Of a stretch of DNA of 64,000 nucleotides, positions 1 through 64,000 are shown piece after piece. Source of the DNA: Gemmatimonadota bacterium (GTDB lineage: Bacteria; Gemmatimonadota; Gemmatimonadetes; Gemmatimonadales; GWC2-71-9); the NCBI GenBank assembly GCA_036679605.1, contig JAZDCZ010000407.1, positions 91,417 through 155,416 of the forward strand, in the 5' to 3' direction. The notes under the pieces were generated by a model. It ran no database searches and was not told the origin of the DNA. It saw only the letters and a program-made list of their open reading frames with translations. Every line of letters begins with the position of its first letter. Positions within the stretch are counted from its first letter, which is position 1. The translations under genes and the position numbers were made by a program.

Positions 1-2
1 TG

Positions 3-1163
3 GCTCATGGTGACGCCCTGACATTTGACGGGTCGTCCATACAGGGATTCAGCGAACTGGGCGAATCTGATTTACGGTTAGAGTTGGATTGGCCCGCTTT
101 CTATAGGCTGCCTGCGAGCGTGTTTAGGGCTGGCAAGGCGCTTGTGTTCGCCATTGTCCGCAACAGGGACGGATCGCCGTACCCAATGGATTTCAGAGGC
201 AGGCTCGCAGACATGGATTTGGACGGACGCACCGTGTCCGCAGCTATGGAAATAGAGGGGTTCTTGTTCGACGGTGTGAACGCCGAGCAAACGTACTCAG
301 GTGAGTTCTGGCCGTCGTCCTCCAAAGGTTACTGCCATTCGCTCCCCGGGGATTTGTTGCGTCAGTTCATGGATCGCGCGGCCGAGACGCATAGGGCGCT
401 AGGTTTCGAGAACGAGAAGGATCATCCGGAAGTGGCTCCGGCGCAGTTTGAGATGAACTGGTCGCACACTGAGATGGCGATCGCTGCGGATCAAGTGCAG
501 CTTTATAAGCTCGTGTGCCGGCAGGTGGCTAGCCAAATGGGGTGTACAGCGTGCTTCCTGCCCAAGCCAATCGCCGGGGTGAATGGGAGCGGAATGCACA
601 CTAATCTGTCCGTCTCGGACTTGGGTGGAGAGAATCTTTTTCACGATCCATCGGCGGATGACGGACTGAGTGCGCTAGCTGTCTCGTTCGCCGATGGTAT
701 CTTAGCCCGCGCCAATGATATATGTCTGATCCTGAATCCCAGTGTGAACGCGTATAGGCGACTTGATCCGAACTATGAGGCGTCGAATCAGATAAGACGA
801 TCGTCCATCGATCGTGGGGCGATGATACGGGTACCCCTAGCTGAGCCGTCATCGGCTCGCATAGAAGTCAGATCCGTATCACCCGACGCGAACCCGTACA
901 TGCTGCTGTATGCGCTGGTCGGCTGCGGCATTTCGGGAAGCATGCCCCTCCGCGAAGGTAAAATTCTCCATGCCGACATACACTCGGCCATGGATGGATT
1001 CTCGGCGGATGACATTATAGGTGTCGATGAGGCGGCCAAATATGTCGCCCTCAAGAGGGCGACAGCCAGTCGCAGCCCGATGAAATTAGGATCGCGGGTG
1101 AAGGTGTCTGAGGTAATCTTCCACCACGAAGTTACCAATCAGTCCCTGTGGAGCGATTTCTGA
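3..1163 (+). CDS. Glutamine synthetase family protein (5' end outside window)
   Basis: Frame open from position 3 (AHGDALTFDGSSIQGF...); motifs EIEGFL, HPEVAPAQFE, PKPIAGVNGSGMHTN, NAYRRL, RIEVRSVSPDANPY. Confidence 0.9.
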   Translation, partial: AHGDALTFDGSSIQGFSELGESDLRLELDWPAFYRLPASVFRAGKALVFAIVRNRDGSPYPMDFRGRLADMDLDGRTVSAAMEIEGFLFDGVNAEQTYSGEFWPSSSKGYCHSLPGDLLRQFMDRAAETHRALGFENEKDHPEVAPAQFEMNWSHTEMAIAADQVQLYKLVCRQVASQMGCTACFLPKPIAGVNGSGMHTNLSVSDLGGENLFHDPSADDGLSALAVSFADGILARANDICLILNPSVNAYRRLDPNYEASNQIRRSSIDRGAMIRVPLAEPSSARIEVRSVSPDANPYMLLYALVGCGISGSMPLREGKILHADIHSAMDGFSADDIIGVDEAAKYVALKRATASRSPMKLGSRVKVSEVIFHHEVTNQSLWSDF

Positions 1164-1239
1164 TCGAGGAACGCCCTCTAACACTCATATGCGGCATTGC
1201 ATATTGTCTTTCCTCGTGCGGTGTTTCGGAGGATTGTAT

Positions 1240-2013
1240 ATGGTGCATCCGTGGCATGACGCTGATTGGTGGGATATGTACACCCCAGAGCTGGATAAGG
1301 ATCGTACGCGATACGACCGTGCCATCATTGCTATGGCTGGCCTAGCCGATCGTCTGCACACTGCGATCCTTTCCTGCCAGTATACGGATATCAACGGAAT
1401 AATGGACGAATTCTTGCGGGTGCAGGACGAATATGCTGACCTCGGCGCGGCCGACAGTGAGTCGTCTATGGCAATGGCTAAGGTCGTGGAGGAGTCGAAT
1501 CCATCGCTTGACGAGATAGCAGGGAAGGTGCGGTGGTGGGGCATCGTGGACAGGATTGCTAGCGCACTCAAGACCAGCTCGCCATCCATAGACGCTTACC
1601 ACGGAACAGTGTGGAACCTGTTGACAGGTGATTGGTTTGAGAAGTTGGATCCGTTGGAGGCGTGCAGGGCATTGGAATTCAGCGAGGACATGTACACCGC
1701 CCGTGGGCGGTGTTTGGACGCCAGAGATTTCGACAAAGGCGAGGTCGAGGTGGTGTTCCGTGCGAAAATAGAACTAGGCCGCGCTGAGAGGCATGGCGAT
1801 GAGATATGGGTCCTTCGTCCCGACGCGGTATCTGAGACGCAGGCTAGGGCAATCGTTGGTGATGACCAATGGACGGGTTGGATGGATCCGGCCGACCTTT
1901 GGTGCTATCTGCTGAAGCTTAATGGGCTGTTGCCCCAAGGCGACGAGATCGCGATCATTCTGCTGGCAGCCGCAGATAGACTGGGGGATGGGCATGCGAA
2001 TCTTCATACTTGA
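1240..2013 (+). CDS. Hypothetical protein
   Basis: Long ORF, GGAGG upstream of ATG 1240, overlaps next gene. Confidence 0.6.
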   Translation: MVHPWHDADWWDMYTPELDKDRTRYDRAIIAMAGLADRLHTAILSCQYTDINGIMDEFLRVQDEYADLGAADSESSMAMAKVVEESNPSLDEIAGKVRWWGIVDRIASALKTSSPSIDAYHGTVWNLLTGDWFEKLDPLEACRALEFSEDMYTARGRCLDARDFDKGEVEVVFRAKIELGRAERHGDEIWVLRPDAVSETQARAIVGDDQWTGWMDPADLWCYLLKLNGLLPQGDEIAIILLAAADRLGDGHANLHT

Positions 2014-2377
2014 GGATAACAGCCGGCGCGTCGTGAAGTTCAGGCGGGAACTCATCGGCAACATTGTGGATCACGCCGAGACATTGGATGTCGGTCGCAA
2101 GATGATACACGAGAACGAGTATGATCTTATTTTTTTAGATCATGATTTGGGCGGCAAGGAGATGGTCGATTCTGTGGATGAGGACACAGGCTACCACCTC
2201 GCTCTCTTCATAGCCGATGATGACGCAAACAGAGATACGCTGTGCGTCGTCCATTCATGCAACCCAGCCGGAGCTGATAATATCGTTACCATCCTTCCGC
2301 ACGCTGTTAAAGTACCGTTTCCCTCTCTGGATATCGCTGCAGCCGTCCGCTGGGCGGAGGGGAGCGGAAGTGAGTAA
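1994..2377 (+). CDS. Receiver-fold protein, probably cyclic-phosphate-processing (cREC) type
   Basis: IFILEDN...LIFLDHDLGG...VVHSCNPAG; LDHDLG and HSxN motifs recalled from this receiver subfamily. Confidence 0.7.
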   Translation: MRIFILEDNSRRVVKFRRELIGNIVDHAETLDVGRKMIHENEYDLIFLDHDLGGKEMVDSVDEDTGYHLALFIADDDANRDTLCVVHSCNPAGADNIVTILPHAVKVPFPSLDIAAAVRWAEGSGSE

Positions 2378-4268
2378 CGGAAAGCCGGACGGACAACAGC
2401 CTCCACGGATGCCGGCTTTCCGATTCCCAATGTTCCTTTTGCTGATAGTAGGTTTGGCCTTCCTGCTGTCTGGATTACGGCAACCCATAGATGTCAGAGT
2501 GGATATTAATGAGTTTCGCAGCATGGTGGACAGCGGCACTATCTCGGCGATGACTATATCCGGTAACTCCATATCTGGGGAGAGGACGGACGGCTCCCGC
2601 TTCGCGTTGGACTACCCTGTCGGAGCCATTGACTCGGATTTCGTGAAGGAACTCCATGAGAGGGTACCAGACGCTGTCATCATTGTGGAGAAGCCCAGCG
2701 TATGGGTGCAATTGATGGTGATGATGCTCCCATGGTTGCTGATATTCGCCGTCGTCTGGTTTATGTTCCTCCGTCCCGGCGCTAAGACTGGCGGCAGTGG
2801 TCTCATGGGCGGCTTCGGCCGGTCGCGGCATTCCACAATGACTGCGGAGGAGGACACAAATGTCACTTTCGACGATGTTGCTGGGATCGAGGAGGCAAAA
2901 GAGGAGGTCTCGGAGATCGTCGAGTTCCTGAAGTCCCCCAAACGATTCACTAGGTTGGGCGGGCGCGTGCCGCACGGTGTCCTATTAGTTGGTGCCCCTG
3001 GATGTGGTAAAACATTGCTCGCCAAGGCGATTGCTGGTGAGGCGAACGTGCCGTTTTTGTCGGTGACGGGTTCGGATTTTGTTGAAATGTTCGTTGGCGT
3101 CGGTGCATCTCGTGTGAGGAATCTTTTCGAGGAGGCGAGACAGCGCTCGCCGTGCATCATCTTTATAGATGAGATAGACGCTGTCGGCAGGAAACGCGGC
3201 AACTTCTCAGGCGGCCACGATGAGCGTGAGCAGACACTGAATGCCGTGCTGGTGGAGATGGACGGTTTCAAGAATGACGAGGGCGTGATAGTCCTCGCCG
3301 CCACCAATCGCGCCGACATACTTGACCCCGCGCTCGTCAGGCCTGGCAGGTTTGACAGGCAGGTGCATGTTCCGGCACCTGATGTGGATGGCAGGCTCGC
3401 CATACTGGGCATCCATGTCCAGAGTGTGGTGCTGGGTCCCGATGTTGATCTCCGGAGGATGGCGAGGGGTACCCCTATGTTCAGCGGCGCGGACTTGGAG
3501 GCTCTCGTCAATGAGGCGGCGATAGTTGCCACCATGAAAGGCAATGAACATGTGGGGCAGGACGATTTCGAGGAGGCGAGGGACAAGATTAAGTGGGGGA
3601 AGGCTCGAAAGAGCCATGTCGCCACCGACGAGGAGCGGAGGCTCACTGCCTATCACGAGGCCGGACATGCGATCGTCCAAGCTCTGGAGGAGGAGGCTGA
3701 TCCAATACACAAGGTGAGCATCATACCACGCGGTCCGTTCGGCGGCGCAACATTTTCCCTGCCTGAGAGGGACAGGACATACTACACGAAAAGGCATGCC
3801 CTCGCCATGTTGCGGGTCATGCTGGGCGGCAGGGTTGCGGAGGAGGAGTTCCTCGGTGACATCAGCAGCGGGGCGTCGTCTGACATATGTCAGGCCACAG
3901 CACTCGCTCGGCGGATGGTGGAGGAGTGGGGTATGGACGACGAAATAGGATTTGTCCACCATGGGACGGACGGTGAAATGTGGTCGGTTAGGCCATCGCC
4001 GGACACCGCACGCAGGATCGAGGAGCAGATCAAGAGGCTCGTTGATGTGGCGAAGGACGGCGCGAGGCAGACAATCAAGGATGCCCTAGACAAGTGTGAG
4101 GAGATCGCGAAGGCACTACTCGAGTATGAGACCATAACGGGTGATGAGGTCACAGGACTCGTCGAGGGCAGGCCGATTGACAGGCCGGAGCCACCTTTGC
4201 CGACCACCGTCCCACCACTTTGCGACCGCAGTGTGGTGGACGATCTGCTTGATGGAGCCAACGGATAG
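2370..4268 (+). CDS. ftsH: ATP-dependent zinc metalloprotease FtsH
   Basis: Two TM segments, Walker A GAPGCGKT, Walker [23 protein letters not shown] zinc motif; GTG start estimated. Confidence 0.95.
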
Positions 4269-4290
4269 ACTGTTTCAGGAGGATGAGATC

Positions 4291-4515
4291 ATGAGGAAGC
4301 CGGAGAAGCCGGGCGCGGCAGGGCAGAAGGCCGCAGTGAACATCATGAGGCAGCGCGCGAAGGCGGAGGAGCGTCGTGGTGTATCTGAGAACGCCGTGCG
4401 GGAGACGATGGATGAGTTTGAGGAGAGGCGGAAGGCAAAGGAGGCCATCGAGGCCGACGACGCGTCGAGCGGCACATCAGGTGGCGGGCGAGATGGCTTT
4501 GGCTTGGATATCTGA
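4291..4515 (+). CDS. Small charged hypothetical protein
   Basis: GGAGG RBS, follows ftsH. Confidence 0.45.
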   Translation: MRKPEKPGAAGQKAAVNIMRQRAKAEERRGVSENAVRETMDEFEERRKAKEAIEADDASSGTSGGGRDGFGLDI

Positions 4516-4758
4516 TAAAGTTTCCGGCATATCCGGTGATTGGAAGATGTTTGCGAAATCCAATGGAGGGAACACTTGATGGCAACACCACTGGAAACCC
4601 GAAAATCGGAATGCGCCGCACGGCTACGGGACACGCTGGACAGGAACAGAAAAGTCTGTCGAGAGCTCAAGGAGGCGGTGGAGAATTGCATCGCCAAAGC
4701 GACTGACCCAGAGGTGTCAGAGGATACGCAGCCGTCGGATTAGGTCACGGAGGATCGT

Positions 4759-4995
4759 ATGCGCAATGCAAACCGAGAGGCAGACAGAATAGTGATGGCG
4801 GCGTTGACATCCGCTGACTTGTTGGAGAGGGCAAAGGGTGCCATCGAGGCTGGTGAGGGTTTCGTCTACGACATCGCCGCTGAATATGGCCAAATGGTGG
4901 ACAATGTGGGTCACATGGGATGGTTCGTCGAGGCGGTGGCGAATTGGCTGATAGACAACACGCGTAGGTGGTCTCGGCTTCCACATTTTGGTTAG
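4759..4995 (+). CDS. Small hypothetical protein
   Basis: GGAGG RBS before ATG. Confidence 0.5.
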   Translation: MRNANREADRIVMAALTSADLLERAKGAIEAGEGFVYDIAAEYGQMVDNVGHMGWFVEAVANWLIDNTRRWSRLPHFG

Positions 4996-5064
4996 CCGTC
5001 AGCAGCAGGTGTATAGTGGAACTGACGCGACGCTTTGGCGCCGCGTTTTTTTGGAGGATGATGG

Positions 5065-5679
5065 ATGCCGAAGTCCGAGAACATTGCCGCAGATATTATC
5101 GAGCAGACTGAGGGTGAGCAGGTGGTCGAAGAGCAGCGCCCGACGACTACGCCTGGCATGCAATGGTGCATTATACGAGCCACCACCAACATGGAGAACA
5201 GGGTGATGAAGTCGCTGGCTAGTGGCAGGATACCCGGCATCGGGCGGGTTTTGGTGCCGACTGTGGCCGAACGGCGTGCGAAGGGCGGCGAGAGCATAGT
5301 GGTGGAGAGGCGGCTGTACCCTGGCTATGTGTGGGCGGAGATTGTCCTAGAGGACGGTTTGGTGCCGGACGATGTGTGGTACGCGATAGGCGGCGTCACT
5401 GGGTGTATCGGCGTGTTGGGGGATAGAAAACCCTCGCATGTGTCGGAGGAGGAGGCCATCGCCATGTTGGAGGTTGCGTATCAGAAGGAGAAGCGGATCA
5501 AGGGTCCGGATTTCGCTCTTGGCGATATGGTGGCTGTCCGGGACGGCAGCTTTGAGGGTCATGAGGGGGTTGTGGAGAAGATCGATGAGAGGAAGTGCAT
5601 GGCCACTGTGGACATCGTGATATTCGGGCGATCCACCCCAGTGGATATCGAAATTTGGGCGTTGGAGAAGACCGTCTGA
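5065..5679 (+). CDS. nusG: Transcription termination/antitermination factor, NusG family
   Basis: NGN domain (RLYPGYVW) plus KOW domain (GDMVAVRDGSFEGHEGVV...IFGRSTPV). Confidence 0.9.
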   Translation: MPKSENIAADIIEQTEGEQVVEEQRPTTTPGMQWCIIRATTNMENRVMKSLASGRIPGIGRVLVPTVAERRAKGGESIVVERRLYPGYVWAEIVLEDGLVPDDVWYAIGGVTGCIGVLGDRKPSHVSEEEAIAMLEVAYQKEKRIKGPDFALGDMVAVRDGSFEGHEGVVEKIDERKCMATVDIVIFGRSTPVDIEIWALEKTV

Positions 5680-5757
5680 GGTTTAGGATGATAATTAGCA
5701 GTTAAGGAACTGATTGATATCAGGAGAAAATTGATGTAGCAGCGGAAAAAAGTCCTT

Positions 5758-6051
5758 ATGAAATCAGTACTCAAACTTCTGACTGGTATCTTTGGAGTAT
5801 CGTTCGCTATATTCAGGCGGAGGGTGGCACCATGCCATCCACCCGAACCTGTCAGGGAACCCCTCCCGATAACAGCCGTTGACAGCATTGCCCTCTGCCA
5901 CGTGCCGGAACATTGGCCACCCCACTATAATGTCAACATGGAGCCGTGCGACATGACGGATGGCCCGTGTTGCTGTGGTGCGTGGCACGACCATGGTGAG
6001 GACTGGGTTCGGAATGGGGTTGCTCGGTTCGGGGTTCGACCTACCGTATAA
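5758..6051 (+). CDS. Hypothetical protein with Cys/His-rich C-terminus
   Basis: ORF with CDMTDGPCCCGAWH motif. Confidence 0.45.
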   Translation: MKSVLKLLTGIFGVSFAIFRRRVAPCHPPEPVREPLPITAVDSIALCHVPEHWPPHYNVNMEPCDMTDGPCCCGAWHDHGEDWVRNGVARFGVRPTV

Positions 6052-6299
6052 TCCGGTGTTTAGATGTCCGGTAGCGCTACTCTCGAATCACGCAGGCGTT
6101 TGTCTAGCTCCGCTCCCGCATAGGGCGAGCATTCCGATAAGTATCTCCCGATTGTGATAAGCCAGTATGTTTCATAATTTTTCGTGGGAGAGCCGCCCGG
6201 AGGGCGGCTCTCTGTGCGACACATTCCGTAGGCGGATTCCTTTTGCTGATATTAATGAGCAGACGGTCGGTAGTCGACCGCATATTAAAGGAGACGGAT

Positions 6300-6500
6300 A
6301 TGAGAGCGATCAGGAATCTTCTATGTTTGTCGGTGTTAGCTGCAGCCATTTTGTTTGCAGGTGGGTGCGTTCTGGACGATGTTGTCGTGGATATTATCGT
6401 ACCTGGATATGGCGGAGATATCTATTCGGACTATAATGGCGGCTGCTACTGCGATGATTTTTCCGACGATTTTTCTTTCGATTTCTACTCGGATTTCTAG
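6300..6500 (+). CDS. Small putative lipoprotein
   Basis: AAGGAG RBS, hydrophobic signal ending AGGC, acidic tail. Confidence 0.5.
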   Translation: MRAIRNLLCLSVLAAAILFAGGCVLDDVVVDIIVPGYGGDIYSDYNGGCYCDDFSDDFSFDFYSDF

Positions 6501-6585
6501 GTTATACGGATGAAACTCCGTAGGCAGAACCACATCTGGCTTAGTATGTTTGTAAGGAAACGGAAACCAAAACAGGAGAACGAAA

Positions 6586-7314
6586 ATGGCGACTACCACG
6601 AAAACCACGAAAAAGACCACCGCGAAGAAGTCCACGACCGCGAAAAAGACCGCCAAGATCACCGAGCGACCCAAAGTTGCCCCGGCAGTCGATCCATTCG
6701 CCCCCGCCCCAGTGTCCGCTACGAAGAAAACTCCTGCTGGCGACAACATCAATAATGCCCCGTCGGACGACGCGGAGCTGGGCAATATCTCAGCCGACAT
6801 TGCCAGCTTCGCAGAGGCCAAAGCCGAGTGGAAGGCAGCCGAGGCTCGCTGGAAAGCCCTATCTGGCACCGTGCTGTCCTATTCTAAACGCATTTTGCTT
6901 GCCTTGATGGTCAAGAACCAGTCTAAGGCACCGAGCCAAAAGCTGGTCGGCGATAAAAATGCCATCGTGACTACCTTCTACGCGGACAAAGTCCTCAGTA
7001 TGGAAGGCAAGAACTCCGGACGGTACGAAACCCTATGCGACATGTTCGATAAGGAAACTGTCGATACGGAGATCGTGGAGTTCACTGGATGGACCATCCC
7101 CAACGAGAAGATGGCAGACAAGAAGCTCGTTGAAAAGATGAAGGCGGCTCTCCAAGACGCGCTGACAGGCGATGAACTCGATGGACTGTTTGTCCCGTCA
7201 CACAAGAGTCGAAAGGGCGTCGTGGATAAGGCCGCACAGTTGTGCGACAATGACACCGAGAAGATGGACATTCTTCTGCAGCTCACCGTCCCGTCGCCGA
7301 CATTGAAAGGCTAA
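6586..7314 (+). CDS. Hypothetical protein with Lys/Thr/Ala-rich histone-H1-like N-terminus
   Basis: AGGAG RBS; MATTTKTTKKTTAKK...; followed by terminator. Confidence 0.7.
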   Translation: MATTTKTTKKTTAKKSTTAKKTAKITERPKVAPAVDPFAPAPVSATKKTPAGDNINNAPSDDAELGNISADIASFAEAKAEWKAAEARWKALSGTVLSYSKRILLALMVKNQSKAPSQKLVGDKNAIVTTFYADKVLSMEGKNSGRYETLCDMFDKETVDTEIVEFTGWTIPNEKMADKKLVEKMKAALQDALTGDELDGLFVPSHKSRKGVVDKAAQLCDNDTEKMDILLQLTVPSPTLKG

Positions 7315-7330
7315 TTCGATGCTATCCTTC

Positions 7331-7356
7331 AGAGCCACCTTCGGGTGGCTCTTTTT
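7331..7356 (+). terminator. Intrinsic terminator
   Basis: AGAGCCACC-TTCG-GGTGGCTCT followed by T run. Confidence 0.8.
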
Positions 7357-7427
7357 AATTAGTCAATTTTGGCGTGGAATCGGCTTTTTTGCGCGTTGTA
7401 TTGTGTTAAGCCCCATCTCTATTTCCG

Positions 7428-10400
7428 ATGTCTTTGCGCAGATATGTTTTCGTGAAACGGATACTCTTCCGTTGGATTAAGCTCCCTGGCGGCGCTGATC
7501 GTGTGATGCGCGTGGGTGAATACATTGATTTCGATTTTGAGACGGAGAGAGGCCATTATGTTGAGGGTACGCTCAGCAGCCCGTTGGGCGGCACATCCTT
7601 CCGGATCGTCGCCCGCGAGTTTTTAGGGCTTCTGGATGACCGCAATGGTTCGCATGTTTTGGAGGAGGTAGGCCTTGCCTGTGATCTGGCATGTGGTGGC
7701 AGCGGGGGGGGTATTGTAGGCTCAACTGGAGCCACTGGAGCCACTGGTATTGGAGTCACAGGCCCCACTGGGCCTCTTGGCGGTCCTTTAGGTCCGACTG
7801 GCCCGACAGGTCCGGCAGGAGCGCCAACCGGAGCGACAGGGGTTGGTATAACGGGTCCAACTGGTCCAACAGGCATTGTTGGTCCAACAGGCTTTGGTTC
7901 AGCAGGACCAACTGGATCAACTGGAACGATGGGATTCATCGGACCCACAGGCCCCACTGGGCCTCTCGGTGGCCCTCTAGGTCCGACTGGCCCGACAGGT
8001 GCGGTGGGTCCAGCAGGAGCGCCAACCGGAGCAACAGGGGTCACAGGAAACACTGGCAACACTGGTGCGATAGGTCCGACAGGCGTCGGACTGTTGGGTC
8101 CAACAGGTGTGGGTGCAGCAGGCTCGACAGGAGCTACTGGTCCCATTGGGCCAGCCGGTGCGCCGACAGGAGTCACTGGGGCGACAGGCACAGCGGGTCC
8201 AGCCGGAGGCACGGGTTCCATGGGTTTGCCAGGACCTGTAGGCAGCACTGGTGCCACTGGTATTGGATTTACTGGTGCTACTGGCTCAATTGGTCCAGCC
8301 GGTGGTTCCACAGGACCAACTGGGGCTACTGGATCCGTTGGTCCGGCAGGCGCGCCCACTGGGGCCACCGGAGCCACTGGCGTGACAGGTGCAGGAGCCA
8401 CTGGCCCTACTGGCCCGGCTGGCGCTCCCACAGGAGCGACAGGCATCACGGGTTCGACAGGGTTGGTAGGCACTACTGGGCCGACCGGCGTAGGTCTGGT
8501 CGGCAGCATGGGATTCACAGGTAGCACGGGCTCCACAGGCAGCGCAGGTCTTATTGGAGCTGCAGGCAGCACTGGCACTACTGGTATTGGTATGCCGGGT
8601 TTTACAGGTGCTACAGGCGCGACTGGTCCAGCCGGAGGTCCCATTGGCCCGACGGGGGTTACAGGTCCAATCGGGCCAGCAGGTGCGCCGACCGGAGCCA
8701 CTGGCTCGACAGGTGCCACAGGTATGGGTGCGACTGGTCCAATAGGTCCGGCAGGAGCACCGACCGGAGCAACAGGTGGTACTGGAAGCACGGGTTTGAC
8801 AGGTATTGGTCTGCCAGGACCGACAGGCGCGACCGGATCGGGTTCCACAGGAGCCACAGGAGCCACAGGTCCTGCTGGTGCACCAACTGGAGCCACGGGT
8901 TCCACGGGTGGTACAGGCTTGGCGGGTGTGACTGGATTGGTTGGCAACACAGGATCTGCTGGAGCGACAGGCGCTGCTGGTCCGGCTGGTCCGACTGGTT
9001 TCACAGGCGGCGCTGGCATCACTGGATTGCAGGGTGCTACAGGCCTGATAGGTACCACGGGTTCGACTGGTACCACAGGTTTGACTGGCGCAGCCGGCGA
9101 GTGGTTCAGTGGGGTGGGCGTGCCGTCGCCTGGTCTTGGCAAGATCGGCGATTTTTACATCGACAGCATTACGGGTGACTACTTCGAGAAGACTGGGATT
9201 ACCACTTGGGCATTCCGTGGGAATTTGAAAGGTTCAGGTGGAGGTACAGGTTCGACAGGTTCGTCGGGCGTCGTTGGTGCCACTGGAGCCGGAGCCACAG
9301 GTTCCACAGGGTCCACAGGACCCGCTGGCCCAGCAGGCGCGCCAACTGGTTCTACGGGTTCTACTGGTATCGTGGGTGCCACAGGCGCAACAGGACCGGC
9401 TGGAGCCTCTACAGGAGCGACTGGCGGTATCGGGGCAACAGGCACCATTGGAGCCACTGGGATTGTTGGTCCAACAGGTGCTGGTGCGACAGGCGCGACT
9501 GGCCAAGGTTCCACTGGCTCCACTGGAGCAAAAGGAAGCACGGGTAACACTGGATCGGCAGGTGCTACTGGATTTGGGTCCACCGGAGCCACTGGAAATC
9601 CCGGGACAACAGGGGCAACCGGATCCACGGGTTCTGGATTAACAGGAGCCACAGGCGCTGGTGTAACTGGTGCCACTGGTGCCACTGGTTCGACTGGTTC
9701 AGGAACCACGGGGGTCACAGGTGCGACAGGTGTCACCGGACCTGCTGGTGCACCAACAGGATCGACGGGTGCCACCGGACCTGCAGGTATTGCAGGTCCT
9801 GCGGGCGCACCGACTGGCGCGACAGGTTTATCAGGCCCTGCGGGTCCGAGCGGAATCACAGGTCCTACCGGCCCGACTGGCATCTTTGGAGCAACTGGTC
9901 CGACAGGTTCGTTTGGATCCACTGGATCCACTGGATTTGGCGGTAGCACAGGTTCCACGGGTTCTGCGGGTTCGACAGGAACTATCGGTGGAACTGGTTT
10001 AACTGGTTCAACTGGTGCGGATGGTAGTGAATGGTTCACAGGTGTTGGTGTACCGTCACCCGGACTGGGTGTCGTCGGTGACTTTTACCTTGACGGTTTT
10101 GCGGGCGATTATTTTGAGAAGACCGGAACAGGCGTTTGGACTTTCCGCGGAAATTTGAAGGGGCCGACCGGACCTATTGGCCCTCTTGGCGCGACTGGAG
10201 TTGGAGTGACTGGTTCCGTTGGTCCCACAGGCCCACTCGGCGGACCATCGGGTGCGACTGGCTTGGTTGGTCCTACTGGCGCAACAGGTCCAGCAGGAGC
10301 GCCGACAGGAGCTACTGGAGTAACTGGCTCGCTCGGTCCGACTGGTGCAACAGGTGCTGGTATCACTGGCCCAACTGGGTTAGGTGTCACAGGCACGGCA

Positions 10401-11162
10401 GGAGCTACAGGTACGACTGGTCCTGTCGGACCCGCTGGGGCTCCCACTGGTCCAACTGGGCCTGCTGGACCACCTGGCATAGCTGGACCGGCTGGCGCGT
10501 CTACTGGTGCGACCGGATCGACAGGTCAAACTGGTCCAACTGGTTCCACTGGCATGTCTGGCTCAAAGTGGTTTGACGGCATCGCCGCGCCGACGGGCGG
10601 GCTGGGCAATGTGGGAGATTTTTACCTCAATGATACGACTGGGGAGTATTTCGAGAAGAGCGGCACGACCATCTGGACATTGAAGGGTAACCTTACCGGC
10701 CCTCTCGGTGCAACTGGCGCGACTGGCTCACTGGGTCCGATTGGATCCACTGGATCCACTGGATCCACTGGGGTGGCTGGTCCCAACATAAGCGGCCCAT
10801 ACCAAGGCGATCTCCGCGACGACGAGAAACCTTGGATAAGGATCAAGAACTTGGATTATACTCTTATCGCGACATTCCGGTTCGCTGGGACGGGTGAATG
10901 GACTCCTGCGGCTTTTAGGGCGGTTCTGCAGGCCAAAACCACTCCGGTCGCGGGGCAGAGACACCAAGTGCGTCTTTGGGATTTGACGCATGGTGTCCCA
11001 ATTGCGACATTGGACGAGCTGCTGACGGAGGATAAGGTGATATATTCCACTGTTTCGTTGGCAAATCTTCCCGCAGTCGAAGCTATATTTGAGGTGCAGG
11101 TTAAGAGGTCATCCACCTCCACGCCGGAGGGAAGGATTTCGTATGTGATGCTCGACCTTTAG
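7428..11162 (+). CDS. Collagen-like (Gly-X-Y) fibre protein, probably virion or surface associated
   Basis: About 1000 aa of GxT/GPx triplets interrupted by three WFxG...LGxxGDFY(I/L)xxxxG(D/E)YFEK modules; globular C-terminal domain. Confidence 0.85.
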
Positions 11163-11176
11163 GTCGGAGGTGTTTT

Positions 11177-12196
11177 ATGGCGATATTTTTCATCTGGAGG
11201 GTCTGGTGCAACACGGAGGGCGCATACCATCGCGTGGTCTCCTCTTTGGCACCTACACAGTGTCCAGTCGATCCGGCAGACACCATCGATCCCACGAGAA
11301 GCGTCATCCTAGAGGAACTCGGGGCCGGCGGCGGCGGCACATCCGTTGAGGTGAGTCTTGTCACGGACAAGGAAACCCCGTTCGTGAGAATACACGAGTC
11401 GTCATGGACGACTTTGGGTGAGATATTCTATCCTGGTACGGATGTGTGGACACCAAGTGTGGCGAGAGTCATTATGGGCAGGGAAGGTTCTGGGTCGGAG
11501 ACGGGTGACTTCTGCGCTGGCGGTGGCGTGAAGCCTGCGTCGCTCATGCTGGAGTACACTGGCGAGGGTTGTTTGGCGAGTGCCAACTCGCAGCCCTCTG
11601 ACAAGTGGAGTTGTGCGGGCGACCCAGCCATGGCTTCGTCTGTGCGCATAGTGGTGAATAACAAGTCCATATGGAACCAAAGTCAGGCGAAAGTGTGGCA
11701 CGATGCCGTTGTCCCACTAAACGGACTTTTCCTAGCTGCGGCATCCAATGCTGGAGAGAGCAAACTGAAGGGGAGTACATGGGTGCATATATTGTCCTCC
11801 CCTGGCGACTCAGTGCTACAGACGGTTAATTTTCACACATCCTGTTCGCAGCCTTTGTTCGCCAATGATCAGTTCGGGAGCGTGATTGTTAGGAGCTTCG
11901 TCGCGGAGCAGAATAGCGGCGGCTCGGGCGGTGACAGCACGGGACCTGGAACAAATGGCCCAGCGAGTCGCTATCGTTTCAGGTTATTTGATCTTATGAA
12001 TGGGAATATATTGGCACAGATACCCGATGACGGCGGCGAAATCACACTGAATGTGCTGGAGGAAATTTTCGAGGCTAGACAGTTCACAAATCTGCCGATG
12101 ACGCAGACAATCATAGAGATACAGGCGCACAAGAATGCAGTTGTGGCAAGTGGGGACGATGATGGAAGACTATTCCATGTCGCTCTGCAGGAGTAG
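11177..12196 (+). CDS. Putative structural protein sharing the collagen protein's C-terminal domain
   Basis: GGAGG RBS; RVWCNTE..CP..PAD.IDP N-terminus; RLFDLMNG/NLP/IEIQ segments match the collagen protein C-terminus. Confidence 0.65.
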   Translation: MAIFFIWRVWCNTEGAYHRVVSSLAPTQCPVDPADTIDPTRSVILEELGAGGGGTSVEVSLVTDKETPFVRIHESSWTTLGEIFYPGTDVWTPSVARVIMGREGSGSETGDFCAGGGVKPASLMLEYTGEGCLASANSQPSDKWSCAGDPAMASSVRIVVNNKSIWNQSQAKVWHDAVVPLNGLFLAAASNAGESKLKGSTWVHILSSPGDSVLQTVNFHTSCSQPLFANDQFGSVIVRSFVAEQNSGGSGGDSTGPGTNGPASRYRFRLFDLMNGNILAQIPDDGGEITLNVLEEIFEARQFTNLPMTQTIIEIQAHKNAVVASGDDDGRLFHVALQE

Positions 12197-12205
12197 GGAG
12201 GAATA

Positions 12206-13060
12206 ATGGCAAGGGTCAGGAAATACAGGATATGGTGCGTTACGGAGAACAGGTATGTCTTCGAGTGGTCCATAAACACCCCCACACAGTGTCCGAACAA
12301 CTCGGCGGATATTATAGACCCCAGCAACATTGTCGCCATTCAGGGCGCGGGAAAGCCGCGACTCACGGCCGACGGGGATACCACGGTCGTCAGGAAGGAC
12401 AAGGCAGAGTTGACAGGCAATGTTCTCATCATGAAACGCATCGACGCTGAACTCGCTCCACAGGCCATCATGACCAAGGAGTGGATAATCCCCTTCGGGA
12501 AGACTTGGCGAATGAGACTCTTCGCGTCGTCCGTCATGGCATATGAGGTCGAGTCGCGGTTGGAGTTTTATATTCCCAACGGTCAAAGCGGATTTGTGAG
12601 GGCGAATCCGTTCGGCGACTATGCCGACGAACCCATAGCTGTACTTAAACTGGATGCCAACTCTGACTCTGCGCCGTTTTTTGAGGGCTTGCATTTCGTG
12701 GGCGACGGATCGTCCAAGCTTCGCATGGCTATAGAGAACAAAGATGCCTTAGACTCCGTGGAGGCGTCGGCGTACTTCAACGGGTATGAGGCGGATTCAA
12801 TCCAGTCGTCGTCGCCGACAATTGACACGCCATTGTCAGCAGGTGCTGTCACTGTGTCAGGAACGAGCGCTGAGTCGGACGGTACCACAGTTCAGGTGTA
12901 TGTGAACTTGGTTGTCACCAGCGCGCCTGTTTTGGTGACTGGTGGCATTTGGACATTGGGCGGATTGCCCGCTCTCGCTGCCGCAGACACAGTGCAGGCG
13001 AAGTCCACGGTCCTCGGCAAGGATGAGAGTGGTTTCTCTAACAAAGTAATCGTCGTATAA
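12206..13060 (+). CDS. Putative structural protein with C-terminal Ig-like domain
   Basis: RIWCVTE..CPNNSADIIDP N-terminus; PTIDTPLSAGAVTVSGTS...VQVYVN Ig-like tail. Confidence 0.65.
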   Translation: MARVRKYRIWCVTENRYVFEWSINTPTQCPNNSADIIDPSNIVAIQGAGKPRLTADGDTTVVRKDKAELTGNVLIMKRIDAELAPQAIMTKEWIIPFGKTWRMRLFASSVMAYEVESRLEFYIPNGQSGFVRANPFGDYADEPIAVLKLDANSDSAPFFEGLHFVGDGSSKLRMAIENKDALDSVEASAYFNGYEADSIQSSSPTIDTPLSAGAVTVSGTSAESDGTTVQVYVNLVVTSAPVLVTGGIWTLGGLPALAAADTVQAKSTVLGKDESGFSNKVIVV

Positions 13061-13070
13061 GGAGGGCTTT

Positions 13071-14099
13071 ATGGGACGCAGGCGAACTGAGGCTAGGCAA
13101 ATTACCCGCCGCATAGCGGTGTATAGCGATTTTAAGGACAAAATAGTTGACAAAGACTTGGCTATGCAGGTGGAAGAGACGGACAAATTCTATCTCCTGA
13201 AGGCCATAGACGGTCGCAGACTGTGGGTCCATCAGGTGTGGAAATCCACATACCTATCCTCTAGGACTGTGGTAGGTGTGGATCCAGTGCAGGAGGCGCT
13301 TGACCAAACAGACTTTGAGGCCAACCATAAGACCGCAGCCGAGGAAGACCCACCCACCAATGAGATGACGCGTGACGGAAAACTTTACACTCAGGCCACA
13401 CCAGCGCCGATCGGCGCGACGACATACTTCACCTCGGTCGGTGATGATCCAGCTAACCCATCAGTAGTCGGCGGTGGCCAACAGACGATGATTGACCATC
13501 AGGTGGGTGGCGGGGACGTCGTGGTGGATGTGAGGTTCAACATGGCCGCCAATAAGACCTATTTGCACTCCGGTTACCTCACTTGGGCGTCCTCTGTGCA
13601 GGACACAGTGTCCCTGCATGTGGTGGCCAGCGGTAGTACAACTGCAGCTTTGGCTGGCACGAACTACACCACACTTTCGTTTCCAGGCCATCCTTGGGAT
13701 GGAAAACTCATCACCCCGGCTGCGCCTGGAGCTGGTGATATAGATGTCATTACGCCAGTCTTGGTAGGTTTCTACCAGAGCGAGACAAAGGCTAACAATC
13801 CGGTGCCGCGGTATTGGAATGCGACATGGAACCCTGTGACGCAAGTGTATGATGGATTGGTCGCCGCCCCAGCGGGCGACGGTGAGTTCAATATGTTCAC
13901 CACGGAGATGCTCCTCCTCTGTTTCGCGAGGGAGATAATACTGGAGGGTACTAACTATTCTCCGTGGATGTTCAACTCCTCAAACTCACAGAGGTTGGGC
14001 GACGGGATGTTTATCCGGCTCACGCCGAGAACAACAGGCGTCGATCACGCGTGGCGGTGTATGTCCACATTGGTGTTGCACCGCGAGAAGACACTTTAA
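13071..14099 (+). CDS. Hypothetical, putative structural protein
   Basis: AAGGAGG RBS; in operon with collagen block. Confidence 0.65.
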   Translation: MGRRRTEARQITRRIAVYSDFKDKIVDKDLAMQVEETDKFYLLKAIDGRRLWVHQVWKSTYLSSRTVVGVDPVQEALDQTDFEANHKTAAEEDPPTNEMTRDGKLYTQATPAPIGATTYFTSVGDDPANPSVVGGGQQTMIDHQVGGGDVVVDVRFNMAANKTYLHSGYLTWASSVQDTVSLHVVASGSTTAALAGTNYTTLSFPGHPWDGKLITPAAPGAGDIDVITPVLVGFYQSETKANNPVPRYWNATWNPVTQVYDGLVAAPAGDGEFNMFTTEMLLLCFAREIILEGTNYSPWMFNSSNSQRLGDGMFIRLTPRTTGVDHAWRCMSTLVLHREKTL

Positions 14100-14656
14100 T
14101 CTGAGGATTGTGCCTCGCCAGATTCACCGATGGAACGAGCTGCTCTGATCAGCATTGCAGCCAGTCTCTCGGCTTCCTCCGGCGTGATTTTCGCCAGTTT
14201 GGTTGGAATTTCCACAGTCACGAGATTTCCATCCTTGCTGATCAGCACATTGTCGGTCGCCATACCTGCCATCGAGTAGTTCCAAGAAATACCCCTTTGT
14301 CTGCCCCAGTCCAGCCACGCCGCCGCCGCCTTCGCACGATCTGCCTTGTGTCCTGTGGCTGGATTCACTCCTGTGATCCTTTGCAGTGCTGAGAGCCAGA
14401 ATTCCGTCGAATCTCGTTCCAGTGACTCCAGCATGAATGGAATGACCTCTTCACCAAGGGATACGATCTCCAGCCATGCTGGGTGTTGTATCGCTGCCGC
14501 CTCTCCGATTGATCCAGCATCTTTCCTGCAGCGGGCAGCCAGTTCTATGAACCTTTGGTTCGTCGTGCCGCTCGTACTTGGTTCACCGCCGCGATGGTGT
14601 TGATAACCAAGCAGCTTCGATCTCAGCGCGTTGTCTGGCTTCTTACACCCATCCAT
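14096..14656 (-). CDS. Hypothetical protein (short helical domain)
   Basis: 186 aa ORF, convergent with upstream block. Confidence 0.55.
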   Translation of the reverse strand: MDGCKKPDNALRSKLLGYQHHRGGEPSTSGTTNQRFIELAARCRKDAGSIGEAAAIQHPAWLEIVSLGEEVIPFMLESLERDSTEFWLSALQRITGVNPATGHKADRAKAAAAWLDWGRQRGISWNYSMAGMATDNVLISKDGNLVTVEIPTKLAKITPEEAERLAAMLIRAARSIGESGEAQSSD

Positions 14657-14684
14657 ATGGCATTCTATCCGATAGAATCAACTT

Positions 14685-17186
14685 ATGCCGCACAGCGAGA
14701 CCGCCAAAATAAGGCAATATGTATGGCCGTGGATCAAGGATGGGAAAGGCGTGGATCTCGGTTGCGGTTTCGACAAGGTGCATCCGAGGTGTATCGGCAT
14801 GGACAGCATCAAAACGCCCACTGTGGATGTCGTGGGGAACATAACTGATCTTTCCAGATGGGGGAATGAAGAGTTCGACTGGATTTTCTCAAGCCACGCT
14901 ATTGAGGACATACCAGACACTGAAGGGACATTCCGCGAGTGGCTTCGGGTTCTGCGTCTTGGAGGCACTTTTATCGTATATTGTCCGTACAGGCACTACT
15001 ATCCGAACATCGGACAACCTGGCGCGAACCAAGATCATGTTCACGATTTCGTCCCGTCCGAGATTGTGGCGGCTCTCCGAGCAGCCGATCCGGATGTGTG
15101 GATTGTCACAGCCGAGGTGCGCGGTCATGAGAGGACGGACGAGTTCCATGAGTACTCGTGTTTGGTCATCGCAAGGAAAGGTCGCCCAGAACGACCCGCC
15201 GTCCTCATAGAGAACAACCATCAGATCGGAGATACTATATCTGCTGCTCCGCTATGCGGGATTCTGCGAGATATCCTGCCGGATTGTGAGATCACCATGG
15301 GTATGGATAAGACCGCCGTACTTATGACTGGTACTGTGGATAGGATCGGCAAGGAGGATAGGGCGTATGACCTGATTGTCCATCAGAGGACATCCGCCAC
15401 AGAGAGAGGAGATTGGCTCAGGAGGACGACGCATTTCACGCAGTTCACAGCCAGAGCCTGCGCCGAGATTTTTCCGGAGGTGATCGCGGCGCTGCCTGAT
15501 AATCCGCAGAAGGCCATTGCGTTGCCGTACCGCATTGATGATGCAGATCTCCACGGACTTCCGGAGATACCGATCGAATTTGTGGCGATTGCCATGGAGA
15601 CGCATTCGCCTCGTTGTTGGTCACATGAGAAATGGTCCAAATTGATTGGATGGCTCCTAGATCGAGAGATTTCCGTTGTGGCGATCGGGATGGACGCTAC
15701 TGATGTTCTTGATGAAAGGGTGTTGGATTTACGGGGTATGACGACATTCCGCCAAGCCGCCGCCGCGATGTCCTTTGCAAAGGTGTTGGTGTCGGTAGAC
15801 ACATCCTTCGTACATGTGGCTCATTCGCTCGGTGTGCCTTGCGCTGTCCTGATGGGTCCCAGTGATTTCCGCACGACCTTTTATGATGACACCGTTCCCA
15901 TTCGCCGCCCCAACGGCTGCGTCGGATGCTACAATTGGACATCGAACACAAAGTATGTATGGAGTGAATCTGATGTTGATGTGCCAGCCGGCGAATCCCT
16001 CCGCGAGGGTCGCCAGATGCCGATGTATGAGAGAGCCGGATGCCGTGATTTCATGTCCGGTGTGGAGTGTATGTCAGCCATACGACTTTCGGATGTCTTT
16101 GCGACAGTCGGAAAAATGTTGGGCATTGCGCCGCCGGAGAGACGCAAGCTAACGGCCGCGTACATCGTACTCAACGAGGAAGACAATTTGCCCCGTTCCC
16201 TAGAGGCTATCGTTGGTCTCGCCGATGCCGTGGTGGTGGTAGATACCGGTTCCACCGATCACACTGTGGAAATTGCACAGGACTGGTCCGAGCGGACAGA
16301 TATCCCGCTGAAGGTCGCCGAGTTCAAGTGGCGCGACGATTTCGCCGCAGCCAAAAATTTCGCCGTCGAGCAGGTGGAGACGAGCCATTTCATCTGGCTG
16401 GATGCAGACGACATCATGGAGAATCCAATCGAGGTAAGGGATGCCTTCGACTCCAGTGATCATGATGTCTACCATCTCCTGACTGATCTCGGCCCCGGTG
16501 GAAGGTTTCGAAGGGAGCGTATAGCGCCATCGTATGTCAGGTGGCTTTACCCAGTACACGAATGTCTGGACATCCGCGGCTTGGACGGGACATACATTGA
16601 CTCGGCTGTGTTGCACCGCCCAACGAAAGCCGAACACTGGATTGGCTCACTAGAGCGGAATGAGCGCATTCTGAAGGCTTGGCTGGAGAAGGAGCCGGAG
16701 AGCGATCGAGCGACTTTTTATCTCGCTGAGACACTTAGACAGCGAGGGGAGTCAGACGCAGCGGCGGCATTGTATGAGACGCACTATGTCCGCAGCACGG
16801 ATTGGAGGGAATCTTTGCTTCATTCGGCGTATCAGGTGGCAAGGCATCGACTGCATACCAGGAAATGGGAAGAGGCCATCAAATGGGGGTTGGAGGCCAT
16901 CCGCACAGATTCAGCTTGGCGCGAGGGGTACTATGTTGTCGGCGACGCGCATTTTTGGATGGGCGATTACACCACGGCATACGCTTGGTTCATCGCCGCA
17001 CATAACCTGCCTAGGCCAGATCGCAGTCTGTGGAAGGAAGAAACTATTTACAGCCATCTGCCAGCCACCCAACTCTCATATTGCTGTGAAAGGTGTGGTA
17101 ACCTAGCTAGCGCCATCTCGTGGGCCGAGGAGGCTGCCCTCGCTGGAGGGGATCCTTTAAGGCCTGCAGAACTCCGCAGCCATTAG
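14685..17186 (+). CDS. Multidomain protein: SAM methyltransferase + GT9-like + GT2 glycosyltransferase + TPR
   Basis: VDLGCG / FSSHAIE (MTase); IGDTI...VSVDTSFVHVAHSLGVP (GT9); VLNEE...VVVDTGSTD...DFAAAKN...WLDAD (GT2); TPR-like C-terminus. Confidence 0.85.
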   Translation: MPHSETAKIRQYVWPWIKDGKGVDLGCGFDKVHPRCIGMDSIKTPTVDVVGNITDLSRWGNEEFDWIFSSHAIEDIPDTEGTFREWLRVLRLGGTFIVYCPYRHYYPNIGQPGANQDHVHDFVPSEIVAALRAADPDVWIVTAEVRGHERTDEFHEYSCLVIARKGRPERPAVLIENNHQIGDTISAAPLCGILRDILPDCEITMGMDKTAVLMTGTVDRIGKEDRAYDLIVHQRTSATERGDWLRRTTHFTQFTARACAEIFPEVIAALPDNPQKAIALPYRIDDADLHGLPEIPIEFVAIAMETHSPRCWSHEKWSKLIGWLLDREISVVAIGMDATDVLDERVLDLRGMTTFRQAAAAMSFAKVLVSVDTSFVHVAHSLGVPCAVLMGPSDFRTTFYDDTVPIRRPNGCVGCYNWTSNTKYVWSESDVDVPAGESLREGRQMPMYERAGCRDFMSGVECMSAIRLSDVFATVGKMLGIAPPERRKLTAAYIVLNEEDNLPRSLEAIVGLADAVVVVDTGSTDHTVEIAQDWSERTDIPLKVAEFKWRDDFAAAKNFAVEQVETSHFIWLDADDIMENPIEVRDAFDSSDHDVYHLLTDLGPGGRFRRERIAPSYVRWLYPVHECLDIRGLDGTYIDSAVLHRPTKAEHWIGSLERNERILKAWLEKEPESDRATFYLAETLRQRGESDAAAALYETHYVRSTDWRESLLHSAYQVARHRLHTRKWEEAIKWGLEAIRTDSAWREGYYVVGDAHFWMGDYTTAYAWFIAAHNLPRPDRSLWKEETIYSHLPATQLSYCCERCGNLASAISWAEEAALAGGDPLRPAELRSH

Positions 17187-17219
17187 TGGCCATATTGTTT
17201 TCCTAAAACAAGGTTCGTT

Positions 17220-17999
17220 GTGGATGTGACATTGAACATGGTGGTGTTCGCGGAGGAGCCGGACATTCTGGGTATGTCCCTACGGCGGATCGTGCGGCAC
17301 ACGCGGCACACGCCGATAAGGTTATGGCTGCAGGGCGGCTGCACACCGCAAGTACACGAATTTTGCCAGCAATTCGCTGCCGCGCACGGCGACATTGATG
17401 TGGTCGTCTCACGAAAGAACATAGGACATGGCCCTGCGCTCGACAGGCTTTGGGAGATGTGCGAGACTCCATATTTTCTCTGTTTTGACATGGATTCATT
17501 TCCGATCGCCGACGGGTGGTTGGAGGATTTGGAGTCCAAAATCGCCAGTGGGGCCAGTTGCACAGGGGTGATTGAGAGAGCGGTTGGGCGGAGGAACAGG
17601 TGGGGGGAGTATGTACACCCATCTTGCCTTCTGATTGGGAAGGATGAGTTTGAGTCTCTGAAGCACCCGCGACATGGCTTACGGTTTGGTGGACTCTCGC
17701 CCACTAGGGCGGATGTCGGCGAGATGATAACTGTGCAGATAATGCGCTCCGGTCGCCAGTATGACGGATGGTGGTACACGCACAGCAGATTTCCAGATGA
17801 GGTGCGATGGGGCTTTCGGCACTACGGCGGTTATTGGTGTCACATATGGATGGTCTCGCAATTGGTTGGGCAGAAGAGATGGCACGGTCGTGGTGACGCA
17901 GAGAAGAAGGCTGGCATGGCTTGGGTGTATGACCTCTACGGCGTCGCACCTGAGCGGTACGCCGAACTTATGGCGGAGTTCTTGTCGGAGAATGGGTGA
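17220..17999 (+). CDS. Glycosyltransferase family 2 (GT-A)
   Basis: NIGHGPALD...FLCFDMD (DxD motif). Confidence 0.7.
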   Translation: MDVTLNMVVFAEEPDILGMSLRRIVRHTRHTPIRLWLQGGCTPQVHEFCQQFAAAHGDIDVVVSRKNIGHGPALDRLWEMCETPYFLCFDMDSFPIADGWLEDLESKIASGASCTGVIERAVGRRNRWGEYVHPSCLLIGKDEFESLKHPRHGLRFGGLSPTRADVGEMITVQIMRSGRQYDGWWYTHSRFPDEVRWGFRHYGGYWCHIWMVSQLVGQKRWHGRGDAEKKAGMAWVYDLYGVAPERYAELMAEFLSENG

Positions 18000-18421
18000 T
18001 GGAACCTACTCTTTACATGATGATCGGTCTGCCGGGTTCCGGCAAGACATGGTATGCGAACAGGCTGAAGGCCGTTAAAGTAAGTCAGGATGAGATGGGG
18101 GGTGACGGCCATCTGAGAGAGTTTTGTAAATGTCTGACGAATGGCGATTCTGTGGTGGTGGATCGCGTGAATTTTGACCGTGAGCAGAGAGATAGGTACA
18201 TCAGCCCCGCCCGGGCTAGGGGATATAGTGTCGTGTGTGTCTGGTTTGATGCCGATCAGGCAGCGTGCCTGAATCGGCTGTCAGACAGGCGTGGACATCC
18301 GACCGTCTCCGAGAGTGACAATCACGAGATGATACTGAAGCGATACGCTGGATTGATGGTGTTCCCATTGGAGGACGAATACGACGAGCTGAATGTCGTG
18401 TCGTTGGTAGATCAGATTTAG
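17996..18421 (+). CDS. P-loop kinase, polynucleotide-kinase-like (AAA_33 type)
   Basis: MMIGLPGSGKT, VSQDE, VVVDRVN...R, RRGHPT. Confidence 0.75.
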   Translation: MMEPTLYMMIGLPGSGKTWYANRLKAVKVSQDEMGGDGHLREFCKCLTNGDSVVVDRVNFDREQRDRYISPARARGYSVVCVWFDADQAACLNRLSDRRGHPTVSESDNHEMILKRYAGLMVFPLEDEYDELNVVSLVDQI

Positions 18422-18497
18422 TTGAACCATCTGCCGTGCATGCGCTGCGGGCAGGCCTGATCACCGAATAGATTCCGCAAAGGGCGGTTTCGCCTTA

Positions 18498-18851
18498 TCA
18501 CGCCGCCACTGGTATGTCGTACAGGAATATGGAGAGAATCTCCTCGCCGTCCTTCTCGTCGACGAAAAGCACTGGCAGTTCCTTGTCTGTGTCGTAGCCG
18601 GATATGACATCGGCTATGTCGATCAAGCAAGAGCTGTTGCCAGCCACTGCGGTCGTGGGAAGCCCACTGTTCACGGCCTCGCACAGATTTTCGAGAGTGA
18701 GCATCCGCCCGACAGAGGGTTCCCCGATGATTACGAGAAGTGCCTTGCGTGAGGATGTACCCCCCTTCCATCCACAGTCGTTGATTACAGCACGCTCATG
18801 ACCGGAACCCACCACTCTCATTTTCCTGCGAGAACCTTCGTCAATCATCAT
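18498..18851 (-). CDS. Hypothetical protein
   Basis: AAGGA RBS before ATG. Confidence 0.45.
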   Translation of the reverse strand: MMIDEGSRRKMRVVGSGHERAVINDCGWKGGTSSRKALLVIIGEPSVGRMLTLENLCEAVNSGLPTTAVAGNSSCLIDIADVISGYDTDKELPVLFVDEKDGEEILSIFLYDIPVAA

Positions 18852-18968
18852 TCGTTCCTTTCGTGGCCAGTGGTTTCGTTCGGGCTTCTCCGAGAATTGT
18901 AACATTCATTGTCTACGATGTCAAGTATTCCATCCGCGCTTCCAATAAAATCTTGGGTATAATCTGTT

Positions 18969-20087
18969 GTGAACGAGAGAGAACGAAAGTTTACCGAGAA
19001 CGCATCCAAACTGCTTGGACTGTGGTCTGCATATGTCACATCCGGCGGACTGGACAAACCTCCGGCTGCTGTGCCGGACGAATTATTGGACTTAGAAGAC
19101 CAAGTGAGTTCTGAGGTTCCGGCTCTCATCGGCATATGTATGGCGATTCACGCTGAGGAGCAGGAGTGTCTCCCGCAATGGCGTGCTGTTTTTGATGGCG
19201 TGGGAAGTCATGCTGCCCGCACAATACTGTCATTGTCCGCAAAGCTGGCTCTGAAGTCTCCGGATGCGGTCATGAAAATCATCCCATTGGCCACTGGATT
19301 AGCGAAATGGGCTGGCGCGGGCAAGGAGACGCTTTTGCGGGGCATGGGGTGTATGACTGCTATGACCTTGATGCGCAGCGGAAGCGCGATCGCCCCTAGT
19401 GGCACACTAAAGGAGATGGTGCGCGACGGAGCTGTGTGGTCCGTGCTTTTCCCGGGCAGTGACCCAACGCCCGTAGGTATGGCGACGCTTGGGTCGGCGC
19501 TGGCGACGCATGTCTTCCCAGAGGGCGACGCTTGGGCAGATTTTGTCGGCGCGCCGGAACCGGAGCTTTTCAGTGGCTGGGCGGCTTACTTGTATGGCGG
19601 CGGATTGGATAAACCTGTCGCGTCAGTGCATTTCTCGTTGACAGGCATACTGGGCCAAGGTGCACAACTTGTGGACGCAGCCACATCATCTGTGATATCT
19701 GCGGCGATATGCCTCGCCGCCAATGATTTGGGAGACGATTCGACCGATTTGCTCAAGGTTACGGAGATGTGCGTGCGAGAGGCGGCTGGAGACATAGAAA
19801 AATTGCTTGTCATTCTATCGGAGAGGATTGGCTCGTTCTCACAGTTGTCCGTTAAGGTAGGAAGAGAAGAATCATACGGTGCGTCAGGGTGCCTCACAGC
19901 TTTGGTATTATGGCAGGCCGGACTTATGGAATGTCTCGATCCGCACCACACTCTCAGGAGAATGGCGGTGTCGCAGGATACACGATTCGCCGCCAAGAGC
20001 AAAGTGTACACCATCGGTGAGTTTTCGCGCATGCAGGGAGATGTGCTGCGTGACATGCGGAGAGACGACGATGCCGAGGATTCCTAA
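18969..20087 (+). CDS. Hypothetical protein with two copies of a WxxYxxxGGLDKP domain
   Basis: WSAYVTSGGLDKP and WAAYLYGGGLDKP in one ORF. Confidence 0.7.
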   Translation: MNERERKFTENASKLLGLWSAYVTSGGLDKPPAAVPDELLDLEDQVSSEVPALIGICMAIHAEEQECLPQWRAVFDGVGSHAARTILSLSAKLALKSPDAVMKIIPLATGLAKWAGAGKETLLRGMGCMTAMTLMRSGSAIAPSGTLKEMVRDGAVWSVLFPGSDPTPVGMATLGSALATHVFPEGDAWADFVGAPEPELFSGWAAYLYGGGLDKPVASVHFSLTGILGQGAQLVDAATSSVISAAICLAANDLGDDSTDLLKVTEMCVREAAGDIEKLLVILSERIGSFSQLSVKVGREESYGASGCLTALVLWQAGLMECLDPHHTLRRMAVSQDTRFAAKSKVYTIGEFSRMQGDVLRDMRRDDDAEDS

Positions 20088-20169
20088 TCCTGCATGTCGT
20101 TGGTGCGAAGGCACTGACATCACACTCCACGAGCCCCCCTAGACTGAATTGCTTCGACGGTAGAATGAG

Positions 20170-20799
20170 ATGATGTTAAGAGCAAACAAATTGATATCTG
20201 CTGTGACCGCTCTGATCCTCATGCGGCTGGTTGCAGCGGCGAGGGTTTTGTCAGGGCTAGCTGCTTTGCTTTGTTTCCGCAGGCCGAAGTCGATATTCGC
20301 TGCTCCACCAGATGACTCGACGGACGAAGTAAGTTGTGCCAGTCACCCTATTAAGCCGTCGGATGAGACGCAGACCACTCCGCAGGATGATACATATGCC
20401 CCGCCGGCGGATGCTTGGAGAGAACCCGCTCGCTGGCCTCTCACAGAGGCCGTACTGTTGCAGGCTAAAAAGGAAATAGCCGATATATTGCCTAGATGGT
20501 CGATTGATATCGATGCGTTCGACTTGTTCGCATCTCGATGTCAGGAGTTCGTCCTGCGGGCAGAAACGCCGAAGGAATGGGGTTGGAGGTGCCTTGGATC
20601 GGATAAGTATGTCGTGGAAGGCCAACCTAAACAAGTGATGGGTGCACGGTTTTCTGTGTCACATACCTGCATTCACGCGATGCGGGATGATTCATATCTA
20701 GCGCAGCACATAATCGGAAAGCTCTGTGGGTTCGCTCATGACATTCGGCGGGAGGTACTACCGCCTTCTTCGGAAATACTGCCTCCACTATACCATTAA
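20170..20799 (+). CDS. Hypothetical protein
   Basis: 209 aa ORF with hydrophobic N-terminus. Confidence 0.5.
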   Translation: MMLRANKLISAVTALILMRLVAAARVLSGLAALLCFRRPKSIFAAPPDDSTDEVSCASHPIKPSDETQTTPQDDTYAPPADAWREPARWPLTEAVLLQAKKEIADILPRWSIDIDAFDLFASRCQEFVLRAETPKEWGWRCLGSDKYVVEGQPKQVMGARFSVSHTCIHAMRDDSYLAQHIIGKLCGFAHDIRREVLPPSSEILPPLYH

Positions 20800-21265
20800 T
20801 AGCTCTATTTGGGCAGTTCGATTTCGACTTGTTTGCAGTTCTGTAGCAACTGCCTCGTCCCAAGGTACATTGCTTATATATCACCGAAGAGGCAAATAGT
20901 GCTGCGGTATGACAAGCCTGGACTCACGCTAATAGGCGATGTCCACTCGAACAGCAGCGAGTCGCGTGGAGCGAAATTCGGGTCGAGAAACGTTGGATTG
21001 TCCAAGCAGAACCCGTCAAGCTCCTCTGAGTTATCCTTGATCCCGAGCCACCCTCTTGTCCGGAATCTCACAACACCGTCCTGCACGAAGCGAATCAGCA
21101 TGGAACCGCGTTGATCTTAAGGGGTCGCACATCCGCGTCACCTTATAGTCCCCCACCCCTTCTCCCATGACAGGTTGTCGGCCTTGATCATGCCTACGCC
21201 ATCCCAGGCGTGACGAGAATCTCGCCGTCGAGTTCAAACCTGCGGAATGTTTCCGGTATGTCCAC

Positions 21266-21547
21266 TCAAACATCCCCTGCTTCAGTTTTCTTCACATCTT
21301 CGTATGGTGCAACGATCCTCCGACTAAGTTCGCTTTTCGCGCAGTCTAAGGCACCGATCACAGCGTTCAGGCGGGCATAGCGGCACTCCCCCCCCCCATG
21401 GCCGCAGAGCTGCCAAGTGAGCCTAGAGACAATGTAGTTAAGCGGTCCGACCATGGCATCGTTTGAACCGAGAGATCTTAGCTTCTCGGACAGTTCGTCC
21501 ACCAAAATGTCGTATTTGGCTCTATTCTCCTGTGGTATGTATGGCAT
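21266..21547 (-). CDS. Conserved phage-type small protein (MPYI...GxLNY...YEDxKxxExGDV family)
   Basis: AGGAGG RBS; motif pattern recalled from phage genomes. Confidence 0.65.
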   Translation of the reverse strand: MPYIPQENRAKYDILVDELSEKLRSLGSNDAMVGPLNYIVSRLTWQLCGHGGGECRYARLNAVIGALDCAKSELSRRIVAPYEDVKKTEAGDV

Positions 21548-21819
21548 AACGCCTCCTTTCAGGACATTATACCTGTCTCCGCGAGGCTGTCCTCTAACTG
21601 TCCTCCTGGTTATAGGTAGGACACACTCGTAGGTTCCTGCTTCAACGAGGCATGGTTTCACTGTTCAAGCCTTAACCCAAACCAAGACCAAACACACTCA
21701 AGTAGGACAGTCAGGGCTGCCCTTTGTGGAATCTTACGCGTCCCATCCCCTTCGGCCAACCAATCCGGGTGGATTTCCGTCGGCGAGGGGCCTATAAGTA
21801 TATATGGAGGCTTTCCAAA

Positions 21820-22692
21820 ATGTTCGGCAAACATGAGATCGGCAAATTCAGGGCTTGGATGGATTATTTGAAGGGCGGCGGTCTTGACCGCCCTGCGGCG
21901 TCCATCCCGTTTGACCTGATATCCACAGATGGTGCCACCGATGACACGATACTTTTCCTAGCGAGCATGCTCACCATGGCCGCCTTTTCTGGGCCACCCG
22001 CTGCCGAGGAAGCGATGGAAGGGTTTATGCGCGATCCGGAGAACTTCGCGTCGGAGATAGATGGCGAGATCAAGGAGAAGATGGCCTCGGCGCAGGACGC
22101 GATGGACAGCATGCGATCCACCGAGGAGACACTCTTATCCGTCACGACCCTCCTGCACCTATTCGGCTTGTGGCAGGAGGGCCAAACGAAATTGCTGCAT
22201 CCGGCCTATACGCTCAGAAAATTGATCCTGGATCCCGACGAGGGCGAATGGCTTGCCAGTAGTAGATGGATGAATGCAGACGAAGATAACAATCCTACAA
22301 TGCTTACCCTTTCCGCCACAGAAGAGTTGGTTACATCGGAGCTGATGAAGTTCGGCGTCGGCCTACTGCTCCCATTGTCTGACAACCTGCCGTTCGATCT
22401 TGTGCTACATTGGGAGGGGCGGATGTTTCGGGCGAAGCTCAGACAGGCAAAGAGGAAGGACACATCGACGCGTTTTTCACTTCCGACTGACTCAGATTGC
22501 GATATCATAGTGTTGTGTGACGGCGAATCGGTCTATCTCTTGAAGCCGAAGGAGTTCAAAGGCCGCCATGGGTTTACTATCCGTCATCGCCCGACGAAGA
22601 ATGGTCGCTCGAAGGGTTGCAATTTCCACGAGGATTTCGTGGTGTCTGCGAAAAGAGTCAAGAGCGTCCTTACCTCCGGTCACCGCCGCTAG
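21820..22692 (+). CDS. GGLD(R/K)P-domain protein fused to a degenerate PD-(D/E)XK-like endonuclease domain
   Basis: WMDYLKGGGLDRP N-terminus; PLSDNLPFDLVL...FRAKLR C-terminus. Confidence 0.6.
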   Translation: MFGKHEIGKFRAWMDYLKGGGLDRPAASIPFDLISTDGATDDTILFLASMLTMAAFSGPPAAEEAMEGFMRDPENFASEIDGEIKEKMASAQDAMDSMRSTEETLLSVTTLLHLFGLWQEGQTKLLHPAYTLRKLILDPDEGEWLASSRWMNADEDNNPTMLTLSATEELVTSELMKFGVGLLLPLSDNLPFDLVLHWEGRMFRAKLRQAKRKDTSTRFSLPTDSDCDIIVLCDGESVYLLKPKEFKGRHGFTIRHRPTKNGRSKGCNFHEDFVVSAKRVKSVLTSGHRR

Positions 22693-22793
22693 AATATAGC
22701 ACGGGGTCGTTTTCCACTCTGAGGATAGCCACTGGGCAGCCGACCCTTTCCTTGCGCTGGGTTTGATGTTGTCTTTCCGCCGCGCGGTTCAAT

Positions 22794-23687
22794 ATGAGCA
22801 AATACCATCTCGCCGCCGTAGCTCTCACCAGACCCGCCGAGGAGGATTTGACCGCCGTCAGGGACGCCGTGGCGAAGGCCAAGAAATGGACATCGGACTC
22901 ATTGCGCCGTCTGGACATCCATGACACCGTCACTGTAAAGGTGAAACGGTTCGCTAAGTCGCCGAACTGGCTGGCCATGTACAGGTCGAATTCGCAGTTC
23001 GGCCGCAACCCTATATTCTGGATCAACGAGAACATCCTCGGCGTCCTGCGCGACGAGGATGTGTTGGACTCTGAGCTGCTCAAGGTGGTGTACGACAGTC
23101 TGCTGCACGAGTATGGCCATGTCGTATGGGAATGGGCCAGGACACGGGATTCTGAGACTTACGACATGCTGTTGAACGGCTTCTGGGATGACGAGGAGGA
23201 GTTCGCCGAGGGGTTCGTGCAGTTCGCGCTAAACGGCCTCGGAGAGAAGGGATATAGGCCAGTCGTCGAGGCGTTCGCCGAGAAGGTGTTCACCCCCGCC
23301 GCGTCCGCTGAGGGCGGCCTACTTCGGCTGGAGTGTCTCTGTGCGGACGACTTCGGTGCTAGGTACAAGGACGGCGACTTGACTGATGATGACGCAGCGC
23401 ACATCGAGAACTATGAGGAGACGCGGGCGGCGCAGCTCGCGATGGCCGAGGAGGCCCGGTCGCGAGGGATTGAATGTTATGTGTCGGACAGCGACGACAA
23501 GGACTCCCACCATTCCGATGCGTATATTTATTTCCCGTCCGGCCGCATGGCCGAGGTGGCGGAGATACTCGCCTCCGTCGGCCTCGATGGCGATGTGCTT
23601 GATGTGCCGGAGTGGTTCACCGACGAGAAACAGATATACGGCTGGATCGTGGAGAAGCATGAGAAGCCGGATTGGCACGGCGCTTGA
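22794..23687 (+). CDS. Putative zincin-type metallopeptidase domain protein
   Basis: LLHEYGH and EEEFAE motifs. Confidence 0.6.
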   Translation: MSKYHLAAVALTRPAEEDLTAVRDAVAKAKKWTSDSLRRLDIHDTVTVKVKRFAKSPNWLAMYRSNSQFGRNPIFWINENILGVLRDEDVLDSELLKVVYDSLLHEYGHVVWEWARTRDSETYDMLLNGFWDDEEEFAEGFVQFALNGLGEKGYRPVVEAFAEKVFTPAASAEGGLLRLECLCADDFGARYKDGDLTDDDAAHIENYEETRAAQLAMAEEARSRGIECYVSDSDDKDSHHSDAYIYFPSGRMAEVAEILASVGLDGDVLDVPEWFTDEKQIYGWIVEKHEKPDWHGA

Positions 23688-23712
23688 CTTTCGGTTCCGC
23701 GTATGCTATATT
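23684..23712 (+). promoter_or_regulatory. Sigma70-like promoter of tRNA cluster 1
   Basis: TTGACT-17 bp-TATATT with extended -10 TG. Confidence 0.75.
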
Positions 23713-23730
23713 AGAGTTGGAGAAAGTATT

Positions 23731-23796
23731 ATGTTGATGATCGCAGCAACCCGTGAACAAGAGCAGGCCGCCGAAGCGAGGGGGGTCTCCGGGTAA
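23731..23796 (+). CDS. Leader peptide of tRNA cluster 1 (MLMIAATREQEQAAEARGVSG)
   Basis: GGAG RBS; run GAA CAA GAG CAG GCC GCC GAA GCG matches downstream Glu/Gln/Ala tRNAs. Confidence 0.8.
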   Translation: MLMIAATREQEQAAEARGVSG

Positions 23797-23854
23797 GCTG
23801 CACTTACATGGCGAAGTGAACCAGCCCTGGAGACGCGAGTCTCGGGGCTTTTTT
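23785..23854 (+). terminator. Attenuator: antiterminator/terminator before tRNA cluster 1
   Basis: Terminator AGCCCTGGAGAC-GCGA-GTCTCGGGGC-T6; its 5' arm can instead pair with GTCTCCGGG/GCTG flanking the leader stop codon. Confidence 0.8.
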
Positions 23855-23859
23855 ATTGC

Positions 23860-23931
23860 GCCCCCATCGTCTAGTGGCTAGGACGCCAGTCCCTCAAGCT
23901 GGAAACACGGGTTCAAGTCCCGTTGGGAGCA
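23860..23931 (+). tRNA. tRNA-Glu(CTC)
   Basis: Cloverleaf; anticodon arm CCAGT-CCCTCAA-GCTGG; T-loop TTCAAGT. Confidence 0.9.
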
Positions 23932-23936
23932 TTTTC

Positions 23937-24009
23937 GGGGCCATATCTCAGTCGGGAGAGCGCTTCCTCGGCAAGGAAGAGGTCAAGGGTTCGAATCCCT
24001 TTGGTTCCA
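23937..24009 (+). tRNA. tRNA-Ala(GGC)
   Basis: GGGGCCA acceptor with G3:U70; CTTCC-TCGGCAA-GGAAG. Confidence 0.9.
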
Positions 24010-24013
24010 TTGT

Positions 24014-24179
24014 TGGGCCGTAGCAGAACGCCCAGTTAGGAGGTCAAGACAGAGCGACATCACGCGCGGACAGAGAGCGTAACAGAGGCACTGTGGCAAG
24101 CCGCCGGAGTGGTGGTGGGACACCTTCGGTGTGCTGCGCGCGGGACTCAGTGATTCGGGTTCAAGTCCCAGTGGTTCAG
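24014..24179 (+). ncRNA. 166-nt tRNA-like structured RNA with Gln-like acceptor stem and T-arm
   Basis: TGGGCCG/TGGTTCA+G ends, GGTTCAAGTCC T-arm, long non-canonical interior with UUCG hairpin. Confidence 0.5.
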
Positions 24180-24183
24180 TAGA

Positions 24184-24257
24184 GGGGTCGTAGCTCAACA
24201 CGGGAGAGTGCCTGCCTCGCAAGCAGGAGGTTGGCGGTTCGAGTCCGCCCGATTCCA
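24184..24257 (+). tRNA. tRNA-Ala(CGC)
   Basis: CCTGC-CTCGCAA-GCAGG; G3:U70. Confidence 0.9.
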
Positions 24258-24258
24258 T

Positions 24259-24330
24259 TGCCTTGTGGTGTAACTGGTAACACAGATGGCTTTGAACCAT
24301 CCGTTTCGGGTTCGAGTCCCGGTGAGGCAG
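24259..24330 (+). tRNA. tRNA-Gln(TTG)
   Basis: GATGG-CTTTGAA-CCATC; U1:A72, G73. Confidence 0.9.
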
Positions 24331-24332
24331 CA

Positions 24333-24403
24333 GCCCTTGTCGTCTAGCGGTAGGACAGCGCGCCTTCAACGCGCAAACGCCGGTTCGATTCCGGTCAAGG
24401 GCA
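24333..24403 (+). tRNA. tRNA-Glu(TTC)
   Basis: GCGCG-CCTTCAA-CGCGC. Confidence 0.9.
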
Positions 24404-24495
24404 TTCAGCCGAGCCACTGGTTATCGTCGGGTCATGGGTTGAAATCCTCGAACAGATAGCCATGCGACTGGTGCCATCCGGATTCGGCGCACAAA

Positions 24496-24519
24496 AAAGG
24501 CTGGCGCTAGCCAGCCTTT
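24496..24519. terminator. Probable bidirectional terminator
   Basis: AAAGGCTGGC/GCCAGCCTTT inverted repeat between convergent units. Confidence 0.7.
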
Positions 24520-24540
24520 CCTGTTTTTGCGATTCGGTGG

Positions 24541-24954
24541 TTAGGACAGGATTCCATACCGTTTGCCGCCGAGCTGCGACTTGATGCTTTTCGCATTTCG
24601 CTTTGAAATGATGTTGACTGCGAAGTGCCGACGTCCGTGACTTTTGCTGACGACCATCACATCGCCAGCCTTGGCGTTGGCGAGCGACACAAAGCCGCCA
24701 GTGAAGTGCGTTTCGTCGTCTCGTTGGAAGCCGCGAGAGTGTGCGATGACGGCCGCATCAACAGAGCCGACAAGGGTGCCGTTGCGCGACACATCAACCT
24801 TGACATTGGTCGCGGACGAGGGCAAAAGCGCGTAATTGGACACAACTGGTTGCGGTAGGATACCTTGGACGCTGAGCGGGATCAGTGGTCCGCCCTGATG
24901 CGAACCATTTGAGCCCACATCGGTTTGAGTGAGGATTTTTGCGAATTTCTTCAT
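24541..24954 (-). CDS. Stand-alone EcoRII N-terminal (B3-like) DNA-binding domain protein
   Basis: AGGAG RBS; KILTQTDVGSNGSHQGG resembles the EcoRII-N signature. Confidence 0.55.
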   Translation of the reverse strand: MKKFAKILTQTDVGSNGSHQGGPLIPLSVQGILPQPVVSNYALLPSSATNVKVDVSRNGTLVGSVDAAVIAHSRGFQRDDETHFTGGFVSLANAKAGDVMVVSKSHGRRHFAVNIISKRNAKSIKSQLGGKRYGILS

Positions 24955-25049
24955 TTCATTCTCCTTTTTTCTATCTGCCTGTCTGCCTGTCTGTTGGGCA
25001 CATGCCTTTGCACATATAGTTATATGCGCTCCGCAGGCGGAAGTCAACC

Positions 25050-26549
25050 TTAGAACTCAAAGAAAGCAAAGGCCGAGTGGAGGCCGAGCGCGGCCAGCGA
25101 CGCCCAGAATATAGTGAGTCCCACATCACGGCTGACACCCGTGTGTGATGGCTTAGCCCGCGAGCCGATGGCGTATCCCAAGGCCGCGATCAACAGCCCG
25201 CTACCCGCCGTCTTGAGCAGTACCCATCCAATCCCTTTCGGGAGGGTGTCTGTCCAGAGGGTGGCGAAATAGTTCCGCCGGAAGGCGGACACAGTGGCAC
25301 CGTCGGACGACAAAAGGAAGGCCACAAGGGACGCGTAACAGTTGGCCGCGAAGGCGATTAATGTCAGGATTGGTGCGGCGATTGCCATGGATAGCGATAT
25401 GTTGCCGTACAGGTAATGTCTAGGGTTAGCCCCAAGGTTGTGCATGGCGTCGAATTGGTGTGTCAATCGCCTAGTCCCGATATCTGCCGCTATGGACGCG
25501 CCACATTTGCCTGCGATCAATACACATATCAGCAAGGGAGCCACCACGCGGAACGCACTATACCCCGTCGCCGCGAGGAACTCCTCCATGACCAGCGGCA
25601 ATGTCATGTCCCTGTACGGCAGTTGCGAGAACCCGAAGAAGATTGTGACGAAGCCAGTGAGAGTTCCTGCGATGACGGCGTAGAGCGCGGTGTTCCCAAA
25701 GAGGACCATGCGCAGGTAGTGCAGGAGGTAGTGTACTTTCCATTGTGGTCGTGACCAGCCACGGAACGGTGCATTGGCGGCATCCAACAGCGTCAGTGCG
25801 ACTTCGCCAGGAGCCTCCACTATGGCTCGCATTTGTCCGCTAACTGCCACCACCCGTTGCTGTACCTCTTGCTCTTCCTCAGTTTGAGATCGGAAAAAGT
25901 CGTCCAGTTCCTGCGGAGTCACATCACGCAGCCGTTTTTCGGACGGATCCAGCAGTACTAATCTCGGCTGGTGGGGGATGAAGGCAGCGTAATCATGGCT
26001 CACCACGATGGTTGTTCGCCCTGAGTTTCGGTGTGTCCGTGATATCAAGTCTGCTACGGCTTTTGCCCGTTGTGGGTCGAGTCCAGTGGTTGGCTCATCG
26101 AACAGTAGGATATCTGGCTCCATGGCGAGTGTCCGAGCCAACGCGACTCGTTGTCGTTCGCCACCACTGAGGGTACCTGTCTTAGCATGAAGCGGCACGG
26201 ACATCTCGGCGAGCCGGCGTCTTGCTTCCCCTCCCTCCGCCTGTCTCTTCCGGTGGTCGATGGCGAATTGGACATTGTCGAGCGGGGAGAGTTCGTCGAA
26301 CAGCGCGAGTTTCTGAAAAACCACGCCGATCGTCGCATCATTTTTAGTGTGTATGTCGCCAGACACCTCCATATGGCTTGTCTGACGAGCCATGAGATTA
26401 AGCAGAGTGGACTTGCCGGATCCGCTCGGTCCAGCTAACACAATGAATTCTCCATCCTCCACGATCAGGTTTGCGCTCCGCAGCAGCGTTCGCCCTTCAG
26501 GTAGCGTGACAGACAGTGTATCGATGCTCAGTGCGGGTTGAAGCTTCAT
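25050..26549 (-). CDS. ABC ATPase fused to MlaE-like permease
   Basis: GPSGSGKS, LSGGERQR, LLFDEPT; C-terminal GASIAADIGT...DAMHNLGANP MlaE pattern. Confidence 0.85.
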   Translation of the reverse strand: MKLQPALSIDTLSVTLPEGRTLLRSANLIVEDGEFIVLAGPSGSGKSTLLNLMARQTSHMEVSGDIHTKNDATIGVVFQKLALFDELSPLDNVQFAIDHRKRQAEGGEARRRLAEMSVPLHAKTGTLSGGERQRVALARTLAMEPDILLFDEPTTGLDPQRAKAVADLISRTHRNSGRTTIVVSHDYAAFIPHQPRLVLLDPSEKRLRDVTPQELDDFFRSQTEEEQEVQQRVVAVSGQMRAIVEAPGEVALTLLDAANAPFRGWSRPQWKVHYLLHYLRMVLFGNTALYAVIAGTLTGFVTIFFGFSQLPYRDMTLPLVMEEFLAATGYSAFRVVAPLLICVLIAGKCGASIAADIGTRRLTHQFDAMHNLGANPRHYLYGNISLSMAIAAPILTLIAFAANCYASLVAFLLSSDGATVSAFRRNYFATLWTDTLPKGIGWVLLKTAGSGLLIAALGYAIGSRAKPSHTGVSRDVGLTIFWASLAALGLHSAFAFFEF

Positions 26550-27688
26550 TTGCCTGCCTTTTTCGCACGGAGAGTTACCCATGCCACATTGCGCCTCAAT
26601 GCGGTGGATCGTACTAGATGCACAATCTCCGGTCGAGTGACTCCGTTTTGGTCGAACATGACCGTCGATAGTATACTTTTCAGCGTCGGACCGAGCAATT
26701 CTATGGTGTGGTACATCTCCTGCCGTACATGCGGATCATCGATGAGCCTCTCCCGCAGGAAGTCGGCGGTGTGCGAGTTCTTGGCCATCGTTTCACGGTA
26801 GATGTCCGAAAGGAGTAGTTGAATCTGCTTATCGTCGCGCAGCCGCTGGAGAATTCCGCCCAGACGAGTTCTGAGTTCCTCGTCCTGCCGTGCCATGTCC
26901 CAAGTCTCATGCAACGCCTCGCGCAGTTCGTGTCGGTCGTCCTCCGGCATGTCAGATATCCAATCGCCGAGCCAGTCCAACATTAGTTCGTATGCGGCGC
27001 TGTAATTTCCCCGTACTATATTCCAAACAATCTGTGTTTTAGGAGCGTCGGCCAAAGCGTTGCTAGCAAGACGGCTCAAAGTGGGTGTCAGGTGTTCCTG
27101 GAGTATTGGACGCAGTCGCTGCTGTATCAGCGGCCAATCCTCGCCTAAGCGATCCAGATGTTTTTGGCTTATGGTTTGCATATCCCCGCTGTGGTTTCGT
27201 ATTACCGCTCCAAACTCTTCACTGACCAGACCGATGTATGCCATAGCCAAGCCGCCCGCGATTGGTTTCCAAATTTCCGTGAGTTCGGTGCCATTATCGC
27301 GCCATGCCAGCGAGATGTGGTCGGCCACGCGCTTTCGTATGGCGGGTGGCAGCAAGGCGGACACGGTTTCCTCCGCCGACATCGGCGTCTGCCAGCAGGT
27401 CGCCAATGTGTTGGATAGGTCGCCCAACCTCTGATCGACGGACAAAGCGATTGTGTCCCAGTGGACGGCACCTACTTCCCCGATGCGTCGCAGGCCATTC
27501 TCTGTGTCTAGGAACACAACATCCCCTGGAGAGATATTGTGTTCCCTCGGGGCAGGTATATGGAGTTCGCTTGTCGGTCTCAGCATGCGTCGGCATACAA
27601 TATATGCCGATCCGACTGCCCCCGACCCCGCTGAAAGCCACAGGACAGCTCCGAGGATTAGATGGATATTGCGGCTACCGCTGTGCAT
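26546..27688 (-). CDS. Membrane-anchored protein, possibly MlaD/MCE-like partner
   Basis: N-terminal TM, PGDVVF...IGEV, helical remainder; overlaps ABC gene. Confidence 0.55.
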   Translation of the reverse strand: MHSGSRNIHLILGAVLWLSAGSGAVGSAYIVCRRMLRPTSELHIPAPREHNISPGDVVFLDTENGLRRIGEVGAVHWDTIALSVDQRLGDLSNTLATCWQTPMSAEETVSALLPPAIRKRVADHISLAWRDNGTELTEIWKPIAGGLAMAYIGLVSEEFGAVIRNHSGDMQTISQKHLDRLGEDWPLIQQRLRPILQEHLTPTLSRLASNALADAPKTQIVWNIVRGNYSAAYELMLDWLGDWISDMPEDDRHELREALHETWDMARQDEELRTRLGGILQRLRDDKQIQLLLSDIYRETMAKNSHTADFLRERLIDDPHVRQEMYHTIELLGPTLKSILSTVMFDQNGVTRPEIVHLVRSTALRRNVAWVTLRAKKAGK

Positions 27689-27992
27689 TTATTTCTCTTT
27701 TATTCAAACGGCGTATCAACCCAGCGTCCGCTCGACCGATTATCATGACGGCTTCCAAACCGTCCGGCAGTTCATTCGTCTCAAACTGCCACCATGTCAG
27801 CCCCCCGTCTAATGTCAGAAGCCTGTAGACACCATATGTTTCGTCATCTCCCAACCTTTGGGCGAATTTGTCTTTGTAGGCCTGAACCGTGAGTTCTAGT
27901 CCGGCGTTCCTACCCTGCACATCAAACAGCATCGCGATCACCAGCCCCCACACGATTGCTGTTGTGATTCCGATAGCGATTTGTAGCTTCAT
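27675..27992 (-). CDS. Small membrane protein
   Basis: N-terminal TM helix, coupled to neighbours. Confidence 0.55.
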   Translation of the reverse strand: MKLQIAIGITTAIVWGLVIAMLFDVQGRNAGLELTVQAYKDKFAQRLGDDETYGVYRLLTLDGGLTWWQFETNELPDGLEAVMIIGRADAGLIRRLNKREINAQR

Positions 27993-27993
27993 G

Positions 27994-29130
27994 TTATTTT
28001 CCTGTCTCGGCGAATTTCTTGTATCTTTTTAGGTCATCCGGTTTCACAGAAGGCTTTATCCCCTTCAGTACGGAGAGGATATCCTGCATCGCGATGGGAC
28101 GCCGGTCGTCCTTCCCGCCGGATTTTACGAAGTCCATGAAAGGTACGCTCGCGGATTTCGTTGCGAGGTTCTTTATGTCTGCGCCGCTGTAGCCGTCGAG
28201 GGACTCGCACAGTTTATTGAGATTGACATCGTCGTCGAGAGGTCTGTCACCGAGGTAAATTTCCAGCATGCGCATCCGCGCCGCCGTATCCGGCAGACCA
28301 AGATAAGCCATCGTATCAAACCGGCCAGGGCGCATCATTGCGTCGTCCAACATCCACGGTTTATTGGTGGCTCCGATGAATAATAGACAGCGTTCCCCGC
28401 AGTCGAAGCCTTCCAACTCTTGTAGTATCTGCGGCACTACTCTTTGCATGACGGTTGATCCGCCCGACCCCCGACGTGGCGCGAGCGCTTCGATCTCGTC
28501 GATGAAAATGACGGCTTTCTCCTCTGCCTTCGCCGCATCGAACAATTTACTGACATTTTGTTCGGCCTCGCCGACCCATTTGCTCAGCATCTCGGCTGGT
28601 GACACCATGAAGAAGGTCGCGTCTATTTCGTTTGCCACGGCCTTCGCTATCATTGTTTTGCCTGTCCCTGGGGGGCCGTACACTAGCAGCCCGCCACCTG
28701 CTGAGATACCATACTCCGCCGCCTCTTCCGGATATGCGAGTGGGTGGATCATTTTGAGTCTGATTTCCTCCTTCACTTCATCCAGACCTGCGATGTCGTC
28801 GAAGCTGATGTCCGGTTTCTCTCGTACAATCCAGTCGTTGGCGTCGCTTCCATCATCTCCACTGTGATCCTTAACGCGGCCTTTCTTTCCGGACTTGCCT
28901 TTTTTTGCCGCGCATTCCTTCGCAAGGTCGATGAGCTGCTGCGCTAAGTCCTCCTGCTCGGTGCGCACATTGTCATCTGACCTGGTCTTGGCGATCCTGA
29001 GAAGGCAGTCTGCCGCCTGCATTAGGAATGGTTTGGCCTTGGCATGGTCACCAGCTTTGTAAGCAAGCAACCCTTTGGACTTCAGGCGATCGAATGTCTC
29101 GTACAATGGTGTTTTTGCGGTCACGGGCAT
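27994..29130 (-). CDS. AAA+ ATPase, Vps4/CdvC-like, with MIT-like helical N-terminus
   Basis: GPPGTGKT, SKWVGEAE pore loop, FIDEIE, ATNKPWMLD, RPGRFD, KPSV..DLKRYKKF C-terminal helix. Confidence 0.8.
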   Translation of the reverse strand: MPVTAKTPLYETFDRLKSKGLLAYKAGDHAKAKPFLMQAADCLLRIAKTRSDDNVRTEQEDLAQQLIDLAKECAAKKGKSGKKGRVKDHSGDDGSDANDWIVREKPDISFDDIAGLDEVKEEIRLKMIHPLAYPEEAAEYGISAGGGLLVYGPPGTGKTMIAKAVANEIDATFFMVSPAEMLSKWVGEAEQNVSKLFDAAKAEEKAVIFIDEIEALAPRRGSGGSTVMQRVVPQILQELEGFDCGERCLLFIGATNKPWMLDDAMMRPGRFDTMAYLGLPDTAARMRMLEIYLGDRPLDDDVNLNKLCESLDGYSGADIKNLATKSASVPFMDFVKSGGKDDRRPIAMQDILSVLKGIKPSVKPDDLKRYKKFAETGK

Positions 29131-29304
29131 TATTGGTACACTCCTGCGGCGCGAACGCTACAGACAGTTCATCTGCGCGGGATGGAACGCCGTCTGATTA
29201 TAGCATTCGCACAGGTTGGCAGTCAAGGGGCAATTACTTGCCTTGGTAATGTTTTTCAACCTATTTGATAGCGAGGTAACTGAATCTAAAAGGGAGGAAC
29301 GTAA

Positions 29305-29895
29305 ATGTCGATAGCGATAGAGCGAGGTTACAAAGCAGTGGTCACAACCACTGGAATAGATTTCAGTGGCGCTAGCGGCGGAGCGACGGCGTCATTTGCG
29401 TTGGCCAGCTTAATCGCCACGCTAAACGACGGCACCGCGCATTTCCTGGTGTTGGATTTTGAGTTGGACACGGCTCCCGCCACTTGGAGGCTTAGAACAT
29501 CCCTGGATGGTCTCGCCTTCATAGATCAAGGGACGGCGACAGGACCTACAGCCGCGTCTGTCACAGATACCGCACCGAATGTCACATTGGCCAATGCGTC
29601 CTCGACTGCTTTCGCGGATGAGGTTGTGATGTATGTTGGCCATACGACATTCACTACGGCTCAGTTGGGGAACATGTTCGACCTAGCTCAAGTTTTCGGC
29701 GCTGGTTTGGATCAGTTCAGCCAGTCCTTCGGTGCCCCGTTGTGTTGGCAGGCCACCGCCACAGTCAATGGCAAGGCATGGCGGGATTCCGGCAGTGGCC
29801 CTTGTCCGCCCGTTGTTCGCGTGCCGATGGGTGCGGCGGATGTCGTGGTAACCGACGATGGGATGCCTGTCAGCCCGAGGATTCTCGAGGGCTAA
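29305..29895 (+). CDS. Hypothetical beta-rich protein (partial LamG-like)
   Basis: GGAGG RBS; LNDGTAHFLV...ADEVVMY. Confidence 0.55.
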   Translation: MSIAIERGYKAVVTTTGIDFSGASGGATASFALASLIATLNDGTAHFLVLDFELDTAPATWRLRTSLDGLAFIDQGTATGPTAASVTDTAPNVTLANASSTAFADEVVMYVGHTTFTTAQLGNMFDLAQVFGAGLDQFSQSFGAPLCWQATATVNGKAWRDSGSGPCPPVVRVPMGAADVVVTDDGMPVSPRILEG

Positions 29896-29924
29896 GAGGC
29901 CACTTGTATTCACAAGCAAGGAAG

Positions 29925-29950
29925 AAAGCCCGCGTGAGTGGGCTTTTTTT
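29925..29950 (+). terminator. Intrinsic terminator
   Basis: AAAGCCCGC...GTGGGCTTT hairpin with T7 tail. Confidence 0.7.
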
Positions 29951-29985
29951 GCGCTTTCCGTCGGGTATAATCCCTTGAGGAGGGA

Positions 29986-30534
29986 TTGGATATAGTGAGA
30001 GATCAGGCGAAGATATTGTATCTTGGCGAACACCTGCGTCTGATGTTGGCGGACGGCAAATGGGAGTTCGTCGAAAGGATCAGGGCATCAGATGTGGTGG
30101 TGGTGGTGGTGGCGGCTACATCGGACGGCCACATGCTTCTCATCGAGCAGATCAGAGCGTCACTCGGTGCTCCAGTCATAGAATTGCCAGCCGGACTTGT
30201 CGGTGACTCTGAAAAGTACGAGAATCTCGCCGCTGCGGCTATCCGTGAGCTTGAGGAGGAGACTGGCTACACTGCGTCGTCCGTCGTGAAATTGACAGAG
30301 GGCCCCCCTTCCGCCGGATTGTCGTCAGAGGTGGTCACTTTCCTCCGGGCGACCGGACTCTCTAAGTCCGATAGGCCGGGTGCTGGGGAGGGCGACGGGG
30401 ATGAGGATATAACCCTTCACAAGGTGCCGTTAGGACGCGTGAGCCGTTGGCTTGCCAGCAAGTCGGGGGAGGGCATACTTATAGACCCAAAAGTGTATGT
30501 CGGGCTACATTTTCTTGGTGTCCCATTGCTTTGA
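29986..30534 (+). CDS. NUDIX hydrolase (ADP-ribose pyrophosphatase-like)
   Basis: ELPAGLVG...AAIRELEEETGY Nudix box. Confidence 0.9.
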   Translation: MDIVRDQAKILYLGEHLRLMLADGKWEFVERIRASDVVVVVVAATSDGHMLLIEQIRASLGAPVIELPAGLVGDSEKYENLAAAAIRELEEETGYTASSVVKLTEGPPSAGLSSEVVTFLRATGLSKSDRPGAGEGDGDEDITLHKVPLGRVSRWLASKSGEGILIDPKVYVGLHFLGVPLL

Positions 30535-30585
30535 CATACATACGCCACAATTCAAATTGGCTAAAAAACCGTTTGGAGATATAGG

Positions 30586-30939
30586 ATGCGCGTATTGCTT
30601 GCTCAGATTAACCCAAAAGTCGGTGATATCGATGGAAACCTCCGGATGATCCACGCCATGACGCATGCGAAGCGGTGTGGGTTAGGGCAGGCGGATCAGG
30701 ACACATTGCCACCGTATCCATTACTGGACACCATTCTCGAGGCATATGTGGAGGACGGCAGATCATCAGATGAGATCACAACTGCCACTGGGGAGTCGGA
30801 CTGGGTTGCAAGGGTCGTCGGGATGGTGGATCGGAACGAGTACAAGCGGAAGCAGGCCGCTCTAGGTCTGAGGGTCACATCTCGGTCGTTCGGCACTGGT
30901 TGGAGGATGCCGATAGTCGCCGAATATCGGGCATTTTGA
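30586..30939 (+). pseudogene. nadE: Internally deleted glutamine-dependent NAD+ synthetase remnant
   Basis: NadE N-terminus (AQINPKVGDIDGN) joined to NadE C-terminus (QADQDTLPPYPLLD...RNEYKRKQA...FGTGWRMPI) in 117 aa. Confidence 0.75.
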
Positions 30940-31025
30940 ACCTATATTTTGCTCTGTTAGCTCTTGCCACTTGTGCCTGCAAATTCGACATAAATATCAA
31001 CAAATAACAAAAACAGGTTTAGTGT

Positions 31026-31054
31026 TTGCCTTTCCGTTAGTAGTGGGATATAAG
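31026..31054 (+). promoter_or_regulatory. Sigma70-like promoter of Y-RNA/Ro60 unit
   Basis: TTGCCT-17 bp-TATAAG. Confidence 0.55.
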
Positions 31055-31058
31055 AGAC

Positions 31059-31121
31059 AGTGAGCCGAAGCTCGCTGGTTACCGCTATTGATCCGGCAGG
31101 CACAAACTAGCTCACTTTTTT
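31059..31121 (+). ncRNA. Y-RNA-like unit 1
   Basis: AGTGAGCCGA...GGTTA...CACAAACTAGCTCACT closing stem plus T run, upstream of Ro60. Confidence 0.6.
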
Positions 31122-31165
31122 GACGATAATCCGGCTCATTTATAGCTGGGTACGATGGTTTGGTT

Positions 31166-31221
31166 CGGGCCGACGCGGACGGGTTATCTGGTAATGACTC
31201 CCGTCCGCACAAACTTGCCCG
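31166..31221 (+). ncRNA. Y-RNA-like unit 2
   Basis: CGGGCCGA...GGTTA...CACAAACTTGCCCG; inner stem GCGGACGGG/CCCGTCCGC. Confidence 0.65.
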
Positions 31222-31333
31222 CCCCAGTCTTGCGATGCTTTGTCTCGGCGATTACTTGCCGAACAGAGGCTTCTGTGGCCGGAGCGGTTTGCCGCCTCGG
31301 CTTTTTTTGTGCGGACAGAGAAGGAGAATGGAG

Positions 31334-32929
31334 ATGGATTACTCAAAGCATGTGGCGGACAAGACCCCGCAGTCTGAGCCGATCATTGGTCGCGAGGCGG
31401 ACATGGCCAAAAATAGCGCCGGCGGGTTCTCGTTCGAGCTAGACAAATGGACGCAGCTCGAGAGGTTTCTCGTGTTGGGTACTGAGGGTGGAACATTCTA
31501 CACAGGCGAGCGGAAGCTGACCCGGGAAAACATGTCCGTGATCTTGATCTGCGCGAAGGAGGATGGCCCGCGCGCCGTCGCTACCATTGTCAGGTTCCGC
31601 AGGGAGAACCGTGCGCCGAAGGTGAACACACTGCTCTTCGCGCTGGCGGTCTGCGCCAAGATGGCTGGCAAAGAGTCCGCCACGGCGGCCAACGCGGCCG
31701 TCACAGAGGTTTGCAGCACGGCGACGCACTTGTTTGGGTTCCTAAAGTATGTCAAAGCCCTCGGAGGCACTGGTTCTGGCACCCGCCGGGCAGTTGCCCG
31801 CTGGTACAACTCTCGTGAGCCAGTAAACTTGGCGTACCAGGTCGCGAAATACCGCAGCAGGGAAGGTTGGACGCACAGGGATGTCCTGCGCGTGGCGCAT
31901 GTTGTCCCAGAGACCGACGCCCACAACGATGTCCTCGCGTTCGCGGCTGGCAAGGCCGGGGCTGATCCGGAGAAGGCACATATGGAGATTCTTCGAGCGG
32001 CGGAGATCGCGGCTGGCGCGACCACGCCGGACGAGGTGATCTCTCTCATCCACGACTTCAGGTTGCCGTGGGAGTGCATCCCGTCGGACCTAATGAAGTC
32101 GCCGGAGGTCAATGAAGCATTGCTTCAGAACATGCCGATGACGGCCACGGTGCGACAGCTCGGCAGGATGACGGCCCTAGGGCTGCTCGGGCCGATGTCG
32201 GACACCGCGAATCTCGTCATCGAGAGGCTTTTGAACGCCGACGCGGTGAGGAAGTCGCGGATGCACCCGATCCAGGTGCTGGCGGCTTTGTCCACCTACT
32301 CCAATGGTGAGGGGGCTAGGGGATCCCTTAGCTGGAACCCGAACCAGTCGATTGTGGACGCCCTCGACGGGGCGTTCTATGCGTCCTTCGGGAATGTGGA
32401 GCCGACGGGCAAGAGGACATACCTTGCCCTCGACGCGTCCGGCTCGATGGGCTGGGGCGACATCGCGGGCATCCCTGGGCTGACCCCAGCCAAGGCGACG
32501 GCGGCGATGTGTATGGTCACCGCTCGCACCGAGGCCAAGGGCAGCTTCCATGTGGCGGCCTTCTCGGACGAGATGATCCCGGTGGCGATCACGCCGAACC
32601 AGCGGCTGGACACCGCGATGAGGATTATCGCCGATGTCAACTGGGGCGGCACAGACTGTGCCCAGCCGATGCTCGACGCCCTTGAGAACGGGATCGAGGC
32701 GGACACATTCGTGATTTACACCGACGGGGAGACTTGGGCGGGTGCTGTCCACCCGTGCGAGGCACTCAGAAGATACCGCAGGGAGACGGGTATCCCAGCC
32801 AAGCTGGTCGTGGTTGGTATGACCTCGACGGGATTCACGATTGCGGATCCAAAGGACGCTGGAACACTGGATGTTGTCGGATTCGATTCGGCTGCCCCAC
32901 AGGTCATATCGGACTTCGCTAGGGCGTAA
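31334..32929 (+). CDS. Ro60/Rsr TROVE-vWA RNA-binding protein
   Basis: NSAGGF, RFLVLGTEGGTFY, KYRSREGWTHRDVLR, MPMTATVRQLG, MIDAS DASGSM, GGTDC, DVVGFDS. Confidence 0.95.
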   Translation: MDYSKHVADKTPQSEPIIGREADMAKNSAGGFSFELDKWTQLERFLVLGTEGGTFYTGERKLTRENMSVILICAKEDGPRAVATIVRFRRENRAPKVNTLLFALAVCAKMAGKESATAANAAVTEVCSTATHLFGFLKYVKALGGTGSGTRRAVARWYNSREPVNLAYQVAKYRSREGWTHRDVLRVAHVVPETDAHNDVLAFAAGKAGADPEKAHMEILRAAEIAAGATTPDEVISLIHDFRLPWECIPSDLMKSPEVNEALLQNMPMTATVRQLGRMTALGLLGPMSDTANLVIERLLNADAVRKSRMHPIQVLAALSTYSNGEGARGSLSWNPNQSIVDALDGAFYASFGNVEPTGKRTYLALDASGSMGWGDIAGIPGLTPAKATAAMCMVTARTEAKGSFHVAAFSDEMIPVAITPNQRLDTAMRIIADVNWGGTDCAQPMLDALENGIEADTFVIYTDGETWAGAVHPCEALRRYRRETGIPAKLVVVGMTSTGFTIADPKDAGTLDVVGFDSAAPQVISDFARA

Positions 32930-33199
32930 TTGCTGGTTGAAGAACCCATCGGCGTAAGTCAATCATAACACAGGCGGCCCATCTGGGGCGGCCTTTCTTA
33001 TGCGCGCTTTCCTGCTTGAGTACATCGCCCTGCCGCAATCCTAGTCCTGATAACGATAATTTTGAAGAAAAACGGCTGCGTTGCCCTATATAACGCGACC
33101 GTTTTTGTGGACAACCTCCCCTATATAATGTAGAATATGGGTAGGGGGAGACACAAAGGTAAAAGCAATCGGTAAAAGACCGCTATCAAGGAGACAGTT

Positions 33200-33787
33200 A
33201 TGAGGAAAACCGCAATCGCAATCGCAATCGTGTTCGTCTTTAGCACAGTAGCACAGGCTCAGACGCGAACCATAAAGCCACCGCCGAAGGCTGTCAGGAA
33301 GACTCCAGCCAAATCCGGCAAGGCTCGCGTACGGATTCATCTAAACCGCAGCAACAGCGGCCAAACTCACGACAGCAATGGTAGTCGTCAGATTCACGGC
33401 AACGGAAGCCGTTACAACGGAAGCCGTTACGACAGCGGAAGTCGTTACAACAACGGAAGCCGTTACGACAGCGGAAGTCGTTACAACAACGGAAGCCGTT
33501 ACGACAGCGGAAGTCGTTACAACAACGACAGCGGAAGTTACGACAGTGGAAGTCGTTACAACAGCGAAAGTGGAAGCCATAGTCATCAATATAATGAATG
33601 GATTCCTGCGGTTTACGGTTACCGCAATGTTGAAGTTTGGGTAGTGCCTGTCTACTACGGGGAAATACTCGTCCATGAGGGTTATTATGAGAGCAGGAAA
33701 GTTAGTTATGTCGTGTATGAAGGTTATTGGCAAACGCAATCCTCGTGTCTATTGTGTGGACACATCCGCGTCAGGATTGGACACTAG
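33200..33787 (+). CDS. Secreted protein with RYDSGSRYNNGS repeats
   Basis: AAGGAG RBS, signal peptide, low-complexity core. Confidence 0.65.
   Translation: MRKTAIAIAIVFVFSTVAQAQTRTIKPPPKAVRKTPAKSGKARVRIHLNRSNSGQTHDSNGSRQIHGNGSRYNGSRYDSGSRYNNGSRYDSGSRYNNGSRYDSGSRYNNDSGSYDSGSRYNSESGSHSHQYNEWIPAVYGYRNVEVWVVPVYYGEILVHEGYYESRKVSYVVYEGYWQTQSSCLLCGHIRVRIGH
33402..33565 (+). repeat. Coding tandem repeat, 36-bp unit (two 18-bp subunits), about 3-4 copies
   Basis: AACGGAAGCCGTTACGACAGCGGAAGTCGTTACAAC repeated. Confidence 0.85.
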
Positions 33788-33796
33788 GTCCGCTGG

Positions 33797-34441
33797 GTGC
33801 GAATGATACCGGATGTGTTGAAAACATTGGACAGTGGCTTCATTGATTTGATGAATCTGCGCGGAGCATCCATCGGCTGTCGTGTGGCTGTGGTGGTTGG
33901 GAGCAACGCCTGCGGCAAATCCCTACTGCGCCGAGCGATCGTTCAGAAGTTGCATTACGACGAAGGCTTGTTTGTGGCCCATTTCTCGCAGGAGGCGAGA
34001 TCCAAAGGTGGGTTACAGAGAGTTTTTGTGTACGGATCTGAGGATGACGAATCGACGGGTTATCTCACCATTAGTTCCCTTCTCAAGAACTTTCAGCAGG
34101 ATCGGGACAAGCCATGGGTCACAGTGTGTGACGAGCCGGAGATCGGACTTAGCGAGGAGTCGCAAATTGGACTCGGAGGCTGGCTCCGCGACAGAATGTC
34201 GAATGGAATGCCAAATCTGCTTGGTATGGTGGTCGTCACTCACAGCCGCCATGTCGTGTCGGCTCTCTCGCAGTGTGACGGGTTTCGGCTGCTAGACTTG
34301 GACGGAAAGTGCAATACGGCGGAGGAATGGCTGAACCGCGACATTGTCTCTGTATCGCCGCAGCAGCTTAAGGATAAAGGCATGGCTCGGTGGCATGAGT
34401 TCTCCGGTTACTTCAAGAGGCGGGAGGACAAGAATGGGTAG
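33797..34441 (+). CDS. Minimal ABC-type ATPase-like protein
   Basis: GSNACGKS, VCDEPEIGLS, VVVTHS. Confidence 0.7.
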   Translation: MRMIPDVLKTLDSGFIDLMNLRGASIGCRVAVVVGSNACGKSLLRRAIVQKLHYDEGLFVAHFSQEARSKGGLQRVFVYGSEDDESTGYLTISSLLKNFQQDRDKPWVTVCDEPEIGLSEESQIGLGGWLRDRMSNGMPNLLGMVVVTHSRHVVSALSQCDGFRLLDLDGKCNTAEEWLNRDIVSVSPQQLKDKGMARWHEFSGYFKRREDKNG

Positions 34442-36062
34442 GGATGCGGAATCGATGGCAGCCACGCAGCGATCCATTTCCGTGTCTGAGTTCTTTGCCA
34501 AGAATCGACATCTGCTCGGTTTTGATAACAAACGCAAGGCCCTGCTCACCACCGTCAAAGAAGCTGTGGACAACAGCCTTGATGCCTGTGAGGAGGCCGG
34601 AATACTTCCTGAGATACATGTGTCCCTCGCACAGGTCGGTGACGACCGTTGGCGCGTGTCTGTACGGGATAATGGCCCAGGCATACCAAGGGAACAGTTA
34701 CCGCAGGTGTTCGGTAAGCTGCTATACGGTTCCAAATTCCACCGACTCAAGATGTCCCGTGGGCAGCAAGGTATCGGCATTTCGGCTGCTGGGATGTACG
34801 GCCTAATAACCACAGGAAAGCCTGTCCGGGTCGTCAGCCGCACGGACATCTCCGATCCAGGTTGCGAAATGATGCTGGCGATCAACACGAACCGAAACTT
34901 ACCAGAGGTTATCTCCGACGCCCCAGCGTCCGTTCCATGGGGGAGGGGTACGTATATTGAGATTGAGATGTCGGCGTCATACGCTCGTGGAAGGCTTTCG
35001 GTGGATGAATATATCGAGTTGACGGCGATGGCTAATCCGCACGCCGAGATATATTATAGACCGCCGTCGGGCCTAGTCATATTTCGCCGCGCAATGGAAA
35101 CCATGCCCGCCGAGACGAGGGAAATCAAGCCGCACCCGCATGGTGTTGAGTTGGGTACCATGCTGAGGATGCTGAAGGACACAAAGGCGCGGACGGTTTC
35201 GATGTTCCTGCGCGGGGAGTTCTGTCGCGTGAGCGAATCCATCGCCACCAAAGTGTGTAGAGAGGCAAAAGTTGGTGCTGCCCGCGCGGTACGATCCGTT
35301 AAATCGTCCGACGCGGAGAGACTGCATTGCGCGCTCCAGACCGCCAAGATCATGTCCCCACCGACTGATTGCCTCTCGCCTATCGGTGCAGAGGCTCTTT
35401 TGGCTGGATTACTGAAAGGCGTGAGAGCTGAGTTTTACACCGCAGTCTCGCGCCCCCCTGCCGTCTATAGAGGGAATCCATTCCAGATAGAGGTTGCACT
35501 TGCGTGGGGCGGGGATATTGGCAATGTGGAGGGAAACAAATCCAAACTCATCAGGTTCGCGAATAGGGTGCCGTTGCTCCACCAGCCTGGATCGTGTTGT
35601 ATGCACAAGTCCGCTGCGGAGGTGCGATGGGGAGGGTATGGGCTCTCTCAGTCGAAGGGCTTGCTACCGTCCGCGCCATTGGTGATGTTAGTACACATGG
35701 CGTCCGTGTGGGTGCCGTATATGAGCGAGGGCAAGGAAGCGATCGCTGACTATGATGAGATACATAAGGAGATCAAACTCGCCCTTGCCGAGGTTGGTCG
35801 CCGATTGGCTAGACTCGTCAAACGGAAGAAAAGGCGGAAGCATCATCAGAACCGGAGGGATGTGTTTGACAGGTACATTGGTGAGGTGGCTGACGCCGTC
35901 TGTTCTCTTCGGCCCAGCACAGATAACGCCAAGTTGCGGTCAAACCTGCAGGCCATCGCGAAGACGCACACCGCCCGCGCCGACGAGCAGTATGATGACC
36001 ATGGCAAAGTGGTCCGGGCGTACGATCTTCCGGACACGATTATCATTGAGGAACCCAGCTAG
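34434..36062 (+). CDS. top6B: DNA topoisomerase VI subunit B
   Basis: SVSEFFAKN, KEAVDNSLDACEE, DNGPGI, SRGQQGIGISAA, RFANRVPLL. Confidence 0.95.
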   Translation: MGRDAESMAATQRSISVSEFFAKNRHLLGFDNKRKALLTTVKEAVDNSLDACEEAGILPEIHVSLAQVGDDRWRVSVRDNGPGIPREQLPQVFGKLLYGSKFHRLKMSRGQQGIGISAAGMYGLITTGKPVRVVSRTDISDPGCEMMLAINTNRNLPEVISDAPASVPWGRGTYIEIEMSASYARGRLSVDEYIELTAMANPHAEIYYRPPSGLVIFRRAMETMPAETREIKPHPHGVELGTMLRMLKDTKARTVSMFLRGEFCRVSESIATKVCREAKVGAARAVRSVKSSDAERLHCALQTAKIMSPPTDCLSPIGAEALLAGLLKGVRAEFYTAVSRPPAVYRGNPFQIEVALAWGGDIGNVEGNKSKLIRFANRVPLLHQPGSCCMHKSAAEVRWGGYGLSQSKGLLPSAPLVMLVHMASVWVPYMSEGKEAIADYDEIHKEIKLALAEVGRRLARLVKRKKRRKHHQNRRDVFDRYIGEVADAVCSLRPSTDNAKLRSNLQAIAKTHTARADEQYDDHGKVVRAYDLPDTIIIEEPS

Positions 36063-36113
36063 AATCAAAAGGAGGGATGCGGGGGTTCGCTTTCCTCCAC
36101 TGGCACGAGGCTA

Positions 36114-36731
36114 GTGGTGTCCCCGCTCACACTTTATGAAAAATCCATTCAGAATTATCGCGTCGTGGTTTTGGAGTGGAACATCCAAGAACGCACACGC
36201 GAGAAGGTGGAGACGATACAGGAATTGCGAGACAAAGGATTCTTAGTTCAGGAACACACTGGACCAGGCCTAGGCACTGGCGCCCGCGAGGGCGCATCCT
36301 TGGACTGGGACATCGCGACGGCTGAAACAATGGCCGATGCAAATGATAAGCTGAGCGTGCAGAAGATGGCATGGCTTGAGAGAGGAGCACATCACATGGG
36401 TTCATCGACCACCCCATTGTTACCGTCGTTATCGACCGCGAGGCTGTCTGGGTGCGAAAGGCTCATGCACGCCACCGAGTGCGAGTGGATCGAGCCGATG
36501 GTAAGGGATGGACTTATCCGCCCGAAGATCGAATCCGGCCACAGGATGATACTGGAGATTGTGCCGTTAGAGGTGGTCGTCTCGGTGGAAATCTCCGAGG
36601 ATGGCGTCTCGTTCTCGTCCGACGCGAGAAACTTCTCCAACGTGAGAGAATTAGAATCTTGGTTCTATGAGATCATCGCGGCTTCCTTCCCGTCCACCGC
36701 AGGACACACATATGACGCTGGGCGGGGATAG
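36114..36731 (+). CDS. Hypothetical protein
   Basis: 205 aa ORF. Confidence 0.45.
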   Translation: MVSPLTLYEKSIQNYRVVVLEWNIQERTREKVETIQELRDKGFLVQEHTGPGLGTGAREGASLDWDIATAETMADANDKLSVQKMAWLERGAHHMGSSTTPLLPSLSTARLSGCERLMHATECEWIEPMVRDGLIRPKIESGHRMILEIVPLEVVVSVEISEDGVSFSSDARNFSNVRELESWFYEIIAASFPSTAGHTYDAGRG

Positions 36732-36794
36732 TACCGCATTTTCGGTGGAGGTCATTCGCGCTGTGTATCTAGTCTTTCTTTCCATTTTCACTGT

Positions 36795-37240
36795 GTGAGT
36801 AGCTACCACACAACCAGTCGAATACTTGATCGAGTTGCTGGATTCTTCACCGAATGTGCAACCACTCCGGCAAAGTTATACCACGGTACGCCGGGGCGCA
36901 ACGCCCCTGACATCATTGCCTCTGGGATTGTTCCTGGGATTGCAAACTTCAAGGGTATTAGTAAGCCTGACTCGGTATATCTCACAAATTCTGAGGATTC
37001 GGCGGCGGATTGGGTGTATAACGCGTATGTGGAGTGCAGAGGTGGATCAGGATGGTAACGCGACCGTATCCGTCTTCGTGGTGGACGCTGTTGCGTTGAA
37101 TCCGCGGCTGCTGTCTACCGACCTCGGTGGCAATGTAGGCGACTGGCGGTACGCTGGCATAATCCCGCCATCTGCGCTGCAACTTGTATCAGAGCATGAT
37201 TACACGGATGATGTCGAGAAAGAGTGCGAGGAGTGTGGGC
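36795..37240 (+). pseudogene. Frameshifted ADP-ribosyltransferase-fold gene running into IS sequence
   Basis: LYHGT...VYLT in one frame; WRYAGIIPPSAL in the next frame after about 37040. Confidence 0.5.
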
Positions 37241-37790
37241 TACTACAAGGTCGAACGCACCCGCCGTCTTGTGCCGCGATACCGCTGCCGCGCGTGCGGG
37301 AAGTCGTTCAGCTCGCAGACCCACAGCCACACGTACCGCCAGCGCAGACCAGATGTGAACGACATCGTGTTCAGGCTCCTGTGTTCGGGGGTGACGATGC
37401 GGCGGACGGCGCTGGTCGTCGGTGTCAATAGGACGACGATCGAACGGAAGATGACCTGGCTGGCCGAACGGGCGAGGGTCAAACACGACGAGCGTTTGGA
37501 AGACGGCGGACTGAAAACCTCGCTCGTCCAGTTCGACGAGCTGCAGACCTTTGAGCATACCCGGCTCAAGCCCGTGTCGGTCGCCGTGGCCATCCGCGCC
37601 AAGACGGGCGAGATCATTGACATCGACGTTGCGATGATGTCGTCGTTCGGCGCGATGGCGAGGCGGACGCGGGAGCTGTACCCGGAGTGGCGCGAGGCGA
37701 GACGGGGGGCGCGGGAATCCGTGTTCCGGTCGGTCGCCAAGTGCGCGAAACCCGGCGTCACGATCAGGACGGACAAGAACAGGCACTCAC
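37240..37790 (+). mobile_element. IS1-like transposase fragment
   Basis: RYRCRACGKSF zinc ribbon, HTH (MRRTALVVGVNRTTI), VQFDEL and IRTDK acidic motifs; truncated; visibly GC-richer than flanks. Confidence 0.65.
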
Positions 37791-37940
37791 AATCACCTCA
37801 TGTTGTACGTCGCGTGGCAAAACGGCTACGAAATCGCTTAGCTTGGCGGTTTTCGGCGTCTCGCTGGCCACCGAACCGTTGCCATGGTAGAAATGGTGAG
37901 GGTTTTGACCATTTGCCACCGGGACAAGGAGCAGGTAGCG

Positions 37941-38696
37941 ATGCCGACGTACCATTGCCCGACATGTGGGGACACGTTTCCATCGGAGCGGAACTACTTG
38001 GAAGAATGTCCGTATTGCGGTTCTGCATTCCCTGATGGGCATTCCGTGCAATCCCACAAAGAACGACACGCGAGCGAATGCGCCGTAACCCGCGATAGTG
38101 CCGATCAGGCAAGAAATGAGGGGGACGTCGAGGTCGGAGCAGGTCTGAAAGATGACAATCGAGGGCAGCCCCTGACAGACGAGGTATGGCAAGGTGGCAC
38201 GAAGGTTGTAGTTCCAGCCGCGCCCCTCTCCTCGAAGGCAAGAAAGAGAGCGAAGCGGTGGATCGTTTCCACACACATCGTTTCAGCAGGCTTCCTCACA
38301 CCGATCCTGAGTTGGGCACTTGCCCTTCTCTTGTTGAAGGTAATTGCACGAAACATTGGAGGCTTCAACCAAGCCGAGAGTGTTACCCTACTTCTGGTAC
38401 TGTTCGTTGGAGCTTTTCATTTCATCGGGATTAGTCGCTCGCTTGCGTATTTGGAGAAGTATGCCGTTTCTGACGATTGGTACGACTGCACAACACCTAC
38501 AGTGATTGGATTTGCTCTCATTTCTTTCATATTATGGTTCATTGCACTTTTCTTAATATACGGTCCAACAGATTTTGAGCTTATAGTAGTTATGCTTCTT
38601 TATGTTTCAGTTGTTGTTGTTTTTGCAAAAAAGACGGCGGGACGTTTCCGCATGTTGCAGGCAAGGGATAACAAAGACGCGAACCGTACGCCATGA
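37941..38696 (+). CDS. Zinc-ribbon membrane protein
   Basis: AAGGAG RBS; CPTCG...CPYCG; about 4 TM helices. Confidence 0.65.
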   Translation: MPTYHCPTCGDTFPSERNYLEECPYCGSAFPDGHSVQSHKERHASECAVTRDSADQARNEGDVEVGAGLKDDNRGQPLTDEVWQGGTKVVVPAAPLSSKARKRAKRWIVSTHIVSAGFLTPILSWALALLLLKVIARNIGGFNQAESVTLLLVLFVGAFHFIGISRSLAYLEKYAVSDDWYDCTTPTVIGFALISFILWFIALFLIYGPTDFELIVVMLLYVSVVVVFAKKTAGRFRMLQARDNKDANRTP

Positions 38697-38793
38697 CCTG
38701 CCTTGACCGATGTGTATGTCCGATATCCAAACACAATCAAGTCAGGCAGTTAGATATAGACCTTGTTTTCTTTTACCCGGAGAGTGTACTCCG

Positions 38794-39462
38794 ATGGCCG
38801 ATAAGTCAATAGATGGGTTTATAGCAATCCGTATGCCAGTAGTCGTCCGGAAACGTTTGGAGTCCGTATCCAAGGTTCTCCGAGACATTGGGGTCACTGG
38901 GGAGTGGCAGGAGGAGGGTACCCATCATCTCACTCTGAAGTATATTGGCAAGATCGAGTCCGAGAAGTACGACGAAATTGCAGAGGCTTTGCGGGAGCCG
39001 TGCAGGGGCCTGTCCCTCCCTATTTTCACTGTTGGCCCTCTGTTCACTTTTGAGGCTCATGACGGCAATATGGTATTGGCGGCTCGTGTGACGCCTAAGA
39101 ATGACCTAGAGAGGCTATTCAGGGTATTGGAGAGGGTGGCGGTGGAGAACGGTGCCGAGAAGTCGAAGTTCCCTTCGTTCAAACCGCATATCACATTGTG
39201 CTATTTGGATAACAAAGATGATTGGAAGCGTGCGAAGACTGAGATGAATCTGCCGGATGAGTTCGGCGAGCTAACAATCCTCACCGTGCCGCTCAATGAA
39301 TCCAAGGCAGAGGGACAGGATTTCAGGATCAGACGGACGGTTAGGGTTGGTCGCCGCCAAGCTTTTCATGATATTTGGGCGGCCATAACCCCAGCGCACG
39401 CGGAGACCACTGAGGCCACATGCCAGCACTGCGACCGGAACCCTCTTGAACGAGTGGGATGA
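38794..39462 (+). CDS. 2H phosphoesterase (ThpR/LigT, 2',3'-cyclic phosphodiesterase family)
   Basis: HHLTLKYIG and FKPHITL motifs. Confidence 0.85.
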   Translation: MADKSIDGFIAIRMPVVVRKRLESVSKVLRDIGVTGEWQEEGTHHLTLKYIGKIESEKYDEIAEALREPCRGLSLPIFTVGPLFTFEAHDGNMVLAARVTPKNDLERLFRVLERVAVENGAEKSKFPSFKPHITLCYLDNKDDWKRAKTEMNLPDEFGELTILTVPLNESKAEGQDFRIRRTVRVGRRQAFHDIWAAITPAHAETTEATCQHCDRNPLERVG

Positions 39463-39677
39463 GTTTATCCAAAGCGACGGCGAGGGAGGATGCGGATGAC
39501 GAGGCTCTTGGCTATATCCTTCGGCAAGCCAAGGCAGTGGAGTGGTGGTCGCAAACTCTGCCACGGTCTGAAGAAGGTGGCCCTAATTCAGATTGCCGAG
39601 GCGATCATGTCTATACTGAAGAGAGCTGTCGTGCGTTGACGGATATCTTGGAGGGTGAGGACAATAATGTTGATTGA
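39459..39677 (+). CDS. Small hypothetical protein
   Basis: ATGA overlap with upstream gene. Confidence 0.45.
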   Translation: MSLSKATAREDADDEALGYILRQAKAVEWWSQTLPRSEEGGPNSDCRGDHVYTEESCRALTDILEGEDNNVD

Positions 39678-39984
39678 AATCGCATTCATTCTGGCTGCTG
39701 GGTTCATTTTCGGCGGATATATAGATTCACGGTTTCAGGGCGGTTATGGCGGCTTCTGTTTTGGAATGATGCCTGGAGCCGTCGGGTTGGCCATGGCGAT
39801 GTTGGCATTCGCCGCTTGGTCAATCCACGCATCAAGACCGTGGTCTTGGATTCTCGCGTACATATCCTGCACCGCGTCCGTCGGGATGGTGTCGTTGCTC
39901 GGCGCGGAGTGGCTCGCCGGGTTCGCGAAGAAATCTCTAGGAAGTGCTTGTTTTCTGGTTGGCCGCGTGCTATACTGGAATTGA
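39655..39984 (+). CDS. Small membrane protein
   Basis: Three hydrophobic segments. Confidence 0.5.
   Translation: MRTIMLIEIAFILAAGFIFGGYIDSRFQGGYGGFCFGMMPGAVGLAMAMLAFAAWSIHASRPWSWILAYISCTASVGMVSLLGAEWLAGFAKKSLGSACFLVGRVLYWN
39948..39976 (+). promoter_or_regulatory. Sigma70-like promoter of tRNA cluster 2
   Basis: TTGTTT-17 bp-TATACT with extended -10 TG. Confidence 0.65.
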
Positions 39985-40028
39985 GGTAATCGCCCTTCGC
40001 GGGGTGTGGATATAAACAGGTAAATGAG

Positions 40029-40091
40029 ATGATGAACTTAACGCTAAGCCCATGGTTACTCCCATATCTGCCCGAGGAGGGTGTCACCTAA
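40029..40091 (+). CDS. Leader peptide of tRNA cluster 2 (MMNLTLSPWLLPYLPEEGVT)
   Basis: Run CCA TGG TTA CTC CCA TAT CTG CCC plus upstream TTA and CTA; matches Leu/Pro/Trp/Tyr tRNAs. Confidence 0.8.
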   Translation: MMNLTLSPWLLPYLPEEGVT

Positions 40092-40152
40092 GCTGCGCGT
40101 ACATTTTGCGTTTCGCAGCCCCGGTGACCAAGAGGTCATCGGGGCTTTTTTT
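40083..40152 (+). terminator. Attenuator: antiterminator/terminator before tRNA cluster 2
   Basis: AGCCCCGGTGACC-AAGA-GGTCATCGGGGC-T7; 5' arm can instead pair with GTCACC/GCTGCG flanking the leader stop codon. Confidence 0.8.
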
Positions 40153-40285
40153 GTGGACATGGAGCGGACGTGTCCCGTTGGGTTCAAATCCCGCCGTCCG
40201 TATATTGAAGAGAGAGAGAGATATTAAGGGAGATAAGGCGGCAGGCGTCAGAGGCTCGTTCCCGGCACCGCACACTCTCCTCTTT

Positions 40286-40368
40286 GGCCTTGTGGTGAAA
40301 CGGCAGACACGGCCCGCTTAAACTGGGCTGCCCGCGAGGGCGTGAGGGTTCGAATCCCTCCGAGGCTA
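40286..40368 (+). tRNA. tRNA-Leu(TAA)
   Basis: Long variable arm, loop CTTAAAA, one bulged base in the anticodon stem. Confidence 0.75.
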
Positions 40369-40376
40369 TTGTGAAG

Positions 40377-40446
40377 GGTCCTGTGACGGAATTTGGTAGA
40401 TGTAGTCGCATAAGCGGCTGCCTGAAAGGGTGTGGGGGTTCAAGAC
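40377..40446 (+). pseudogene. Degenerate tRNA-Leu-like gene
   Basis: Leu-type D-arm and variable arm, truncated anticodon loop, 3' end lost. Confidence 0.5.
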
Positions 40447-40497
40447 TATTGAACGCGGGTAGCCCAATCCACTCCGCGCAGTGATAATTTTGTAGAT

Positions 40498-40568
40498 AGG
40501 TCGTTGGTCTAGTGGTAGGGCGTTGGTCTCCAAAACCAAAGACGAGGGTTCGATTCCTTCACGACCTG
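40498..40568 (+). tRNA. tRNA-Trp(CCA)
   Basis: TTGGT-CTCCAAA-ACCAA. Confidence 0.9.
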
Positions 40569-40593
40569 TTCGGCGCTTTTGACAACCGGAGAC

Positions 40594-40678
40594 GCGCGGA
40601 TGACGCAATTGGCGACGTGGCAGGCTTAGAACCTGCTGGGGTTTGTCCCCGTTGCGGGTTCGAATCCCGCTCCGCGCA
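40594..40678 (+). tRNA. tRNA-Leu(TAG)
   Basis: GCAGG-CTTAGAA-CCTGC, long variable arm. Confidence 0.9.
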
Positions 40679-40689
40679 TTGTTGGTATG

Positions 40690-40772
40690 GGGTAGGTGGC
40701 AGAGTGGCGATTGCGTCTGGCTGTAAACCAGATGTCCTTTGGACTTCGGGGGTTCGAGTCCCTCCCTGCCCA
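40690..40772 (+). tRNA. tRNA-Tyr(GTA)
   Basis: TCTGG-CTGTAAA-CCAGA, long variable arm. Confidence 0.9.
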
Positions 40773-40820
40773 TATTGCATTCAGTGAAGAGAATGATAGG
40801 GTATGGGTAGAAGAGAATGA

Positions 40821-40894
40821 CAGGGTATGGGCTAGTCTGGTAAGTCGTCCGCTCCGGAAGCGGAAGAACGTCGGTTCGAATCCGACTACCCTGA
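40821..40894 (+). tRNA. tRNA-Pro(CGG)
   Basis: C1:G72; TCCGC-TCCGGAA-GCGGA. Confidence 0.85.
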
Positions 40895-40897
40895 ATA

Positions 40898-40971
40898 CAG
40901 GATGTGGGCCAGTCTGGCAGGTCGCCTCGTCTGGAGCGAGGAAAACGCCGGTTCGAATCCGGCCATCCTGA
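40898..40971 (+). tRNA. tRNA-Pro(TGG)
   Basis: C1:G72; CCTCG-TCTGGAG-CGAGG. Confidence 0.85.
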
Positions 40972-41057
40972 TTACAGGGTATGCGGTTCGGGAACTCGCA
41001 TTTGCACTTTTATCGGTTTAGGCATTTTGTGGTGTCTTGCGGCTATTGTCTGCGGTC

Positions 41058-41258
41058 ATGGAACCTGACCCAAAATGCCCACAGTGCCGCGGCACAGGCA
41101 GGATTGAGCTTTTCACCTCGGTCATCGCCTGCGAATGTCGGTTCTTCCTGATCGGCACCAAAGACGCCCTGATGAGGCCACCGCGAGCGAGCGTGCCTCT
41201 AGTCTCGCCGGATGACGACTGGTGGCAGGCGTTCAACGACCACGGCAACGGCGACTGA
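41058..41258 (+). CDS. Small zinc-finger-like protein
   Basis: CPQCRGTG...CEC. Confidence 0.45.
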   Translation: MEPDPKCPQCRGTGRIELFTSVIACECRFFLIGTKDALMRPPRASVPLVSPDDDWWQAFNDHGNGD

Positions 41259-41785
41259 TTATTCCGCGGAATGATCTGTGATACACTGGCAGATCGCGCG
41301 GGTGGCGCTCGACTTATTAAGGCTGTTGGTGAGCGCGCACCAGCCGAGAGATTCACGAAGATGTGCGGCGCGCGGATACCGGACGGGTTGGCCTCCATGT
41401 TCCATGCCAGGCAGCAATGTCTGGAGCTGACTGAGGAGGGAGTCGCAGGGCTGCACTTCTCCAAGTCAGTTGCGGCGTCCGGAGCCTCTGGGTGGGGCTA
41501 TGACATTCTCCACGCTTGGAGGCCATCTCGTCCAAGGCATCCATCAGATTCCGTTCGTCCGATCCGGCGCAGGTGAGGTGGATAACCGCAGCGATGCACG
41601 CGGCTGACAACCCTAGATGGCCCAAGGCCCGGCATATCCCAGAAGAACCCTATCCTGTCTTGGGCGGGGAGCATATCGGACACTCGCATGGGTCCGCATA
41701 ACTCGTAAAAATACTAGAGGGCTTGCGGAGCCGTCCAATGTATCGTACCATTAGTGCGTGTTCGCCATAGAGGAGAGGATGATTT

Positions 41786-42148
41786 ATGACAACAACCATG
41801 CTTAGACGAGTATTGGGCACCCGCTTCACTTTTGGCACCATCTTGGCCATAGCAGTTGTATGCTTCTGGACAATGTCGGCTTTCCATGCGCTCGCCGCAG
41901 TCGTCTTATATCTTGCTTTGAACATAATCCTGAACTTGGCGTTCTGCTATTTCTTGGTGTCGCCTGAGTTGGCTCAGCCGATGTTAGACGGTCCTGGATG
42001 GGTTCTTCTAGTGATCCCAGTCTGGTTCTGGTCTTTTTTGAACACGCTTCCAGGGATGATGAGATATGGTTATTGGGCTTGTGTCGCAAATCTTCCGCTA
42101 GACATAAGACGAATAGTGGTGTTTTTGACGCCGGAATGGCTTTTATAG
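41786..42148 (+). CDS. Membrane protein
   Basis: GAGG RBS, about 3 TM helices. Confidence 0.55.
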   Translation: MTTTMLRRVLGTRFTFGTILAIAVVCFWTMSAFHALAAVVLYLALNIILNLAFCYFLVSPELAQPMLDGPGWVLLVIPVWFWSFLNTLPGMMRYGYWACVANLPLDIRRIVVFLTPEWLL

Positions 42149-42494
42149 GATTAGGTTTTCGGGAACCGTTTTCTTAATTCCCTCGGGAGGGCTTTGCCAG
42201 CTTCGGCCACATCTTGCACTGCCTTGTCCTGTATGTTTTCCATCGCCCGTACAGGGCGTTCACGATTGTGTTGTAGTCCATCTTGTCCCCTTACCCAGCC
42301 AGACGCATTCCGAGCCACACTAATCCGCCCACGGCAACTCCGGCCAGCCGTTGCTGGGCGGGCATGGTTGTCTGTATGGCTCGCATGAGCGCGTCAAGGT
42401 GGTCTCCACTCGATGTGCTTCCAGTATGCCATGACGAAGATCATAGCCCAGCCCAATGGCCCCAAATCATTGAAAAACATGCCCATTTCCCCTC

Positions 42495-42782
42495 CTATGT
42501 CAGCCCAGCGTAGACCTTCTCGTACAGCCTCTCCTCCACGGCGGCCCACTCGGCCTCCGTGAACCTGTCCCCGAGGTTGAGTTCCATATCCTTGACGATG
42601 TAGTCAGCCGCCGCATCGGTGTCCTCCCCGACAGTGTTGTAGTCAGGGAACAACTCGCGGCTCTGTCTCATGGCGTCCCGCCCTGCGGCACTGGCGAAAT
42701 ACTCGTCGTAGAGGGACTGAGCCTCCGACTCTGCATCTATTTCCCTCGCCGCTGACATCGCAATGGACTCGTAGTCAATCAT
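42495..42782 (-). CDS. Small acidic hypothetical protein
   Basis: ORF directly downstream of 42793..44574. Confidence 0.5.
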   Translation of the reverse strand: MIDYESIAMSAAREIDAESEAQSLYDEYFASAAGRDAMRQSRELFPDYNTVGEDTDAAADYIVKDMELNLGDRFTEAEWAAVEERLYEKVYAGLT

Positions 42783-42792
42783 TGTGCTGCGC

Positions 42793-44574
42793 CTAATCGT
42801 CCGGCTCCTCTCGCCATCTGTCGGATTGCCTGTCGCTGTCGAGGGGTTCAACGGAGTTGTCGTCTCGGTATTTGCCTTGGAAATGCGTTTTCCATATTAC
42901 GCCCGCGCGCAGGACGAATGGCGCGCGGTTCGGGCTGGATATGCCCGGGAACCGCAGGTCGTCGTCGTCTAAAAACGCTTTCGCATAGTCCAGCACATCG
43001 TCGATCTCTATATGGAAGTTAGGTCGTTTGCCAGGCCTCGCCTCTGCTGGGTGGACGGAACCTCGTAGCGACTCTGGTCCCGCAGTGCGCACCACGGACA
43101 GCCCGGCCGGTCCGTCCACACTTAGGGTGCCTAATACGGTAACAGTGCCGCTGACATTGACGCGTGGCGTCAGCACATACGACAGCGATCTTGGCATGTT
43201 GTCCAAGAAGAACCACCTGATCGACACGCCGTTGTCCACACCGCCTGCCGGCACGCTGCCCGGTACGACGATCCAACCTGCTGGGTATGTTTCCTCCACG
43301 ATATAGGTGCTGACGGTCGCTGGATCCAGCGTACACTCCACCGTGACGGTAAGGTCTATGCCTGGTGAGTAGAATGGCCACGGTGCGACATCTCTGATAC
43401 AAAAACTAGCGGTACCAGGCGGCACAGTCACTGGGGGGAGAGTGGTCACCACTGGCGGCGGCGTGGTCTCGTTCAATTCCCGTCTCTCCAATTCCCCCAC
43501 CCGAGCAGCGCCGTTTCCGTCCTCGATGACGACTCTCAGGTCGTCCGATATCATCGGGAACGCTGTCATCCGCGTGCCACCCCCTCGCCCGTCCCTGAGT
43601 ACCACTAGGACATTGCCGCTGCCCACATTGTCGATGCAGGCGGATGCGAACCCGCCTGGTCCTACTAGAACTGTGGTCGGCGTGTCGTCGCCCATGCGCG
43701 CTGCTCGCTGCACCTCTGAGTCCGTCGTCACGAATGGCACGGCTGTTGGTGCGCCCACGGAGACCGTACCTGGCACCGCTGGTCCAGAGATTTCGCCGAC
43801 GAAGGCGTCACTGGAGTTTGGTCCCCTGGCTACGGTGAGTATGAACATTTGCGCCCCGACCGCTGTCACGCTCACTGGCATTGCGACTGCAACGAACACA
43901 GGTACCACTGGTGGGACAGGGACATCGAGGGGCGTCCCTAAGATCAGTATCGTACCGGACATAGACGCCGCTCGGACGGTCGCAGCACCAGATGAATCCG
44001 ATGTTGCCAGTACAAGTTCAGACGGACCCAATCGCGTGCCGCTCGCCATGTCGCTGGTGCCAAGCGACACTTCCGCGCCGCCAGTCAATGTCAAATCCGC
44101 CCCAACAGCCATAGGACGAGCGAAGGAGCCGCCTCGCAGCACCACGAAGAGATCAGGCGACATGGGAAGCAGGTCGAATTGGGCAGGTGATCCGACCGGT
44201 GCCACTTGCGATTCGGTTCCCAGATTGACAGTTGTGCCGGAGATATCCAAGGCTCTTGCGAACAATCCGCCCGCCTTGGAGTACATGACGAACGCCCGCC
44301 CCCCTATCGAAGCGATGCGGATATTGTCCGCTGGGCCAAGCGACGCCGACGCACCGAAGGTTGCATCGTCGTCGCCCGTTATAACTCCGACTCTCACTTG
44401 CCCAGAGCCATCTCTGACGCTGGCGATAGCTAGCCGTGTCGAGTCGAGCGGCGCTGCGCCTCCGTTCGGTATGGGAATGGCTGGGGATTCTGGTTTGAAG
44501 CCTGCAGCCAACGGGATACAAAGTGCTGGTGCTGTAGTTGTGGTTTGCATGCGGATAGAGCTGGGTATGAACAC
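42793..44574 (-). CDS. Beta-repeat surface/virion protein with C-terminal EF-hand/dockerin-like module
   Basis: Repeated ISGTTVNLGTE-type blades, Pro/Thr linker, HPAE...IEIDDVLDYAKAF...IW module. Confidence 0.6.
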   Translation of the reverse strand: MFIPSSIRMQTTTTAPALCIPLAAGFKPESPAIPIPNGGAAPLDSTRLAIASVRDGSGQVRVGVITGDDDATFGASASLGPADNIRIASIGGRAFVMYSKAGGLFARALDISGTTVNLGTESQVAPVGSPAQFDLLPMSPDLFVVLRGGSFARPMAVGADLTLTGGAEVSLGTSDMASGTRLGPSELVLATSDSSGAATVRAASMSGTILILGTPLDVPVPPVVPVFVAVAMPVSVTAVGAQMFILTVARGPNSSDAFVGEISGPAVPGTVSVGAPTAVPFVTTDSEVQRAARMGDDTPTTVLVGPGGFASACIDNVGSGNVLVVLRDGRGGGTRMTAFPMISDDLRVVIEDGNGAARVGELERRELNETTPPPVVTTLPPVTVPPGTASFCIRDVAPWPFYSPGIDLTVTVECTLDPATVSTYIVEETYPAGWIVVPGSVPAGGVDNGVSIRWFFLDNMPRSLSYVLTPRVNVSGTVTVLGTLSVDGPAGLSVVRTAGPESLRGSVHPAEARPGKRPNFHIEIDDVLDYAKAFLDDDDLRFPGISSPNRAPFVLRAGVIWKTHFQGKYRDDNSVEPLDSDRQSDRWREEPDD

Positions 44575-44683
44575 AAAATAAACCCGCTATTAGCTGGCCC
44601 AAGATACAAAGATTTGAAGGATTTACACCCATGTTGTCAGCAAGCCCAGCGTAAGGTATCCCGAAACAAACCATGGGGTATAT

Positions 44684-45913
44684 TCAGGTTTTATCTTGGG
44701 TCACCTTCACCTTGTTAAGCGGTCGTCGCAGCGACTCGAAACTCACGCCAGCGCGTAGCGCAGCCACGGCACCAGCCGCCTCGACATAGTTATCGACCAC
44801 GAATGCGTCCACATGGTCCGTGCAGTCAATGCGCCCGATCTCTAAGTCATCGTTGACCGCGATGATCGGTATCCCACGCTCGTGCGCTGCCAACACAGGA
44901 AGCCCTAGGCACATCCGTGGCGTCACAAGGCAGGATGCGTCCTCTCCCGCCTTGGTAAATCGCGGTGCCCGATGCAGGCCTTTTAGTACGCACTGGAGGT
45001 ATGTGAGTGAGATGATTTCGGCTGCTTCACATGGATCGATTACGCCGTAGTCGATCTCCTCGACCTCCACTGACTCCATCATCGGCGAATGCGCGCACGG
45101 TACATGGAGGCAATGCGAGATCGCGTGCGTGAGCATCGCCTCGACGCCTCCCCACGGATTGACACCACCTTCGTTGTAGTAGTGATCGCGCACCTCTGTA
45201 GGTATGCGGATGAGGGATGTCAGCGCTATCGCGTCATACCTATCTCTGCGGTCGTGCAGTATCTCAAACAGTCGGTCAAGATCGGCAATGGTACCCGAAG
45301 ATCGCCCGCCGTTCGACCAGCCAGTTTCCATCGTGAACGGAGGGTCAAGTACGATGACCTCTGGGCAATCGAGACCGTATGTCGCTCTGGCGGCGTTCAC
45401 CGCGTTGATGGCTGCGTCGATGTATCGTTGATCTGCGGAGCCGTCCACGATAACAAGCACGCGGTTCTGCCTTGTCCGACGCAACCCTACGCGCCCCAGC
45501 AGATATTTGGTCAACATATAGCCCTCGACATAGAGAGTGTTGTCGGTCATCTCGTTGATGTCGGAGGCGTTCACGACATTAGGATGTGTGACAAGAGTGT
45601 CGCAGACGGACGCCATGAGCCTAGACACTGGGCCCGCGTCGCCAGCGTGGCCACCAATAGACGCGCCGAGTCCTGTTGGGATGACGAGTGCCACATCGAA
45701 ACTATCACCAGATTCTGCCCGCGGCGCTGGCTTGAACGGGAACGGGTCGCTGTGCGACGCGCCGTCCATCATGATTGCGCTGCAAATGTATCCATCGTCG
45801 TTGGCTTCCTCGATCGCGAATCTGATCGGAACGAACCCTAATGTGTCCAGATTCAATCTAGCTAGGTCGATCCTCTCCAATGTGATAGAACGTTCGCTAA
45901 TCCGCATTTTCAT
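44684..45913 (-). CDS. DUF3326-like protein
   Basis: IPTGLGASIGGHAGDA, THPNVVNASD, NPWGGVEAMLTH, PCAHSP, NYVEAAG. Confidence 0.75.
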   Translation of the reverse strand: MKMRISERSITLERIDLARLNLDTLGFVPIRFAIEEANDDGYICSAIMMDGASHSDPFPFKPAPRAESGDSFDVALVIPTGLGASIGGHAGDAGPVSRLMASVCDTLVTHPNVVNASDINEMTDNTLYVEGYMLTKYLLGRVGLRRTRQNRVLVIVDGSADQRYIDAAINAVNAARATYGLDCPEVIVLDPPFTMETGWSNGGRSSGTIADLDRLFEILHDRRDRYDAIALTSLIRIPTEVRDHYYNEGGVNPWGGVEAMLTHAISHCLHVPCAHSPMMESVEVEEIDYGVIDPCEAAEIISLTYLQCVLKGLHRAPRFTKAGEDASCLVTPRMCLGLPVLAAHERGIPIIAVNDDLEIGRIDCTDHVDAFVVDNYVEAAGAVAALRAGVSFESLRRPLNKVKVTQDKT

Positions 45914-46286
45914 TTCCTAATCACAGATGTGGACCAATGCTGTTCGGCGCGGAACCACCGGATTGTGAATCGCTTGGCTGCATCCTCGTAGAAGTCTTTG
46001 CATGAGAATATGTTCACATACACCGCCTTCAGTTTTGTCAGTGTGTGTACGACGATCGTGCTTGTCAAGATGAATTGTACGGCGCTGATACCAGAGGTCT
46101 TAGGGTCAGTCTGGCAACATTCTGGTGGAAGACCCTCGTCGTCCCAGAAATGACGGTTTTCGCTTGCATCCCGATGAGTTCGCACAGCTCATCGAAGTAT
46201 TCGCCGATCGACTGTCTAGTGAAGGTGTTGGTGTCGCACTTATGTAAGTCGAGGATCAGCTCATGGCCGTAGTTTTCGGTGTTCAT
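45910..46286 (-). pseudogene. Frameshifted S-adenosylmethionine decarboxylase-like gene
   Basis: YGHELILDLHKC in one frame; GISAVQFILTSTIVVHT...VNIFSCKDF in the -1 frame after about 46160. Confidence 0.7.
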
Positions 46287-46339
46287 GCAGTTAGATAACA
46301 TACCTCATTATACTCGTTGTGTCAAGGAAAATCAATACC

Positions 46340-46376
46340 GTCAATTACCACCGGCAGGCTGGTGGCTTGCAGCTAG
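46340..46376 (-). repeat. Isolated IS200/IS605-type right-end hairpin
   Basis: GTCAATTACCACCGGC-AG-GCTGGTGGCTTGCAGCTAG, nearly identical to 63100-63139. Confidence 0.7.
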
Positions 46377-46474
46377 ACCATATTGGCCTGCTAACTTGAG
46401 AAAGGAGGATGCGGGTTCGCTTTCAGTGATGTTTAGCCTATAACCAAGCGCACTCAGTTCTACCCAGTGGGAGA

Positions 46475-47707
46475 TTATGGGCGCTTGGAGATTTGAAATG
46501 CCATCGCCCTGCCGAGTGCCTCTGCCAAGGGGGGTGGGACGGCATTCCCTATTTGTCTGCTCACAGAAGTCATTTTACCGATGAACCTCCATTCGGCAGG
46601 GAACCCTTGGAGTCTAGCGAGTTCCACTGTGTTCAGACCCCGGTTCAGCGTGGGATGGATGTACCGGCCTTTCATTGGGTGATACCCACATGTGCGTATT
46701 GTTACCGCCGCCTTGCCAAATTCCAGTCTGCCGAAAGTGTCATTGCCTTGGTGTCTCAACTTGCCGTCCTTGTCTGGCATCCAGCAGGGCGGCCTCAGAT
46801 TATTTGGGAGGCTCTTGAAATTGTCGCGGGTATAAGGGCGTATGCATTTCATGCGCTTCAACATGAGGGGACTGACGCCCATTTTATAGCATTCGCCCCG
46901 AGCCTCCATCTTTTCCACCTCGTCGTAGTCGATGCCGTCGAAGCAGTCTTGGACCGTGATCCATGTTTTTGGGACAGGGATGGCGAAACCGCGATCGGCG
47001 TAGTAGCCTGTGATCTTTTCCGGATTTTCCGAATGGCTCGGCCACGGGAACGCTGGGATGTTTGAATCCCTGTTACGATCCCGCAGGCCGAGTATTATCA
47101 GTCTCTTCCTACGCTGCGGGACGCCGTAATCGGCAGCGATTAGAACCCTCGCCGAAATCCGGTAGTCGAGGCGATGTGCCATGGCATCTATCATGTCTAA
47201 TACTTCGCTGTGTTTCGTGATTCCGGCCACATTCTCGAAGATGAAACCCGCCGGACGGATGTCGCTCACGACGCGGATGAAGTGTGCGAAGAGGTTGCCC
47301 TTGTCGCTGGAAATTCCTTCTTTCTTCCCCATTGTCGAGAATGGCTGGCAGGGGCACCCAGCCGTCACGAGTCCTGCCTGCCCTGGATTCAGCCTTGCTG
47401 CCTTGAGTATGTCGGCGGATGAGATATCCGTTATGTCGCCCGGATCAATACGCTTCCACTGGGGACGGTTTGTCTCCAGAGTCCTGTTACAGTCTTTGTC
47501 GATCTCCACACAGACTGCGGTGTGAAACCCAGCCGCCTCTAGCCCGATTTCCATCCCGCCGCAGCCAGTGAAAAGACTAACAACGGATTTGGCCGCTTGG
47601 GGCGGCTTGCGATCCGCCGCCACGAACCACGCCTTTCGGCGATCGCCGTCTATTGGCAGGCCTGACACGACCTTATTCGGCTTTATTATGGGTCTGAGTC
47701 TGAGCAT
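46475..47707 (-). CDS. DNA (cytosine-5) methyltransferase
   Basis: SLFTGCGG, PCQPFS, FENVAG, YGVPQRRKR, ARLQGFP, IGNAVPP. Confidence 0.95.
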   Translation of the reverse strand: MLRLRPIIKPNKVVSGLPIDGDRRKAWFVAADRKPPQAAKSVVSLFTGCGGMEIGLEAAGFHTAVCVEIDKDCNRTLETNRPQWKRIDPGDITDISSADILKAARLNPGQAGLVTAGCPCQPFSTMGKKEGISSDKGNLFAHFIRVVSDIRPAGFIFENVAGITKHSEVLDMIDAMAHRLDYRISARVLIAADYGVPQRRKRLIILGLRDRNRDSNIPAFPWPSHSENPEKITGYYADRGFAIPVPKTWITVQDCFDGIDYDEVEKMEARGECYKMGVSPLMLKRMKCIRPYTRDNFKSLPNNLRPPCWMPDKDGKLRHQGNDTFGRLEFGKAAVTIRTCGYHPMKGRYIHPTLNRGLNTVELARLQGFPAEWRFIGKMTSVSRQIGNAVPPPLAEALGRAMAFQISKRP

Positions 47708-47745
47708 GGCTCATTCTATCAAGTTCTCACCTGCTGAGGCTCGGC

Positions 47746-49008
47746 ATGGCGATGCTGCAGGACACGAAAGTAGTTTTCTATCACCCGCTGGACACGCGGG
47801 ACGAGAGTGTCTCTGGTGCCACTTGGGACGGTACGGCCAAATTTTTGCCGGGTAGGGTAGCTCTTGCCCTCACGGGAGCGGAGGCATTGGCCTTTGGTGC
47901 CGAGACACAACTCGATGTGGTTCGAGTGTTGTCAGATCCCCCAGTCATGGCCGCGCTCGGTGGCGGGCGGGTGGCGGTGGTATACCTCGCCGAACCCAAT
48001 GCAGCGTGGCTTCGGATCGGGCAAACGTCCGCAGGTATTGTGATCTGGGGTGTCGGAGTGCAACTTGCGTCCGGATTCGCCGATCGCGTGGCCTTGGCCG
48101 CGACCAGTTCCGGCGTCGTGATCGTGTCCCACCACAGGACGATTGACAGCAGTTCCTCCGTGTCAGTGTTTGATTTGGTGGGAACGGACGCGACATTGCG
48201 GGAGTCCTCGTCCATACCTGGCACAGTCGATTCCTTGGCGACTTTGTCACCCAACGCTTTCGCGGTATCGTTTATCGATGGCGTGGGCGGTTTTGGTGCT
48301 GTTGGCACCCTGTCTGGTGGACTCGCCTTTGGTCCCTCTGTGGGTTATGTGACTGGCGCTGTGGCTGGCAGTTTTGTGTTGTCAATGAGCAGCGGTGCCG
48401 TACTTCAGTTCTATGAGGACTCCGTGAATTCGATTAAGGTGCGTCCAGGTGCGATCTCCGGCGCGCCGTTGCGTCCGACATGGGGTCCGGCGGTGACAGT
48501 GGCGATCGGGCAAGGTTCGCCCAGATTCTCCGGTGCCGCGCTCACCACATCGTCCTTTGCGGTCGCATATGTTGATTCCGCCGGAGCTAGGGTTGCTTCC
48601 GGCATGTTTGGCGGCGGCGTCGTGACTGTTGGCCCCCCAGTTCTGGGGACATTTCCTGGTCCGGTGAGTGTTGCGGCGATCGCTCCCGCATTAGTGGCAA
48701 TGATGTATAGGGTGCCGACAACCCCAGACGACAGAGGTGTGTCAGTCGTGGCGATCGTGTCCGGCCTGTCGATTGTTCTTGGCGCGGAGACACAGTTTAG
48801 TGTGCCGAGCGGATCGATGAAGTTCCCAGGGTTGGCGGCTGACGCCAACCAAGTGTTCACTGCGTACGGAGAGGGAATCGTGGGCAAAAGCAGAGTAGGC
48901 GGGTTGTCGTCGGCATCCGGCATGTTCGCGCCGTCGGGCGTCTTGAATCCGTCGGCAGTTGGAGCGGGGAGAGTTGTTTTCCTGTCTTGGATTAGGAATC
49001 CGTCATGA
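47746..49008 (+). CDS. Beta-repeat protein, putative virion or surface protein
   Basis: Repeated AL(T/S)xxxFAVxY / (W/F)GPxV blades similar to 42793..44574. Confidence 0.6.
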   Translation: MAMLQDTKVVFYHPLDTRDESVSGATWDGTAKFLPGRVALALTGAEALAFGAETQLDVVRVLSDPPVMAALGGGRVAVVYLAEPNAAWLRIGQTSAGIVIWGVGVQLASGFADRVALAATSSGVVIVSHHRTIDSSSSVSVFDLVGTDATLRESSSIPGTVDSLATLSPNAFAVSFIDGVGGFGAVGTLSGGLAFGPSVGYVTGAVAGSFVLSMSSGAVLQFYEDSVNSIKVRPGAISGAPLRPTWGPAVTVAIGQGSPRFSGAALTTSSFAVAYVDSAGARVASGMFGGGVVTVGPPVLGTFPGPVSVAAIAPALVAMMYRVPTTPDDRGVSVVAIVSGLSIVLGAETQFSVPSGSMKFPGLAADANQVFTAYGEGIVGKSRVGGLSSASGMFAPSGVLNPSAVGAGRVVFLSWIRNPS

Positions 49009-49932
49009 CTCTTTAGGCGAGGAAGCCCGAATTGCCCATTCCGCCGCTGGTGGAGGTACTGCGTTCCCAAGCAGCTTGTATTTAACATGTCTCGGTACGG
49101 CATCGCACCATCCGTCTGGGAATCCTTGAAGCCTAGCGTATTCGTCTGGGGTAAGCCGCCTATATCGCCCATTCACTGAGTAACGCTCGTAGTGTCGTGA
49201 GGATGAGGCTGTGAGCGTGGGAGCCAAACCGTCCGTTCCGAAGATCGTGTAGCCCATCCTCCTTCCGCCGTCTTGGTTCCATAACACACGCACGCCATTC
49301 ACTAGCCTGTCTACCCGTTTGCTTTGCTCCAGCCTGCGTAGCGTGGCGTCGTGCATGTCGTAAGAAGGATTCGGATTCGGCTCAAGTATGTCCGCGACGA
49401 TGACTTTCGGCCCGATCGCTGGCTTGATTGAGAAGGGCGTCCCGCCGCTCCTGCCGACAATGAAGAGACGCGGCCTACTTTGAGCGAGCCCGAAGTCTGC
49501 TGCGTTCAGGATGGTCCTAGACACCTTATATCCGCAGCTCTTCAGGGTTCGCATTATGAGACCCATATCTCTACCACTGTTGATGCACTCCATGTTCGGT
49601 ACATTCTCTAGGACAAACCCAGCGGGTTGGTGCCGGCGAAGCGTCTCCACGACCGCGTTGAACAAGGTACCACGGATGTCGGCGAGCCCTAGTTTCTTTC
49701 CGGCCGCAGAGAAACTCTGGCACGGCAGCCCAGCCATGAGTAAATCATGTGGCGGGATGTCATCCAAGAGGCTCCAAATGTCGCCCTCTGCCAACTCGTG
49801 CCTAAAGTGTCCGGAGTAGACTCGGCACGCGTGCGGCGACGAGTCGTTCGCCCAAACTACATCGAGACCCATCCGCGCCGCCGCAATTGCGAAGCCGCCG
49901 ATGCCGCAGAACATGTCGATAGCGGTTACCAT
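49003..49932 (-). CDS. DNA (cytosine-5) methyltransferase
   Basis: DMFCGIGGF, PCQSFS, LENVP, FGLAQSRPR, ARLQGFP, LGNAVPP. Confidence 0.95.
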   Translation of the reverse strand: MVTAIDMFCGIGGFAIAAARMGLDVVWANDSSPHACRVYSGHFRHELAEGDIWSLLDDIPPHDLLMAGLPCQSFSAAGKKLGLADIRGTLFNAVVETLRRHQPAGFVLENVPNMECINSGRDMGLIMRTLKSCGYKVSRTILNAADFGLAQSRPRLFIVGRSGGTPFSIKPAIGPKVIVADILEPNPNPSYDMHDATLRRLEQSKRVDRLVNGVRVLWNQDGGRRMGYTIFGTDGLAPTLTASSSRHYERYSVNGRYRRLTPDEYARLQGFPDGWCDAVPRHVKYKLLGNAVPPPAAEWAIRASSPKES

Positions 49933-49990
49933 GGACAATTCTAACGTTAGAATATGCTGGAAGGTACTTAAACTGGAGGGAGACTGACAT

Positions 49991-51019
49991 ATGTTGAAGA
50001 TGCTGACAGGCTTTGTGGCCAAGGTGCTCCGGCTGGGAGCCGTGGAATCGGAGACTTTGCCCGATGCCGGATTCAATGGCGGCGTGTGCCGTGAACAATA
50101 TCGCGCTGAGACGAGTGGCGATGGTTGGAAATCTGAATGGATAGAGGATGGTCGGCTCACCGACTCCTGCATGTTGGACTGGTTGAACCACCGTAGCAAA
50201 GGTCTAGTGGCGTTCCGTTGGTCCACAACCAACAGGGGTTGGCGGCTCATGGAGGTTCCGGCAGATTATCTCGGATCGTTCCAGGTGGCTTCGCGGCAGT
50301 CCATTCCTCCGTCACGGGATGTCCGCAAGGCGATCTCTGATTTTATGTCGGAATCGCAGTTGCCAACGGACACTGAGATGCTCGACTGGTTGGATTGGCA
50401 GTCCGGTTCCTACACAGGGCAGGTCATCTGGCGGATGTCGGAGTCCGGACATGGATGGCGCCTGCACGAGACATCCCGCGACGGAGCCAAAACGACCGTG
50501 CGGGCGGCCATATCCTGTGCCATACAGGGGGAGCTGACCGTTACTGACCCTCTCGCCGCTAGTGCGGCCCAGCCATCGCGCATGTACCGCATAACACAGC
50601 GCGGGCCGAAGGCTTTTGAGTGCGCCCTGCTGGCTCAGGGCGGATTCGAGAGATGGAAGAAGGCAACATTGGAGGCCGCCGTGAAGTCGGTCATCCGGGG
50701 AGCCACTGCCATCAACCACGCATCCATCACCCGCGACAATATCAGCATTCAATTGAAGGACGACGAGGAGCTCAAAGTCAGACTGTCGGACGATGCCTCT
50801 GTCAACGCGGCTCTCTGTCTGAAGTGCGGTGGACTTGCCATAAGTTGGAGCAGGCACGAGTGCGACTGCGGACTCATCGCGGTGGATGACGACAGAGATT
50901 GTGGCCGTAGGGGAAGCATGAATGACATAGGAGAAGTGCCGACTAGGGGGATGCTCGAGAATTTGGCTGCGCTGCCAGCGAAGGACAGAGTCGCGGAGTG
51001 GAGGCACCAGTCATCATGA
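49991..51019 (+). CDS. Hypothetical protein with duplicated TDxxMLDWL...GWRLxE domain
   Basis: GGAG RBS; internal repeat; C-terminal CxxC...CxC. Confidence 0.65.
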   Translation: MLKMLTGFVAKVLRLGAVESETLPDAGFNGGVCREQYRAETSGDGWKSEWIEDGRLTDSCMLDWLNHRSKGLVAFRWSTTNRGWRLMEVPADYLGSFQVASRQSIPPSRDVRKAISDFMSESQLPTDTEMLDWLDWQSGSYTGQVIWRMSESGHGWRLHETSRDGAKTTVRAAISCAIQGELTVTDPLAASAAQPSRMYRITQRGPKAFECALLAQGGFERWKKATLEAAVKSVIRGATAINHASITRDNISIQLKDDEELKVRLSDDASVNAALCLKCGGLAISWSRHECDCGLIAVDDDRDCGRRGSMNDIGEVPTRGMLENLAALPAKDRVAEWRHQSS

Positions 51020-51630
51020 GCATGTTGGATTTCAAGAGTAATATGGCGATGGAACACAACATCCCAGTCGGCACGCTTGTTGAGGTGAAATATGACATTT
51101 GGCATAGCGACGGCGCTTGTTCTAAAGTACACGCAAGGCTTTGGGTCATAGCTCATATCAGAGCCACCGATGGCACGCCGTTGTACACCCTAGGCGTGAG
51201 CCGCGACCCAGAGGCGAACGATTATACCAATCATGGGCTGGAGGGCGGCTTTGCGGAGAAGGACTTGAGTAAATTGGTAAAAAACGCATGCCCACTGTGT
51301 GATGGGGAATTAAGATGTATTCGTGGCAAACACCCAGAAATTGGTTTAATCACGATGACGGAGTGGCAGTGTCGCTCTTGTTATGCGAGGGGTTCCTATA
51401 AAGAAGGCACACTTATCACACAAAAACCTGATAAGATGAGGATAGACGAAATGACTCTCAAGTTGGTTGGCGCGATGACACCAGCCGATGAATGCCAGAT
51501 GGATTATATTGCTGGGATCCTTTTATCGCTAGCGCGACTTAGAACCAAAGCGTTTTGGTGTGATGATTATGTAAAATTAGATATGGCTATGCGAGATGCT
51601 TCTGTTGCATTAGTTAGAGAGGTAGAGTAA
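51016..51630 (+). CDS. Hypothetical protein (EHNIPVGTLVEV domain + zinc ribbon)
   Basis: Paralogous N-terminus with next gene; CPLC...CRSC. Confidence 0.6.
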   Translation: MSMLDFKSNMAMEHNIPVGTLVEVKYDIWHSDGACSKVHARLWVIAHIRATDGTPLYTLGVSRDPEANDYTNHGLEGGFAEKDLSKLVKNACPLCDGELRCIRGKHPEIGLITMTEWQCRSCYARGSYKEGTLITQKPDKMRIDEMTLKLVGAMTPADECQMDYIAGILLSLARLRTKAFWCDDYVKLDMAMRDASVALVREVE

Positions 51631-51631
51631 T

Positions 51632-51946
51632 ATGGTGTTGGAACACAATATACCTGTCGGGACGCTCGTTGAGGTGAAGTATGACACTTGGCACAGCCAT
51701 GGTGCTTGCTCTAAAGTGCATGCGAGGCTTTGGGTCATATGGCACACTAAGGATTGTGATGGCACACCGTTGTACACCCTAGGCGAGAGTCGTGACCCAG
51801 CGGTATATGACTACATCAGCCACGGGCTAGTGGGCGGTTTACCGGAGAAGTGGCTGACCGTGGTGGAGGTGGATGACAGGTTACGATCGCTCGAATGGGA
51901 CGACGGGGAAAGAGATGATGCTCGGTGTGGCCCAGTCAAAGCCTAG
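51632..51946 (+). CDS. Hypothetical protein (EHNIPVGTLVEV domain)
   Basis: Tandem paralog of the previous gene. Confidence 0.6.
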   Translation: MVLEHNIPVGTLVEVKYDTWHSHGACSKVHARLWVIWHTKDCDGTPLYTLGESRDPAVYDYISHGLVGGLPEKWLTVVEVDDRLRSLEWDDGERDDARCGPVKA

Positions 51947-52063
51947 ACGAATGAAATGCGTGCAGGCACACTAACCCGATAGAATGAACTTGGCAAGGAT
52001 GCCTTGTTGAGCAAGGATGTAATCCGTCAAGGACGATGGCAGGCCATGGATGGCCATCTTGTC

Positions 52064-52272
52064 AAAAAAGGGCCGCCCGTAGGGCGGCCCTTTTCTTTTT
52101 CCTCTATGAATGTGAGCGGGGGTATCACTGGCCTCACCCTGCCAACCCGTCTCGCGTCGCATTATGCAACGCCCGGCGGGCAGGCTGCTGTCAATCAGCC
52201 GACGATGCACGGGCCAGTCTCTCGGAGAAGCCCAAGTTGCAAGCCACTGGCCTCGTGCCAGTGGTAATTGAC
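52064..52272 (+). mobile_element. Non-coding TnpB omegaRNA/right-end copy with upstream hairpin
   Basis: GGGCAGGCTGCTGTCAATCAGCCGA...GCAAGCCACTGGCCTCGTGCCAGTGGTAATTGAC, homologous to the 3' end of the tnpB locus. Confidence 0.7.
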
Positions 52273-52339
52273 TTGACTCATATTTACTCCTGCCTTATAA
52301 TCGCTGGTAATCGTGGATCGCAAACAAGGAGAGTTCCCC

Positions 52340-54265
52340 ATGATGGATCGGAATCGCGCAGGCTCGCTGTGCTTGGTGTCGCTGGTTGCCGCCATCGCGA
52401 CGGTTGGATGCCAAAGCATACACGGCGGCATCCTTGTCTCCTTCACCGACAGTGACGGCGATGGTGTGTCTGATGCCCATGATATATGTCCCGGGTTTGA
52501 TGACACCGTCGATGCCGATGCTGATGGAATCCCCGATGGATGTGATGTCTTGGTGTCGGTTGACGGGTTGGGTACAGTCTCCGAGGACGGATTCTTGCTG
52601 ACGGCTGTCCCTGCTGATGGTTGGGCATTCCTTGGCTGGTCGTCCGCCAGTATGGATCTCGAATCCAATTCAAGTTTAGCCGCGACTGCGGGATCCATCG
52701 TGATTGCCCGATTTGGATTTGTATGGCCAACGGGCGTGCCAAACCTAGACGATTGGCTTAGTGGGAACCCACAGGTCGCCGCCGCGCTCTCGTGGGAGGC
52801 ACCATTGTCGGAAGGCGTGGAGTCACCTGACCCGTGCGGCAAGTCGGCCAGCCAGCCGCAGTGCGGAAAATCATTGGTCTGGCCATGGCCAGCCGAATTC
52901 CGCGACAGTCTGTACAGAGCTTTCGTCGGCGTGTGGTTCAAGGAGCCGACTGGGCTGCCTGACCCTCCACAAAACACTTTCGACACGGCGGACGCCGACG
53001 CATTCACCTCACAGTTGTATTCCCCTGTCGATGCCGAGGCTAGGTTTCTCGCGTACGCCGCGAACACCCTTGCCGCTGAGATTGGTGGACGCGTGCCGTG
53101 GTCGATTGTCGGCTACACTCCAAAGGAATTGGCCATATTGCTGGACAGCCGCGAGTTTTTCTGGCTAAACACCGAGTTCGGTGGCTACTTCGTCGATCTC
53201 GTGTCTCATGGTGGCATGTCCACAATGACGACGCCGGAGACGGCTTTAGCCTTCCTGCACGGGGAATTGGATGGATCTCAGAGGTGTCACAGTGGCTTGC
53301 TGGAGCCGTGTACTGGCGATGAGATCATCATCGCCGCCGACTCACCGTCCGGCGTGGCTGGTCAGGCCACTGCTGTGTACCGCACGATACACTGGTTCCG
53401 ACTCAATGTCATACATTTCACGAACCACTGGTGGAATGGGAACACCGAAGCGCACTGGCAGTACCGAGGATACACACCCGCCATCAGATTGATGATGGGG
53501 ACACCGAGGGCTGAGTACCTGTCCGATTCGCGCCGAGACACGACGCCTGATGCGCGCGTCATCTCCCGCACCGCTGGGTGCTGGGGTACTACTGGGTTCA
53601 TGCGCACCGTGCTACGCGCCGCGAACATCCCAGTCATTTTAGAACCCGCTGGTGGACATGCACTGCCACATTTCCCCACATTGGAGGACGCTGAACTGCC
53701 CAGCCGCATGAGCCATGCGGACGACTGCTATAGCAGGATGACGACGACCGCATCATTCCCGTCTTCGGCGCTCCTTATGCGACCGGATTTATGGAAACAG
53801 TGGTTCAGACCGAGCGGCGGGAACACTGATGCTTTGGAGGTGACGAATCAAAGCGTCGAGGCTGGGTTTTTGGACGATTTGGATCCGGCCTCAGACTTTG
53901 GCGGTGACAATCTAGGCATGCCACCACAGCCGGAGCCGGAATCCGCACTGGGTGAGGGGATCGCGAATACGCCGCGGCTGAATGTCGGGAGGTGGGTCAG
54001 GGAGCTGAACCTTCAGTGGGACAGTGGATACTGCATGGTGCAGTTCTGCAAGGATGGCCGCATCCCTATCGATAGCGGAAAGGTCACGGCGAGTCAACGC
54101 AATCTCACATTCGCGGAGTTAATATCGCCTGCGTGTCTGACGCCAGAGCCGCCAGAGTGTCCGGCGAACTGGTTTGACTTCCTTGATGTGGCGGTGGAGG
54201 CCAAGGGTGGCTGCGCCGCTGTCGGCGCGGGGAGAGATCGACGCGGAGAGGTCAGTCCAGACTAG
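52340..54265 (+). CDS. Secreted protein or lipoprotein with Ca-binding DxDxDG repeats and possible transglutaminase-like domain
   Basis: Signal ending VGC; DSDGDGVSD, DADADGIPDGCD; AGCWGTT...LRAANIP...GH. Confidence 0.6.
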   Translation: MMDRNRAGSLCLVSLVAAIATVGCQSIHGGILVSFTDSDGDGVSDAHDICPGFDDTVDADADGIPDGCDVLVSVDGLGTVSEDGFLLTAVPADGWAFLGWSSASMDLESNSSLAATAGSIVIARFGFVWPTGVPNLDDWLSGNPQVAAALSWEAPLSEGVESPDPCGKSASQPQCGKSLVWPWPAEFRDSLYRAFVGVWFKEPTGLPDPPQNTFDTADADAFTSQLYSPVDAEARFLAYAANTLAAEIGGRVPWSIVGYTPKELAILLDSREFFWLNTEFGGYFVDLVSHGGMSTMTTPETALAFLHGELDGSQRCHSGLLEPCTGDEIIIAADSPSGVAGQATAVYRTIHWFRLNVIHFTNHWWNGNTEAHWQYRGYTPAIRLMMGTPRAEYLSDSRRDTTPDARVISRTAGCWGTTGFMRTVLRAANIPVILEPAGGHALPHFPTLEDAELPSRMSHADDCYSRMTTTASFPSSALLMRPDLWKQWFRPSGGNTDALEVTNQSVEAGFLDDLDPASDFGGDNLGMPPQPEPESALGEGIANTPRLNVGRWVRELNLQWDSGYCMVQFCKDGRIPIDSGKVTASQRNLTFAELISPACLTPEPPECPANWFDFLDVAVEAKGGCAAVGAGRDRRGEVSPD

Positions 54266-54348
54266 GCAAGTGACCATCGCCGCATAACCAGTTCTATCCT
54301 CCTTGACGAATGGGCAGCAGTTGCCTAGAATTGACATAGGATCGGATA

Positions 54349-54564
54349 ATGGATAAGCTAAAGATCGTCACCGCGCGGACCAAGGATGAATATATCTGCC
54401 TAGGAGAATGGGTAGCTCAGATAAAAGGGTTGCCACAGGCTAGGATATATGGTGCAAGCGAAGCCGAGGTGGTTGGTAAGCTATTCTTGACTTTCCGGAA
54501 GGAACTTGGAATCACGATACTGCCGCCTTCGGAACTCGACCCGCAGCGGGCCGAACGGAAATAA
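54349..54564 (+). CDS. Small hypothetical protein (HicB-like N-terminal pattern)
   Basis: WVAQIKGLP...YGASEAE. Confidence 0.4.
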   Translation: MDKLKIVTARTKDEYICLGEWVAQIKGLPQARIYGASEAEVVGKLFLTFRKELGITILPPSELDPQRAERK

Positions 54565-54652
54565 ATCACTTGAGGATGGGATCCCTGTCCTCTGTGGTCA
54601 TGCCCTATTTTTTTGAAAGGACGGCGAGCGGCGGATTATCCCCGCTCACATT

Positions 54653-55327
54653 ATGAAGAGATTACTTGGTTTTATGTGGCGTCGTCTGTTCCTGTCCAAC
54701 TTCGTGTCGGGGATACTCCTGCTCCTGCCCATAGCCCTGACAGGGTTGCTGATGGCATGGGCTGGCGGCAAAATTGTAGCCGCAGTCGGCCCGAACACTG
54801 CTATAGGGGCTTTCTTGCAAGACATCGGATTGCGGTTTGTGGCGAATCCGTCTGTCGCCGCCGTAATTGGTTGGCTTCTGGTGCTAGCATGCGTGTGGTT
54901 TATCGGCCTAGGTGCGAAGCTTGGTGCCAAATCGGGAGCCAGAAGTCTCATTGATGACATGATGTCTGGGTTGGATCGCATACCGGCGTTTGGGACAGTC
55001 CATAAGTCAGTGAAGCAAGTGGTGTCCATGTTCAATGGTGGCTCGTCACAGTTGAAGGCCATGAAGGTGGTGATGTGTCGTATAGGAGAGGGAGCCGGAG
55101 TCCTGTCGTTGTTGACCTCGCCGCAGGTGTACGAGTTCAGAGGCATAAAGTATAACTTAATCTTCATGCCCAGCGCCCCTATGCCGATGACTGGGGGGAT
55201 ATTGTTCGTCCCAGTCGAGGCGGTCGAGATCGTGGACATGGCGGTGGACGACATGATTCGGGTGTGCATTTCGCTCGGGATGCTTGCCCCGCAGGCTGTC
55301 CCAGAGATGCATCTCGTTGGGGTATAA
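54653..55327 (+). CDS. DUF502 family membrane protein
   Basis: FVSGILLLLPIALT, RIPAFGTVHKSVKQ, FMPSAPMPMTGG, ISLG. Confidence 0.8.
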   Translation: MKRLLGFMWRRLFLSNFVSGILLLLPIALTGLLMAWAGGKIVAAVGPNTAIGAFLQDIGLRFVANPSVAAVIGWLLVLACVWFIGLGAKLGAKSGARSLIDDMMSGLDRIPAFGTVHKSVKQVVSMFNGGSSQLKAMKVVMCRIGEGAGVLSLLTSPQVYEFRGIKYNLIFMPSAPMPMTGGILFVPVEAVEIVDMAVDDMIRVCISLGMLAPQAVPEMHLVGV

Positions 55328-55491
55328 GTTGGTTTGTCATGGATGGTCACAGCTCTTCTGGCGACGCCGCTTCCGTGGGAAGCAAGACTGTTCGCCGTCT
55401 TAGCTTTCGGGCTTGCGGTGTCAGGCGTGAATATATTGGTGTTGGCCTGTTTTGTCGTGATCGACAGGCTTGATTTGTAAGGAGGTTTGTT

Positions 55492-56667
55492 GTGAAGCTA
55501 TCTATCATGATCTTTTTGTTGGCCGTCACTGGTTGCGGCGTACAGTCATTGCTAGCGCCGTTGAGTGCCTCGGCCGACGCAGGGAAAGACGCCACGGTAG
55601 CACCGTTCGACACGGTCGTGTTGGACGGCTCGGCGTCGATGGGTCTTGAATTCATTTGGGAGCAAGTGTCTGGGCCAGTCGTGGAATTACTCGACGCTGG
55701 CAGCGCAGTGGCTGTGTTTGACGCGCCTAGTTCTGGCGTGCTGGTGTTCACGCTAACCGTGTCCCTAGGTAGTTCGTCGGATTTCGATGTAGTAACCGTC
55801 GTCGTCGAGGAGATTGGACAGTGCCTCTTCGATCAGGGCGACGGGATGACGCATCTGCTGATTCTGGATTGGACCGGCGATGACCAAGCATCGCCGTATG
55901 GCTTCGGCCCAGATGTTCCGGTTCCACCTTTCGATTTTGGCAGCCATTCCCTCCCTAATGGCGGCTCCTTAGCTGACGATTCCGACAGATTTATGGCGGA
56001 TGTGCTGGCGAAGGTGGCCATTGACATAGGCATGATATCGGTGCTGCCGCGCAATCACTTGCCTGCGGAGAAGCTCCTAGTGTTGAACGGGGAGTACGAT
56101 TCGGGGGACACATCTGGAAAAACTGTCATGTTCATTACGGAATGGCAGGAGCCGGACAATCCACTCGTCTTGGGTAGAGCTGTGTTCGACTCATCGGATA
56201 AGAGGTGGGACGATGGGGGATTCGTGTACGGCGAGACCTTCTCCCTTATAGCGATCGAGTCGCCGACATATAAGCAGTATGTGAACGCGTTCGCTGATGT
56301 CGCCATACACGAGATTGGACACACATTGGGTTTTGGTCACAGCGAGGACTCCGCTGTTCCGTCTGGAGCCGATCCGCGGCTGGGCATCATGCGGGGTACT
56401 CGCGAGGCTGTATGGTTCCTTCGGGATCAAGTGTGGCTGGTGGATCAGATGACATGGCAGGAGACGGATTTCTTCTTAGGTTGCGGTAGATGGGAGATGG
56501 ATCCAGCCATAACCTTCTTGGACGAAATCGGGTCCGATAAGGCTCAGAGTACGCAGATACTTGGCGATTTGCGGTGCGGCCTGTTTGGTGGGCGGCCATT
56601 TGAATCGACCGAGGCGAATGAGGCGGTCGTGAATCTGCCGGATTCCGCATCAGGAATCCAACCTTGA
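55492..56667 (+). CDS. Lipoprotein with PKD-like domain and metzincin-type metallopeptidase
   Basis: AAGGAGG RBS, lipobox VTGC, ADAGKD...VLDGSAS...WEQVSGP, HEIGHTLGFGH with downstream Met. Confidence 0.75.
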   Translation: MKLSIMIFLLAVTGCGVQSLLAPLSASADAGKDATVAPFDTVVLDGSASMGLEFIWEQVSGPVVELLDAGSAVAVFDAPSSGVLVFTLTVSLGSSSDFDVVTVVVEEIGQCLFDQGDGMTHLLILDWTGDDQASPYGFGPDVPVPPFDFGSHSLPNGGSLADDSDRFMADVLAKVAIDIGMISVLPRNHLPAEKLLVLNGEYDSGDTSGKTVMFITEWQEPDNPLVLGRAVFDSSDKRWDDGGFVYGETFSLIAIESPTYKQYVNAFADVAIHEIGHTLGFGHSEDSAVPSGADPRLGIMRGTREAVWFLRDQVWLVDQMTWQETDFFLGCGRWEMDPAITFLDEIGSDKAQSTQILGDLRCGLFGGRPFESTEANEAVVNLPDSASGIQP

Positions 56668-56775
56668 TTTTCGTCATGTCGATGCGAATAATAGGTTGGC
56701 AGGGCTGGTCGTTTATCAGGCCGACGGACTGGCTTACGGCTCAGCTCCGCGAGATTTCTTTTGGAGGATATGATA

Positions 56776-57381
56776 ATGGGACTGTTCAAGAGCGCTGAGG
56801 AAAGGCGTATCGAGAGGGACATCAAGGTAAAACAGGGTATTCGCCGTATCGAGAAGTCCATCCGCGAACAGGCGAAGTTCCAAGATGAGTTCATTAGGAA
56901 TGCCAGGGACGCCAAAAGGGTCGGCGACACAGCCCAGTATGCCTTCGTCCGCAGCTCTCTGAAGAAAACTGCGGCCATACATAGGATGCTGGAGAGGCAA
57001 TTGTTTGTCATCAGGAATGCCCTTCTTGTCAAACGTCAGGCCGAGGCCTCATCTGATTTCGCGTCTAGTATGGGCGTGATGTCCTCCGAGATCAGCCGCC
57101 TTTTCGGTGAGACCGACCTTACGAGAACACAAGGTGCTTGGGAAAAGGCCATGGCACAGTCACAGAGCATGGAAGAGAGGATGACCATCTTTCTGGAGAA
57201 CATCGAGGGAACGACGGCGCAGGACATAGAGAGCGTTGATGAGACCATTAGCGATGAGGAGGTGGACACGATGATCGAGGCAGAGGAGCGGGCGGAGAAA
57301 CAGTACGAGTTGGACAGGAACGCGGCGCTCCGAGCGGAGCTCGACGCGTTGGGTGGCGAGAAGGTCACTACTAACAAGTAG
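56776..57381 (+). CDS. Snf7/ESCRT-III/PspA-superfamily-like coiled-coil protein
   Basis: MGLF start, basic helical hairpin, acidic C-terminal half (ISDEEVDTMIEAE). Confidence 0.55.
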   Translation: MGLFKSAEERRIERDIKVKQGIRRIEKSIREQAKFQDEFIRNARDAKRVGDTAQYAFVRSSLKKTAAIHRMLERQLFVIRNALLVKRQAEASSDFASSMGVMSSEISRLFGETDLTRTQGAWEKAMAQSQSMEERMTIFLENIEGTTAQDIESVDETISDEEVDTMIEAEERAEKQYELDRNAALRAELDALGGEKVTTNK

Positions 57382-57413
57382 AAACTTGTGGAAACACTTT
57401 TAGGAGAAAAGCT

Positions 57414-57674
57414 ATGAATGACGAAACCTTTCAGAGGAAATTGGCGAGTTTGATTGCCGAGATAGGTACTGTGAGCGATTTAGGCGCTCGCGATAGACTT
57501 GTGCGGATTGCGGAGCAGACCAAGACGAAACATGCCGAATTGAAGAAGACGGTCGGCCAACTTCAGGAGAGCATCGATTTCGTTCGGCTATCCATTAAGT
57601 ACATGGTGTTCGATTTGGAGGCCACGCGTCGGGAGAATGTGCAGCTAAGAAAGATGCTCGAGGACTCGAACTAA
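57414..57674 (+). CDS. Small coiled-coil protein
   Basis: AGGAG RBS; LQESIDFVRLSIKYMVFDLEATRREN, a motif I recall from Planctomycetota proteins (unverified). Confidence 0.7.
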   Translation: MNDETFQRKLASLIAEIGTVSDLGARDRLVRIAEQTKTKHAELKKTVGQLQESIDFVRLSIKYMVFDLEATRRENVQLRKMLEDSN

Positions 57675-57675
57675 T

Positions 57676-57749
57676 TAGGCCGCCTCGGACTCGAACCGAG
57701 AACCTCATCTTTAGGAGAGATGCGCTCTAATCCATTGAGCTAGCGGCCT
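57676..57749 (-). tRNA. tRNA-Arg(CCT)
   Basis: CATCT-CTCCTAA-AGATG on minus strand. Confidence 0.9.
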
Positions 57750-57750
57750 G

Positions 57751-57826
57751 CCAAATGAGGCAGGATTTGAACCTGCGACCCCGCCTTCGGAGGGTGACGC
57801 TTTGTCCGAACTAAGCTAACGGCTCC
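57751..57826 (-). tRNA. tRNA-Arg(CCG), acceptor stem degenerate (possible pseudogene)
   Basis: Loop CTCCGAA, intact T-arm, 3' acceptor strand does not pair. Confidence 0.55.
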
Positions 57827-57828
57827 AA

Positions 57829-57902
57829 TGTCCCCGGGAGGATTTGAACCTCCAACCCTCGGCTTAGAAGGCCGCTGCGCTGATCCATTGCGCCACGGGG
57901 AC
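57829..57902 (-). tRNA. tRNA-Arg(TCT)
   Basis: CGGC-CTTCTAA-GCCG. Confidence 0.9.
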
Positions 57903-57909
57903 GGCAAAT

Positions 57910-57950
57910 ATAGACTAGGCAGGAATCGAACCTGCGACTTCATTCTTTCC
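57910..57950 (-). pseudogene. 3'-half tRNA remnant
   Basis: GTCGCAGGTTCGATTCCTGCCTAGTCTA, T-arm and acceptor strand only. Confidence 0.55.
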
Positions 57951-57953
57951 TAA

Positions 57954-58027
57954 TGAGCCTGACAGGAATCGAACCCGCAACACCCCGGTTAAAAGCCGGA
58001 CGCTCTACCAAATTGAGCTACAGACCC
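57954..58027 (-). tRNA. tRNA-Lys(TTT)
   Basis: TCCGG-CTTTTAA-CCGGG. Confidence 0.9.
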
Positions 58028-58095
58028 CGCTAACTGTCCTAACCCGAACCAAGTTCCCCGTCGTTCACGGGTATTAAATGCCGCTTGGATTCAAA

Positions 58096-58168
58096 TGGGT
58101 CTAGCTGGTTTCGAACCAGCGGTCTTCCGGTTAAGAGCCGGACGCTCTGCCTACTGAGCTATAGACCC
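58096..58168 (-). tRNA. tRNA-Lys(CTT)
   Basis: TCCGG-CTCTTAA-CCGGA. Confidence 0.9.
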
Positions 58169-58192
58169 TAAAATGTTTTGTGTGTGTTGAAA

Positions 58193-58282
58193 CTAACGCT
58201 TCAACCGGCGCGGTCTTCGCCCGCCGGATATCAGAGGCCGAGACGGCCTCAAACGTTTATCGAGATGGAATTGCGTGTTCAT
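58193..58282 (-). CDS. Leader peptide of tRNA cluster 3 (MNTQFHLDKRLRPSRPLISGGRRPRRLKR)
   Basis: Contains AAA, AAG and all six Arg codons; lies between promoter and Lys/Arg tRNAs. Confidence 0.7.
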   Translation of the reverse strand: MNTQFHLDKRLRPSRPLISGGRRPRRLKR

Positions 58283-58291
58283 ACTAGAACA

Positions 58292-58320
58292 GGTGTATCG
58301 CGCAGGAATCCGAATGTCAA
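58292..58320 (-). promoter_or_regulatory. Sigma70-like promoter of tRNA cluster 3
   Basis: TTGACA-17 bp-TACACC on minus strand. Confidence 0.65.
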
Positions 58321-58362
58321 GGCAGACCTTGAAAAAACCCGCTGGCCAGCATATAATCGAAC

Positions 58363-58737
58363 ATGAGATACACCATCGCCATTATGATTATCAGCGTTAC
58401 TGGCTGTTCGTCTACGAAGATGCGATCGTCCGATGTCAGGATGTTCAATCAATCTACGACGAGGGTTTCCGCGCCACGAAACTCAAATATACTGTTTGAT
58501 CCAATCCCTATCCAGGGTGCTGCGGATCCATCATCGTTCATTCGCAGTGATTGGCCCAGTACTCCGCACAAATGGATTGTGACATCGGAAGAGGTGCGTT
58601 GGCGAGAGACCATTTATGACCATCAGGGTAGTTCTGGATATTCCGGCCACGGTGGTTATGGAGGCCATGGAGGCACTGATGATTATCATAGGGTTTTCCA
58701 TAGTGTACGCCGTGGTCACGCCAAGGCGAGAAAATGA
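58363..58737 (+). CDS. Putative lipoprotein
   Basis: Lipobox VTGC. Confidence 0.55.
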   Translation: MRYTIAIMIISVTGCSSTKMRSSDVRMFNQSTTRVSAPRNSNILFDPIPIQGAADPSSFIRSDWPSTPHKWIVTSEEVRWRETIYDHQGSSGYSGHGGYGGHGGTDDYHRVFHSVRRGHAKARK

Positions 58738-59276
58738 GTTTTATCGTGAGGATGCCCCGCTGACGGTCCGAGTCGAGCCACCGCTTTTTGGCAGATACTG
58801 CGGCGTTATCGTGAGTCCTACCGGAATGCCTCGCCCTAGAGATGCAACGCGTCGCTCGCCCCATGCTGGCCAAAGGCTCTCTAAATCCGATTCGTCCAGC
58901 GAGAGTATGTCGAAGTCAAGTTTGTCATCATCGATACCCCTAGCCTGACGGGATGCTAAGCGAGCCTCCGCGTCGTCCGCGACCTCACCTATGCTCCGGA
59001 CCACCCTGGGGTCGCGCCGAGTTGTGAGATCGCAACCTTGCCGCTCATTATCGTTGACGAGGAAATTGAAGTCTATGCTGTCCATGCAATGCCGCACGGT
59101 GTAAAAACCATATAGAGAGAGGATTCGCTATCCGTCATCCGGGACGACGATGTTGTGGGTCCCGTATTCTTTCTCCGCAAACAACGGGGAGTCCGCTGCC
59201 TGTGTGATTCTCCCGCCGAGCGACCTCGGTTGCCGCCTTGACACAGTTGGACAAAATCTTGCGCGCCTTATCGCAG

Positions 59277-60365
59277 CTAAGGGTAGGCAATGGACAGATT
59301 GTCCCATTGCCCGCTTTCAGCAATGGAATGTTCCTCCTTGAGTACCAGTTCTCCGTCCTTGTAGATGCTGATTGAAAACAGCACCTGCTCATTTACGCCG
59401 TTGTAATTGTTCCCTGCAGACACTTGAACCCGATAAAACCCGTCCCATGCCGCGCCTTCTAGCCAACCTAATCCTTCTTGTTGTGAGCGGTTAGAATTGT
59501 ATTTATCGGTGGGATCCACCACAGTTAGACTGAATGTGACAGGCGAGAGAGGAGTGACTTTGAACAGGATATCGTATCCCTTGCCAGCGGGTTCTTCATC
59601 CACATCCATGACATCTCCACTTCCGTCATCCATGACATCGCCATCCATGACATCGCCATCCATAACATCGCCACTTCCGTCACTCACTACAGTGGTATCG
59701 TTCATGGATTTCCAGTTGAGTGGTTTGTCCGACTCCATGTCGTCGAAGTAGGCACCGTCGGCGCGAGCTTGCCAAATGGACACGGCCACATCCAACCAAC
59801 TTTTGTCTTGGCCATCGCCAAGTTCGTCGTTCTGGAAGGCTGATGCGTATGTCAAAATTTCCTCGCCTGTCAGTAGGAAGTCGCCGTTCGTGTCGGCAGG
59901 ATGCGCTTCTTGTTGCTTCGCATCTTCGTCGATGATGATTGATTTCCAGTTGAGTGGTTTGTCCGACTCCATGTCGTCGAAGTAGGCACCGTCGGCGCGA
60001 GCCTGCCAAATGGACACGGCCACATCCAACCAGTTTTTGTCTTGGCCATCGTCAAGTTCGTCGTTCTGGAAGGCCACCCCATATGCAAGAACCTCCTCGC
60101 TGTCGATGATGAAGTCGCCATTTGTGTCGGCGGGATGCGGTTCTGCTTCGATTGTATCCGCATCGGATTCGGCTTCAGTAGCCGAATCAGTGCTTCCAAT
60201 TATGGCATCCAACAATTCGCTGCCAAGTCTGTCACCGAGGTTGATATCGCCGATGTTGAGGTCGCCGTTGAAGTTCAGCCCGCCCACATCTATGGGAATT
60301 CCGCCGACATCTACTCCACCGCATCCTACAATGAACAAGGCACCCATCGCAATAAATAATTTCAT
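59277..60365 (-). CDS. Acidic lipoprotein with duplicated EF-hand/dockerin-like module
   Basis: GAGG RBS, lipobox IVGC; HPADTNGDF...AVSIWQARADGAYF twice (234-nt period). Confidence 0.75.
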   Translation of the reverse strand: MKLFIAMGALFIVGCGGVDVGGIPIDVGGLNFNGDLNIGDINLGDRLGSELLDAIIGSTDSATEAESDADTIEAEPHPADTNGDFIIDSEEVLAYGVAFQNDELDDGQDKNWLDVAVSIWQARADGAYFDDMESDKPLNWKSIIIDEDAKQQEAHPADTNGDFLLTGEEILTYASAFQNDELGDGQDKSWLDVAVSIWQARADGAYFDDMESDKPLNWKSMNDTTVVSDGSGDVMDGDVMDGDVMDDGSGDVMDVDEEPAGKGYDILFKVTPLSPVTFSLTVVDPTDKYNSNRSQQEGLGWLEGAAWDGFYRVQVSAGNNYNGVNEQVLFSISIYKDGELVLKEEHSIAESGQWDNLSIAYP

Positions 60366-60562
60366 CGTTCCTCTCCTTTTTTCACACTTGGCCCACCGAC
60401 ATTCGGCGTCCTCAAATTGAGTGTACGATTCAGGCTGATAAACGCAAATAGAAATCTTTGTGGTTATCGGCTTCTGGTGAGCGGAAAAACGACTCCTCAA
60501 GATGCTCCAAGACATTAAATCTGCCTTTTTATTGCTTTGATATATGTTTTACGGGCATGTAT

Positions 60563-62044
60563 ATGACATTCCACGCTAGGCGGATATTATTGGCCGAGGC
60601 TGGGGATTTCTATCCCCAGCTCGTATCCGCGTTGGAGAGGAATCGAGGCCGAGGTTTTTGGATACATTTTTCAGACATTCCGAAAATTGGCATTCGACCC
60701 AATTCCACCCATAAAGATCCAGTGGGCATTTATTTTTTCCCTCTTGACCACATAGCATCCGACTTCAGCAAATATCATCATTGGGCATTCCGAAAATACA
60801 TGTTCGTATGTCGCGTCGATGCGACGAATGTATTGAATCTATCGACCGTGACGGAGGGGGACGCAGAGTCTATGCTAACTGAGGCGGGTGTGGAGGAAGG
60901 CTCCCACGCCTGGTCGGCGGGGTCTCCTGGTGGCCGACTGTGGAGAGCGCTTGACGAGGCTGCCCGCTCCGGCGGCGAATGGGGATCCAGTCGCGGCATG
61001 GCTTTCAGGCGGCTGCTGAAGGGATTCGGCTATGACGCTGTAAGAGATCCAGGGACGGGTACTATACATGGCAACGAACCAGATCAGCTCGTCGTTCTTG
61101 ACCCAAGTGACATCGAGGTCGTCGAAATGGTCAAAACGACGACTAAGCCGCATGACGCCGATGCGTATTATCGTGATCCCAAATATCCGTTTCACGGGCG
61201 CAGTAGCAAACCAGCCTTGGAATTGCTGCAGTCGCTCGCCTCGGCGGTCGGTTTGAAGTCAGGTCGTATGTCCTCGTACGGCAAAGGCCTGTGGACCATG
61301 CGGGCGAAGGATGGTGATGGCAACGAGATTAGATTGTCCGAGGAACTGCATACATCTGGTGCTGCGGACTATGTATCCTTTCGTGTCAATTTTTCCGCGT
61401 CGTGGTATTCGGACGGCGAGCAGGCTTACGAGGCCAGCGATGGTCTGCACGGTCATGGTTTCGATTTCGATGTACATTCGGATTACGGTGAAGTCGTGGC
61501 TCCGTTCGCCGAACAACTCCGCGACAAGCTTGCGGATATACCTATGGACGACACATCGCATGTCGAGAAGCCGTTACGAAAGATCGCCGATGCCATCGGC
61601 GGAGCGAAGGTGAGCTTAGAGTCACCCGTACGCGGCACATTGACCAAGAAGATCAAGGGAAGCGAACTCCGTGTCTCCCTTAGTTTTGAGCATCCGGAGA
61701 GTTCACATAGGACTGTAGAGCCGTCATACGACATAAGTGGTGTCGTAGTGCTGCCGAGAAGTTCTGTGGGGGACATGTCTATAAATCCGAGTTTTGGCCA
61801 TGACATCGAGCAGATTCCGGCGCCAAACATTGTCGGGGATGTCGTGAATGGCTTGCCCCAGTGGATTCGTGAGGTCATGGAGACGCATTTTCCGGCTGCC
61901 GACGCGAGATATGATCATATCCGCCGTCACACTGCCCCAGTGCTGAAATTCCTAGATAGTCGGCTCGCGCCAGCGAGGGCTGCTGGATACCACAGGGTCG
62001 CCGCACTTGTCTCAAGACCGTTTGCGCGGTATAATACAGCATGA
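60563..62044 (+). CDS. Protein with N-terminal ADP-ribosyltransferase-like (PolyVal-type) domain
   Basis: IHFS...GIYFF...GFGYDAVRD...EPDQLVVLDPSDIEVV. Confidence 0.55.
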   Translation: MTFHARRILLAEAGDFYPQLVSALERNRGRGFWIHFSDIPKIGIRPNSTHKDPVGIYFFPLDHIASDFSKYHHWAFRKYMFVCRVDATNVLNLSTVTEGDAESMLTEAGVEEGSHAWSAGSPGGRLWRALDEAARSGGEWGSSRGMAFRRLLKGFGYDAVRDPGTGTIHGNEPDQLVVLDPSDIEVVEMVKTTTKPHDADAYYRDPKYPFHGRSSKPALELLQSLASAVGLKSGRMSSYGKGLWTMRAKDGDGNEIRLSEELHTSGAADYVSFRVNFSASWYSDGEQAYEASDGLHGHGFDFDVHSDYGEVVAPFAEQLRDKLADIPMDDTSHVEKPLRKIADAIGGAKVSLESPVRGTLTKKIKGSELRVSLSFEHPESSHRTVEPSYDISGVVVLPRSSVGDMSINPSFGHDIEQIPAPNIVGDVVNGLPQWIREVMETHFPAADARYDHIRRHTAPVLKFLDSRLAPARAAGYHRVAALVSRPFARYNTA

Positions 62045-62262
62045 TGAGACACCTGAATGACAAGGGACCAAATTTCCGGGACGAGTCCGGTTGCTTTTTC
62101 CTTGTGAGATGTTTCTCGTGCGGCGGCACTTATGGCACGGAGAACTGGGCACCCGCAGTCGCGTCCGGCTCGTGCGCGTGGTGCGGCTGGAAGGAATCTA
62201 ATAGTCATTCAAGAACCGCACAGGATCGTACGGACGATAACCTGCGATCCATTTTTGGCTGA
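62041..62262 (+). CDS. Small zinc-ribbon protein
   Basis: RCFSCG...CAWCGW. Confidence 0.55.
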   Translation: MMRHLNDKGPNFRDESGCFFLVRCFSCGGTYGTENWAPAVASGSCAWCGWKESNSHSRTAQDRTDDNLRSIFG

Positions 62263-62297
62263 TCTCTTTATACTGTCTTTATAGGCAGTGAAATTTT

Positions 62298-62741
62298 ATG
62301 AGCAGATATCACGCCATAGCCACGCTGTATGACAGTGGGTTCGCATCGGATTACACCTGTGACTCGTGCGGCAGCAGGGTGAAGTCCAACGCGTTGCCTG
62401 ATGGATGGATCGAGAATGGCGAGTCACATCGGTGTTCCGAGTGTGCATTTGTCAACCCAGAGAAATCCGCGACCGTATTTCAAGGCATGAGTGTGTCTGA
62501 GGGAGCTGACTTCGTGATGGCGCAGCTCAGTCGAGAGGATCTTGAGTACGCCGCCGATTCCGCAAGGGGTGAATATCGTGGATTCGCGGCTCTGCATGAT
62601 CGGATGGACGCGAACATGTTATTGCCATTCGCTGACGATGACTCCACATGGACTGACGGCATCATCTCGGAGCATGTCGCATTCGTCACATTCGCAAACG
62701 CCGTGATGGATGAGGTGAGCCGCCGTATCCTGAACGTCTAG
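62298..62741 (+). CDS. Zinc-ribbon hypothetical protein
   Basis: CDSCG...LPDGW...HRCSEC. Confidence 0.55.
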   Translation: MSRYHAIATLYDSGFASDYTCDSCGSRVKSNALPDGWIENGESHRCSECAFVNPEKSATVFQGMSVSEGADFVMAQLSREDLEYAADSARGEYRGFAALHDRMDANMLLPFADDDSTWTDGIISEHVAFVTFANAVMDEVSRRILNV

Positions 62742-63099
62742 CGCAGCCCACGATTCCTTGCCTCACATGCGAGAATATGGTATGCCCTGCGATCCTCCGG
62801 ATTCAGCCACCCAGATGCCCCAAAACTTGGCTGTGCCGGACAGGGTATACACAGGCTACAGTGCCATACAAGCCTTGTGCCGACTGCTATCGCACGCAGG
62901 CCATCCAACGCCCTTAACAGCTCATCGCGGCTCGCGCCACTGGGCGATATCCGTACGCTGTCGTTCGGCGGCGGCAGTGGCGCATGTATTGTCATTGTGT
63001 CATCGGGCATACCGAATTATACCTCGTGAAGGCACAGATGTCAATCGCCTAGGTCAATCGCTTGTTTTCAGGTCCAGATTCGTCTATAATAAGCATATG

Positions 63100-64000
63100 G
63101 TCAATTACCACCGGCACAAGGCTGGTGGTTTGCAGCTAGGCTGAGAGCCTGCCGCATCGTAATGCTGGAAATGTCACACGCTATCGGCGTGTAACAAGTC
63201 CTGCATTTCGGCTGATTGACAGCAACCTGCCCACCGGGCGCTTTGCGGCGCGAGGTGGGAGAGCAGGGAACTGACGCATGGAGCTTGGCATCAGCCTCAT
63301 GCACAAAAAGGATGTTCTTGGCGGCATTAGTGTCAGAATGACAGCAAACACCACACATCCTGCAAAGGAACCTAGAACCCTGCCTGTTCCTAGATTCCGT
63401 GTGTCCGCACTTGAAGCAGCGCTGGCTGGTATACGCAGGGGGGACGGTTACGACCGTCTTTCCCAGCGCCATGGCTTTGTAGGTCAGACAGAAGAGAAAG
63501 ACATGGAACGGCCAACTACTGATTTCGCGGTTGAGCCGTCTGCCCCTTCTCTTGTTCCTGATCCCGTGCAAATCCTCAAGCGCGAACACGCTTACCCCAG
63601 ATGTGTCCGCAATGCTTCTACTGACCACATGACACACATCGCGGCTGCCCGTGATTTTGGGAGGGGCTTCCATCTCGTAGTTGAGGTTGAGCCTGAATCC
63701 GCCGCGCCTGTCGTATTTCAGCGTGGCGGCTTTGCATCTCCAATTTTGGACAACTTTCTGGAAGTGTTCAGGGATACGCAGAACCAGCGTGTCGTCGGGC
63801 TGGCTGAAGCCTCTTGCATCACAATCGAGCATAATCCTGAAGCGCCTGCCGATGCAAGAGAGGGTCAGAAGGTTGCCCCGCACGGAGAGGGTGCGAAGAT
63901 TATACCTGACACTGAGGGTGTTCTTTCTGGGCGTCTTCCATTCACCATTGCTACCCTTGTTGCATCTTTTGGATGCCTCAAGGGCGCAATCCCTCGTCGT
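63100..64000 (-). mobile_element. tnpB: IS200/IS605-family tnpB (5' end outside window) with right end/omegaRNA; RuvC-I segment missing
   Basis: LEDLHGIR, PAYTSQRCFKCG, FLCRMCG, HSDTNAAKNI; right-end hairpin ending GTAATTGAC. Confidence 0.85.

Follow-up and report, generated by a model that had tools for sequence, protein, structure and literature searches.

The window, a 64,000-nt stretch of DNA, contains 15 tRNA genes as judged by ARAGORN, arranged in three amino-acid-themed clusters. An earlier, sequence-only reading of the same DNA had described the themes as Glu/Gln/Ala, Leu/Trp/Tyr/Pro and Lys/Arg, and ARAGORN finds all three clusters where that reading had placed them. According to ARAGORN and Rfam, cluster 1 (23860..24403, plus strand) encodes Glu(CUC), Ala(GGC), Ala(CGC), Gln(UUG) and a fifth tRNA with a UCA anticodon; cluster 2 (40285..40971, plus strand) encodes Leu(UAA), Trp(CCA), Leu(UAG), Tyr(GUA), Pro(CGG) and Pro(UGG); and cluster 3 (57676..58168, minus strand) encodes Lys(CUU), Lys(UUU), Arg(UCU), a degenerate Arg(CCG)-like tRNA and Arg(CCU). 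The degenerate gene, at 57756-57825, was added by Rfam, and the decayed tRNA genes within the clusters include one remnant resembling Arg(CCG) and one resembling Arg(GCG). A fourth cluster (Thr/Gly/Asn/Met) is located on the same contig, outside the window. We regard the contig as a large tRNA-rich mobile element, possibly a phage; capsid, portal and terminase families gave no match among the 116 ORFs scanned, and no defence context is apparent in the window.

Each cluster in the window is preceded by a promoter or promoter-like site and then by a short ORF, in the order originally noted. Promoter P1 (23684..23712, plus strand) reads TTGACT-17-TATATT with a TG extension and was matched by the scanner at 10/12; its -35 element overlaps the stop codon of the gene upstream and is kept in a 77%-identical relative, the contig of which ends 10 nt beyond. 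Promoter P2 (39948..39976, plus strand; TTGTTT-17-TATACT) was missed by the scanner and read by eye, and has the sequence TGCTATA[CT]T in common with P1. A LigT-like phosphoesterase gene lies directly upstream of module 2. The promoter-like site P3 (58292..58320, minus strand; TTGACA-17-TACACC), also missed by the scanner, has a poor -10 hexamer without the final T. This site and the promoter of the fourth cluster (TTGACT-17-TACACT) are paralogues that have GCGCGATACAC in common, and these two promoters contain the only two copies of the GCGATACAC motif on the 155-kb contig. On the coding strand between the terminators described below and the tRNA genes, the scanner detected no further promoter-like site in modules 1 and 2.

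Leader ORF 1 (L1; 23731..23796, plus strand) consists of 21 codons and TAA, is preceded by a GGAG Shine-Dalgarno sequence 8 nt before the ATG, and encodes the peptide MLMIAATREQEQAAEARGVSG, in which codons 9-16 form a run of Glu, Gln and Ala (E Q E Q A A E A). Leader ORF 2 (L2; 40029..40091, plus strand; 20 codons and TAA) encodes MMNLTLSPWLLPYLPEEGVT with a Pro/Trp/Leu/Tyr run at codons 8-15 (P W L L P Y L P), and its Shine-Dalgarno sequence is weak (AGGU only). Both eight-codon runs stop five codons short of the stop codon. The leader-like ORF 3 (L3; 58193..58282, minus strand; 29 codons and TAG; peptide MNTQFHLDKRLRPSRPLISGGRRPRRLKR) has no Shine-Dalgarno sequence, and its translation would have to be nearly leaderless. 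The fourth module is located at contig positions 61,700-61,520 (minus strand), where a promoter, a leader, the sequence TAAGCT, an inner hairpin and a terminator precede the Thr/Gly/Asn/Met tRNA genes; its leader encodes MQTSASTFRNDMAGTTNNGTRGRRCVLG and carries a GGUGA Shine-Dalgarno sequence before the ATG. Modules 1, 2 and 4 each contain one ORF, and all three ORFs end at a conserved TAAGCT.

We compared the codon content of the four leaders with the amino acids of the four clusters. With start codons excluded, own-cluster amino acids account for 10/20 codons in L1, 10/19 in L2, 10/28 in L3 and 13/27 in module 4. In the resulting four-by-four matrix, every leader scores highest for its own cluster (10, 10, 10 and 13), and off-diagonal values range from 0 to 7, the highest being the seven Leu/Pro codons in L3. 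The ORFs of 21, 20 and 29 codons with ten own-amino-acid codons each, the few cross-matches, and the eight-codon runs in L1 and L2 with their fixed distance to the stop codon were all reproduced from the sequence-only reading. The leader/cluster design predicts further cases, and module 4, which lies outside the DNA on which that reading was based, behaves as predicted; the fourth cluster independently confirms the match between sensor codons and tRNAs.

The significance of the match was evaluated against a null set of 11,522 ATG-initiated ORFs of 15-40 codons from assembly contigs longer than 100 kb. The own-amino-acid fraction is equalled or exceeded by 4 null ORFs for L1, 21 for L2 and 210 for L3, so that enrichment in L3 is marginal (p about 0.018). 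The own-codon runs of 8, 8 and 7 codons in modules 1, 2 and 4 are matched by 0, 4 and 2 null ORFs, respectively; the longest run in L3 is 2 codons, a length that 4369 of the 11,522 reach. Relative to the protein composition of the contig, binomial p-values are 8e-4, 5e-4, 7e-4 and 1e-3 for modules 1-4, giving a Fisher combined value of 1.3e-9.

Downstream of the leaders, modules 1, 2 and 4 contain GC-rich intrinsic terminators with stems of 11-13 bp and U-tracts of 6-7 nt, placed at a constant spacing of 25-26 nt from the stop codon. The terminator of module 1 (23823..23856, plus strand) has an 11-bp stem and U6 (-17.1 kcal/mol), and that of module 2 (40117..40153, plus strand) a 13-bp stem and U7 (-26.1 kcal/mol). 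In module 4, TAAGCT and the inner hairpin are followed by the terminator AGCCCCGGAGAC-GAAA-GUCUUCGGGGCU-U6 (-23.5 kcal/mol). The U-tract ends 3 nt before tRNA-Glu in module 1; in module 4, about 6 nt separate it from the first tRNA. Each terminator competes with a nested two-helix antiterminator that takes in the end of the leader, from its last codons through the stop codon, and the position of the stop codon with respect to the inner hairpin is the same in modules 1, 2 and 4. In module 1 (23785..23834, plus strand; RNAfold -22.7 kcal/mol), the final three sense codons (GUCUCCGGG), together with the inner hairpin just after UAA, pair with the terminator 5' arm. In module 2 (40083..40129, plus strand; RNAfold -21.6 kcal/mol), the terminator 5' arm GGUGAC pairs with GUCACC in the last two codons, and the helix so formed encloses an inner hairpin, GCUGCG...CGCAGC, that begins directly after UAA. 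The antiterminator of module 4 has an energy of -14.5 kcal/mol. The switch motif previously read as common to leaders 1 and 2, TAAGCTGC...CAGCCC.GG.GAC...GTC..CGGGGC-Tn, is indeed present. None of the Rfam leader families (Thr_leader, His_leader, Leu_leader, Trp_leader, Phe_leader and others) reaches the gathering score in the window, and none matches at E <= 1 in 23650-24600 and 39900-41100. A T-box riboswitch was considered and rejected, as no T-box model matches the window or leader regions 1 and 2 in Rfam.

Comparison of the paralogous modules separates the switch from the leader. Identity among the switch segments of modules 1, 2 and 4 is 74-76%, more than any of 200 shuffles reaches (maximum 0.65-0.66), and among the leader ORFs it is 51-62%, not above their shuffle maxima (0.54-0.62). 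A search of the 6.72-Mb assembly for the switch motif gives three copies, all on this contig and each immediately preceding a tRNA cluster. The terminator 5' arm is GGAGAC in module 1 versus GGUGAC in module 2, and the change is compensated both in the terminator 3' arm (GUCUC versus GUCAU) and in the last codons of the leader (GUCUCC versus GUCACC). In the inner helix, GCUG:CAGC becomes GCUU:AAGC in module 4 with pairing kept. As read from the sequences and folds, this three-way covariation ties together the leader end and the two terminator arms, and the pattern among the three paralogues of this contig is that of a conserved switch with a diverged sensor.

Based on this anatomy, the codon statistics, the alternative folds with their in silico dependence on ribosome position, and the conservation pattern among paralogues, we propose that modules 1, 2 and 4 are probably ribosome-mediated (class I, leader-peptide) transcription attenuators that gate tRNA operons. 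Transcription would begin at the sigma-70-type promoter, and the leader of 20-28 codons would be translated. The last two or three sense codons, the UAA and the bases just after it would form the 5' half of an antiterminator, tying up the 5' arm of the strong intrinsic terminator located 3-130 nt ahead of the first tRNA gene. A ribosome reaching the stop codon would cover the antiterminator segment, allowing the terminator to form and leaving the tRNA genes silent; a ribosome stalled in the run of 7-8 codons, which specify the amino acids of the downstream tRNAs, would let the antiterminator persist, and RNA polymerase would continue into the tRNA operon. Once made, the additional tRNAs would accelerate decoding of the sensor codons and thereby close a feedback loop, the result being one supply sensor per amino-acid-themed tRNA operon. 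We infer that (i) the leaders are translated, (ii) the terminators are functional, and (iii) the signal is usable tRNA supply rather than amino acids; tRNA shortage or cleavage by a defence system may be the trigger.

The features expected of class I attenuators, i.e., a short promoter-near ORF with usable start signals, a codon run, a terminator and a mutually exclusive antiterminator that depends on ribosome position (the last in silico), are all present in modules 1, 2 and 4. In module 3, three hairpins follow L3, but there is no intrinsic terminator between L3 and cluster 3. The earlier proposal of stalling attenuators with sensor codons that match the gated tRNAs holds for clusters 1 and 2 and is not supported for Lys/Arg, which lacks the terminator and shows marginal enrichment; the Lys/Arg module resembles a degenerate copy, or one that is wired differently.

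To follow the effect of ribosome position, folds with the ribosome footprint masked were computed in silico for the transcript as it stands before synthesis of the terminator 3' arm. For A-site positions at codons 1-15, pairing of the terminator 5' arm is 0.9-1.0 in module 1 and 0.6-0.74 in module 2; it falls to 0.26-0.66 between codon 16 and the stop, a drop that coincides with the end of the codon runs. In module 4, pairing is maximal with the A site at codons 15-21, corresponding to the Thr/Asn/Gly run (0.65-0.82 at six of these seven positions, 0.55 at codon 17). The ribosome frees the terminator arm at codon 16 or later in modules 1 and 2, and at the last codons in module 4. At equilibrium with the full terminator, modules 2 and 4 fold as terminators at every ribosome position (P 0.95-0.98), so the model requires kinetic, co-transcriptional control, as is the case for the trp attenuator.

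The antiterminators of modules 1 and 2 also form without any ribosome, and hence any failure to translate the leader, not just codon-specific stalling, would give read-through. This is what would be expected of a general translation-status sensor, in which the terminator forms only if a ribosome completes the leader, and which reports overall ribosome or translation capacity (early versus late infection, host shut-off or ribosome-targeting stress) with codon content secondary. The match at the anticodon level, described below, is only partial and points the same way. Such a sensor leaves unexplained, however, both the own-cluster enrichment of all four leaders and the siting of the 7-8-codon runs where stalling keeps the antiterminator free, and we consider it improbable relative to attenuation by codon-specific stalling.

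The attenuator model was originally stated in terms of leaders built from the codons that their own tRNAs read, which holds for amino acids but only in part for anticodons: of the ten matching codons in each leader, own-cluster tRNAs can read 6/10 in L1, 8/10 in L2 and 4/10 in L3. Counted over all codons under strict anticodon rules, the readable fractions are 6/20, 8/19, 4/28 and 12/27 for modules 1-4, values equalled in 19, 3, 66 and 2 of 857 null ORFs. The codons that own-cluster tRNAs cannot read include six CGN codons in L3 as well as GAA and GCA in L1, so that stalling at GAA and GCA is something the gated tRNAs cannot rescue. The match is thus clearer by amino acid than by anticodon (10/20 versus 6/20 in L1, 10/28 versus 4/28 in L3), and the leaders use several synonymous codons, as might be expected if, in the manner of biosynthetic operons, stalling reported uncharged tRNA for Glu/Gln/Ala and the other sets and the element raised tRNA output during amino-acid starvation or the stringent response. 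Extra tRNA cannot relieve a lack of amino acid, however, so that output would misfit input, and the decayed Arg(CCG)-like and Arg(GCG)-like genes may account for part of the gap between the two levels of matching; we judge a starvation sensor to be still less probable than a translation-status sensor. Finally, it is very unlikely that the hairpins are ordinary terminators or insulators of upstream transcription and the short ORFs untranslated chance frames, with the tRNAs expressed from unrecognised promoters or by processive antitermination (a NusG-domain protein is encoded at 5065-5676, and any activity of module 3 would have to do without a terminator), given the combined chance probability of the codon enrichment of about 1e-9, runs matched by just 0-4 of the 11,522 null ORFs, the identical stop-codon placement in all three modules and the three-way covariation.

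If the attenuator model is correct, it would explain why the tRNA genes are grouped by amino acid, and a translated sensor of decoding speed that gates the genes for the decoders would constitute a new kind of feedback in the translation apparatus. A more speculative extension, which we consider doubtful at present, is that the element carries a multi-channel detector of tRNA loss, each operon independently sensing decoding failure for its own 2-4 amino acids and switching on only the matching replacement tRNAs. With such a detector, the element could respond selectively to anticodon nucleases of the host or to a mismatched tRNA pool in the host, and would shut each operon off once decoding recovers. 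The modules offer a direct test of whether the tRNAs of mobile elements respond to tRNA shortage or to tRNA-cleaving defences, and the four re-coded paralogues in one element represent a natural specificity experiment, with the same switch joined to different sensor codons and outputs. The module is small, about 130 nt, and could also find use in reporting tRNA availability in a codon-specific way.

Known control of bacterial and phage tRNA genes acts at promoters and through processing, and leader-peptide attenuation is known for amino-acid biosynthesis and for a synthetase operon; our literature searches gave no published case of a leader-peptide attenuator gating tRNA operons. Phage tRNAs can act as counter-measures to tRNA-targeting defences (PrrC, VapC-like and PARIS), and the present mobile element likewise carries its own tRNA sets; to our knowledge, however, the reports on such tRNAs concern the tRNAs themselves and not a leader-peptide sensor controlling their transcription. 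T-box riboswitches also let the state of a specific tRNA set the choice between terminator and antiterminator and control translation-related genes, but they bind uncharged tRNA directly and need no ribosome or ORF, whereas the modules described here have a leader ORF. Another parallel is the pheST leader (pheM), which controls phenylalanyl-tRNA synthetase: both are leader-peptide attenuators on a component of the translation apparatus, governed by decoding of cognate codons, yet pheM controls a synthetase gene and senses one amino acid, and the present modules would gate the tRNA genes themselves and sense 3-4 amino acids per operon. The modules also resemble in design the attenuators of amino-acid operons, among them the multivalent E. 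coli thrL (Thr and Ile) and ilvL (Ile/Val/Leu) as well as trpL, hisL, leuL and pheL. The shared features are (i) a short ORF near the promoter in which regulatory codons for several amino acids form a run, (ii) alternative 1:2, 2:3 and 3:4 pairings with the leader end and stop codon in region 2, and (iii) a GC-rich terminator with a U-tract that is more stable than the antiterminator, so that control must be kinetic. In contrast to these systems, the genes regulated here are tRNAs rather than enzymes, the logical input would be tRNA supply, with the product feeding back directly on its sensor, and several parallel copies are present in one element, each re-coded for another set of tRNAs.

ARAGORN identifies 15 tRNA genes within the window, bearing out the three amino-acid-themed clusters described in a sequence-only reading: Glu(CUC), Ala(GGC), Ala(CGC), Gln(UUG) and a UCA-anticodon tRNA in cluster 1 (23860-24403); Leu(UAA), Trp, Leu(UAG), Tyr, Pro(CGG) and Pro(UGG) in cluster 2 (40285-40971); and Arg(CCU), Arg(UCU), Lys(UUU) and Lys(CUU) in cluster 3 (57676-58168, minus strand). 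Each cluster forms a module with an upstream leader ORF (L1-L3), and these leaders read exactly as claimed, with 21, 20 and 29 codons, of which ten in each case specify amino acids of the tRNAs downstream (own codons). The unbroken run of eight own codons ending five codons before the TAA of L1 and L2 was likewise reproduced, and this TAA belongs to a common TAAGCTGC motif. Across the entire assembly the switch motif has three occurrences, every one upstream of a tRNA cluster on the contig that holds the window (C343).

An independent test of the leader-cluster concordance is provided by cluster 4 (contig 60648-61513, minus strand; Thr, Thr, Gly, Gly, Asn, Asn, Met, Thr), which lies on the same contig outside the window, was never seen in the earlier reading, and carries the predicted module. 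A promoter (TTGACT-17-TACACT) directly upstream of the cluster is accompanied by a 28-codon leader ORF, L4 (MQTSASTFRNDMAGTTNNGTRGRRCVLG, then stop), in which 13 of the 27 post-start codons specify Thr, Gly, Asn or Met, seven of them consecutively. The junction is TAAGCT, as in modules 1 and 2, with an inner hairpin, and the terminator is AGCCCCGGAGAC-GAAA-GUCUUCGGGGCU-U6. The first gene of the cluster (contig 61444-61513, minus strand) is called Tyr(GUA) by ARAGORN, whereas the Rfam alignment register, with a C at position 33 and a shortened D-arm, gives GGU and hence Thr; if it is Thr, it matches the theme of the cluster and would read the ACC codon of the leader.

When every leader was scored against every cluster, the own cluster gave the top score for all four. 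Matches to clusters 1, 2, 3 and 4 numbered 10, 1, 2 and 4 for L1 (20 codons scored); 2, 10, 0 and 5 for L2 (19 codons); 1, 7, 10 and 4 for L3 (28 codons); and 3, 1, 4 and 13 for L4 (27 codons). Binomial p values against the protein composition of the contig are 8.0e-4, 5.4e-4, 6.9e-4 and 9.8e-4 for L1 to L4, with a Fisher combined p of 1.3e-9. Among 857 null ORFs from the contig (ATG-ORFs of 15-40 codons), the observed fraction was equalled or exceeded by 0 (L1), 2 (L2), 11 (L3) and 0 (L4); among 11,522 such ORFs from contigs >100 kb, it was equalled or exceeded by 4, 21, 210 and 16, and the observed run by 0, 4, 4369 and 2, in the same order. The codon match is far beyond chance for modules 1, 2 and 4, and only marginal for module 3.

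The proposal that each leader is built from the codons its own tRNAs read holds for amino acids and falls short for anticodons. Under simple wobble rules, own-cluster tRNAs can read 6/20 codons of L1, 8/19 of L2, 4/28 of L3 and 12/27 of L4, and an equal or better anticodon-level match is found in 19, 3, 66 and 2 of the 857 null ORFs, respectively. In L1, two GAA and two GCA codons are without a cognate tRNA in cluster 1, as are six CGN codons of L3 in cluster 3. These unreadable codons, together with the weak anticodon-level counts, indicate that the match is mainly one of amino-acid families. Part of the shortfall may be due to lost tRNA genes, since remnants of tRNAs persist in the clusters. 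One, in cluster 3 (57756-57825, minus strand), is a degenerate tRNA detected by Rfam alone (38.6 bits); by model alignment it has the anticodon CCG (Arg) and a broken acceptor stem with four pairs missing. L3 has two CGG codons. Cluster 4 contains a sub-threshold Arg(GCG)-like gene (24.9 bits). In cluster 1, a 174-nt gap (24010-24183, plus strand), called by neither ARAGORN nor Rfam, begins like a tRNA and has a T-arm-like 3' end; these two ends do not combine into a single acceptor stem, and the sequence may represent a decayed or interrupted tRNA. A tRNA-like minihelix (40154-40204, plus strand) directly follows the terminator of module 2; it has a 7-bp acceptor-like stem and a T-arm and lacks D and anticodon arms.

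Further tRNA-like material includes a second degenerate stretch between Leu(UAA) and Trp (40380-40470, plus strand) and comparable truncated pieces in clusters 3 and 4. Sub-threshold matches to YrlA, a Y RNA-like family, overlap tRNA genes of clusters 1 and 4, including 24279-24389 (plus strand); they score 23.6-27.7 bits, where the gathering score is 69, and probably reflect tRNA-likeness only. The UCA-anticodon tRNA, fifth in cluster 1 (24333-24403, plus strand; 71 nt, 62.3 bits in Rfam), is labelled 'SeC' by ARAGORN and is, judged by its anticodon, a potential UGA suppressor.

The predicted attenuator switches of modules 1, 2 and 4 (att1, att2 and att4) have one common two-state fold design. 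The terminators are GC-rich stems of 11-13 bp followed by U6-7, and start 25-26 nt past the stop codon. The antiterminator consists of two nested helices. The base immediately past UAA is the first of an inner hairpin, whose 3' strand finishes with AGC, the opening of the terminator stem. In the outer helix, the final two or three sense codons of the leader (GUCUCCGGG in att1, GUCACC in att2 and GUC.UCGG in att4) are paired with the remainder of the terminator 5' arm. Computed energies for the terminator, the antiterminator and the inner hairpin alone are -17.1, -22.7 and -6.7 kcal/mol for att1; -26.1, -21.6 and -10.6 kcal/mol for att2; and -23.5, -14.5 and -7.4 kcal/mol for att4.

The effect of ribosome position was modelled on the transcript prior to the terminator 3' arm, with 28 nt masked around each A-site codon. 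With the ribosome at codons 1-15, pairing of the terminator arm is 0.9-1.0 in att1 and 0.6-0.74 in att2, and it falls to 0.26-0.66 from codon 16 through the stop; this boundary coincides with the end of the 8-codon runs. In att4, which has a strong additional 1:2 hairpin (GGCCGGGAC with GUCCUCGGCU), the antiterminator peaks while the ribosome occupies the Thr-Thr-Asn-Asn-Gly-Thr run (codons 15-21), reaching 0.65-0.82 for six of these seven codons and 0.55 at codon 17. Equilibrium folds with the complete terminator show no switching in att2 and att4, which always terminate (P 0.95-0.98), and the decision must therefore be kinetic. Attenuation of trp is likewise under kinetic control.

Among the paralogous modules, pairwise identity of the switch segments (stop codon through U-tract) is 74-76%, above all 200 shuffles (maximum 0.66), and that of the leader ORFs is 51-62%, not exceeding shuffle maxima of 0.54-0.62. 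The A of GGAGAC in att1 and att4 is replaced by U in att2 (GGUGAC), and in att2 both the terminator partner of this base and its antiterminator partner within the leader change from U to A (GUCUCC to GUCACC). One nucleotide covarying with two alternative partners is what would be expected of a two-state switch. The inner helix of att4 shows a further G-C to U-A exchange, and the outer antiterminator helix of att2 sits in a different register in the structural alignment. Among the promoters (P1-P4, of modules 1-4), P1 and P2 have TGCTATA[CT]T in common (three matches on the contig), and GCGATACAC is common to P3 and P4, where its only two matches on the contig are located.

Module 3 departs from this design. 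Its promoter is paralogous to P4 but has TACACC as the -10 element, and the module is without a Shine-Dalgarno sequence, a Lys/Arg codon run or an intrinsic terminator; three hairpins are present, with a C/A-rich stretch after them. We interpret module 3 as a copy that has decayed or is wired differently, and do not count it as an attenuator. A lone tRNA-Met at contig 50015 has a 70-codon ORF and a terminator upstream, without a codon theme, and an eight-tRNA cluster on contig C173 (160674-161640; Ala, Gly, Met, Val, Arg, Pro) is without leader or terminator. The spacers of this last cluster carry repeated GGGCGGTA-like motifs, and it contains two near-duplicate truncated copies of a tRNA-Met 5' half.

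Searches for orthologous DNA were negative or uninformative. The pattern TAAGCT..GCCCYGG..CGGGGCTTTTT matched 16 loci in IMG/VR, none with a tRNA, and at least 120 stretches in GTDB genome contigs, where any tRNA was present at 2 of the 80 loci examined among the matches listed. The sole one of these 80 with a tRNA directly after the terminator is not a relative, given its AT-rich context and 2-codon ORF. The proteins flanking module 1 (297 aa, 22794-23684) and module 2 (38710-39459) have no relative in IMG/VR. The former has none in GTDB genomes and eight in the protein collection, four of them full-length with 77-85% identity. One relative compared as DNA keeps the -35 element, its contig stopping 15 nt past the gene and 10 nt past the -35; a 33%-identical locus is without tRNA. 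A 1.2-kb DNA query matched tRNAs alone in 60 host-genome relatives, the one tally here that includes a genome flagged unpublished (G015), and in a blastn search of 50,697 phage records cluster 1 matched tRNA segments alone. One sequencing run containing the window was found, probably the source sample, and no RNA run.

The window is the final 64 kb of the 155,416-bp contig (GC 0.556, both ends open) in an assembly of 6.72 Mb and 434 contigs (GC 0.583). No capsid, portal or terminase family was found among the contig ORFs (116 compared with PHROGs, 96 with Pfam); a 'head maturation protease' match is an S49 peptidase, and 'tail fibre' matches are collagen repeats. A Terminase_6N match lies on a separate contig (C71), and HK97 capsid has no Pfam match anywhere in the assembly. 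The contig encodes chaperones and proteases (DnaK, DnaJ, FtsH, M16 peptidases), proteins of transcription, translation and RNA metabolism (IF3, RNase E/G, NusG-like, RNase HII, RuvB, Ro60, LigT-like, Topo VI-B-like), glutamine synthetase, glutamate dehydrogenase, seven DNA methyltransferases, IS605-type transposases and a 3415-aa protein. Deoxyhypusine synthase and MgtC are additionally present, a gene set unusual for a phage. By gene content, the contig would be compatible with a large extrachromosomal element, a huge phage being one candidate for it.

ORF coverage is 0.858 with the standard code versus 0.874-0.884 with TGA, TAG or TAA as sense (0.884 for TGA), with no sign of recoding; TGA is the commonest stop (58 of 146 greedy ORFs), and TAA closes each of the three strong leaders. 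Codon usage relative to the remaining assembly, compared with crude ORF sets, is mixed: AAA, AAG, AGA, AGG, CCA, ACA and TTA are 1.3-2.2-fold up in the element, and most other cognate codons are close to 1. Immediately 5' of module 2 lies a LigT/2'-5' RNA ligase-superfamily phosphoesterase gene (38710-39459, plus strand), which with a small P-loop kinase (AAA_33; 17996-18418, plus strand; weak polynucleotide-kinase PHROG match) could serve in RNA repair. A Ro60/TROVE gene that includes a vWA domain is located at 31160-32926 (plus strand).

Based on the codon statistics and in silico folds, we consider it likely, and well supported in silico, that modules 1, 2 and 4 are codon-matched, ribosome-mediated attenuators of tRNA operons; the same proposal is not supported for module 3, with no terminator and no run. 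That cleavage of host tRNAs is the trigger, so that the modules would sense defence, is speculation. Full-text literature searches, judged by titles and abstract openings, returned no account of tRNA genes being controlled by a leader peptide or an attenuator. As far as these titles and abstract openings show, the proposed tRNA-operon attenuators are an apparently unpublished variation on a known mechanism.

What the first reader, a model, noticed from the sequence alone, without database searches (positions are those of the whole stretch)
23731..23854. Attenuator 1: Glu/Gln/Ala leader with mutually exclusive antiterminator and terminator
SEEN: codons 9-16 (23755-23778) are GAA CAA GAG CAG GCC GCC GAA GCG, and the downstream anticodons are TTC, TTG, CTC, GGC and CGC, so each of the five tRNAs has its exact cognate codon in the run. 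GTCTCCGGG (23785-93) and GCTG (23797-800), flanking the stop, can pair with CAGC-CCTGGAGAC (23822-34), which is also the 5' arm of the terminator (23823-54). INFERENCE: a ribosome at the stop masks the antiterminator strand and permits termination, while stalling on the run frees it and permits read-through.
Basis: partly seen in the sequence, partly recalled or inferred. Interest (0 to 1): 0.9.

Follow-up and report, generated by a model that had tools for sequence, protein, structure and literature searches.

The report
Codon-matched attenuators gating tRNA gene clusters
A large phage-like mobile element places a tiny translated test gene, written in the codons that the following tRNA genes read, plus a switchable transcription stop in front of its tRNA clusters, so it probably makes those tRNAs mainly when ribosomes read these codons slowly.

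Summary
At 23684-23854 lie a sigma-70-like promoter, a Shine-Dalgarno site, a 21-codon ORF, an intrinsic terminator and a competing antiterminator. Five tRNA genes start 5 nt after the U-run. Each of their anticodons (CTC, GGC, CGC, TTG, TTC) has its exact codon in leader codons 9-16.

Three more tRNA clusters of the same 155-kb contig have their own leader rich in their own tRNAs' codons. After correction for looking elsewhere, p is 0.002-0.019 per cluster and 2e-6 combined. Two of the three share the stop-codon/antiterminator/terminator design.

One metagenomic relative (L003) keeps the promoter, the reading frame (two indels, both of 3 nt), both helices and the codon run. All 7 of its anticodons are covered.

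Footprint-constrained folding of attenuator 1 reproduces the proposed switch. The sister copies switch only in a kinetic model, and cluster 3 has no recognisable terminator.

No Rfam family matches, and seven literature searches found no description of leader-peptide attenuation of tRNA genes. This scan has noted the same logic before on unrelated DNA.

Verdict: real. It is most likely trp/thr-style ribosome-mediated attenuation applied to tRNA operons. This is a new variant of a known mechanism and is untested experimentally.

The parts
23684..23712 (+). Promoter of tRNA operon 1: TTGACT, 17-nt spacer, TG-extended TATATT. The stop codon of the upstream 297-aa ORF lies inside the -35 box.
   Evidence: 10 of 12 matches, TG present; conserved in L003
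23719..23722 (+). Shine-Dalgarno GGAG, 8 nt before the ATG
   Evidence: conserved in L003
23731..23796 (+). Leader ORF, 21 codons plus TAA
   Evidence: the frame is kept in L003 despite two 3-nt indels
23743..23753 (+). Region 1: pairs with 23789-23801 (1:2 'protector' helix) while no ribosome is present
   Evidence: MFE; prefixes of 84-108 nt
23755..23778 (+). Run of eight Glu/Gln/Ala codons; holds the exact cognate codon of all five downstream tRNAs
23778..23786 (+). SD-like motif GAGGnGnGT just 5' of region 2. It is shared by all four attenuators although it is read in a different frame in cluster 2. Its role is unexplained.
   Evidence: (alignment A1)
23785..23800 (+). Region 2: last three sense codons, the stop codon and GCTG; the 5' strand of the antiterminator
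23801..23821 (+). Apical hairpin of the antiterminator (CACTT/AAGTG)
   Evidence: L003 has a different 5-bp hairpin in the same spacer
23822..23834 (+). Region 3: 3' strand of the antiterminator and also the 5' arm of the terminator
23823..23854 (+). Intrinsic terminator (7+4 bp with one bulge, loop GCGA, run of six T)
   Evidence: -15.7 kcal/mol
23860..24403 (+). Regulated genes: tRNA-Glu(CTC), Ala(GGC), a decayed tRNA-Gln(CTG) remnant (about 24013-24050), Ala(CGC), Gln(TTG), Glu(TTC). The first tRNA starts 5 nt after the U-run, which leaves no room for a promoter of its own.
24496..24528 (+). Terminator at the end of operon 1
39948..40153 (+). Sister attenuator 2. It has a weak -35 with a TG-extended TATACT (39948-39976). 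Its leader ORF 40029-40091 encodes MMNLTLSPWLLPYLPEEGVT. Region 2 is 40083-40097, region 3 is 40114-40128, and the terminator is 40117-40146 plus a U-run.
   Evidence: the promoter scan did not flag this promoter
40285..40971 (+). tRNA cluster 2: Leu(TAA), Trp(CCA), Leu(TAG), Tyr(GTA), Pro(CGG), Pro(TGG)
58193..58282 (-). Leader-like ORF 3, MNTQFHLDKRLRPSRPLISGGRRPRRLKR. It contains AAA, AAG, AGA, AGG and CGG. It has no SD, no flagged promoter and no intrinsic terminator, so it is the weakest member.
57676..58168 (-). tRNA cluster 3: Lys(CTT), Lys(TTT), Arg(TCT), Arg(CCT), plus a fifth tRNA at 57756-57825 seen only by Rfam (read by eye as Arg CCG)

Best explanation
This is a ribosome-mediated (leader-peptide, class I) transcription attenuator that controls a tRNA operon.

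Transcription starts at the promoter 23684-23712, and a ribosome translates the 21-codon leader. Three helices compete:
- 1:2, where 23743-53 pairs with the stop-flanking strand.
- 2:3, the antiterminator, where 23785-23800 pairs with 23822-34.
- 3:4, the terminator, 23823-49 plus the U-run.

Fast decoding: if Glu, Gln and Ala codons are read quickly, the ribosome reaches the last codons or the stop and covers region 2. Region 3 then pairs with region 4, and RNA polymerase stops 5 nt before the first tRNA gene.

Slow decoding: if charged tRNA for any codon of the run is scarce, the ribosome stalls over or behind region 1 and leaves region 2 free. The antiterminator forms and the five tRNA genes are transcribed.

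The products are the very tRNAs that read the test codons, so the circuit is a direct negative feedback on tRNA supply. The same element uses sister attenuators, each written in the codons of its own cluster.

What is shown: anatomy, codon matching, conservation, and thermodynamic feasibility. What is inferred: translation of the leader, termination and read-through, and the physiological signal.
For: 1. Anatomy in the right order and spacing: promoter, SD, ORF, antiterminator overlapping the terminator, then a tRNA 5 nt after the U-run, so tRNA transcription must pass through the terminator.

2. Codon matching. The leader-by-cluster matrix shows own-cluster amino acids in 10/20, 10/19, 10/28 and 13/27 codons; the highest of the 12 off-diagonal cells is 7/28. 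Exact anticodon coverage is 5/5, 4/6, 5/5 and 7/7. Probability in random 200-nt stretches is 0.0040, 0.0189, 0.0076 and 0.0024, and Fisher's combined p is 2.3e-6. Of the 1420 small ORFs of the contig, 0-1 per codon set reach both measures.

3. The three-part signature (SD-like motif, stop plus GCT, terminator arm) occurs 3 times in the 6.7-Mb bin, each time directly before a tRNA cluster of this contig. Among 70 first-of-cluster tRNAs of the bin, only those of this contig have a terminator plus a matched leader.

4. Orthologue L003. The promoter, SD, ATG, run, region 2, region 3 and terminator are conserved. The frame is kept by two indels of exactly 3 nt. A stop lies 12 nt upstream in frame, so the ORF stands alone. 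All 7 of 7 anticodons of its larger cluster have their codon in the leader. The neighbouring protein is only 62% identical.

5. Footprint-constrained folding gives the predicted switch, and prefix folding shows the 1:2 helix.

6. The antiterminator is stronger than in shuffles: joint p 0.001 (cluster 1), 0.017 (cluster 2), 0.002 (L003).

7. One position changes in step in regions 2, 3 and 4 between clusters 1 and 2: U/A/U versus A/U/A (structures).

8. In all four leaders the cognate run ends 5-6 codons before the stop. That is about one downstream half-footprint.
Against: - There is no expression data: no RNA run holds the sequence.
- Only one orthologue was found, so covariation rests on two orthologues and three paralogues.
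- At equilibrium on full-length RNA, the terminator wins at every ribosome position in cluster 2, cluster 4 and L003 (terminator probability 0.98 or more). Those copies switch only in the kinetic (truncated) model.
- The cluster 4 antiterminator is weak: -14.5 kcal/mol, p 0.28 versus shuffles, probability 0.13-0.85.
- The basal-stem duplex alone is not significant in cluster 2 (p 0.15) or cluster 4 (p 0.33).
- Cluster 3 has no SD, no flagged promoter and no intrinsic terminator.
- The cluster 2 promoter is not flagged by the scan.
- Each tRNA is sampled by only one or two codons, far fewer than in the his or phe leaders, so sensitivity to a single tRNA may be low.
- The leader keeps GCA and CAG codons whose exact tRNAs are missing from this cluster.
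- The overall folding energy of the region is ordinary (z -1.29).
Confidence: 0.72

Rival explanations
1. A generic translation or coupling sensor. The leader and alternative helices report only whether ribosomes follow the polymerase at all (overall translation capacity, or infection stage). Codon identity does not matter.
For: The geometry (ribosome at the stop masks region 2) works with any codons. Each tRNA is sampled by only 1-2 codons. The element encodes its own NusG-like factor (window 5065-5679).
Against: This does not explain why four leaders in one element, plus the orthologue, are each enriched in the codons of their own cluster. It also does not explain why the enrichment stops one footprint before the stop codon.
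Confidence: 0.12
2. Coincidence plus a leaky terminator. The hairpin and U-run form a constitutive partial terminator or insulator, or the end of a small upstream transcript. The short ORF is not translated.
For: Small ORFs and GC-rich terminators are common. 120 or more generic matches to the terminator pattern exist in bacterial genomes. Promoter and terminator counts are no higher than in shuffles. The overall fold z-score is ordinary.
Against: Combined p for codon matching is 2.3e-6. The frame is preserved through two 3-nt indels, and the SD and ATG are conserved in L003. The antiterminator complementarity is significant in 3 of 4 copies. The promoter lies upstream of the terminator and there is no room for another promoter before the tRNA.
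Confidence: 0.06
3. An RNA processing or stability element. The structured 5' leader guides RNase P or RNase E maturation or protects the precursor, and it does not regulate transcription.
For: The hairpin lies 5 nt from the tRNA 5' end. tRNA-like minihelices and tRNA remnants lie within the clusters (40166-40199 and about 24013-24050).
Against: A canonical terminator with a U-run of 6-7 is conserved in four copies. Processing does not need a translated ORF with matched codons.
Confidence: 0.05
4. T-box-like direct sensing. Uncharged tRNAs pair with the codon run of the leader RNA without a ribosome.
For: The run presents codons complementary to the downstream tRNAs' anticodons.
Against: No T-box or any other cis-regulatory Rfam family matches 23600-24600 at E up to 1. 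There is no Stem I or specifier-loop architecture. An SD and ATG precede the run, and the frame is conserved.
Confidence: 0.02

Closest known systems
Multivalent leader-peptide attenuators of enterobacterial amino-acid operons (thr leader for Thr and Ile; ilvGMEDA leader for Ile, Leu and Val; also trpL, hisL, leuL, pheL). Named from general knowledge, not from a call.
   Same: A promoter-proximal short ORF with regulatory codons. Three overlapping helices (1:2, 2:3, 3:4). An intrinsic terminator before the regulated genes. A ribosome at the stop favours termination and a ribosome stalled upstream favours read-through. Several amino acids are sensed by one leader.
   Different: The regulated genes are tRNA genes, not biosynthetic enzymes, so the product directly relieves the stall. 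The codons are chosen to sample each isoacceptor anticodon once or twice rather than in long runs of one codon. There is no sequence or Rfam-model similarity. The stop codon sits in the internal loop of the antiterminator.
pheM-pheST attenuator of E. coli (a leader peptide controlling an aminoacyl-tRNA synthetase operon). Recalled from general knowledge.
   Same: Leader-peptide attenuation applied to a component of the translation apparatus that acts on the sensed tRNA.
   Different: It controls the charging enzyme, not the tRNA genes. It senses a single amino acid.
T-box riboswitches
   Same: Transcription attenuation that reads the state of specific tRNAs through codon-anticodon recognition.
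   Different: T-boxes bind tRNA directly without a ribosome and have conserved Stem I and T-box motifs. None is detected here. T-boxes control synthetase, transporter and biosynthesis genes.
Codon-matched leader attenuators before tRNA clusters noted earlier in this scan on unrelated DNA (e1-2978539, e1-5830176, e1-6021908, e1-5368003, e1-5874612, e1-5755351, e1-6075729, e1-5737766)
   Same: The same logic: a tiny ORF in the codons of the following tRNAs, plus a terminator and antiterminator, in phages and a giant plasmid-like element. Several of those cases have one attenuator per cluster.
   Different: There is no sequence similarity to this window. Those are AI notes that I did not re-test. 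This window adds a family of paralogous attenuators with a shared 3' design, plus one orthologue.

Membership tests
Class I (leader-peptide) transcription attenuators | Short ORF with a start codon and ribosome-binding site close behind a promoter | tested here: met
   Promoter 23684-23712. GGAG lies 8 nt before ATG 23731. All are conserved in L003.
Class I (leader-peptide) transcription attenuators | Enrichment of regulatory codons related to the regulated genes | tested here: met
   10 of 20 codons are Glu, Gln or Ala, and 5 of 5 anticodons are covered. p is 0.004 after look-elsewhere correction. The other clusters behave the same way (combined p 2.3e-6).
Class I (leader-peptide) transcription attenuators | Intrinsic terminator between the leader and the regulated genes | tested here: met
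   Hairpin 23823-23849 plus a T6 run, -15.7 kcal/mol.
Class I (leader-peptide) transcription attenuators | Antiterminator mutually exclusive with the terminator, and controlled by ribosome position | tested here: met
   for attenuator 1 and L003. Met only in the kinetic model for cluster 2, weak for cluster 4, and absent for cluster 3.
Class I (leader-peptide) transcription attenuators | Regulated genes are amino-acid biosynthesis or synthetase genes | tested here: not met
   The regulated genes are five tRNA genes. This is what makes it a new variant.
Class I (leader-peptide) transcription attenuators | Read-through rises when the cognate charged tRNA is limiting | not testable with these tools
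   No RNA run holds the sequence. Needs in vitro or in vivo assays.
Rfam amino-acid leader families (His, Trp, Thr, Leu and similar leaders) | Match to a curated covariance model | tested here: not met
   The only matches to 23600-24600 at E up to 1 are tRNAs and weak unrelated hits. The gathering-threshold scan of the window gives only tRNAs and one stray sRNA hit.
T-box riboswitch | Stem I with specifier loop and conserved T-box sequence (Rfam model) | tested here: not met
   No T-box hit at E up to 1.

The most novel reading that the evidence does not exclude
The element carries a modular set of isoacceptor-specific tRNA-shortage sensors, one per tRNA cluster. Each turns on exactly the tRNAs whose codons are being read slowly. 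This amounts to a demand-driven tRNA replacement circuit. It would let a giant phage or plasmid ride out host tRNA depletion, for instance by anticodon nucleases or its own shut-off of the host.

The circuit would work alongside the element's RNA-repair genes (Pnkp-RNA ligase fusion, LigT-like ligase, Ro60) and its tRNAs with unusual anticodon loops. Together with the unrelated cases noted by this scan and the one in a cultured Stutzerimonas megaplasmid, it would define a widespread, undescribed class of tRNA gene regulation.
Probability: 0.35. Interest if true: 0.9.

Novelty: new variant of a known kind. Interest (0 to 1): 0.8.

Why it matters
tRNA genes are textbook examples of growth-rate and stringent control at the promoter. 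I found no description of tRNA genes controlled by leader-peptide attenuation in seven full-text searches.

If the reading is right, mobile elements measure decoding speed codon by codon and top up only the tRNAs that are short. That would explain how phage- and plasmid-borne tRNA sets are kept cheap yet responsive. It would also link them to the contest over host tRNAs.

The leaders would give a natural, compact, programmable sensor of individual tRNA pools. The four leaders in one genome, each matched to a different cluster, form a built-in specificity control that makes the idea directly testable.

Tried and rejected
Searches for relatives
- Megablast of 20000-28000 against phages: no match.
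- Protein-anchored scans of IMG/VR with the 297-aa upstream ORF, the ABC/MlaE ORF and DnaK: no relatives.
- Two attenuator patterns in IMG/VR: 0 hits.
- The metagenome scan gave 7 loci. Only L003 carries tRNAs. L002 and L005 end just after the gene.
In my script over 127 loci, 7 had a tRNA within 400 nt downstream. One was L003. The other 6 were single tRNAs about 75-330 nt away, which I took to be ordinary terminators and did not study further.
- BLAST of the attenuator against 401 genomes of the bin's order: only matches of 19-43 nt.
- Distant BLAST against plasmids and phages: only the tRNA-Glu part matches.

Generality
- In 39 viral loci fetched with a tRNA-Ala pattern, 6 have a terminator-like site close before a tRNA and 0 have a matched leader; the best was 3 of 19 codons. 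The flanks were short.

Expression
- No RNA holder was listed.

Folding
- The equilibrium model fails for cluster 2, cluster 4 and L003.
- The apical hairpins of the window and L003 are different hairpins, not column-wise covariation, so I did not count them as compensatory pairs.
- The MAFFT alignment of the four copies puts the basal stems out of register.

Other points
- Reading the leader as the end of the 136-aa ORF 23386-23796: rejected. That ORF overlaps the 297-aa gene in another frame, and L003 has an in-frame stop 12 nt before its ATG.
- Codon usage of the element against the rest of the bin: only modest shifts (CCA, AGG, AAA, ACA and TTA about 1.6- to 2-fold), from crude ORF proxies. 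Not used as evidence.
- Phage identity is not settled. There are PHROG hits to tail-fibre-like repeats and an S49 protease, but no capsid, portal or terminase among the 89 ORFs scanned.

Full report
**What is there.** The window is bases 91417-155416 of a 155,416-bp contig (C343) in a 6.7-Mb, 434-contig bin. At 23684-23712 lies a promoter-like site, TTGACT, 17 nt, TG-extended TATATT, with 10 of 12 matches. GGAG follows at 23719-22, then an ORF from ATG 23731 to TAA 23794-96 that encodes MLMIAATREQEQAAEARGVSG. A terminator hairpin follows at 23823-23849 with a run of six T to 23854. The first tRNA gene starts at 23860.

ARAGORN and Rfam find five tRNAs up to 24403. ARAGORN calls the fifth SeC(TCA). 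Aligned with the relative's Glu(TTC), it has the same CCTTCAA loop on a covarying 5-bp stem, so it is Glu(TTC). A second terminator at 24496-24519 closes the unit.

**The same design recurs in the element.** The contig carries 24 ARAGORN tRNAs, 23 of them in four clusters.
- Cluster 2 (40285-40971; Leu, Trp, Leu, Tyr, Pro, Pro) is preceded by the ORF MMNLTLSPWLLPYLPEEGVT (40029-40091) and a 13-bp terminator at 40117-40146.
- Cluster 4 lies outside the window (C343 60648-61513, minus strand). It holds Thr, Thr, Gly, Gly, Asn, Asn, Met, Thr. Its first tRNA is miscalled Tyr by ARAGORN but aligns as Thr(GGT) and lacks a long variable arm. It is preceded by TTGACT-17-TACACT, the ORF MQTSASTFRNDMAGTTNNGTRGRRCVLG and a 14-bp terminator.
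- Cluster 3 (58168-57676, minus strand; Lys, Lys, Arg, Arg, plus a fifth tRNA that only Rfam finds) is preceded by MNTQFHLDKRLRPSRPLISGGRRPRRLKR. It has no SD, no flagged promoter and no intrinsic terminator; the region folds into three plain hairpins.

**Is the codon match more than chance?** In the 4-by-4 matrix of leaders against clusters, own-cluster amino acids fill 10/20, 10/19, 10/28 and 13/27 codons. The highest off-diagonal cell is 7/28. Exact codons cover 5/5, 4/6, 5/5 and 7/7 distinct anticodons.

Random windows of the contig reach both measures with frequency 1.5e-4 to 6.8e-4. Allowing any offset and frame in a random 200-nt stretch gives 0.0040, 0.0189, 0.0076 and 0.0024. Fisher's combination gives 2.3e-6. 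A three-part sequence signature shared by attenuators 1, 2 and 4 occurs three times in the whole bin, only at these places. Among 70 first-of-cluster tRNAs of the bin, 7 have a terminator-like site within 70 nt upstream, and only the two from this contig that pass that filter have a matched leader.

**A relative.** Searching metagenome contigs with the upstream 297-aa ORF gave 7 loci. One, L003, continues into a tRNA cluster. It has TTGCCT-17-TG-extended TATAGT, GGAGGT, and an ORF MFVFAATTREQEQAEARRVSG with its stop at the same place in the structure. It also has the same region 2, a region 3 with one G-U pair turned into G-C, and a perfect terminator stem (11 bp; 12 pairs in the scan).

The two indels inside the ORF are both exactly 3 nt. 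An in-frame stop lies 12 nt before the ATG, so the ORF stands alone. Its cluster is larger: Glu CTC, Glu TTC, Ala GGC, Gln CTG, Ala CGC, Ala TGC, Gln TTG. All seven exact codons are in the leader.

The window's leader still has GCA and CAG, although tRNA-Ala(TGC) is absent and tRNA-Gln(CTG) survives only as a remnant at about 24013-24050. The neighbouring protein is 62% identical over its matched part. The regulatory stretch is 86% identical by mean column identity, which suggests constraint on the RNA.

**Does the switch work on paper?** I used a footprint of A-site -15 to +12.
- Attenuator 1 at equilibrium: antiterminator probability is 0.63-0.99 for A-site codons 2-13. Terminator probability is 0.78-0.92 for codons 14-22, and 0.84 with no ribosome.
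- Sister copies and L003 at equilibrium: the terminator always wins (0.98 or more).
- Transcripts cut before region 4, which is the relevant moment for a kinetic decision: the antiterminator forms with probability 0.78-1.00 while the ribosome is at or before codon 15 in attenuator 1, attenuator 2 and L003. It falls to 0.21 or less from codon 16 and reaches 0.00 over the last codons and the stop. Cluster 4 is weak at 0.13-0.85.
- Prefix folding without a ribosome: a 1:2 helix forms before region 3 exists in attenuator 1 (84-108 nt), L003 (84 and 100 nt) and attenuator 2 (108-148 nt; here region 1 lies in the 5' UTR). The layout is therefore the three-helix layout of trp-type attenuators.
- Against dinucleotide shuffles of the upstream part, the antiterminator is significant for attenuator 1 (0.025; joint 0.001), attenuator 2 (0.023; 0.017) and L003 (0.005; 0.002). 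It is not significant for cluster 4 (0.28; 0.063).
- The basal-stem duplex alone is significant only for attenuator 1 (0.0026) and L003 (0.0007).
- Between attenuators 1 and 2, one position differs in step in regions 2, 3 and 4 (U/A/U versus A/U/A), as expected if region 3 must pair with both partners.
- In all four leaders the cognate run ends 5-6 codons before the stop.

**An unexplained detail.** All four copies share GAGGnGnGT just 5' of region 2. In attenuator 2 it is read in another frame, so it is conserved as RNA and not as peptide. It resembles a Shine-Dalgarno sequence. It might hold the ribosome over region 2, or form part of the 1:2 helix, as it does in the MFE structures of attenuators 2 and 4. 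I could not decide between these.

**Comparison with known systems.** No Rfam family other than tRNA matches the region at E up to 1, so it belongs to no curated leader family and is not a T-box. Functionally it has every structural hallmark of class I attenuators, and it is closest to the multivalent thr and ilv leaders (named from general knowledge).

The difference is the regulated product. These are tRNA genes, sampled isoacceptor by isoacceptor. Stalling therefore induces the very molecules whose lack caused the stall.

Seven full-text searches returned no paper describing such control. For those I saw listings and abstract starts. I also saw one passage of PMC3082878 about a tRNA operon promoter and a term search of PMC2965389 that gave no hits. 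Subscription literature is not covered.

This scan has recorded the same logic on unrelated DNA at least ten times. None is similar in sequence to this window, and I did not re-test those notes.

**Context.** The element encodes:
- tail-fibre-like repeats, several DNA methyltransferases and FtsH;
- Ro60/TROVE and a LigT-like 2'-5' RNA ligase just upstream of attenuator 2;
- a NusG-like antiterminator;
- DnaK directly upstream of attenuator 4;
- a kinase-phosphatase-RNA ligase fusion.

No capsid, portal or terminase was seen among the 89 ORFs scanned, so 'huge phage' is likely but not shown. Relatives of the bin have genomes of 2.6-4.9 Mb and the bin holds 95 tRNAs, so this contig is probably foreign to the binned chromosome. 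The RNA-repair genes fit a setting where tRNA supply is contested. That is context, not evidence.

**Verdict.** One correction applies: stalls on the last one to three codons of the run should terminate. One addition applies: there is a 1:2 helix. The best reading, at 0.72, is leader-peptide attenuation of tRNA operons, used in a modular way by one element. The main weaknesses are the lack of any expression data, a single orthologue, weak antiterminators in cluster 4 and none in cluster 3.

Noticed in passing
L192 1065-1214 (plasmid CP136011.1, Pseudomonas/Stutzerimonas sp. FeN3W, 909,734 bp): An unrelated look-alike in a cultured strain. A 25-codon ORF, MTIITNDIRVTDVREEREDRSCALG, rich in Asp, Arg and Glu, is followed by a small hairpin whose 3' arm could pair with the terminator's 5' arm. 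Then comes a 16-bp terminator with a U-run. Six nt later starts an array of 11 tRNAs (Glu TTC, Asp GTC, Arg ACG/TCG, repeated). The region folds far better than shuffles (z -7.1). No promoter was flagged.
   Followed up: partly
window 23860-23931, 23937-24009, 24333-24403; C343 61444-61513; L003 5566-5637, 5641-5712: Several of the element's tRNAs (Glu CTC, Ala GGC, Glu TTC, Thr GGT) and two of the relative's tRNAs appear to have C instead of the near-universal U at position 33 of the anticodon loop. This shifts ARAGORN's call in two cases (SeC TCA; Tyr GTA).
   Followed up: partly
window 24010-24183: The 174-nt spacer between tRNA-Ala(GGC) and tRNA-Ala(CGC) starts with a decayed copy of the tRNA-Gln(CTG) that is intact in L003. 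It ends in a T-arm-like stretch. L003 has a 372-nt insert with an ORF at the same place.
   Followed up: partly
window 40166-40199: A tRNA-like minihelix (acceptor-like stem plus T-arm, with no D or anticodon arm) lies between the terminator of attenuator 2 and the first tRNA. More T-arm fragments lie inside clusters 2 and 3 (for example about 57925-57945, minus strand).
   Followed up: no
window 57756-57825 (minus strand): A sixteenth tRNA is found only by Rfam (38.6 bits) and missed by ARAGORN. By eye its anticodon loop reads CCG (Arg), and the cluster 3 leader contains CGG twice.
   Followed up: partly
window 2217-4268, 5065-5679, 31160-32929, 38710-39462; C343 61860-63758, 79820-82081: The element encodes FtsH, a NusG-like antiterminator, Ro60 (TROVE plus vWA), a LigT-like 2'-5' RNA ligase, DnaK, and a kinase-phosphatase-RNA ligase fusion. 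Together these form an RNA repair and quality-control and chaperone set next to the tRNA clusters.
   Followed up: partly
window 25050-26582 (minus strand): A single 510-aa ORF joins an ABC ATPase domain to an MlaE-type permease domain, directly downstream of tRNA operon 1.
   Followed up: no
window 31161-31225: An Rfam gathering-level hit to a nematode sRNA family (41 bits against a 38-bit threshold) sits at the start of the Ro60 gene. It is probably spurious. A Y-RNA-like partner for Ro60 was not found at gathering level, and there were only weak YrlA hits over tRNAs.
   Followed up: no
G000 as a whole: The bin has 6.7 Mb and 95 tRNAs, whereas listed relatives in the same order have 2.6-4.9 Mb. 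Contig C343 (GC 55.6% against 58.3% for the rest) is probably a foreign element binned with the chromosome. Other contigs also hold small tRNA groups, such as C173 at 160674-166791.
   Followed up: no
C343 61830-61865 (minus strand; outside the window): A second, stronger promoter-like site (TTGATT-17-TATAAT) and a 33-codon hydrophobic ORF lie between DnaK and the promoter of attenuator 4.
   Followed up: no

What the first reader, a model, noticed from the sequence alone, without database searches (positions are those of the whole stretch)
40029..40152. Attenuator 2: Leu/Pro/Trp/Tyr leader with compensatory base changes relative to attenuator 1
SEEN: codons 8-15 are CCA TGG TTA CTC CCA TAT CTG CCC, with TTA and CTA earlier; downstream are Leu-TAA, Trp-CCA, Leu-TAG, Tyr-GTA, Pro-CGG and Pro-TGG. 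The antiterminator pairing GTCACC/GGTGAC plus GCTGCG/CGCAGC corresponds to GTCTCC/GGAGAC plus GCTG/CAGC in attenuator 1. The same position also changes in the terminator 3' arm (GTCA vs GTCT), so all three strands covary. INFERENCE: both alternative structures are under selection while the sensing codons have been replaced to suit a different tRNA set.
Basis: partly seen in the sequence, partly recalled or inferred. Interest (0 to 1): 0.9.

Follow-up and report, generated by a model that had tools for sequence, protein, structure and literature searches.

The report
Leader-peptide switch gating phage tRNA genes
A 20-codon mini-gene written in the codons that the six tRNA genes behind it read is wired to a stop/go RNA hairpin, so this giant phage probably transcribes those tRNAs only when ribosomes read those codons slowly; I found no published account of this control for tRNA genes.

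Summary
Window 40029-40091 is a 20-codon ORF, followed by an antiterminator/terminator pair ending in a T-run at 40152, upstream of Leu-taa, Trp, Leu-tag, Tyr, Pro-cgg and Pro-tgg tRNA genes.

It is one of three paralogous cassettes on this roughly 155 kb huge-phage-like contig. Each has a promoter, SD, leader and switch, and each heads a different tRNA array. Each leader is enriched only for the amino acids of its own array: 10/19, 10/20 and 13/27 codons (P 0.0006-0.003). Every cross-pairing gives P>0.2.

- Two metagenome orthologues of cassette 1 keep the leader, and 6 of 6 and 6 of 7 of their distinct anticodons have a cognate codon in it.
- Relatives in four sequencing runs keep cassette 2 at about 97% identity against about 87% in the flanks.
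- The A/T/A triple change is real, but it is a single event and the covariation is not significant.

Best reading is a ribosome-mediated attenuator that feeds back on tRNA supply (confidence 0.75). There is no expression evidence.

No Rfam family matches, and eight literature searches found nothing comparable. This scan has noted the same kind of element on other DNA before.

The parts
39948..39976 (+). Promoter of cassette 2: -35 TTGTTT (39948-53), 17-nt spacer, extended -10 TGCTATACT (39968-76), lying inside the 3' end of the upstream ORF.
   Evidence: It aligns column for column with the cassette 1 promoter TTGACT-17-TATATT, which the scan detects at 10/12 with TG. The cassette 2 copy itself was not flagged by the scan, because its -35 matches only 3 of 6.
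39984..40017 (+). 34-nt insertion in the 5' UTR carrying a small GC hairpin. It is an optional piece.
   Evidence: Contigs of relatives in runs X2 and X4 join 39983 to 40018, skipping 34 nt with 6 nt shared at the joint. Cassettes 0 and 1 lack it. Orthologue L134 of cassette 1 has a similar insertion.
40018..40021 (+). Shine-Dalgarno-like AGGT, 7 nt before the ATG.
   Evidence: Read from the sequence. Cassettes 0 and 1 and L133/L134 carry GGTGA, GGAG or GGAGG at the same place.
40029..40091 (+). Leader ORF: 20 codons plus TAA (MMNLTLSPWLLPYLPEEGVT).
   Evidence: Contigs from all four laid runs differ at 40058 (TTA>TTG) and 40064 (CCA>CCG). Both changes are synonymous and both new codons are still read by array tRNAs.
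40038..40073 (+). Sensor run, codons 4-15: 10 of 12 codons are Leu, Pro, Trp or Tyr, including the rare codons TTA (twice) and CTA.
   Evidence: TTA occurs at 4.5 per 1000 codons and CTA at 6.8 per 1000 in the contig's long ORFs.
40083..40088 (+). Antiterminator 5' strand GTCACC. It forms the last two sense codons of the leader and abuts the stop codon.
   Evidence: Nascent-RNA fold. The model-fitted alignment gives 89.7% of cells paired, against 27-59% when the partner columns are slid.
40092..40119 (+). Inner hairpin of the antiterminator (GCTGCG...CGCAGC plus CG/CG).
   Evidence: The sequence differs in every paralogue, yet a hairpin forms in 9 of 9.
40117..40152 (+). Intrinsic terminator: 13-pair stem, 4-nt loop, T7 run. 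Its 5' arm contains GGTGAC (40123-28), the strand shared with the antiterminator.
   Evidence: The G.U pair (G40124 with T40139) is invariant in the 7 homologues, while the same G pairs with C in the antiterminator.
40158..40203 (+). tRNA remnant (T-arm and acceptor 3' half only) between the terminator and the first intact tRNA.
   Evidence: Read from the sequence. ARAGORN finds no gene there, even with relaxed settings. A relative's contig has 52 extra letters at 40172-40180.
40285..40971 (+). Regulated tRNA array: Leu-taa, Trp-cca, Leu-tag, Tyr-gta, Pro-cgg, Pro-tgg.
   Evidence: The scan flags no promoter-like site between the terminator and the array.
23684..23854 (+). Paralogous cassette 1: promoter 23684-23712, leader 23731-23796 (MLMIAATREQEQAAEARGVSG), switch, T-run ending at 23854.
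23860..24403 (+). Array of cassette 1: Glu-ctc, Ala-ggc, Ala-cgc, Gln-ttg and a 71-nt tRNA with anticodon tca. The first tRNA starts 5 nt after the T-run.
58193..58282 (-). Candidate leader of a different build in front of the Lys-ctt, Lys-ttt, Arg-tct, Arg-cct array. It is not a member of the cassette family.
   Evidence: 10/28 codons are Lys or Arg (P=0.00055). AAA, AAG, AGA and AGG each occur once. There are three hairpins but no U-tailed terminator, and model R1 does not hit it.

Best explanation
Window 39948-40152 is a ribosome-mediated (leader-peptide) transcription attenuator that gates a phage tRNA array.

**Proposed mechanism**
1. Transcription starts at a sigma-70-type promoter.
2. 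A ribosome loads on the 20-codon leader.
3. If codons 4-15 (Leu TTA/CTA/CTC/CTG, Pro CCA/CCC, Trp TGG, Tyr TAT) are decoded promptly, the ribosome reaches the TAA. There it covers GTCACC and the first half of the inner hairpin, so the 13-pair terminator forms and RNA polymerase stops at the T-run.
4. If cognate charged tRNA is scarce, the ribosome stalls inside the sensor run. GTCACC stays free and pairs with GGTGAC, the terminator's 5' arm, as soon as that arm is made. The terminator cannot form, and transcription runs into Leu-taa, Trp, Leu-tag, Tyr, Pro-cgg and Pro-tgg.

Because the products are the tRNAs that read the sensor codons, the circuit is a negative feedback on decoding capacity. 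The phage carries the same chassis three times with different sensor codons, one per tRNA array.

**Shown in silico:** the anatomy, the paralogy, the codon/array specificity, the alternative pairings and the conservation in relatives.

**Inferred:** translation of the leader, the stalling, and the read-through.
For: **Architecture**
- Promoter, SD, ORF, antiterminator, terminator and T-run lie in the canonical order.
- The leader's stop codon directly abuts the antiterminator 5' strand in all 5 phage-type copies and all 4 closely related Acidobacteriota-type copies.

**Dependence on read-through**
- In cassette 1 the first tRNA begins 5 nt after the T-run.
- In orthologues L133 and L134 it begins 5 and 8 nt after the matched terminator.

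**Specificity of leaders for their own arrays**
- By amino acid the diagonal of the matrix is 13/27 (P=0.003), 10/20 (P=0.002) and 10/19 (P=0.0006). Every off-diagonal cell has P>0.2. Fisher's combined P for the three is 7e-7.
- Watson-Crick cognate codons are present in the leader for 4 of 6 tRNAs (cassette 2), 4 of 5 (cassette 1), 6 of 7 distinct anticodons (cassette 0), 6 of 6 distinct (L133) and 6 of 7 (L134). The misses in cassette 1 and L134 are the tca tRNA, whose cognate would be a stop codon.
- Cassette 2 uses rare cognate codons (TTA twice, CTA).

**Distribution and structure**
- Model R1 finds only these 3 copies in 6.7 Mb, all of them before tRNA arrays.
- The antiterminator folds in 9 of 9 nascent RNAs with energy comparable to the terminator.
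- The terminator carries a G.U pair that is invariant in 7 of 7, and the same G pairs with C in the antiterminator.

**Conservation in relatives**
- The X4 contig has 5 differences in 155 nt across 40018-40172. It has 7 in 59 nt upstream and 16 differences plus 9 gaps in 191 nt downstream.
- The two leader changes shared by all four runs are synonymous and stay within the decoded codon set.
- 40127 A>G keeps a G.U pair in both helices.
Against: - There is no expression, termination or ribosome data, and no RNA holder was usable.
- Covariation is not significant: one pair has changes on both sides, and 140 of 500 shuffles reach the observed score.
- At equilibrium the full-length RNA prefers the terminator in 4 of 5 phage-type copies even with the leader free. 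The model therefore needs kinetic, co-transcriptional folding.
- The cassette 2 -35 matches only 3 of 6 and was not flagged by the scan. Its SD is weak (AGGT).
- Under strict wobble rules the match is weaker. Cassette 1 scores 6/20 (P=0.089), and its GCA (twice) and GAA (twice) have no cognate tRNA in this window's array.
- In cassette 2, CTC and CCC are not read under strict wobble, Tyr is represented by TAT only, and Pro-cgg has no CCG codon in this copy.
- A 133-nt spacer containing a tRNA remnant separates the terminator from the first intact tRNA, and an unrecognised promoter there cannot be excluded.
- The family was found in one phage lineage only: 0 hits in IMG/VR, 0 of 150 relatives and 0 of 400 genomes of the phylum.
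Confidence: 0.75

Rival explanations
1. The switch senses general translation or coupling status, such as ribosome availability, overall amino-acid starvation or host shut-off. It does not sense the specific tRNAs, and the codon content of the leaders is secondary.
For: - The leaders are multivalent, with four amino acids in cassette 2, so any broad slowdown would stall ribosomes.
- Stalling cannot distinguish low tRNA from low charging.
- Strict codon-level matches are imperfect.
Against: - Each leader is enriched only for its own array's amino acids, and all 12 off-diagonal cells have P>0.2.
- Nearly every anticodon has its Watson-Crick codon in its own leader.
- Rare cognate codons are used.
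- A general sensor would not need three different codon sets on one chassis.
Confidence: 0.1
2. This is a plain promoter followed by a leaky intrinsic terminator, or a terminator that releases a small RNA with its own function. The short ORF is fortuitous and untranslated.
For: - Terminator-like hairpins are common. The loose pattern hit more than 120 unrelated loci, mostly ordinary terminators.
- The SD of cassette 2 is weak.
- There is no expression evidence.
Against: - An ORF ends exactly at the antiterminator strand in 9 of 9 homologues.
- The leader differences seen in relatives are synonymous.
- The codon/array specificity has no explanation without translation.
- The antiterminator pairing is kept at 89.7% of cells, against 27-59% in slid controls.
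Confidence: 0.08
3. The leader RNA binds tRNA directly, in the manner of a T-box, and reads charging without a ribosome.
For: The regulated genes and the signal both concern tRNA. Terminator/antiterminator logic is shared with T-boxes.
Against: - No T-box or any other Rfam family matches, even at E<=1.
- The RNA between the start codon and the T-run is only 124 nt and has no specifier-loop or T-box sequence.
- One RNA would have to read six different tRNAs.
Confidence: 0.02

Closest known systems
Multivalent leader-peptide attenuators of enterobacterial amino-acid operons (ilvGMEDA leader, thr leader; also trpL, hisL, leuL, pheL). These names are recalled from textbook knowledge and come from no call.
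   Same: - A short translated leader rich in regulatory codons for several amino acids.
- A stop codon placed so that a terminating ribosome masks the antiterminator strand.
- Mutually exclusive antiterminator and intrinsic terminator.
- A U-run just before the regulated genes.
   Different: - The regulated genes are tRNA genes, not biosynthetic enzymes, so the loop closes on tRNA supply itself.
- The element sits on a huge-phage-like contig.
- One chassis is reused three times with different codon sets.
- No Rfam leader model matches.
Leader peptides before aminoacyl-tRNA synthetase genes. Examples are cysS and others in Deinococcus deserti (PMC4007540, passages read) and the E. coli pheST leader (recalled).
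   Same: [quoted passage not shown]
   Different: Those cases regulate protein-coding synthetase genes and have a single-amino-acid specificity. Here the products are the tRNAs themselves and the sensor is multivalent.
T-box riboswitches
   Same: They sense the tRNA charging state and switch between antiterminator and terminator.
   Different: T-boxes bind uncharged tRNA directly, without a ribosome, and have a specifier loop and a T-box sequence. None is present here, and the Rfam model does not match.
Homologous switch found here in Acidobacteriota genomes (loci L031, L056, L063, L126; a more distant L152). This is not a published family.
   Same: - The same terminator sequence with the same G.U pair, and the same leader-strand/5'-arm pairing.
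- The ORF stop sits at the switch strand, and a tRNA gene lies 92-220 nt downstream.
- It scores 69-80 bits with model R2.
   Different: - It occurs once per genome in a chromosomal context of ETF, ADH and SPFH genes.
- It has a conserved leader of about 41 codons ending AVCRPPG, not a codon-matched one.
- The tRNA behind it is one orthologous gene with a different anticodon in different genomes.

Membership tests
Leader-peptide (ribosome-mediated) transcription attenuators | A short ORF with a start codon and ribosome-binding site in the 5' leader. | tested here: met
   ATG at 40029 with AGGT 7 nt upstream. The same layout holds in 5 of 5 phage-type copies.
Leader-peptide (ribosome-mediated) transcription attenuators | Regulatory codons cognate to what the regulated genes supply. 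| tested here: met
   10/19 codons match (P=0.0006) and only for the leader's own array. Watson-Crick cognates are present for 4 of 6 tRNAs, and relatives add CCG.
Leader-peptide (ribosome-mediated) transcription attenuators | An intrinsic terminator (GC hairpin plus U-run) between the leader and the regulated genes. | tested here: met
   13-pair stem at 40117-40146 plus a T7 run.
Leader-peptide (ribosome-mediated) transcription attenuators | An antiterminator that shares a strand with the terminator and whose 5' strand is masked by a ribosome at the leader stop codon. | tested here: met
   GTCACC abuts the TAA and pairs with GGTGAC of the terminator 5' arm. 89.7% of cells are paired across 10 homologues.
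Leader-peptide (ribosome-mediated) transcription attenuators | Regulated genes encode amino-acid biosynthesis, transport or synthetase proteins (all described members, as far as I recall). | tested here: not met
   Six tRNA genes lie downstream with no protein gene among them.
Leader-peptide (ribosome-mediated) transcription attenuators | Read-through depends on translation of the leader and on the supply of charged tRNA. | not testable with these tools
   This needs reporter, coupled transcription-translation or Term-seq experiments.
Rfam leader families (Trp, His, Leu, Thr leader models and others) | A match to a curated covariance model. | tested here: not met
   No leader family reaches gathering score in the window. 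At E<=1 over 39900-40520 there are only sub-threshold sRNA matches at 15-20 bits.
T-box riboswitch | Specifier loop and T-box sequence, with a match to the Rfam T-box model. | tested here: not met
   No match.

The most novel reading that the evidence does not exclude
The cassette is a modular, duplicating sensor. It consists of a fixed promoter-plus-switch chassis into which different codon sets are written, giving each phage tRNA array its own closed-loop control of decoding capacity.

Its purpose would be on-demand replacement of host tRNAs that are depleted or cleaved during infection, for example by anticodon nucleases. In that reading it is a counter-defence that fires only when needed.

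The chassis is shared with a chromosomal Acidobacteriota element that gates an odd tRNA whose anticodon differs between genomes. That hints at an older, wider class of translation-sensing control of tRNA genes.
Probability: 0.35. Interest if true: 0.9.

Novelty: new variant of a known kind. Interest (0 to 1): 0.75.

Why it matters
Leader-peptide attenuation is a textbook mechanism, but it is known for genes that make or charge amino acids, not for tRNA genes.

If this reading is right, a phage measures how fast ribosomes read particular codons and answers by transcribing exactly the tRNAs that read them.
- That would explain how large phages regulate their many tRNA genes.
- It gives a direct, testable link between phage tRNAs and host tRNA depletion or cleavage.
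- It offers a compact, reprogrammable part of about 200 nt, with swappable codons, for sensing decoding capacity.

The three paralogues in one genome are a natural swap experiment. The chassis is the same, the sensor codons differ, and the tRNA sets differ.

Tried and rejected
**Searches that found nothing more**
- IMG/VR pattern scans for the switch gave 0 hits.
- The search for related loci with the neighbouring 632-aa protein gave 0 relatives in IMG/VR. That protein is DnaK-like and hits many huge phages and bacteria, so it is useless as a lineage marker.
- blastn of 39600-41100 against deposited phages matched tRNA genes only.
- Rfam showed no family for the switch.
- R1 on 150 relatives gave only one weak extra hit, and on 150 Acidobacteriota-phylum genomes only two. 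Of these three, L147 and L153 are plain terminators and only L152 is a distant relative.
- The exact pattern was absent from 400 genomes of the phylum.

**Expression**
- No RNA holder was listed for 39600-41000. Run X8 is labelled metatranscriptomic, but it is held as contigs and is only guessed to be RNA, so I drew nothing about expression from it.

**Structure and coding checks**
- Equilibrium folding with simulated ribosome occlusion did not by itself switch the MFE to the antiterminator in 4 of 5 copies. I rely instead on the nascent-RNA folds.
- The Lys/Arg array's upstream ORF is codon-matched but has no U-tailed terminator and is not hit by R1, so it is not counted as a member.
- Locus L135 has a leader ORF, a related terminator and a 10-tRNA array, but its amino-acid set is too broad to test.
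- Reading TGA as sense does not lengthen the contig's longest frames notably (3416 to 3449 codons, the others little changed). The tca tRNA is therefore not explained by recoding of this contig.

- One script, in which I had typed the leader codons as lists, was not run. I repeated the computation by reading the leaders from coordinates.

**Literature**
- Eight full-text searches found no account of leader-peptide attenuation of tRNA genes.
- The two papers I opened by passages deal with synthetase and biosynthesis leaders (PMC4007540) and with CRISPR spacer uptake (PMC8860593).
- Subscription journals are not covered by the library.

Full report
**1. The observation**

- An ORF starts at ATG 40029 and runs 20 codons to TAA at 40089-91. 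translate it as MMNLTLSPWLLPYLPEEGVT.
- Codons 4-15 hold 10 Leu, Pro, Trp or Tyr codons out of 12.
- ARAGORN and Rfam call Leu-taa, Trp-cca, Leu-tag, Tyr-gta, Pro-cgg and Pro-tgg at 40285-40971.
- The consensus scan finds a 13-pair hairpin at 40117-40146 followed by T7. The MFE fold contains it, with z=-3.05 for the whole leader.
- Cassette 1 at 23684-23854 has the same layout in front of Glu-ctc, Ala-ggc, Ala-cgc, Gln-ttg and a tca tRNA.
- The three-strand difference is there: GTCACC/GGTGAC/GTCA in cassette 2 against GTCTCC/GGAGAC/GTCT in cassette 1.

**2. Context**

The window is the last 64 kb of a 155 kb contig (C343) in a 6.7 Mb, 434-contig assembly.
- C343 carries 24 of the assembly's 95 ARAGORN tRNAs.
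- Its GC content is 0.556, against 0.582 for the whole assembly.
- It encodes FtsH, a Vps4-like AAA ATPase, Ro60/TROVE, topoisomerase VI-B, a LigT-like 2H phosphoesterase and several DNA methylases.
- It also encodes a clamp loader, a translation initiation factor, a head-maturation protease, a 3415-aa protein and a DnaK. Most of its ORFs have no PHROG match.
- The same-genus genome is 3.7 Mb.

I read C343 as a piece of a huge phage binned with a bacterial genome. This is an inference. I found neither a terminase nor a capsid gene.

**3. A third paralogue and a family**

Upstream of a further array on C343 lies a third cassette on the minus strand at about 61519-61720, outside the window. Its array holds Thr-cgt, Gly-gcc, Gly-tcc, Asn-gtt (twice), Met-cat, Thr-tgt and one odd 70-nt tRNA. 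Its leader is MQTSASTFRNDMAGTTNNGTRGRRCVLG.

The three cassettes align from the -35 element to the T-run, apart from the leader core. The shared parts are the promoter, the SD, a purine-rich stretch, the GTC-containing strand, TAAGCT and the terminator.

A covariance model built from nine homologues finds only these three copies in the assembly. It finds nothing real in 150 relatives, and the exact pattern is absent from 400 further genomes of the phylum. Three of the contig's four tRNA arrays are thus headed by this cassette.

**4. Codon matching**

I compared each leader with the codons and amino acids served by each array, against codon usage in 90 long ORFs of C343.
- By amino acid the diagonal is 13/27 (P=0.003), 10/20 (P=0.002) and 10/19 (P=0.0006) for the three cassettes. 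All twelve off-diagonal cells have P>0.2.
- Fisher's combined P for the three is 7e-7. Leaving out the last five codons, which form the switch strand and linker, gives 12/22, 10/15 and 10/14 (P down to 1.5e-5).
- Under strict wobble rules the match is weaker: 12/27, 6/20 and 8/19, with P=0.003, 0.089 and 0.0014.
- Nearly every tRNA has its Watson-Crick codon in its own leader: 4 of 6 in cassette 2, 4 of 5 in cassette 1 and 6 of 7 distinct anticodons in cassette 0.
- Cassette 2 uses TTA twice, although TTA is only 4.5 per 1000 codons on the contig.

**5. Independent homologues**

A metagenome scan for the terminator gave 16 loci. Two of them, L133 and L134, are orthologues of cassette 1.
- They keep the promoter, the SD and the leader core.
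- The first tRNA lies 5 and 8 nt after the matched terminator.
- Their arrays add Glu-ttc, Ala-tgc and Gln-ctg. So the GAA, GCA and CAG codons that lack a cognate tRNA in this window do have one there.
- 6 of 6 and 6 of 7 distinct anticodons have their Watson-Crick codon in the leader (P=0.0002 and 0.0015).

For cassette 2, four runs from four studies (marine, vent and sediment) hold contigs of relatives that cover it.
- In X4 the stretch 40018-40172 differs at 5 of 155 positions. Upstream there are 7 differences in 59 nt, and downstream 16 differences plus 9 gaps in 191 nt.
- The two leader changes shared by all four runs are TTA>TTG and CCA>CCG. Both are synonymous, and both new codons are read by array tRNAs. 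CCG supplies the Pro-cgg cognate that this copy lacks.
- 40127 A>G keeps a G.U pair in both helices.
- A 34-nt piece of the UTR (39984-40017) is absent in X2 and X4.
- Only the best-supported differences are listed by the tool. I did not see the contigs themselves.

**6. The switch**

- Folded up to the end of the terminator's 5' arm, the nascent RNA forms the antiterminator in 9 of 9 homologues, partially in cassette 0. Its energy is -19.6 to -26.8 kcal/mol, against -17.2 to -26.2 for the terminators alone.
- The terminator has an invariant G.U pair whose G pairs with C in the antiterminator.
- With a ribosome modelled on the stop codon, only the terminator forms.
- At equilibrium the full-length RNA still prefers the terminator in 4 of 5 phage-type copies. 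The model is therefore kinetic, as it is for classical attenuators.
- On a model-fitted alignment of 10 homologues, 89.7% of cells in the antiterminator helix are paired, against 27-59% in slid controls. Only one pair changes on both sides, and 140 of 500 shuffles do as well.
- Covariation is therefore anecdotal. It rests on the A/T/A triple in cassette 2 and a C-G to U-A change that I read in L152. The inner hairpin changes sequence in every paralogue yet still folds.

**7. Mechanism and rivals**

The best-supported reading is a ribosome-mediated attenuator. Slow decoding of the sensor codons leaves the GTCACC strand free, the antiterminator forms, and transcription enters the tRNA genes. Prompt decoding takes the ribosome to the stop codon, the strand is masked, and the terminator forms.

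Because the output is the tRNAs that read the sensor, this is feedback on decoding capacity. It cannot tell low tRNA from low charging.

The rivals are a general translation sensor, a plain leaky terminator with a chance ORF, and direct tRNA binding. All three are disfavoured by the array-specific codon content, by the ORF ending at the switch strand in 9 of 9 homologues, by the synonymous drift in relatives, and by the absence of any T-box signature.

**8. Comparison with what is known**

It works like the multivalent leader-peptide attenuators of amino-acid operons, and like the leader peptides before synthetase genes (PMC4007540, passages).

It meets the structural criteria of that class. 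It fails the criterion that all described members regulate protein genes for amino-acid supply or charging, and it matches no Rfam model.

Eight literature searches found no description of such control for tRNA genes. The library lacks most subscription journals.

This scan has noted the same kind of element before, on other DNA: 77 notes in at least 71 genomes. Those are unchecked AI notes and not independent evidence. None shares sequence with this element.

**9. A related bacterial element**

The terminator pattern also picked up four Acidobacteriota genomes, plus a more distant L152.
- They carry a homologous switch, present once per genome.
- A leader of about 41 codons ending AVCRPPG stops at the switch strand.
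- Some 92-220 nt downstream lies an orthologous tRNA gene whose anticodon differs between genomes (cat, tga, aag, tgg).

I did not resolve what this element senses.

**10. Verdict**

This is a new variant of a known mechanism, with confidence 0.75 and no experimental evidence yet.

Noticed in passing
G000:C343:61519-61720 minus strand (outside the window; locus L001 150-375): A third paralogous cassette (leader MQTSASTFRNDMAGTTNNGTRGRRCVLG) heads a Thr/Gly/Asn/Met tRNA array. The first tRNA of that array is an odd 70-nt gene whose anticodon call (gta) is doubtful.
   Followed up: yes
window 58193-58282 (-), before the tRNAs at 57676-58168: A 29-codon ORF upstream of the Lys-ctt, Lys-ttt, Arg-tct, Arg-cct array contains AAG, AAA, AGA and AGG once each, and 10/28 of its codons are Lys or Arg. 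It has three hairpins but no U-tailed terminator. It may be a codon-matched leader of another build.
   Followed up: partly
L031, L056, L063, L126 (Acidobacteriota genome loci) and L152: A homologous switch occurs once per genome, with a conserved leader of about 41 codons ending AVCRPPG. It is followed by an orthologous tRNA gene whose anticodon differs between genomes (cat, tga, aag, tgg) and by other odd tRNAs, some scoring as tRNA-Sec-like.
   Followed up: partly
window 24333-24403 (+): A 71-nt tRNA with anticodon tca (ARAGORN labels it SeC, but it is far too short for that) closes the Glu/Ala/Gln array. It is conserved in orthologue L134. Reading TGA as sense does not lengthen the contig's longest frames notably, so its role is unexplained.
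   Followed up: partly
window 40158-40203, 40380-40496 and 24010-24183: These are tRNA-like remnants or unrecognised genes inside the arrays, with T-arm and acceptor pieces. A relative's contig has 52 extra letters at 40172-40180, so the window may have lost the first tRNA of array 2.
   Followed up: partly
window 38710-39462 (+) and 31160-32929 (+): A LigT-like 2H phosphoesterase sits just upstream of cassette 2, and a Ro60/TROVE protein lies 7 kb upstream. These RNA repair and quality-control genes beside the tRNA arrays fit a tRNA-damage context, but I did not test this.
   Followed up: no
L135 (metagenome contig, minus strand of the locus, about 2368-2540): An unrelated AT-rich phage contig carries a 35-codon ORF, a strand able to pair with a related terminator's 5' arm, and then a 10-tRNA array. 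Its amino-acid set is too broad for a meaningful match test.
   Followed up: partly
window 39984-40017: A 34-nt insertion in the 5' UTR, flanked by a 6-nt repeat, is present here and similarly in L134 but absent in relatives. The MFE fold pairs it with the purine-rich stretch just before the switch strand, so it could be an optional anti-antiterminator.
   Followed up: partly
whole assembly G000: The assembly is 6.7 Mb with 6.3% contamination, while the same-genus genome is 3.7 Mb. It probably contains extra DNA such as this phage contig.
   Followed up: no

Follow-up and report, generated by a model that had tools for sequence, protein, structure and literature searches.

The window analysed here is the whole stretch of 64,000 nucleotides that corresponds to positions 91417-155416 of C343, a contig of approximately 155 kb from bin G000. 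On its minus strand lies a cluster of tRNA genes preceded by a short ORF, leader 3, with its own promoter; L268 and L277 in the following list are two related metagenome loci.

58329..58357, plus strand: divergent promoter, arranged back to back with that of leader 3; the ORF at 58363-58737 starts 5 nt past its -10 box, i.e., leaderless
58292..58320, minus strand: sigma-70-type promoter of leader 3 (-35 at 58320-58315, 17-nt spacer, -10 at 58297-58292), kept in L268 and L277
58193..58282, minus strand: leader ORF, 29 codons, no Shine-Dalgarno; 8 Arg, 2 Lys and 1 Ile(AUA), with Lys/Arg at six of the last eight codons
58234..58250, minus strand: hairpin 1, within the ORF; L268 has an identical stem and L277 no homologous one
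58205..58227, minus strand: hairpin 2, within the ORF; unchanged in L268, whereas in L277 the same 10-mer is conserved but surrounded by another long hairpin
58186..58205, minus strand: hairpin 3, spanning the stop codon and lacking a U-tract after it; absent from L268
58169..58192, minus strand: spacer of 24 nt, A/C-rich and G-free (A11 C6 T7 G0)
58096..58168, minus strand: tRNA-Lys(CUU)
58028..58095, minus strand: insert of 68 nt separating the two Lys tRNAs; 49 nt of it recur at C343:74558-74606; absent in the relatives
57954..58027, minus strand: tRNA-Lys(UUU)
57911..57953, minus strand: 3' remnant of tRNA-Ile(UAU), a gene that L268 and L277 keep whole
57829..57902, minus strand: tRNA-Arg(UCU)
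57756..57825, minus strand: tRNA-Arg(CCG), degenerate, with a damaged 3' acceptor strand; whole in the relatives
57676..57749, minus strand: tRNA-Arg(CCU)

The first-pass annotation had described a Lys/Arg tRNA cluster. The Lys and Arg genes are indeed there, and the cluster originally held a tRNA-Ile(UAU) as well, of which the window retains the 3' remnant. The two copies of the insert (window 58028-58095 and C343:74558-74606) are short, palindromic and 92% identical, and look like an IS200/IS605 end; TnpB-type genes are present on C343.

The promoter had been given as TTGACA-17-TACACC on the minus strand with the ATG 9 nt past the -10 box, and it was found exactly so. The -35 hexamer is a perfect sigma-70 box, and the -10 box matches at three of six positions and lacks the last T, which is why the promoter was missed by the promoter scan; it is a one-base insertion relative to L268 that takes this T away. 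The resemblance to the promoter of cluster 1 also holds, with the -35 regions matching at 10/11 bases, and leader 3 shares with cluster 4 and the relatives a conserved 8-mer that lies partly in the -10 box and partly immediately upstream. The ORF runs from the ATG at 58282 to the TAG at 58195-58193, and its 5' UTR is predicted to be 2-4 nt long, that is, nearly leaderless. An ATG 5 nt past the -10 box occurs in three promoter matches on C343, indicating that leaderless starts are used on this contig.

The eight Arg codons of the ORF cover all six kinds and both Lys codons are present, as previously noted. Lys and Arg together make up 10/28 codons versus 5.6 expected from dinucleotide shuffles (p=0.023), with 3 and 4 in the other frames of the same strand and 9 in the best reverse-strand frame. 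The complete set of Arg kinds is a feature of the window copy and not a conserved trait, given that its occurrence among eight Arg codons has a probability of 0.078 and that CGU is absent from the leader of both L268 and L277. The peptide has no match in NCBIfam. An overlapping plus-strand ORF (58178-58366) was rejected because its frame is lost in L268.

Both GC hairpins reported inside the ORF fold as described, and a third one over the stop codon had been overlooked. Leader 3 has a folding z of -3.4, with only 1/200 shuffles equally stable. The absence of a hairpin with a U-tract between the promoter and tRNA-Lys was confirmed; hairpin 3 was considered as a terminator and rejected, since it has no U-tract and is not conserved. 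Among the Rfam covariance models run on 58080-58400 only tRNA attains its gathering score, and a T-box reading was rejected for lack of a covariance-model match. A conserved two-state structure was also rejected: the 5-bp helix that closes the folded part of the ORF has a probability, at nascent length, of 0.96 in L268 and L277 versus 0.13 in the window, and there is no covariation. The sequence around the stop resembles the RfaH ops motif, a likeness put down to chance because it is forced by an Arg codon followed by the stop. The C/A-rich spacer ahead of tRNA-Lys lies where it had been placed (58192-58169), and its A+C content (17/24) is the highest among the 5' flanks of the 24 tRNAs called by ARAGORN on C343. 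It is a candidate for the downstream half of a Rho entry site, or for a simple unstructured 5' leader of the tRNA.

Three further tRNA clusters of C343 are preceded by leaders:

23731..23859, plus strand: sibling leader 1, Ala/Glu/Gln at 10/20 codons, with antiterminator and intrinsic terminator
40029..40160, plus strand: sibling leader 2, Leu/Pro/Trp/Tyr at 10/19 codons, with intrinsic terminator
L004 = C343:60648-61740, minus strand: fourth tRNA cluster (Thr, Arg remnant, Gly, Asn, Met), directly behind dnaK, with a matched leader of its own (leader 4) and a terminator

Codons for the amino acids of their own clusters occupy 10/20, 10/19 and 17/27 positions in leaders 1, 2 and 4 (shuffle p 0.0017, 0.003 and 0.011), so that on C343 each of the four clusters is preceded by a leader in which its amino acids are over-represented (p 0.002-0.023), the amino-acid sets being drawn from the cluster tRNAs, degenerate ones included. 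Leaders 1, 2 and 4 end approximately 30 nt ahead of a closely similar intrinsic terminator, a pattern that occurs exactly three times in the genome. When the terminator pattern was searched in genome contigs, a tRNA lay just downstream in 2/120 loci among the matches listed, which are mostly unspecific. In folding calculations with a sliding ribosome footprint the terminator arm of leaders 1 and 2 is freed as the last cognate codon is passed (1.0 to 0.3 and 0.75 to 0.4, respectively), and leader 4 gives no clear switch. As modelled for leaders 1 and 2, the logic of the family would be read-through on stalling. The tRNA-SeC called by ARAGORN at window 24333-24403 has the look of a tRNA-Glu(UUC) in which the base preceding the anticodon is unusual, and this fits the Glu codons of leader 1.

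Relatives of leader 3 were found via a pattern common to the two Lys tRNAs of the element, which returned 11 metagenome loci. Three of these (L268, L274 and L277) are homologous clusters with the same neighbouring genes, and the other eight are unrelated tRNA-Lys genes, excluded after reading the upstream 500 nt. Given that L274 is identical to L268 over the region read it was not counted separately, which leaves two independent relatives. Since the relatives were picked by tRNA and not by leader, the presence of a leader in them is an out-of-sample test. The leader is present and the terminator absent in 3/3 homologous loci. Both L268 and L277 keep the -35 box, the 17-nt spacing, the ATG 8-9 nt past the -10 box and an ORF of 29-30 codons, followed by an A/C-rich spacer of 23-32 nt and then tRNA-Lys(CUU) as the first gene of a Lys, Ile(UAU) and Arg(UCU, CCG, CCU) cluster. 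The composition of the spacer is kept and its sequence is not (47-60% identity).

The content of the ORF is also maintained. Lys and Arg account for 10/28 codons in L268 and 13/29 in L277 (shuffle p 0.020 and 0.0001), and the six codons read by the cluster (AAA, AAG, AGA, AGG, CGG and AUA) all occur in the leaders of the window, L268 and L277 (p 0.0004, 0.0019 and 0.0003). In each of the three leaders Lys/Arg fill six of the last eight codons (p at most 0.0009), and the Arg codons show no bias towards the kinds that the cluster reads (4/8 and 5/11; 55% expected). Between the window and L268 all three changes in codons 9-29 are synonymous (chance approximately 0.03); codons 3-8 hold more differences, with the frame kept. 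The L277 ORF is 59% identical, has another fold and contains more Arg. In a crude simulation of neutral decay (substitutions only) to the divergence of L277, 0.09% of runs still had a frame that was open and held ten or more Lys/Arg. Two further contigs were left out of the counts because they come from the same study and have low depth. The one from X2 (depth 2) links tRNA-Lys to the leader; its spacer is 9 nt shorter, no terminator is inserted, and the ORF shows one synonymous change and an Arg to Gln replacement at the last codon. The one from X3 covers part of the ORF. No leader homologue was found by DNA among 61 relatives of G000 (tRNA-length matches only), in INPHARED phages, in IMG/VR via tRNA, terminator, promoter or neighbouring-protein patterns, or in 401 genomes of the class of G000 and 401 of that of G429.

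From the comparison of these sequences, leader 3 is a real, conserved, terminator-less variant of the codon-matched leaders of tRNA clusters. The suggestion that its terminator had been deleted is not borne out, since no relative has one and the ORF is still constrained in its absence; indeed, the lack of a terminator in intact relatives makes a recent deletion unlikely. The first-pass annotation had named, as a result that would speak against it, an unconserved ORF with its Arg richness a by-product of GC-rich hairpins. The ORF is kept in two relatives, and L277 has different hairpins and yet more Lys/Arg, so the hairpins do not explain the Arg richness.

The window copy itself carries signs of decay, namely the weakened -10 box, the broken tRNA-Ile and tRNA-Arg(CCG) and a lost RNase P RNA. 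A full class A RNase P RNA is found in the relatives (L268:6212-6581 and L277:6073-6432) next to the cluster-side gene, 1.5-2.6 kb away, and window 56680-56750 keeps both flanks and a short remnant of it, which indicates that the ribozyme gene was deleted. The window copy of leader 3 is possibly weakened.

The ORF probably senses the decoding of Lys, Arg and Ile codons. The first-pass annotation had assumed the same sensing logic as in the sibling leaders, and this is upheld by the two relatives that keep the ORF together with cluster-cognate codons and by the three siblings matched to their own amino acids. It had also assumed a different output, which stands insofar as some terminator-free output remains; of the candidate outputs, a structural lock is not conserved and likeness to a rut site does not exceed background. 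Our tentative reading is that the sensor ORF couples the output of the Lys/Ile/Arg cluster to Lys, Arg and Ile(AUA) decoding without an intrinsic terminator, with Rho-dependent attenuation as the most likely means. Transcription would start 2-4 nt ahead of the ATG and the ORF would be read as a near-leaderless message. With ample charged Lys, Arg and Ile tRNA the ribosome would finish and leave, opening to Rho the leader of approximately 120 nt and the A/C-rich spacer, which would be the only unstructured stretch ahead of the tRNAs, and Rho, helped by NusG, would stop transcription inside the cluster. With these tRNAs scarce or cut, the ribosome would dwell on the cognate codons up to the stop and cover the entry site, and the cluster would be read through. 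The sign of this regulation is borrowed from sibling leaders 1 and 2.

A Rho output appears the most plausible one given that the cognate codons abut the stop, that the spacer composition is kept without its sequence and that tnaC, speFL and cruR provide a precedent. The position of the codons distinguishes leader 3 from leaders 1 and 2, and its stop adjoins an untranslated, unstructured stretch with no intrinsic terminator. Leader and spacer do not resemble a rut site more closely than 120-nt windows drawn at random from C343, since the skew of unpaired C over G in the window, L268 and L277 is reached by 42%, 44% and 26% of 600 such windows, respectively, and for this reason we only infer the Rho step. 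In the three leaders the skew is 0.28-0.48 and the unpaired length 60-69 nt, the latter at the low end for a rut site; YC counts are ordinary, and only the A+C share of L277 stands out (reached by 1.3% of windows). According to excerpts of PMC12360218, rut sites prefer A and C over 60-90 nt, and NusG helps at weak ones. A Rho gene is present in G000 and scores over cut-off in 4/5 planctomycete genomes, neither of which is necessarily the host of the element, and the element's own NusG-family gene scores under its curated cut-off.

Instead of stopping transcription, the position of the ribosome might set the pairing of the leader with the first tRNA-Lys, spoiling its folding or its processing by RNase P. 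An 8-bp stretch complementary to the tRNA-Lys(CUU) anticodon arm does lie hidden in a hairpin of each of the three leaders; in the window, once the ribosome is at the stop, leader pairing to the start of the nascent tRNA climbs to 0.58, and the relatives encode their own RNase P RNA at the short distance given above. Nonetheless, this pairing is flat near 0.8 in L268 and near 0.2 in L277, whereas a positive-control family (five IMG/VR contigs, three distinct sequences) switches from 0.05 to 0.72, 0.0 to 0.76 and 0.31 to 0.56, which leader 3 does not do consistently. The energies of the anticodon-arm duplexes fall within those of shuffles (fractions 0.07-0.16), the complementary stretches lie at non-homologous places, and full cloverleaves stay intact in the window and L277 at every ribosome position (0.97); that of L268 misfolds in the model at every position. 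Moreover, such pairing would act on a single tRNA, whereas the codons of the leader correspond to the entire cluster. Judged by pairing with the tRNA start and by full cloverleaves, a conserved folding lock on tRNA-Lys was therefore rejected across the window, L268 and L277, being seen in the controls L173, L203 and L243, and an output of this kind is unlikely for leader 3. The controls (L173, L174, L227, L203 at about 2315-2413, and L243) carry a six-codon Lys/Arg mini-ORF before tRNA-Lys(CUU) and Lys(UUU), with a Shine-Dalgarno, a covarying hairpin and no U-tract, and the 3' arm of the hairpin is complementary to the tRNA start in 3/3 distinct sequences.

Basic-X-basic motifs stall ribosomes under macrolides. 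The ORF might be kept for the sake of a small basic peptide with affinity for RNA or the ribosome tunnel, or for stalling under antibiotics or translation stress, instead of sensing tRNA supply, and constraint is indeed visible at the amino-acid level with no synonymous bias among the Arg codons. Induction of tRNA arrays by translation stress elsewhere (excerpts of PMC8421152) would fit. Against this, the peptide is poorly kept between the window and L277 and matches nothing in NCBIfam, the AUA codon tracks tRNA-Ile(UAU), and three sibling leaders match their own clusters; we regard a role of the peptide itself as improbable.

It is somewhat less probable that the leader is a vestige or a chance ORF, with a terminator deleted or never there, a constitutive cluster and Arg codons derived from GC hairpins. 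The decay of the window copy, the modest Lys/Arg excess in the window alone and the nine Lys/Arg of the reverse frame are what such an origin would leave. The 13/29 Lys/Arg of L277 on different hairpins, the intact relatives without a terminator, the synonymous-only changes and the neutral-decay simulation largely refute it for the lineage; it may apply to the window copy alone.

A cut in the 5' spacer of a tRNA should aid its maturation and not destroy it. This, together with the lack of a conserved alternative fold, makes it quite improbable that the output is RNA decay, with a ribosome dwelling on Arg/Lys codons shielding the precursor from RNase E/G-type attack. The element does encode an Rne/Rng-family nuclease and the spacer is single-stranded, and excerpts of PMC6386406 describe such protection by Arg codons in Salmonella speF. 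Least likely of all is the opposite sign, in which a ribosome stalled early in the ORF leaves the spacer open to Rho and the cluster is turned off under Lys/Arg starvation, as ordinary polarity does (excerpts of PMC12360218): cognate codons also occur early and a stall there leaves 37-61 unpaired nt downstream, but leaders 1 and 2 are wired for read-through on stalling and the densest cognate block lies at the stop.

C343 is read from its sequence as a piece of a huge phage or giant mobile element. Its genes include IF3, a NusG-family protein, DnaK/DnaJ, RNase E/G, Pnkp/ligase-like, Rsr, methylases and a polyvalent protein, and a scan of 132 ORFs against Pfam and 41 against PHROGs gave no capsid or terminase; its GC content is 0.556, compared with 0.582 for G000. 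The gene beside the Lys/Ile/Arg cluster has named relatives in Phycisphaerae at approximately 70% identity and others at 78-86%, and G000 is nearly twice the size of its genus-mate, so the taxon of G000 may not be the host of the element. Two side observations concern its proteins. The NusG-family protein (window 5065-5676) scores under the cut-offs of NusG, LoaP, UpxY and RfaH, and could influence the termination of the element's own transcripts. At L002:8516-18763 a polyvalent protein of 3415 aa has NUDIX, ADP-ribosyltransferase-like, GNAT, Tpt1-like and nucleotidyltransferase matches, most of them under cut-off.

Compared with ten large host-like contigs, AAA, AAG, AGG and AUA are 1.4-2.1 times commoner on C343, AGA is 1.2 times commoner and CGG is rarer. 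Anticodon nucleases cut tRNAs of the kinds found in the Lys/Ile/Arg cluster, as in the specificity of colicin D. Put together with a Rho-based output, this suggests, with the same reserve, that a giant phage-like lineage may meter its Lys/Ile/Arg tRNAs with a leaderless multi-codon sensor and Rho blocked by a stalled ribosome. The metered tRNAs would perhaps be those that serve the codons overused by the element and that anticodon nucleases cut, and one genome might then hold two attenuation chemistries for tRNA homeostasis, this one alongside terminator-type sensors; neither was found in print in our literature search. In an unrelated 121-kb phage (L177:2040-2235, G431) a 29-codon leader with an intrinsic terminator matches a Trp/Met/Ile/Lys/Arg/Val/Thr array, so that the same Ile/Lys/Lys/Arg/Arg/Arg block lies behind a terminator-type leader.

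The classical multivalent leader-peptide attenuators are thrL, ilvL, hisL and pheM. Leader 3 shares with them a short leader rich in the amino acids of its operon, and siblings 1, 2 and 4 have the full anatomy; leader 3 differs in having no terminator/antiterminator and no Shine-Dalgarno, in codons that run to the stop and in the tRNAs downstream. Its closest parallels in output would be the uORF-dependent Rho attenuators tnaC, speFL (orf34) and cruR (excerpts of PMC12360218 and PMC6386406), which also have a short uORF, no intrinsic terminator and a G-poor untranslated stretch by the stop, with Arg codons in speFL too, and where a dwelling ribosome masks the Rho entry site, as proposed for leader 3. 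Those, as described there, control protein genes through a ligand-bound arrest peptide, whereas leader 3 precedes tRNA genes and would respond to the apparent speed of decoding of several codons, with a putative Rho step. The mycobacterial leaderless polycysteine sORFs (excerpts of 10.1101/834739) resemble it as near-leaderless, amino-acid-rich short ORFs that come first in the transcript and have no terminator; they attenuate by releasing a downstream ribosome-binding site, and behind leader 3 the next gene is tRNA-Lys, with no such site to release. The Anabaena trn operon and the L-arrays under TrcR (excerpts of PMC8421152 and PMC10272220) are likewise accessory tRNA arrays on a mobile replicon with RNA-repair genes near (Pnkp/ligase-like and Rsr on C343). 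There the array is raised under translation stress through control of initiation, by a repressor on direct repeats, unlike the control proposed for leader 3, and the main text of PMC8421152 does not contain 'attenuat', 'leader' or 'terminator'. No paper on leader-peptide control of tRNA genes was found in a literature search that covered few subscription papers and no supplements.

The reason for tRNA genes in phages and mobile elements, and their regulation, if any, are open questions; one answer is that they replace tRNAs which host defences cut (excerpts of PMC12409363 and PMC2610378). A leader written in the codons of its own tRNAs would be a direct gauge of tRNA supply, and the fact that this gauge is kept across diverged elements without the textbook terminator implies that another output exists. 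Leader 3 is a 150-nt unit, and scans based on terminators miss part of this leader family. With the terminator, a leader and the same terminator motif stand before a tRNA in a Planctomycetia MAG (L059:1375-1535) and an Acidobacteriota MAG (L090:1350-1535), the gene after the tRNA being presumably band-7/slipin-like, and a 30-tRNA array (L362, G677:C21) has upstream of its first tRNA an ORF of 54 codons, mixed in its amino acids, and a short hairpin with a U-tract.
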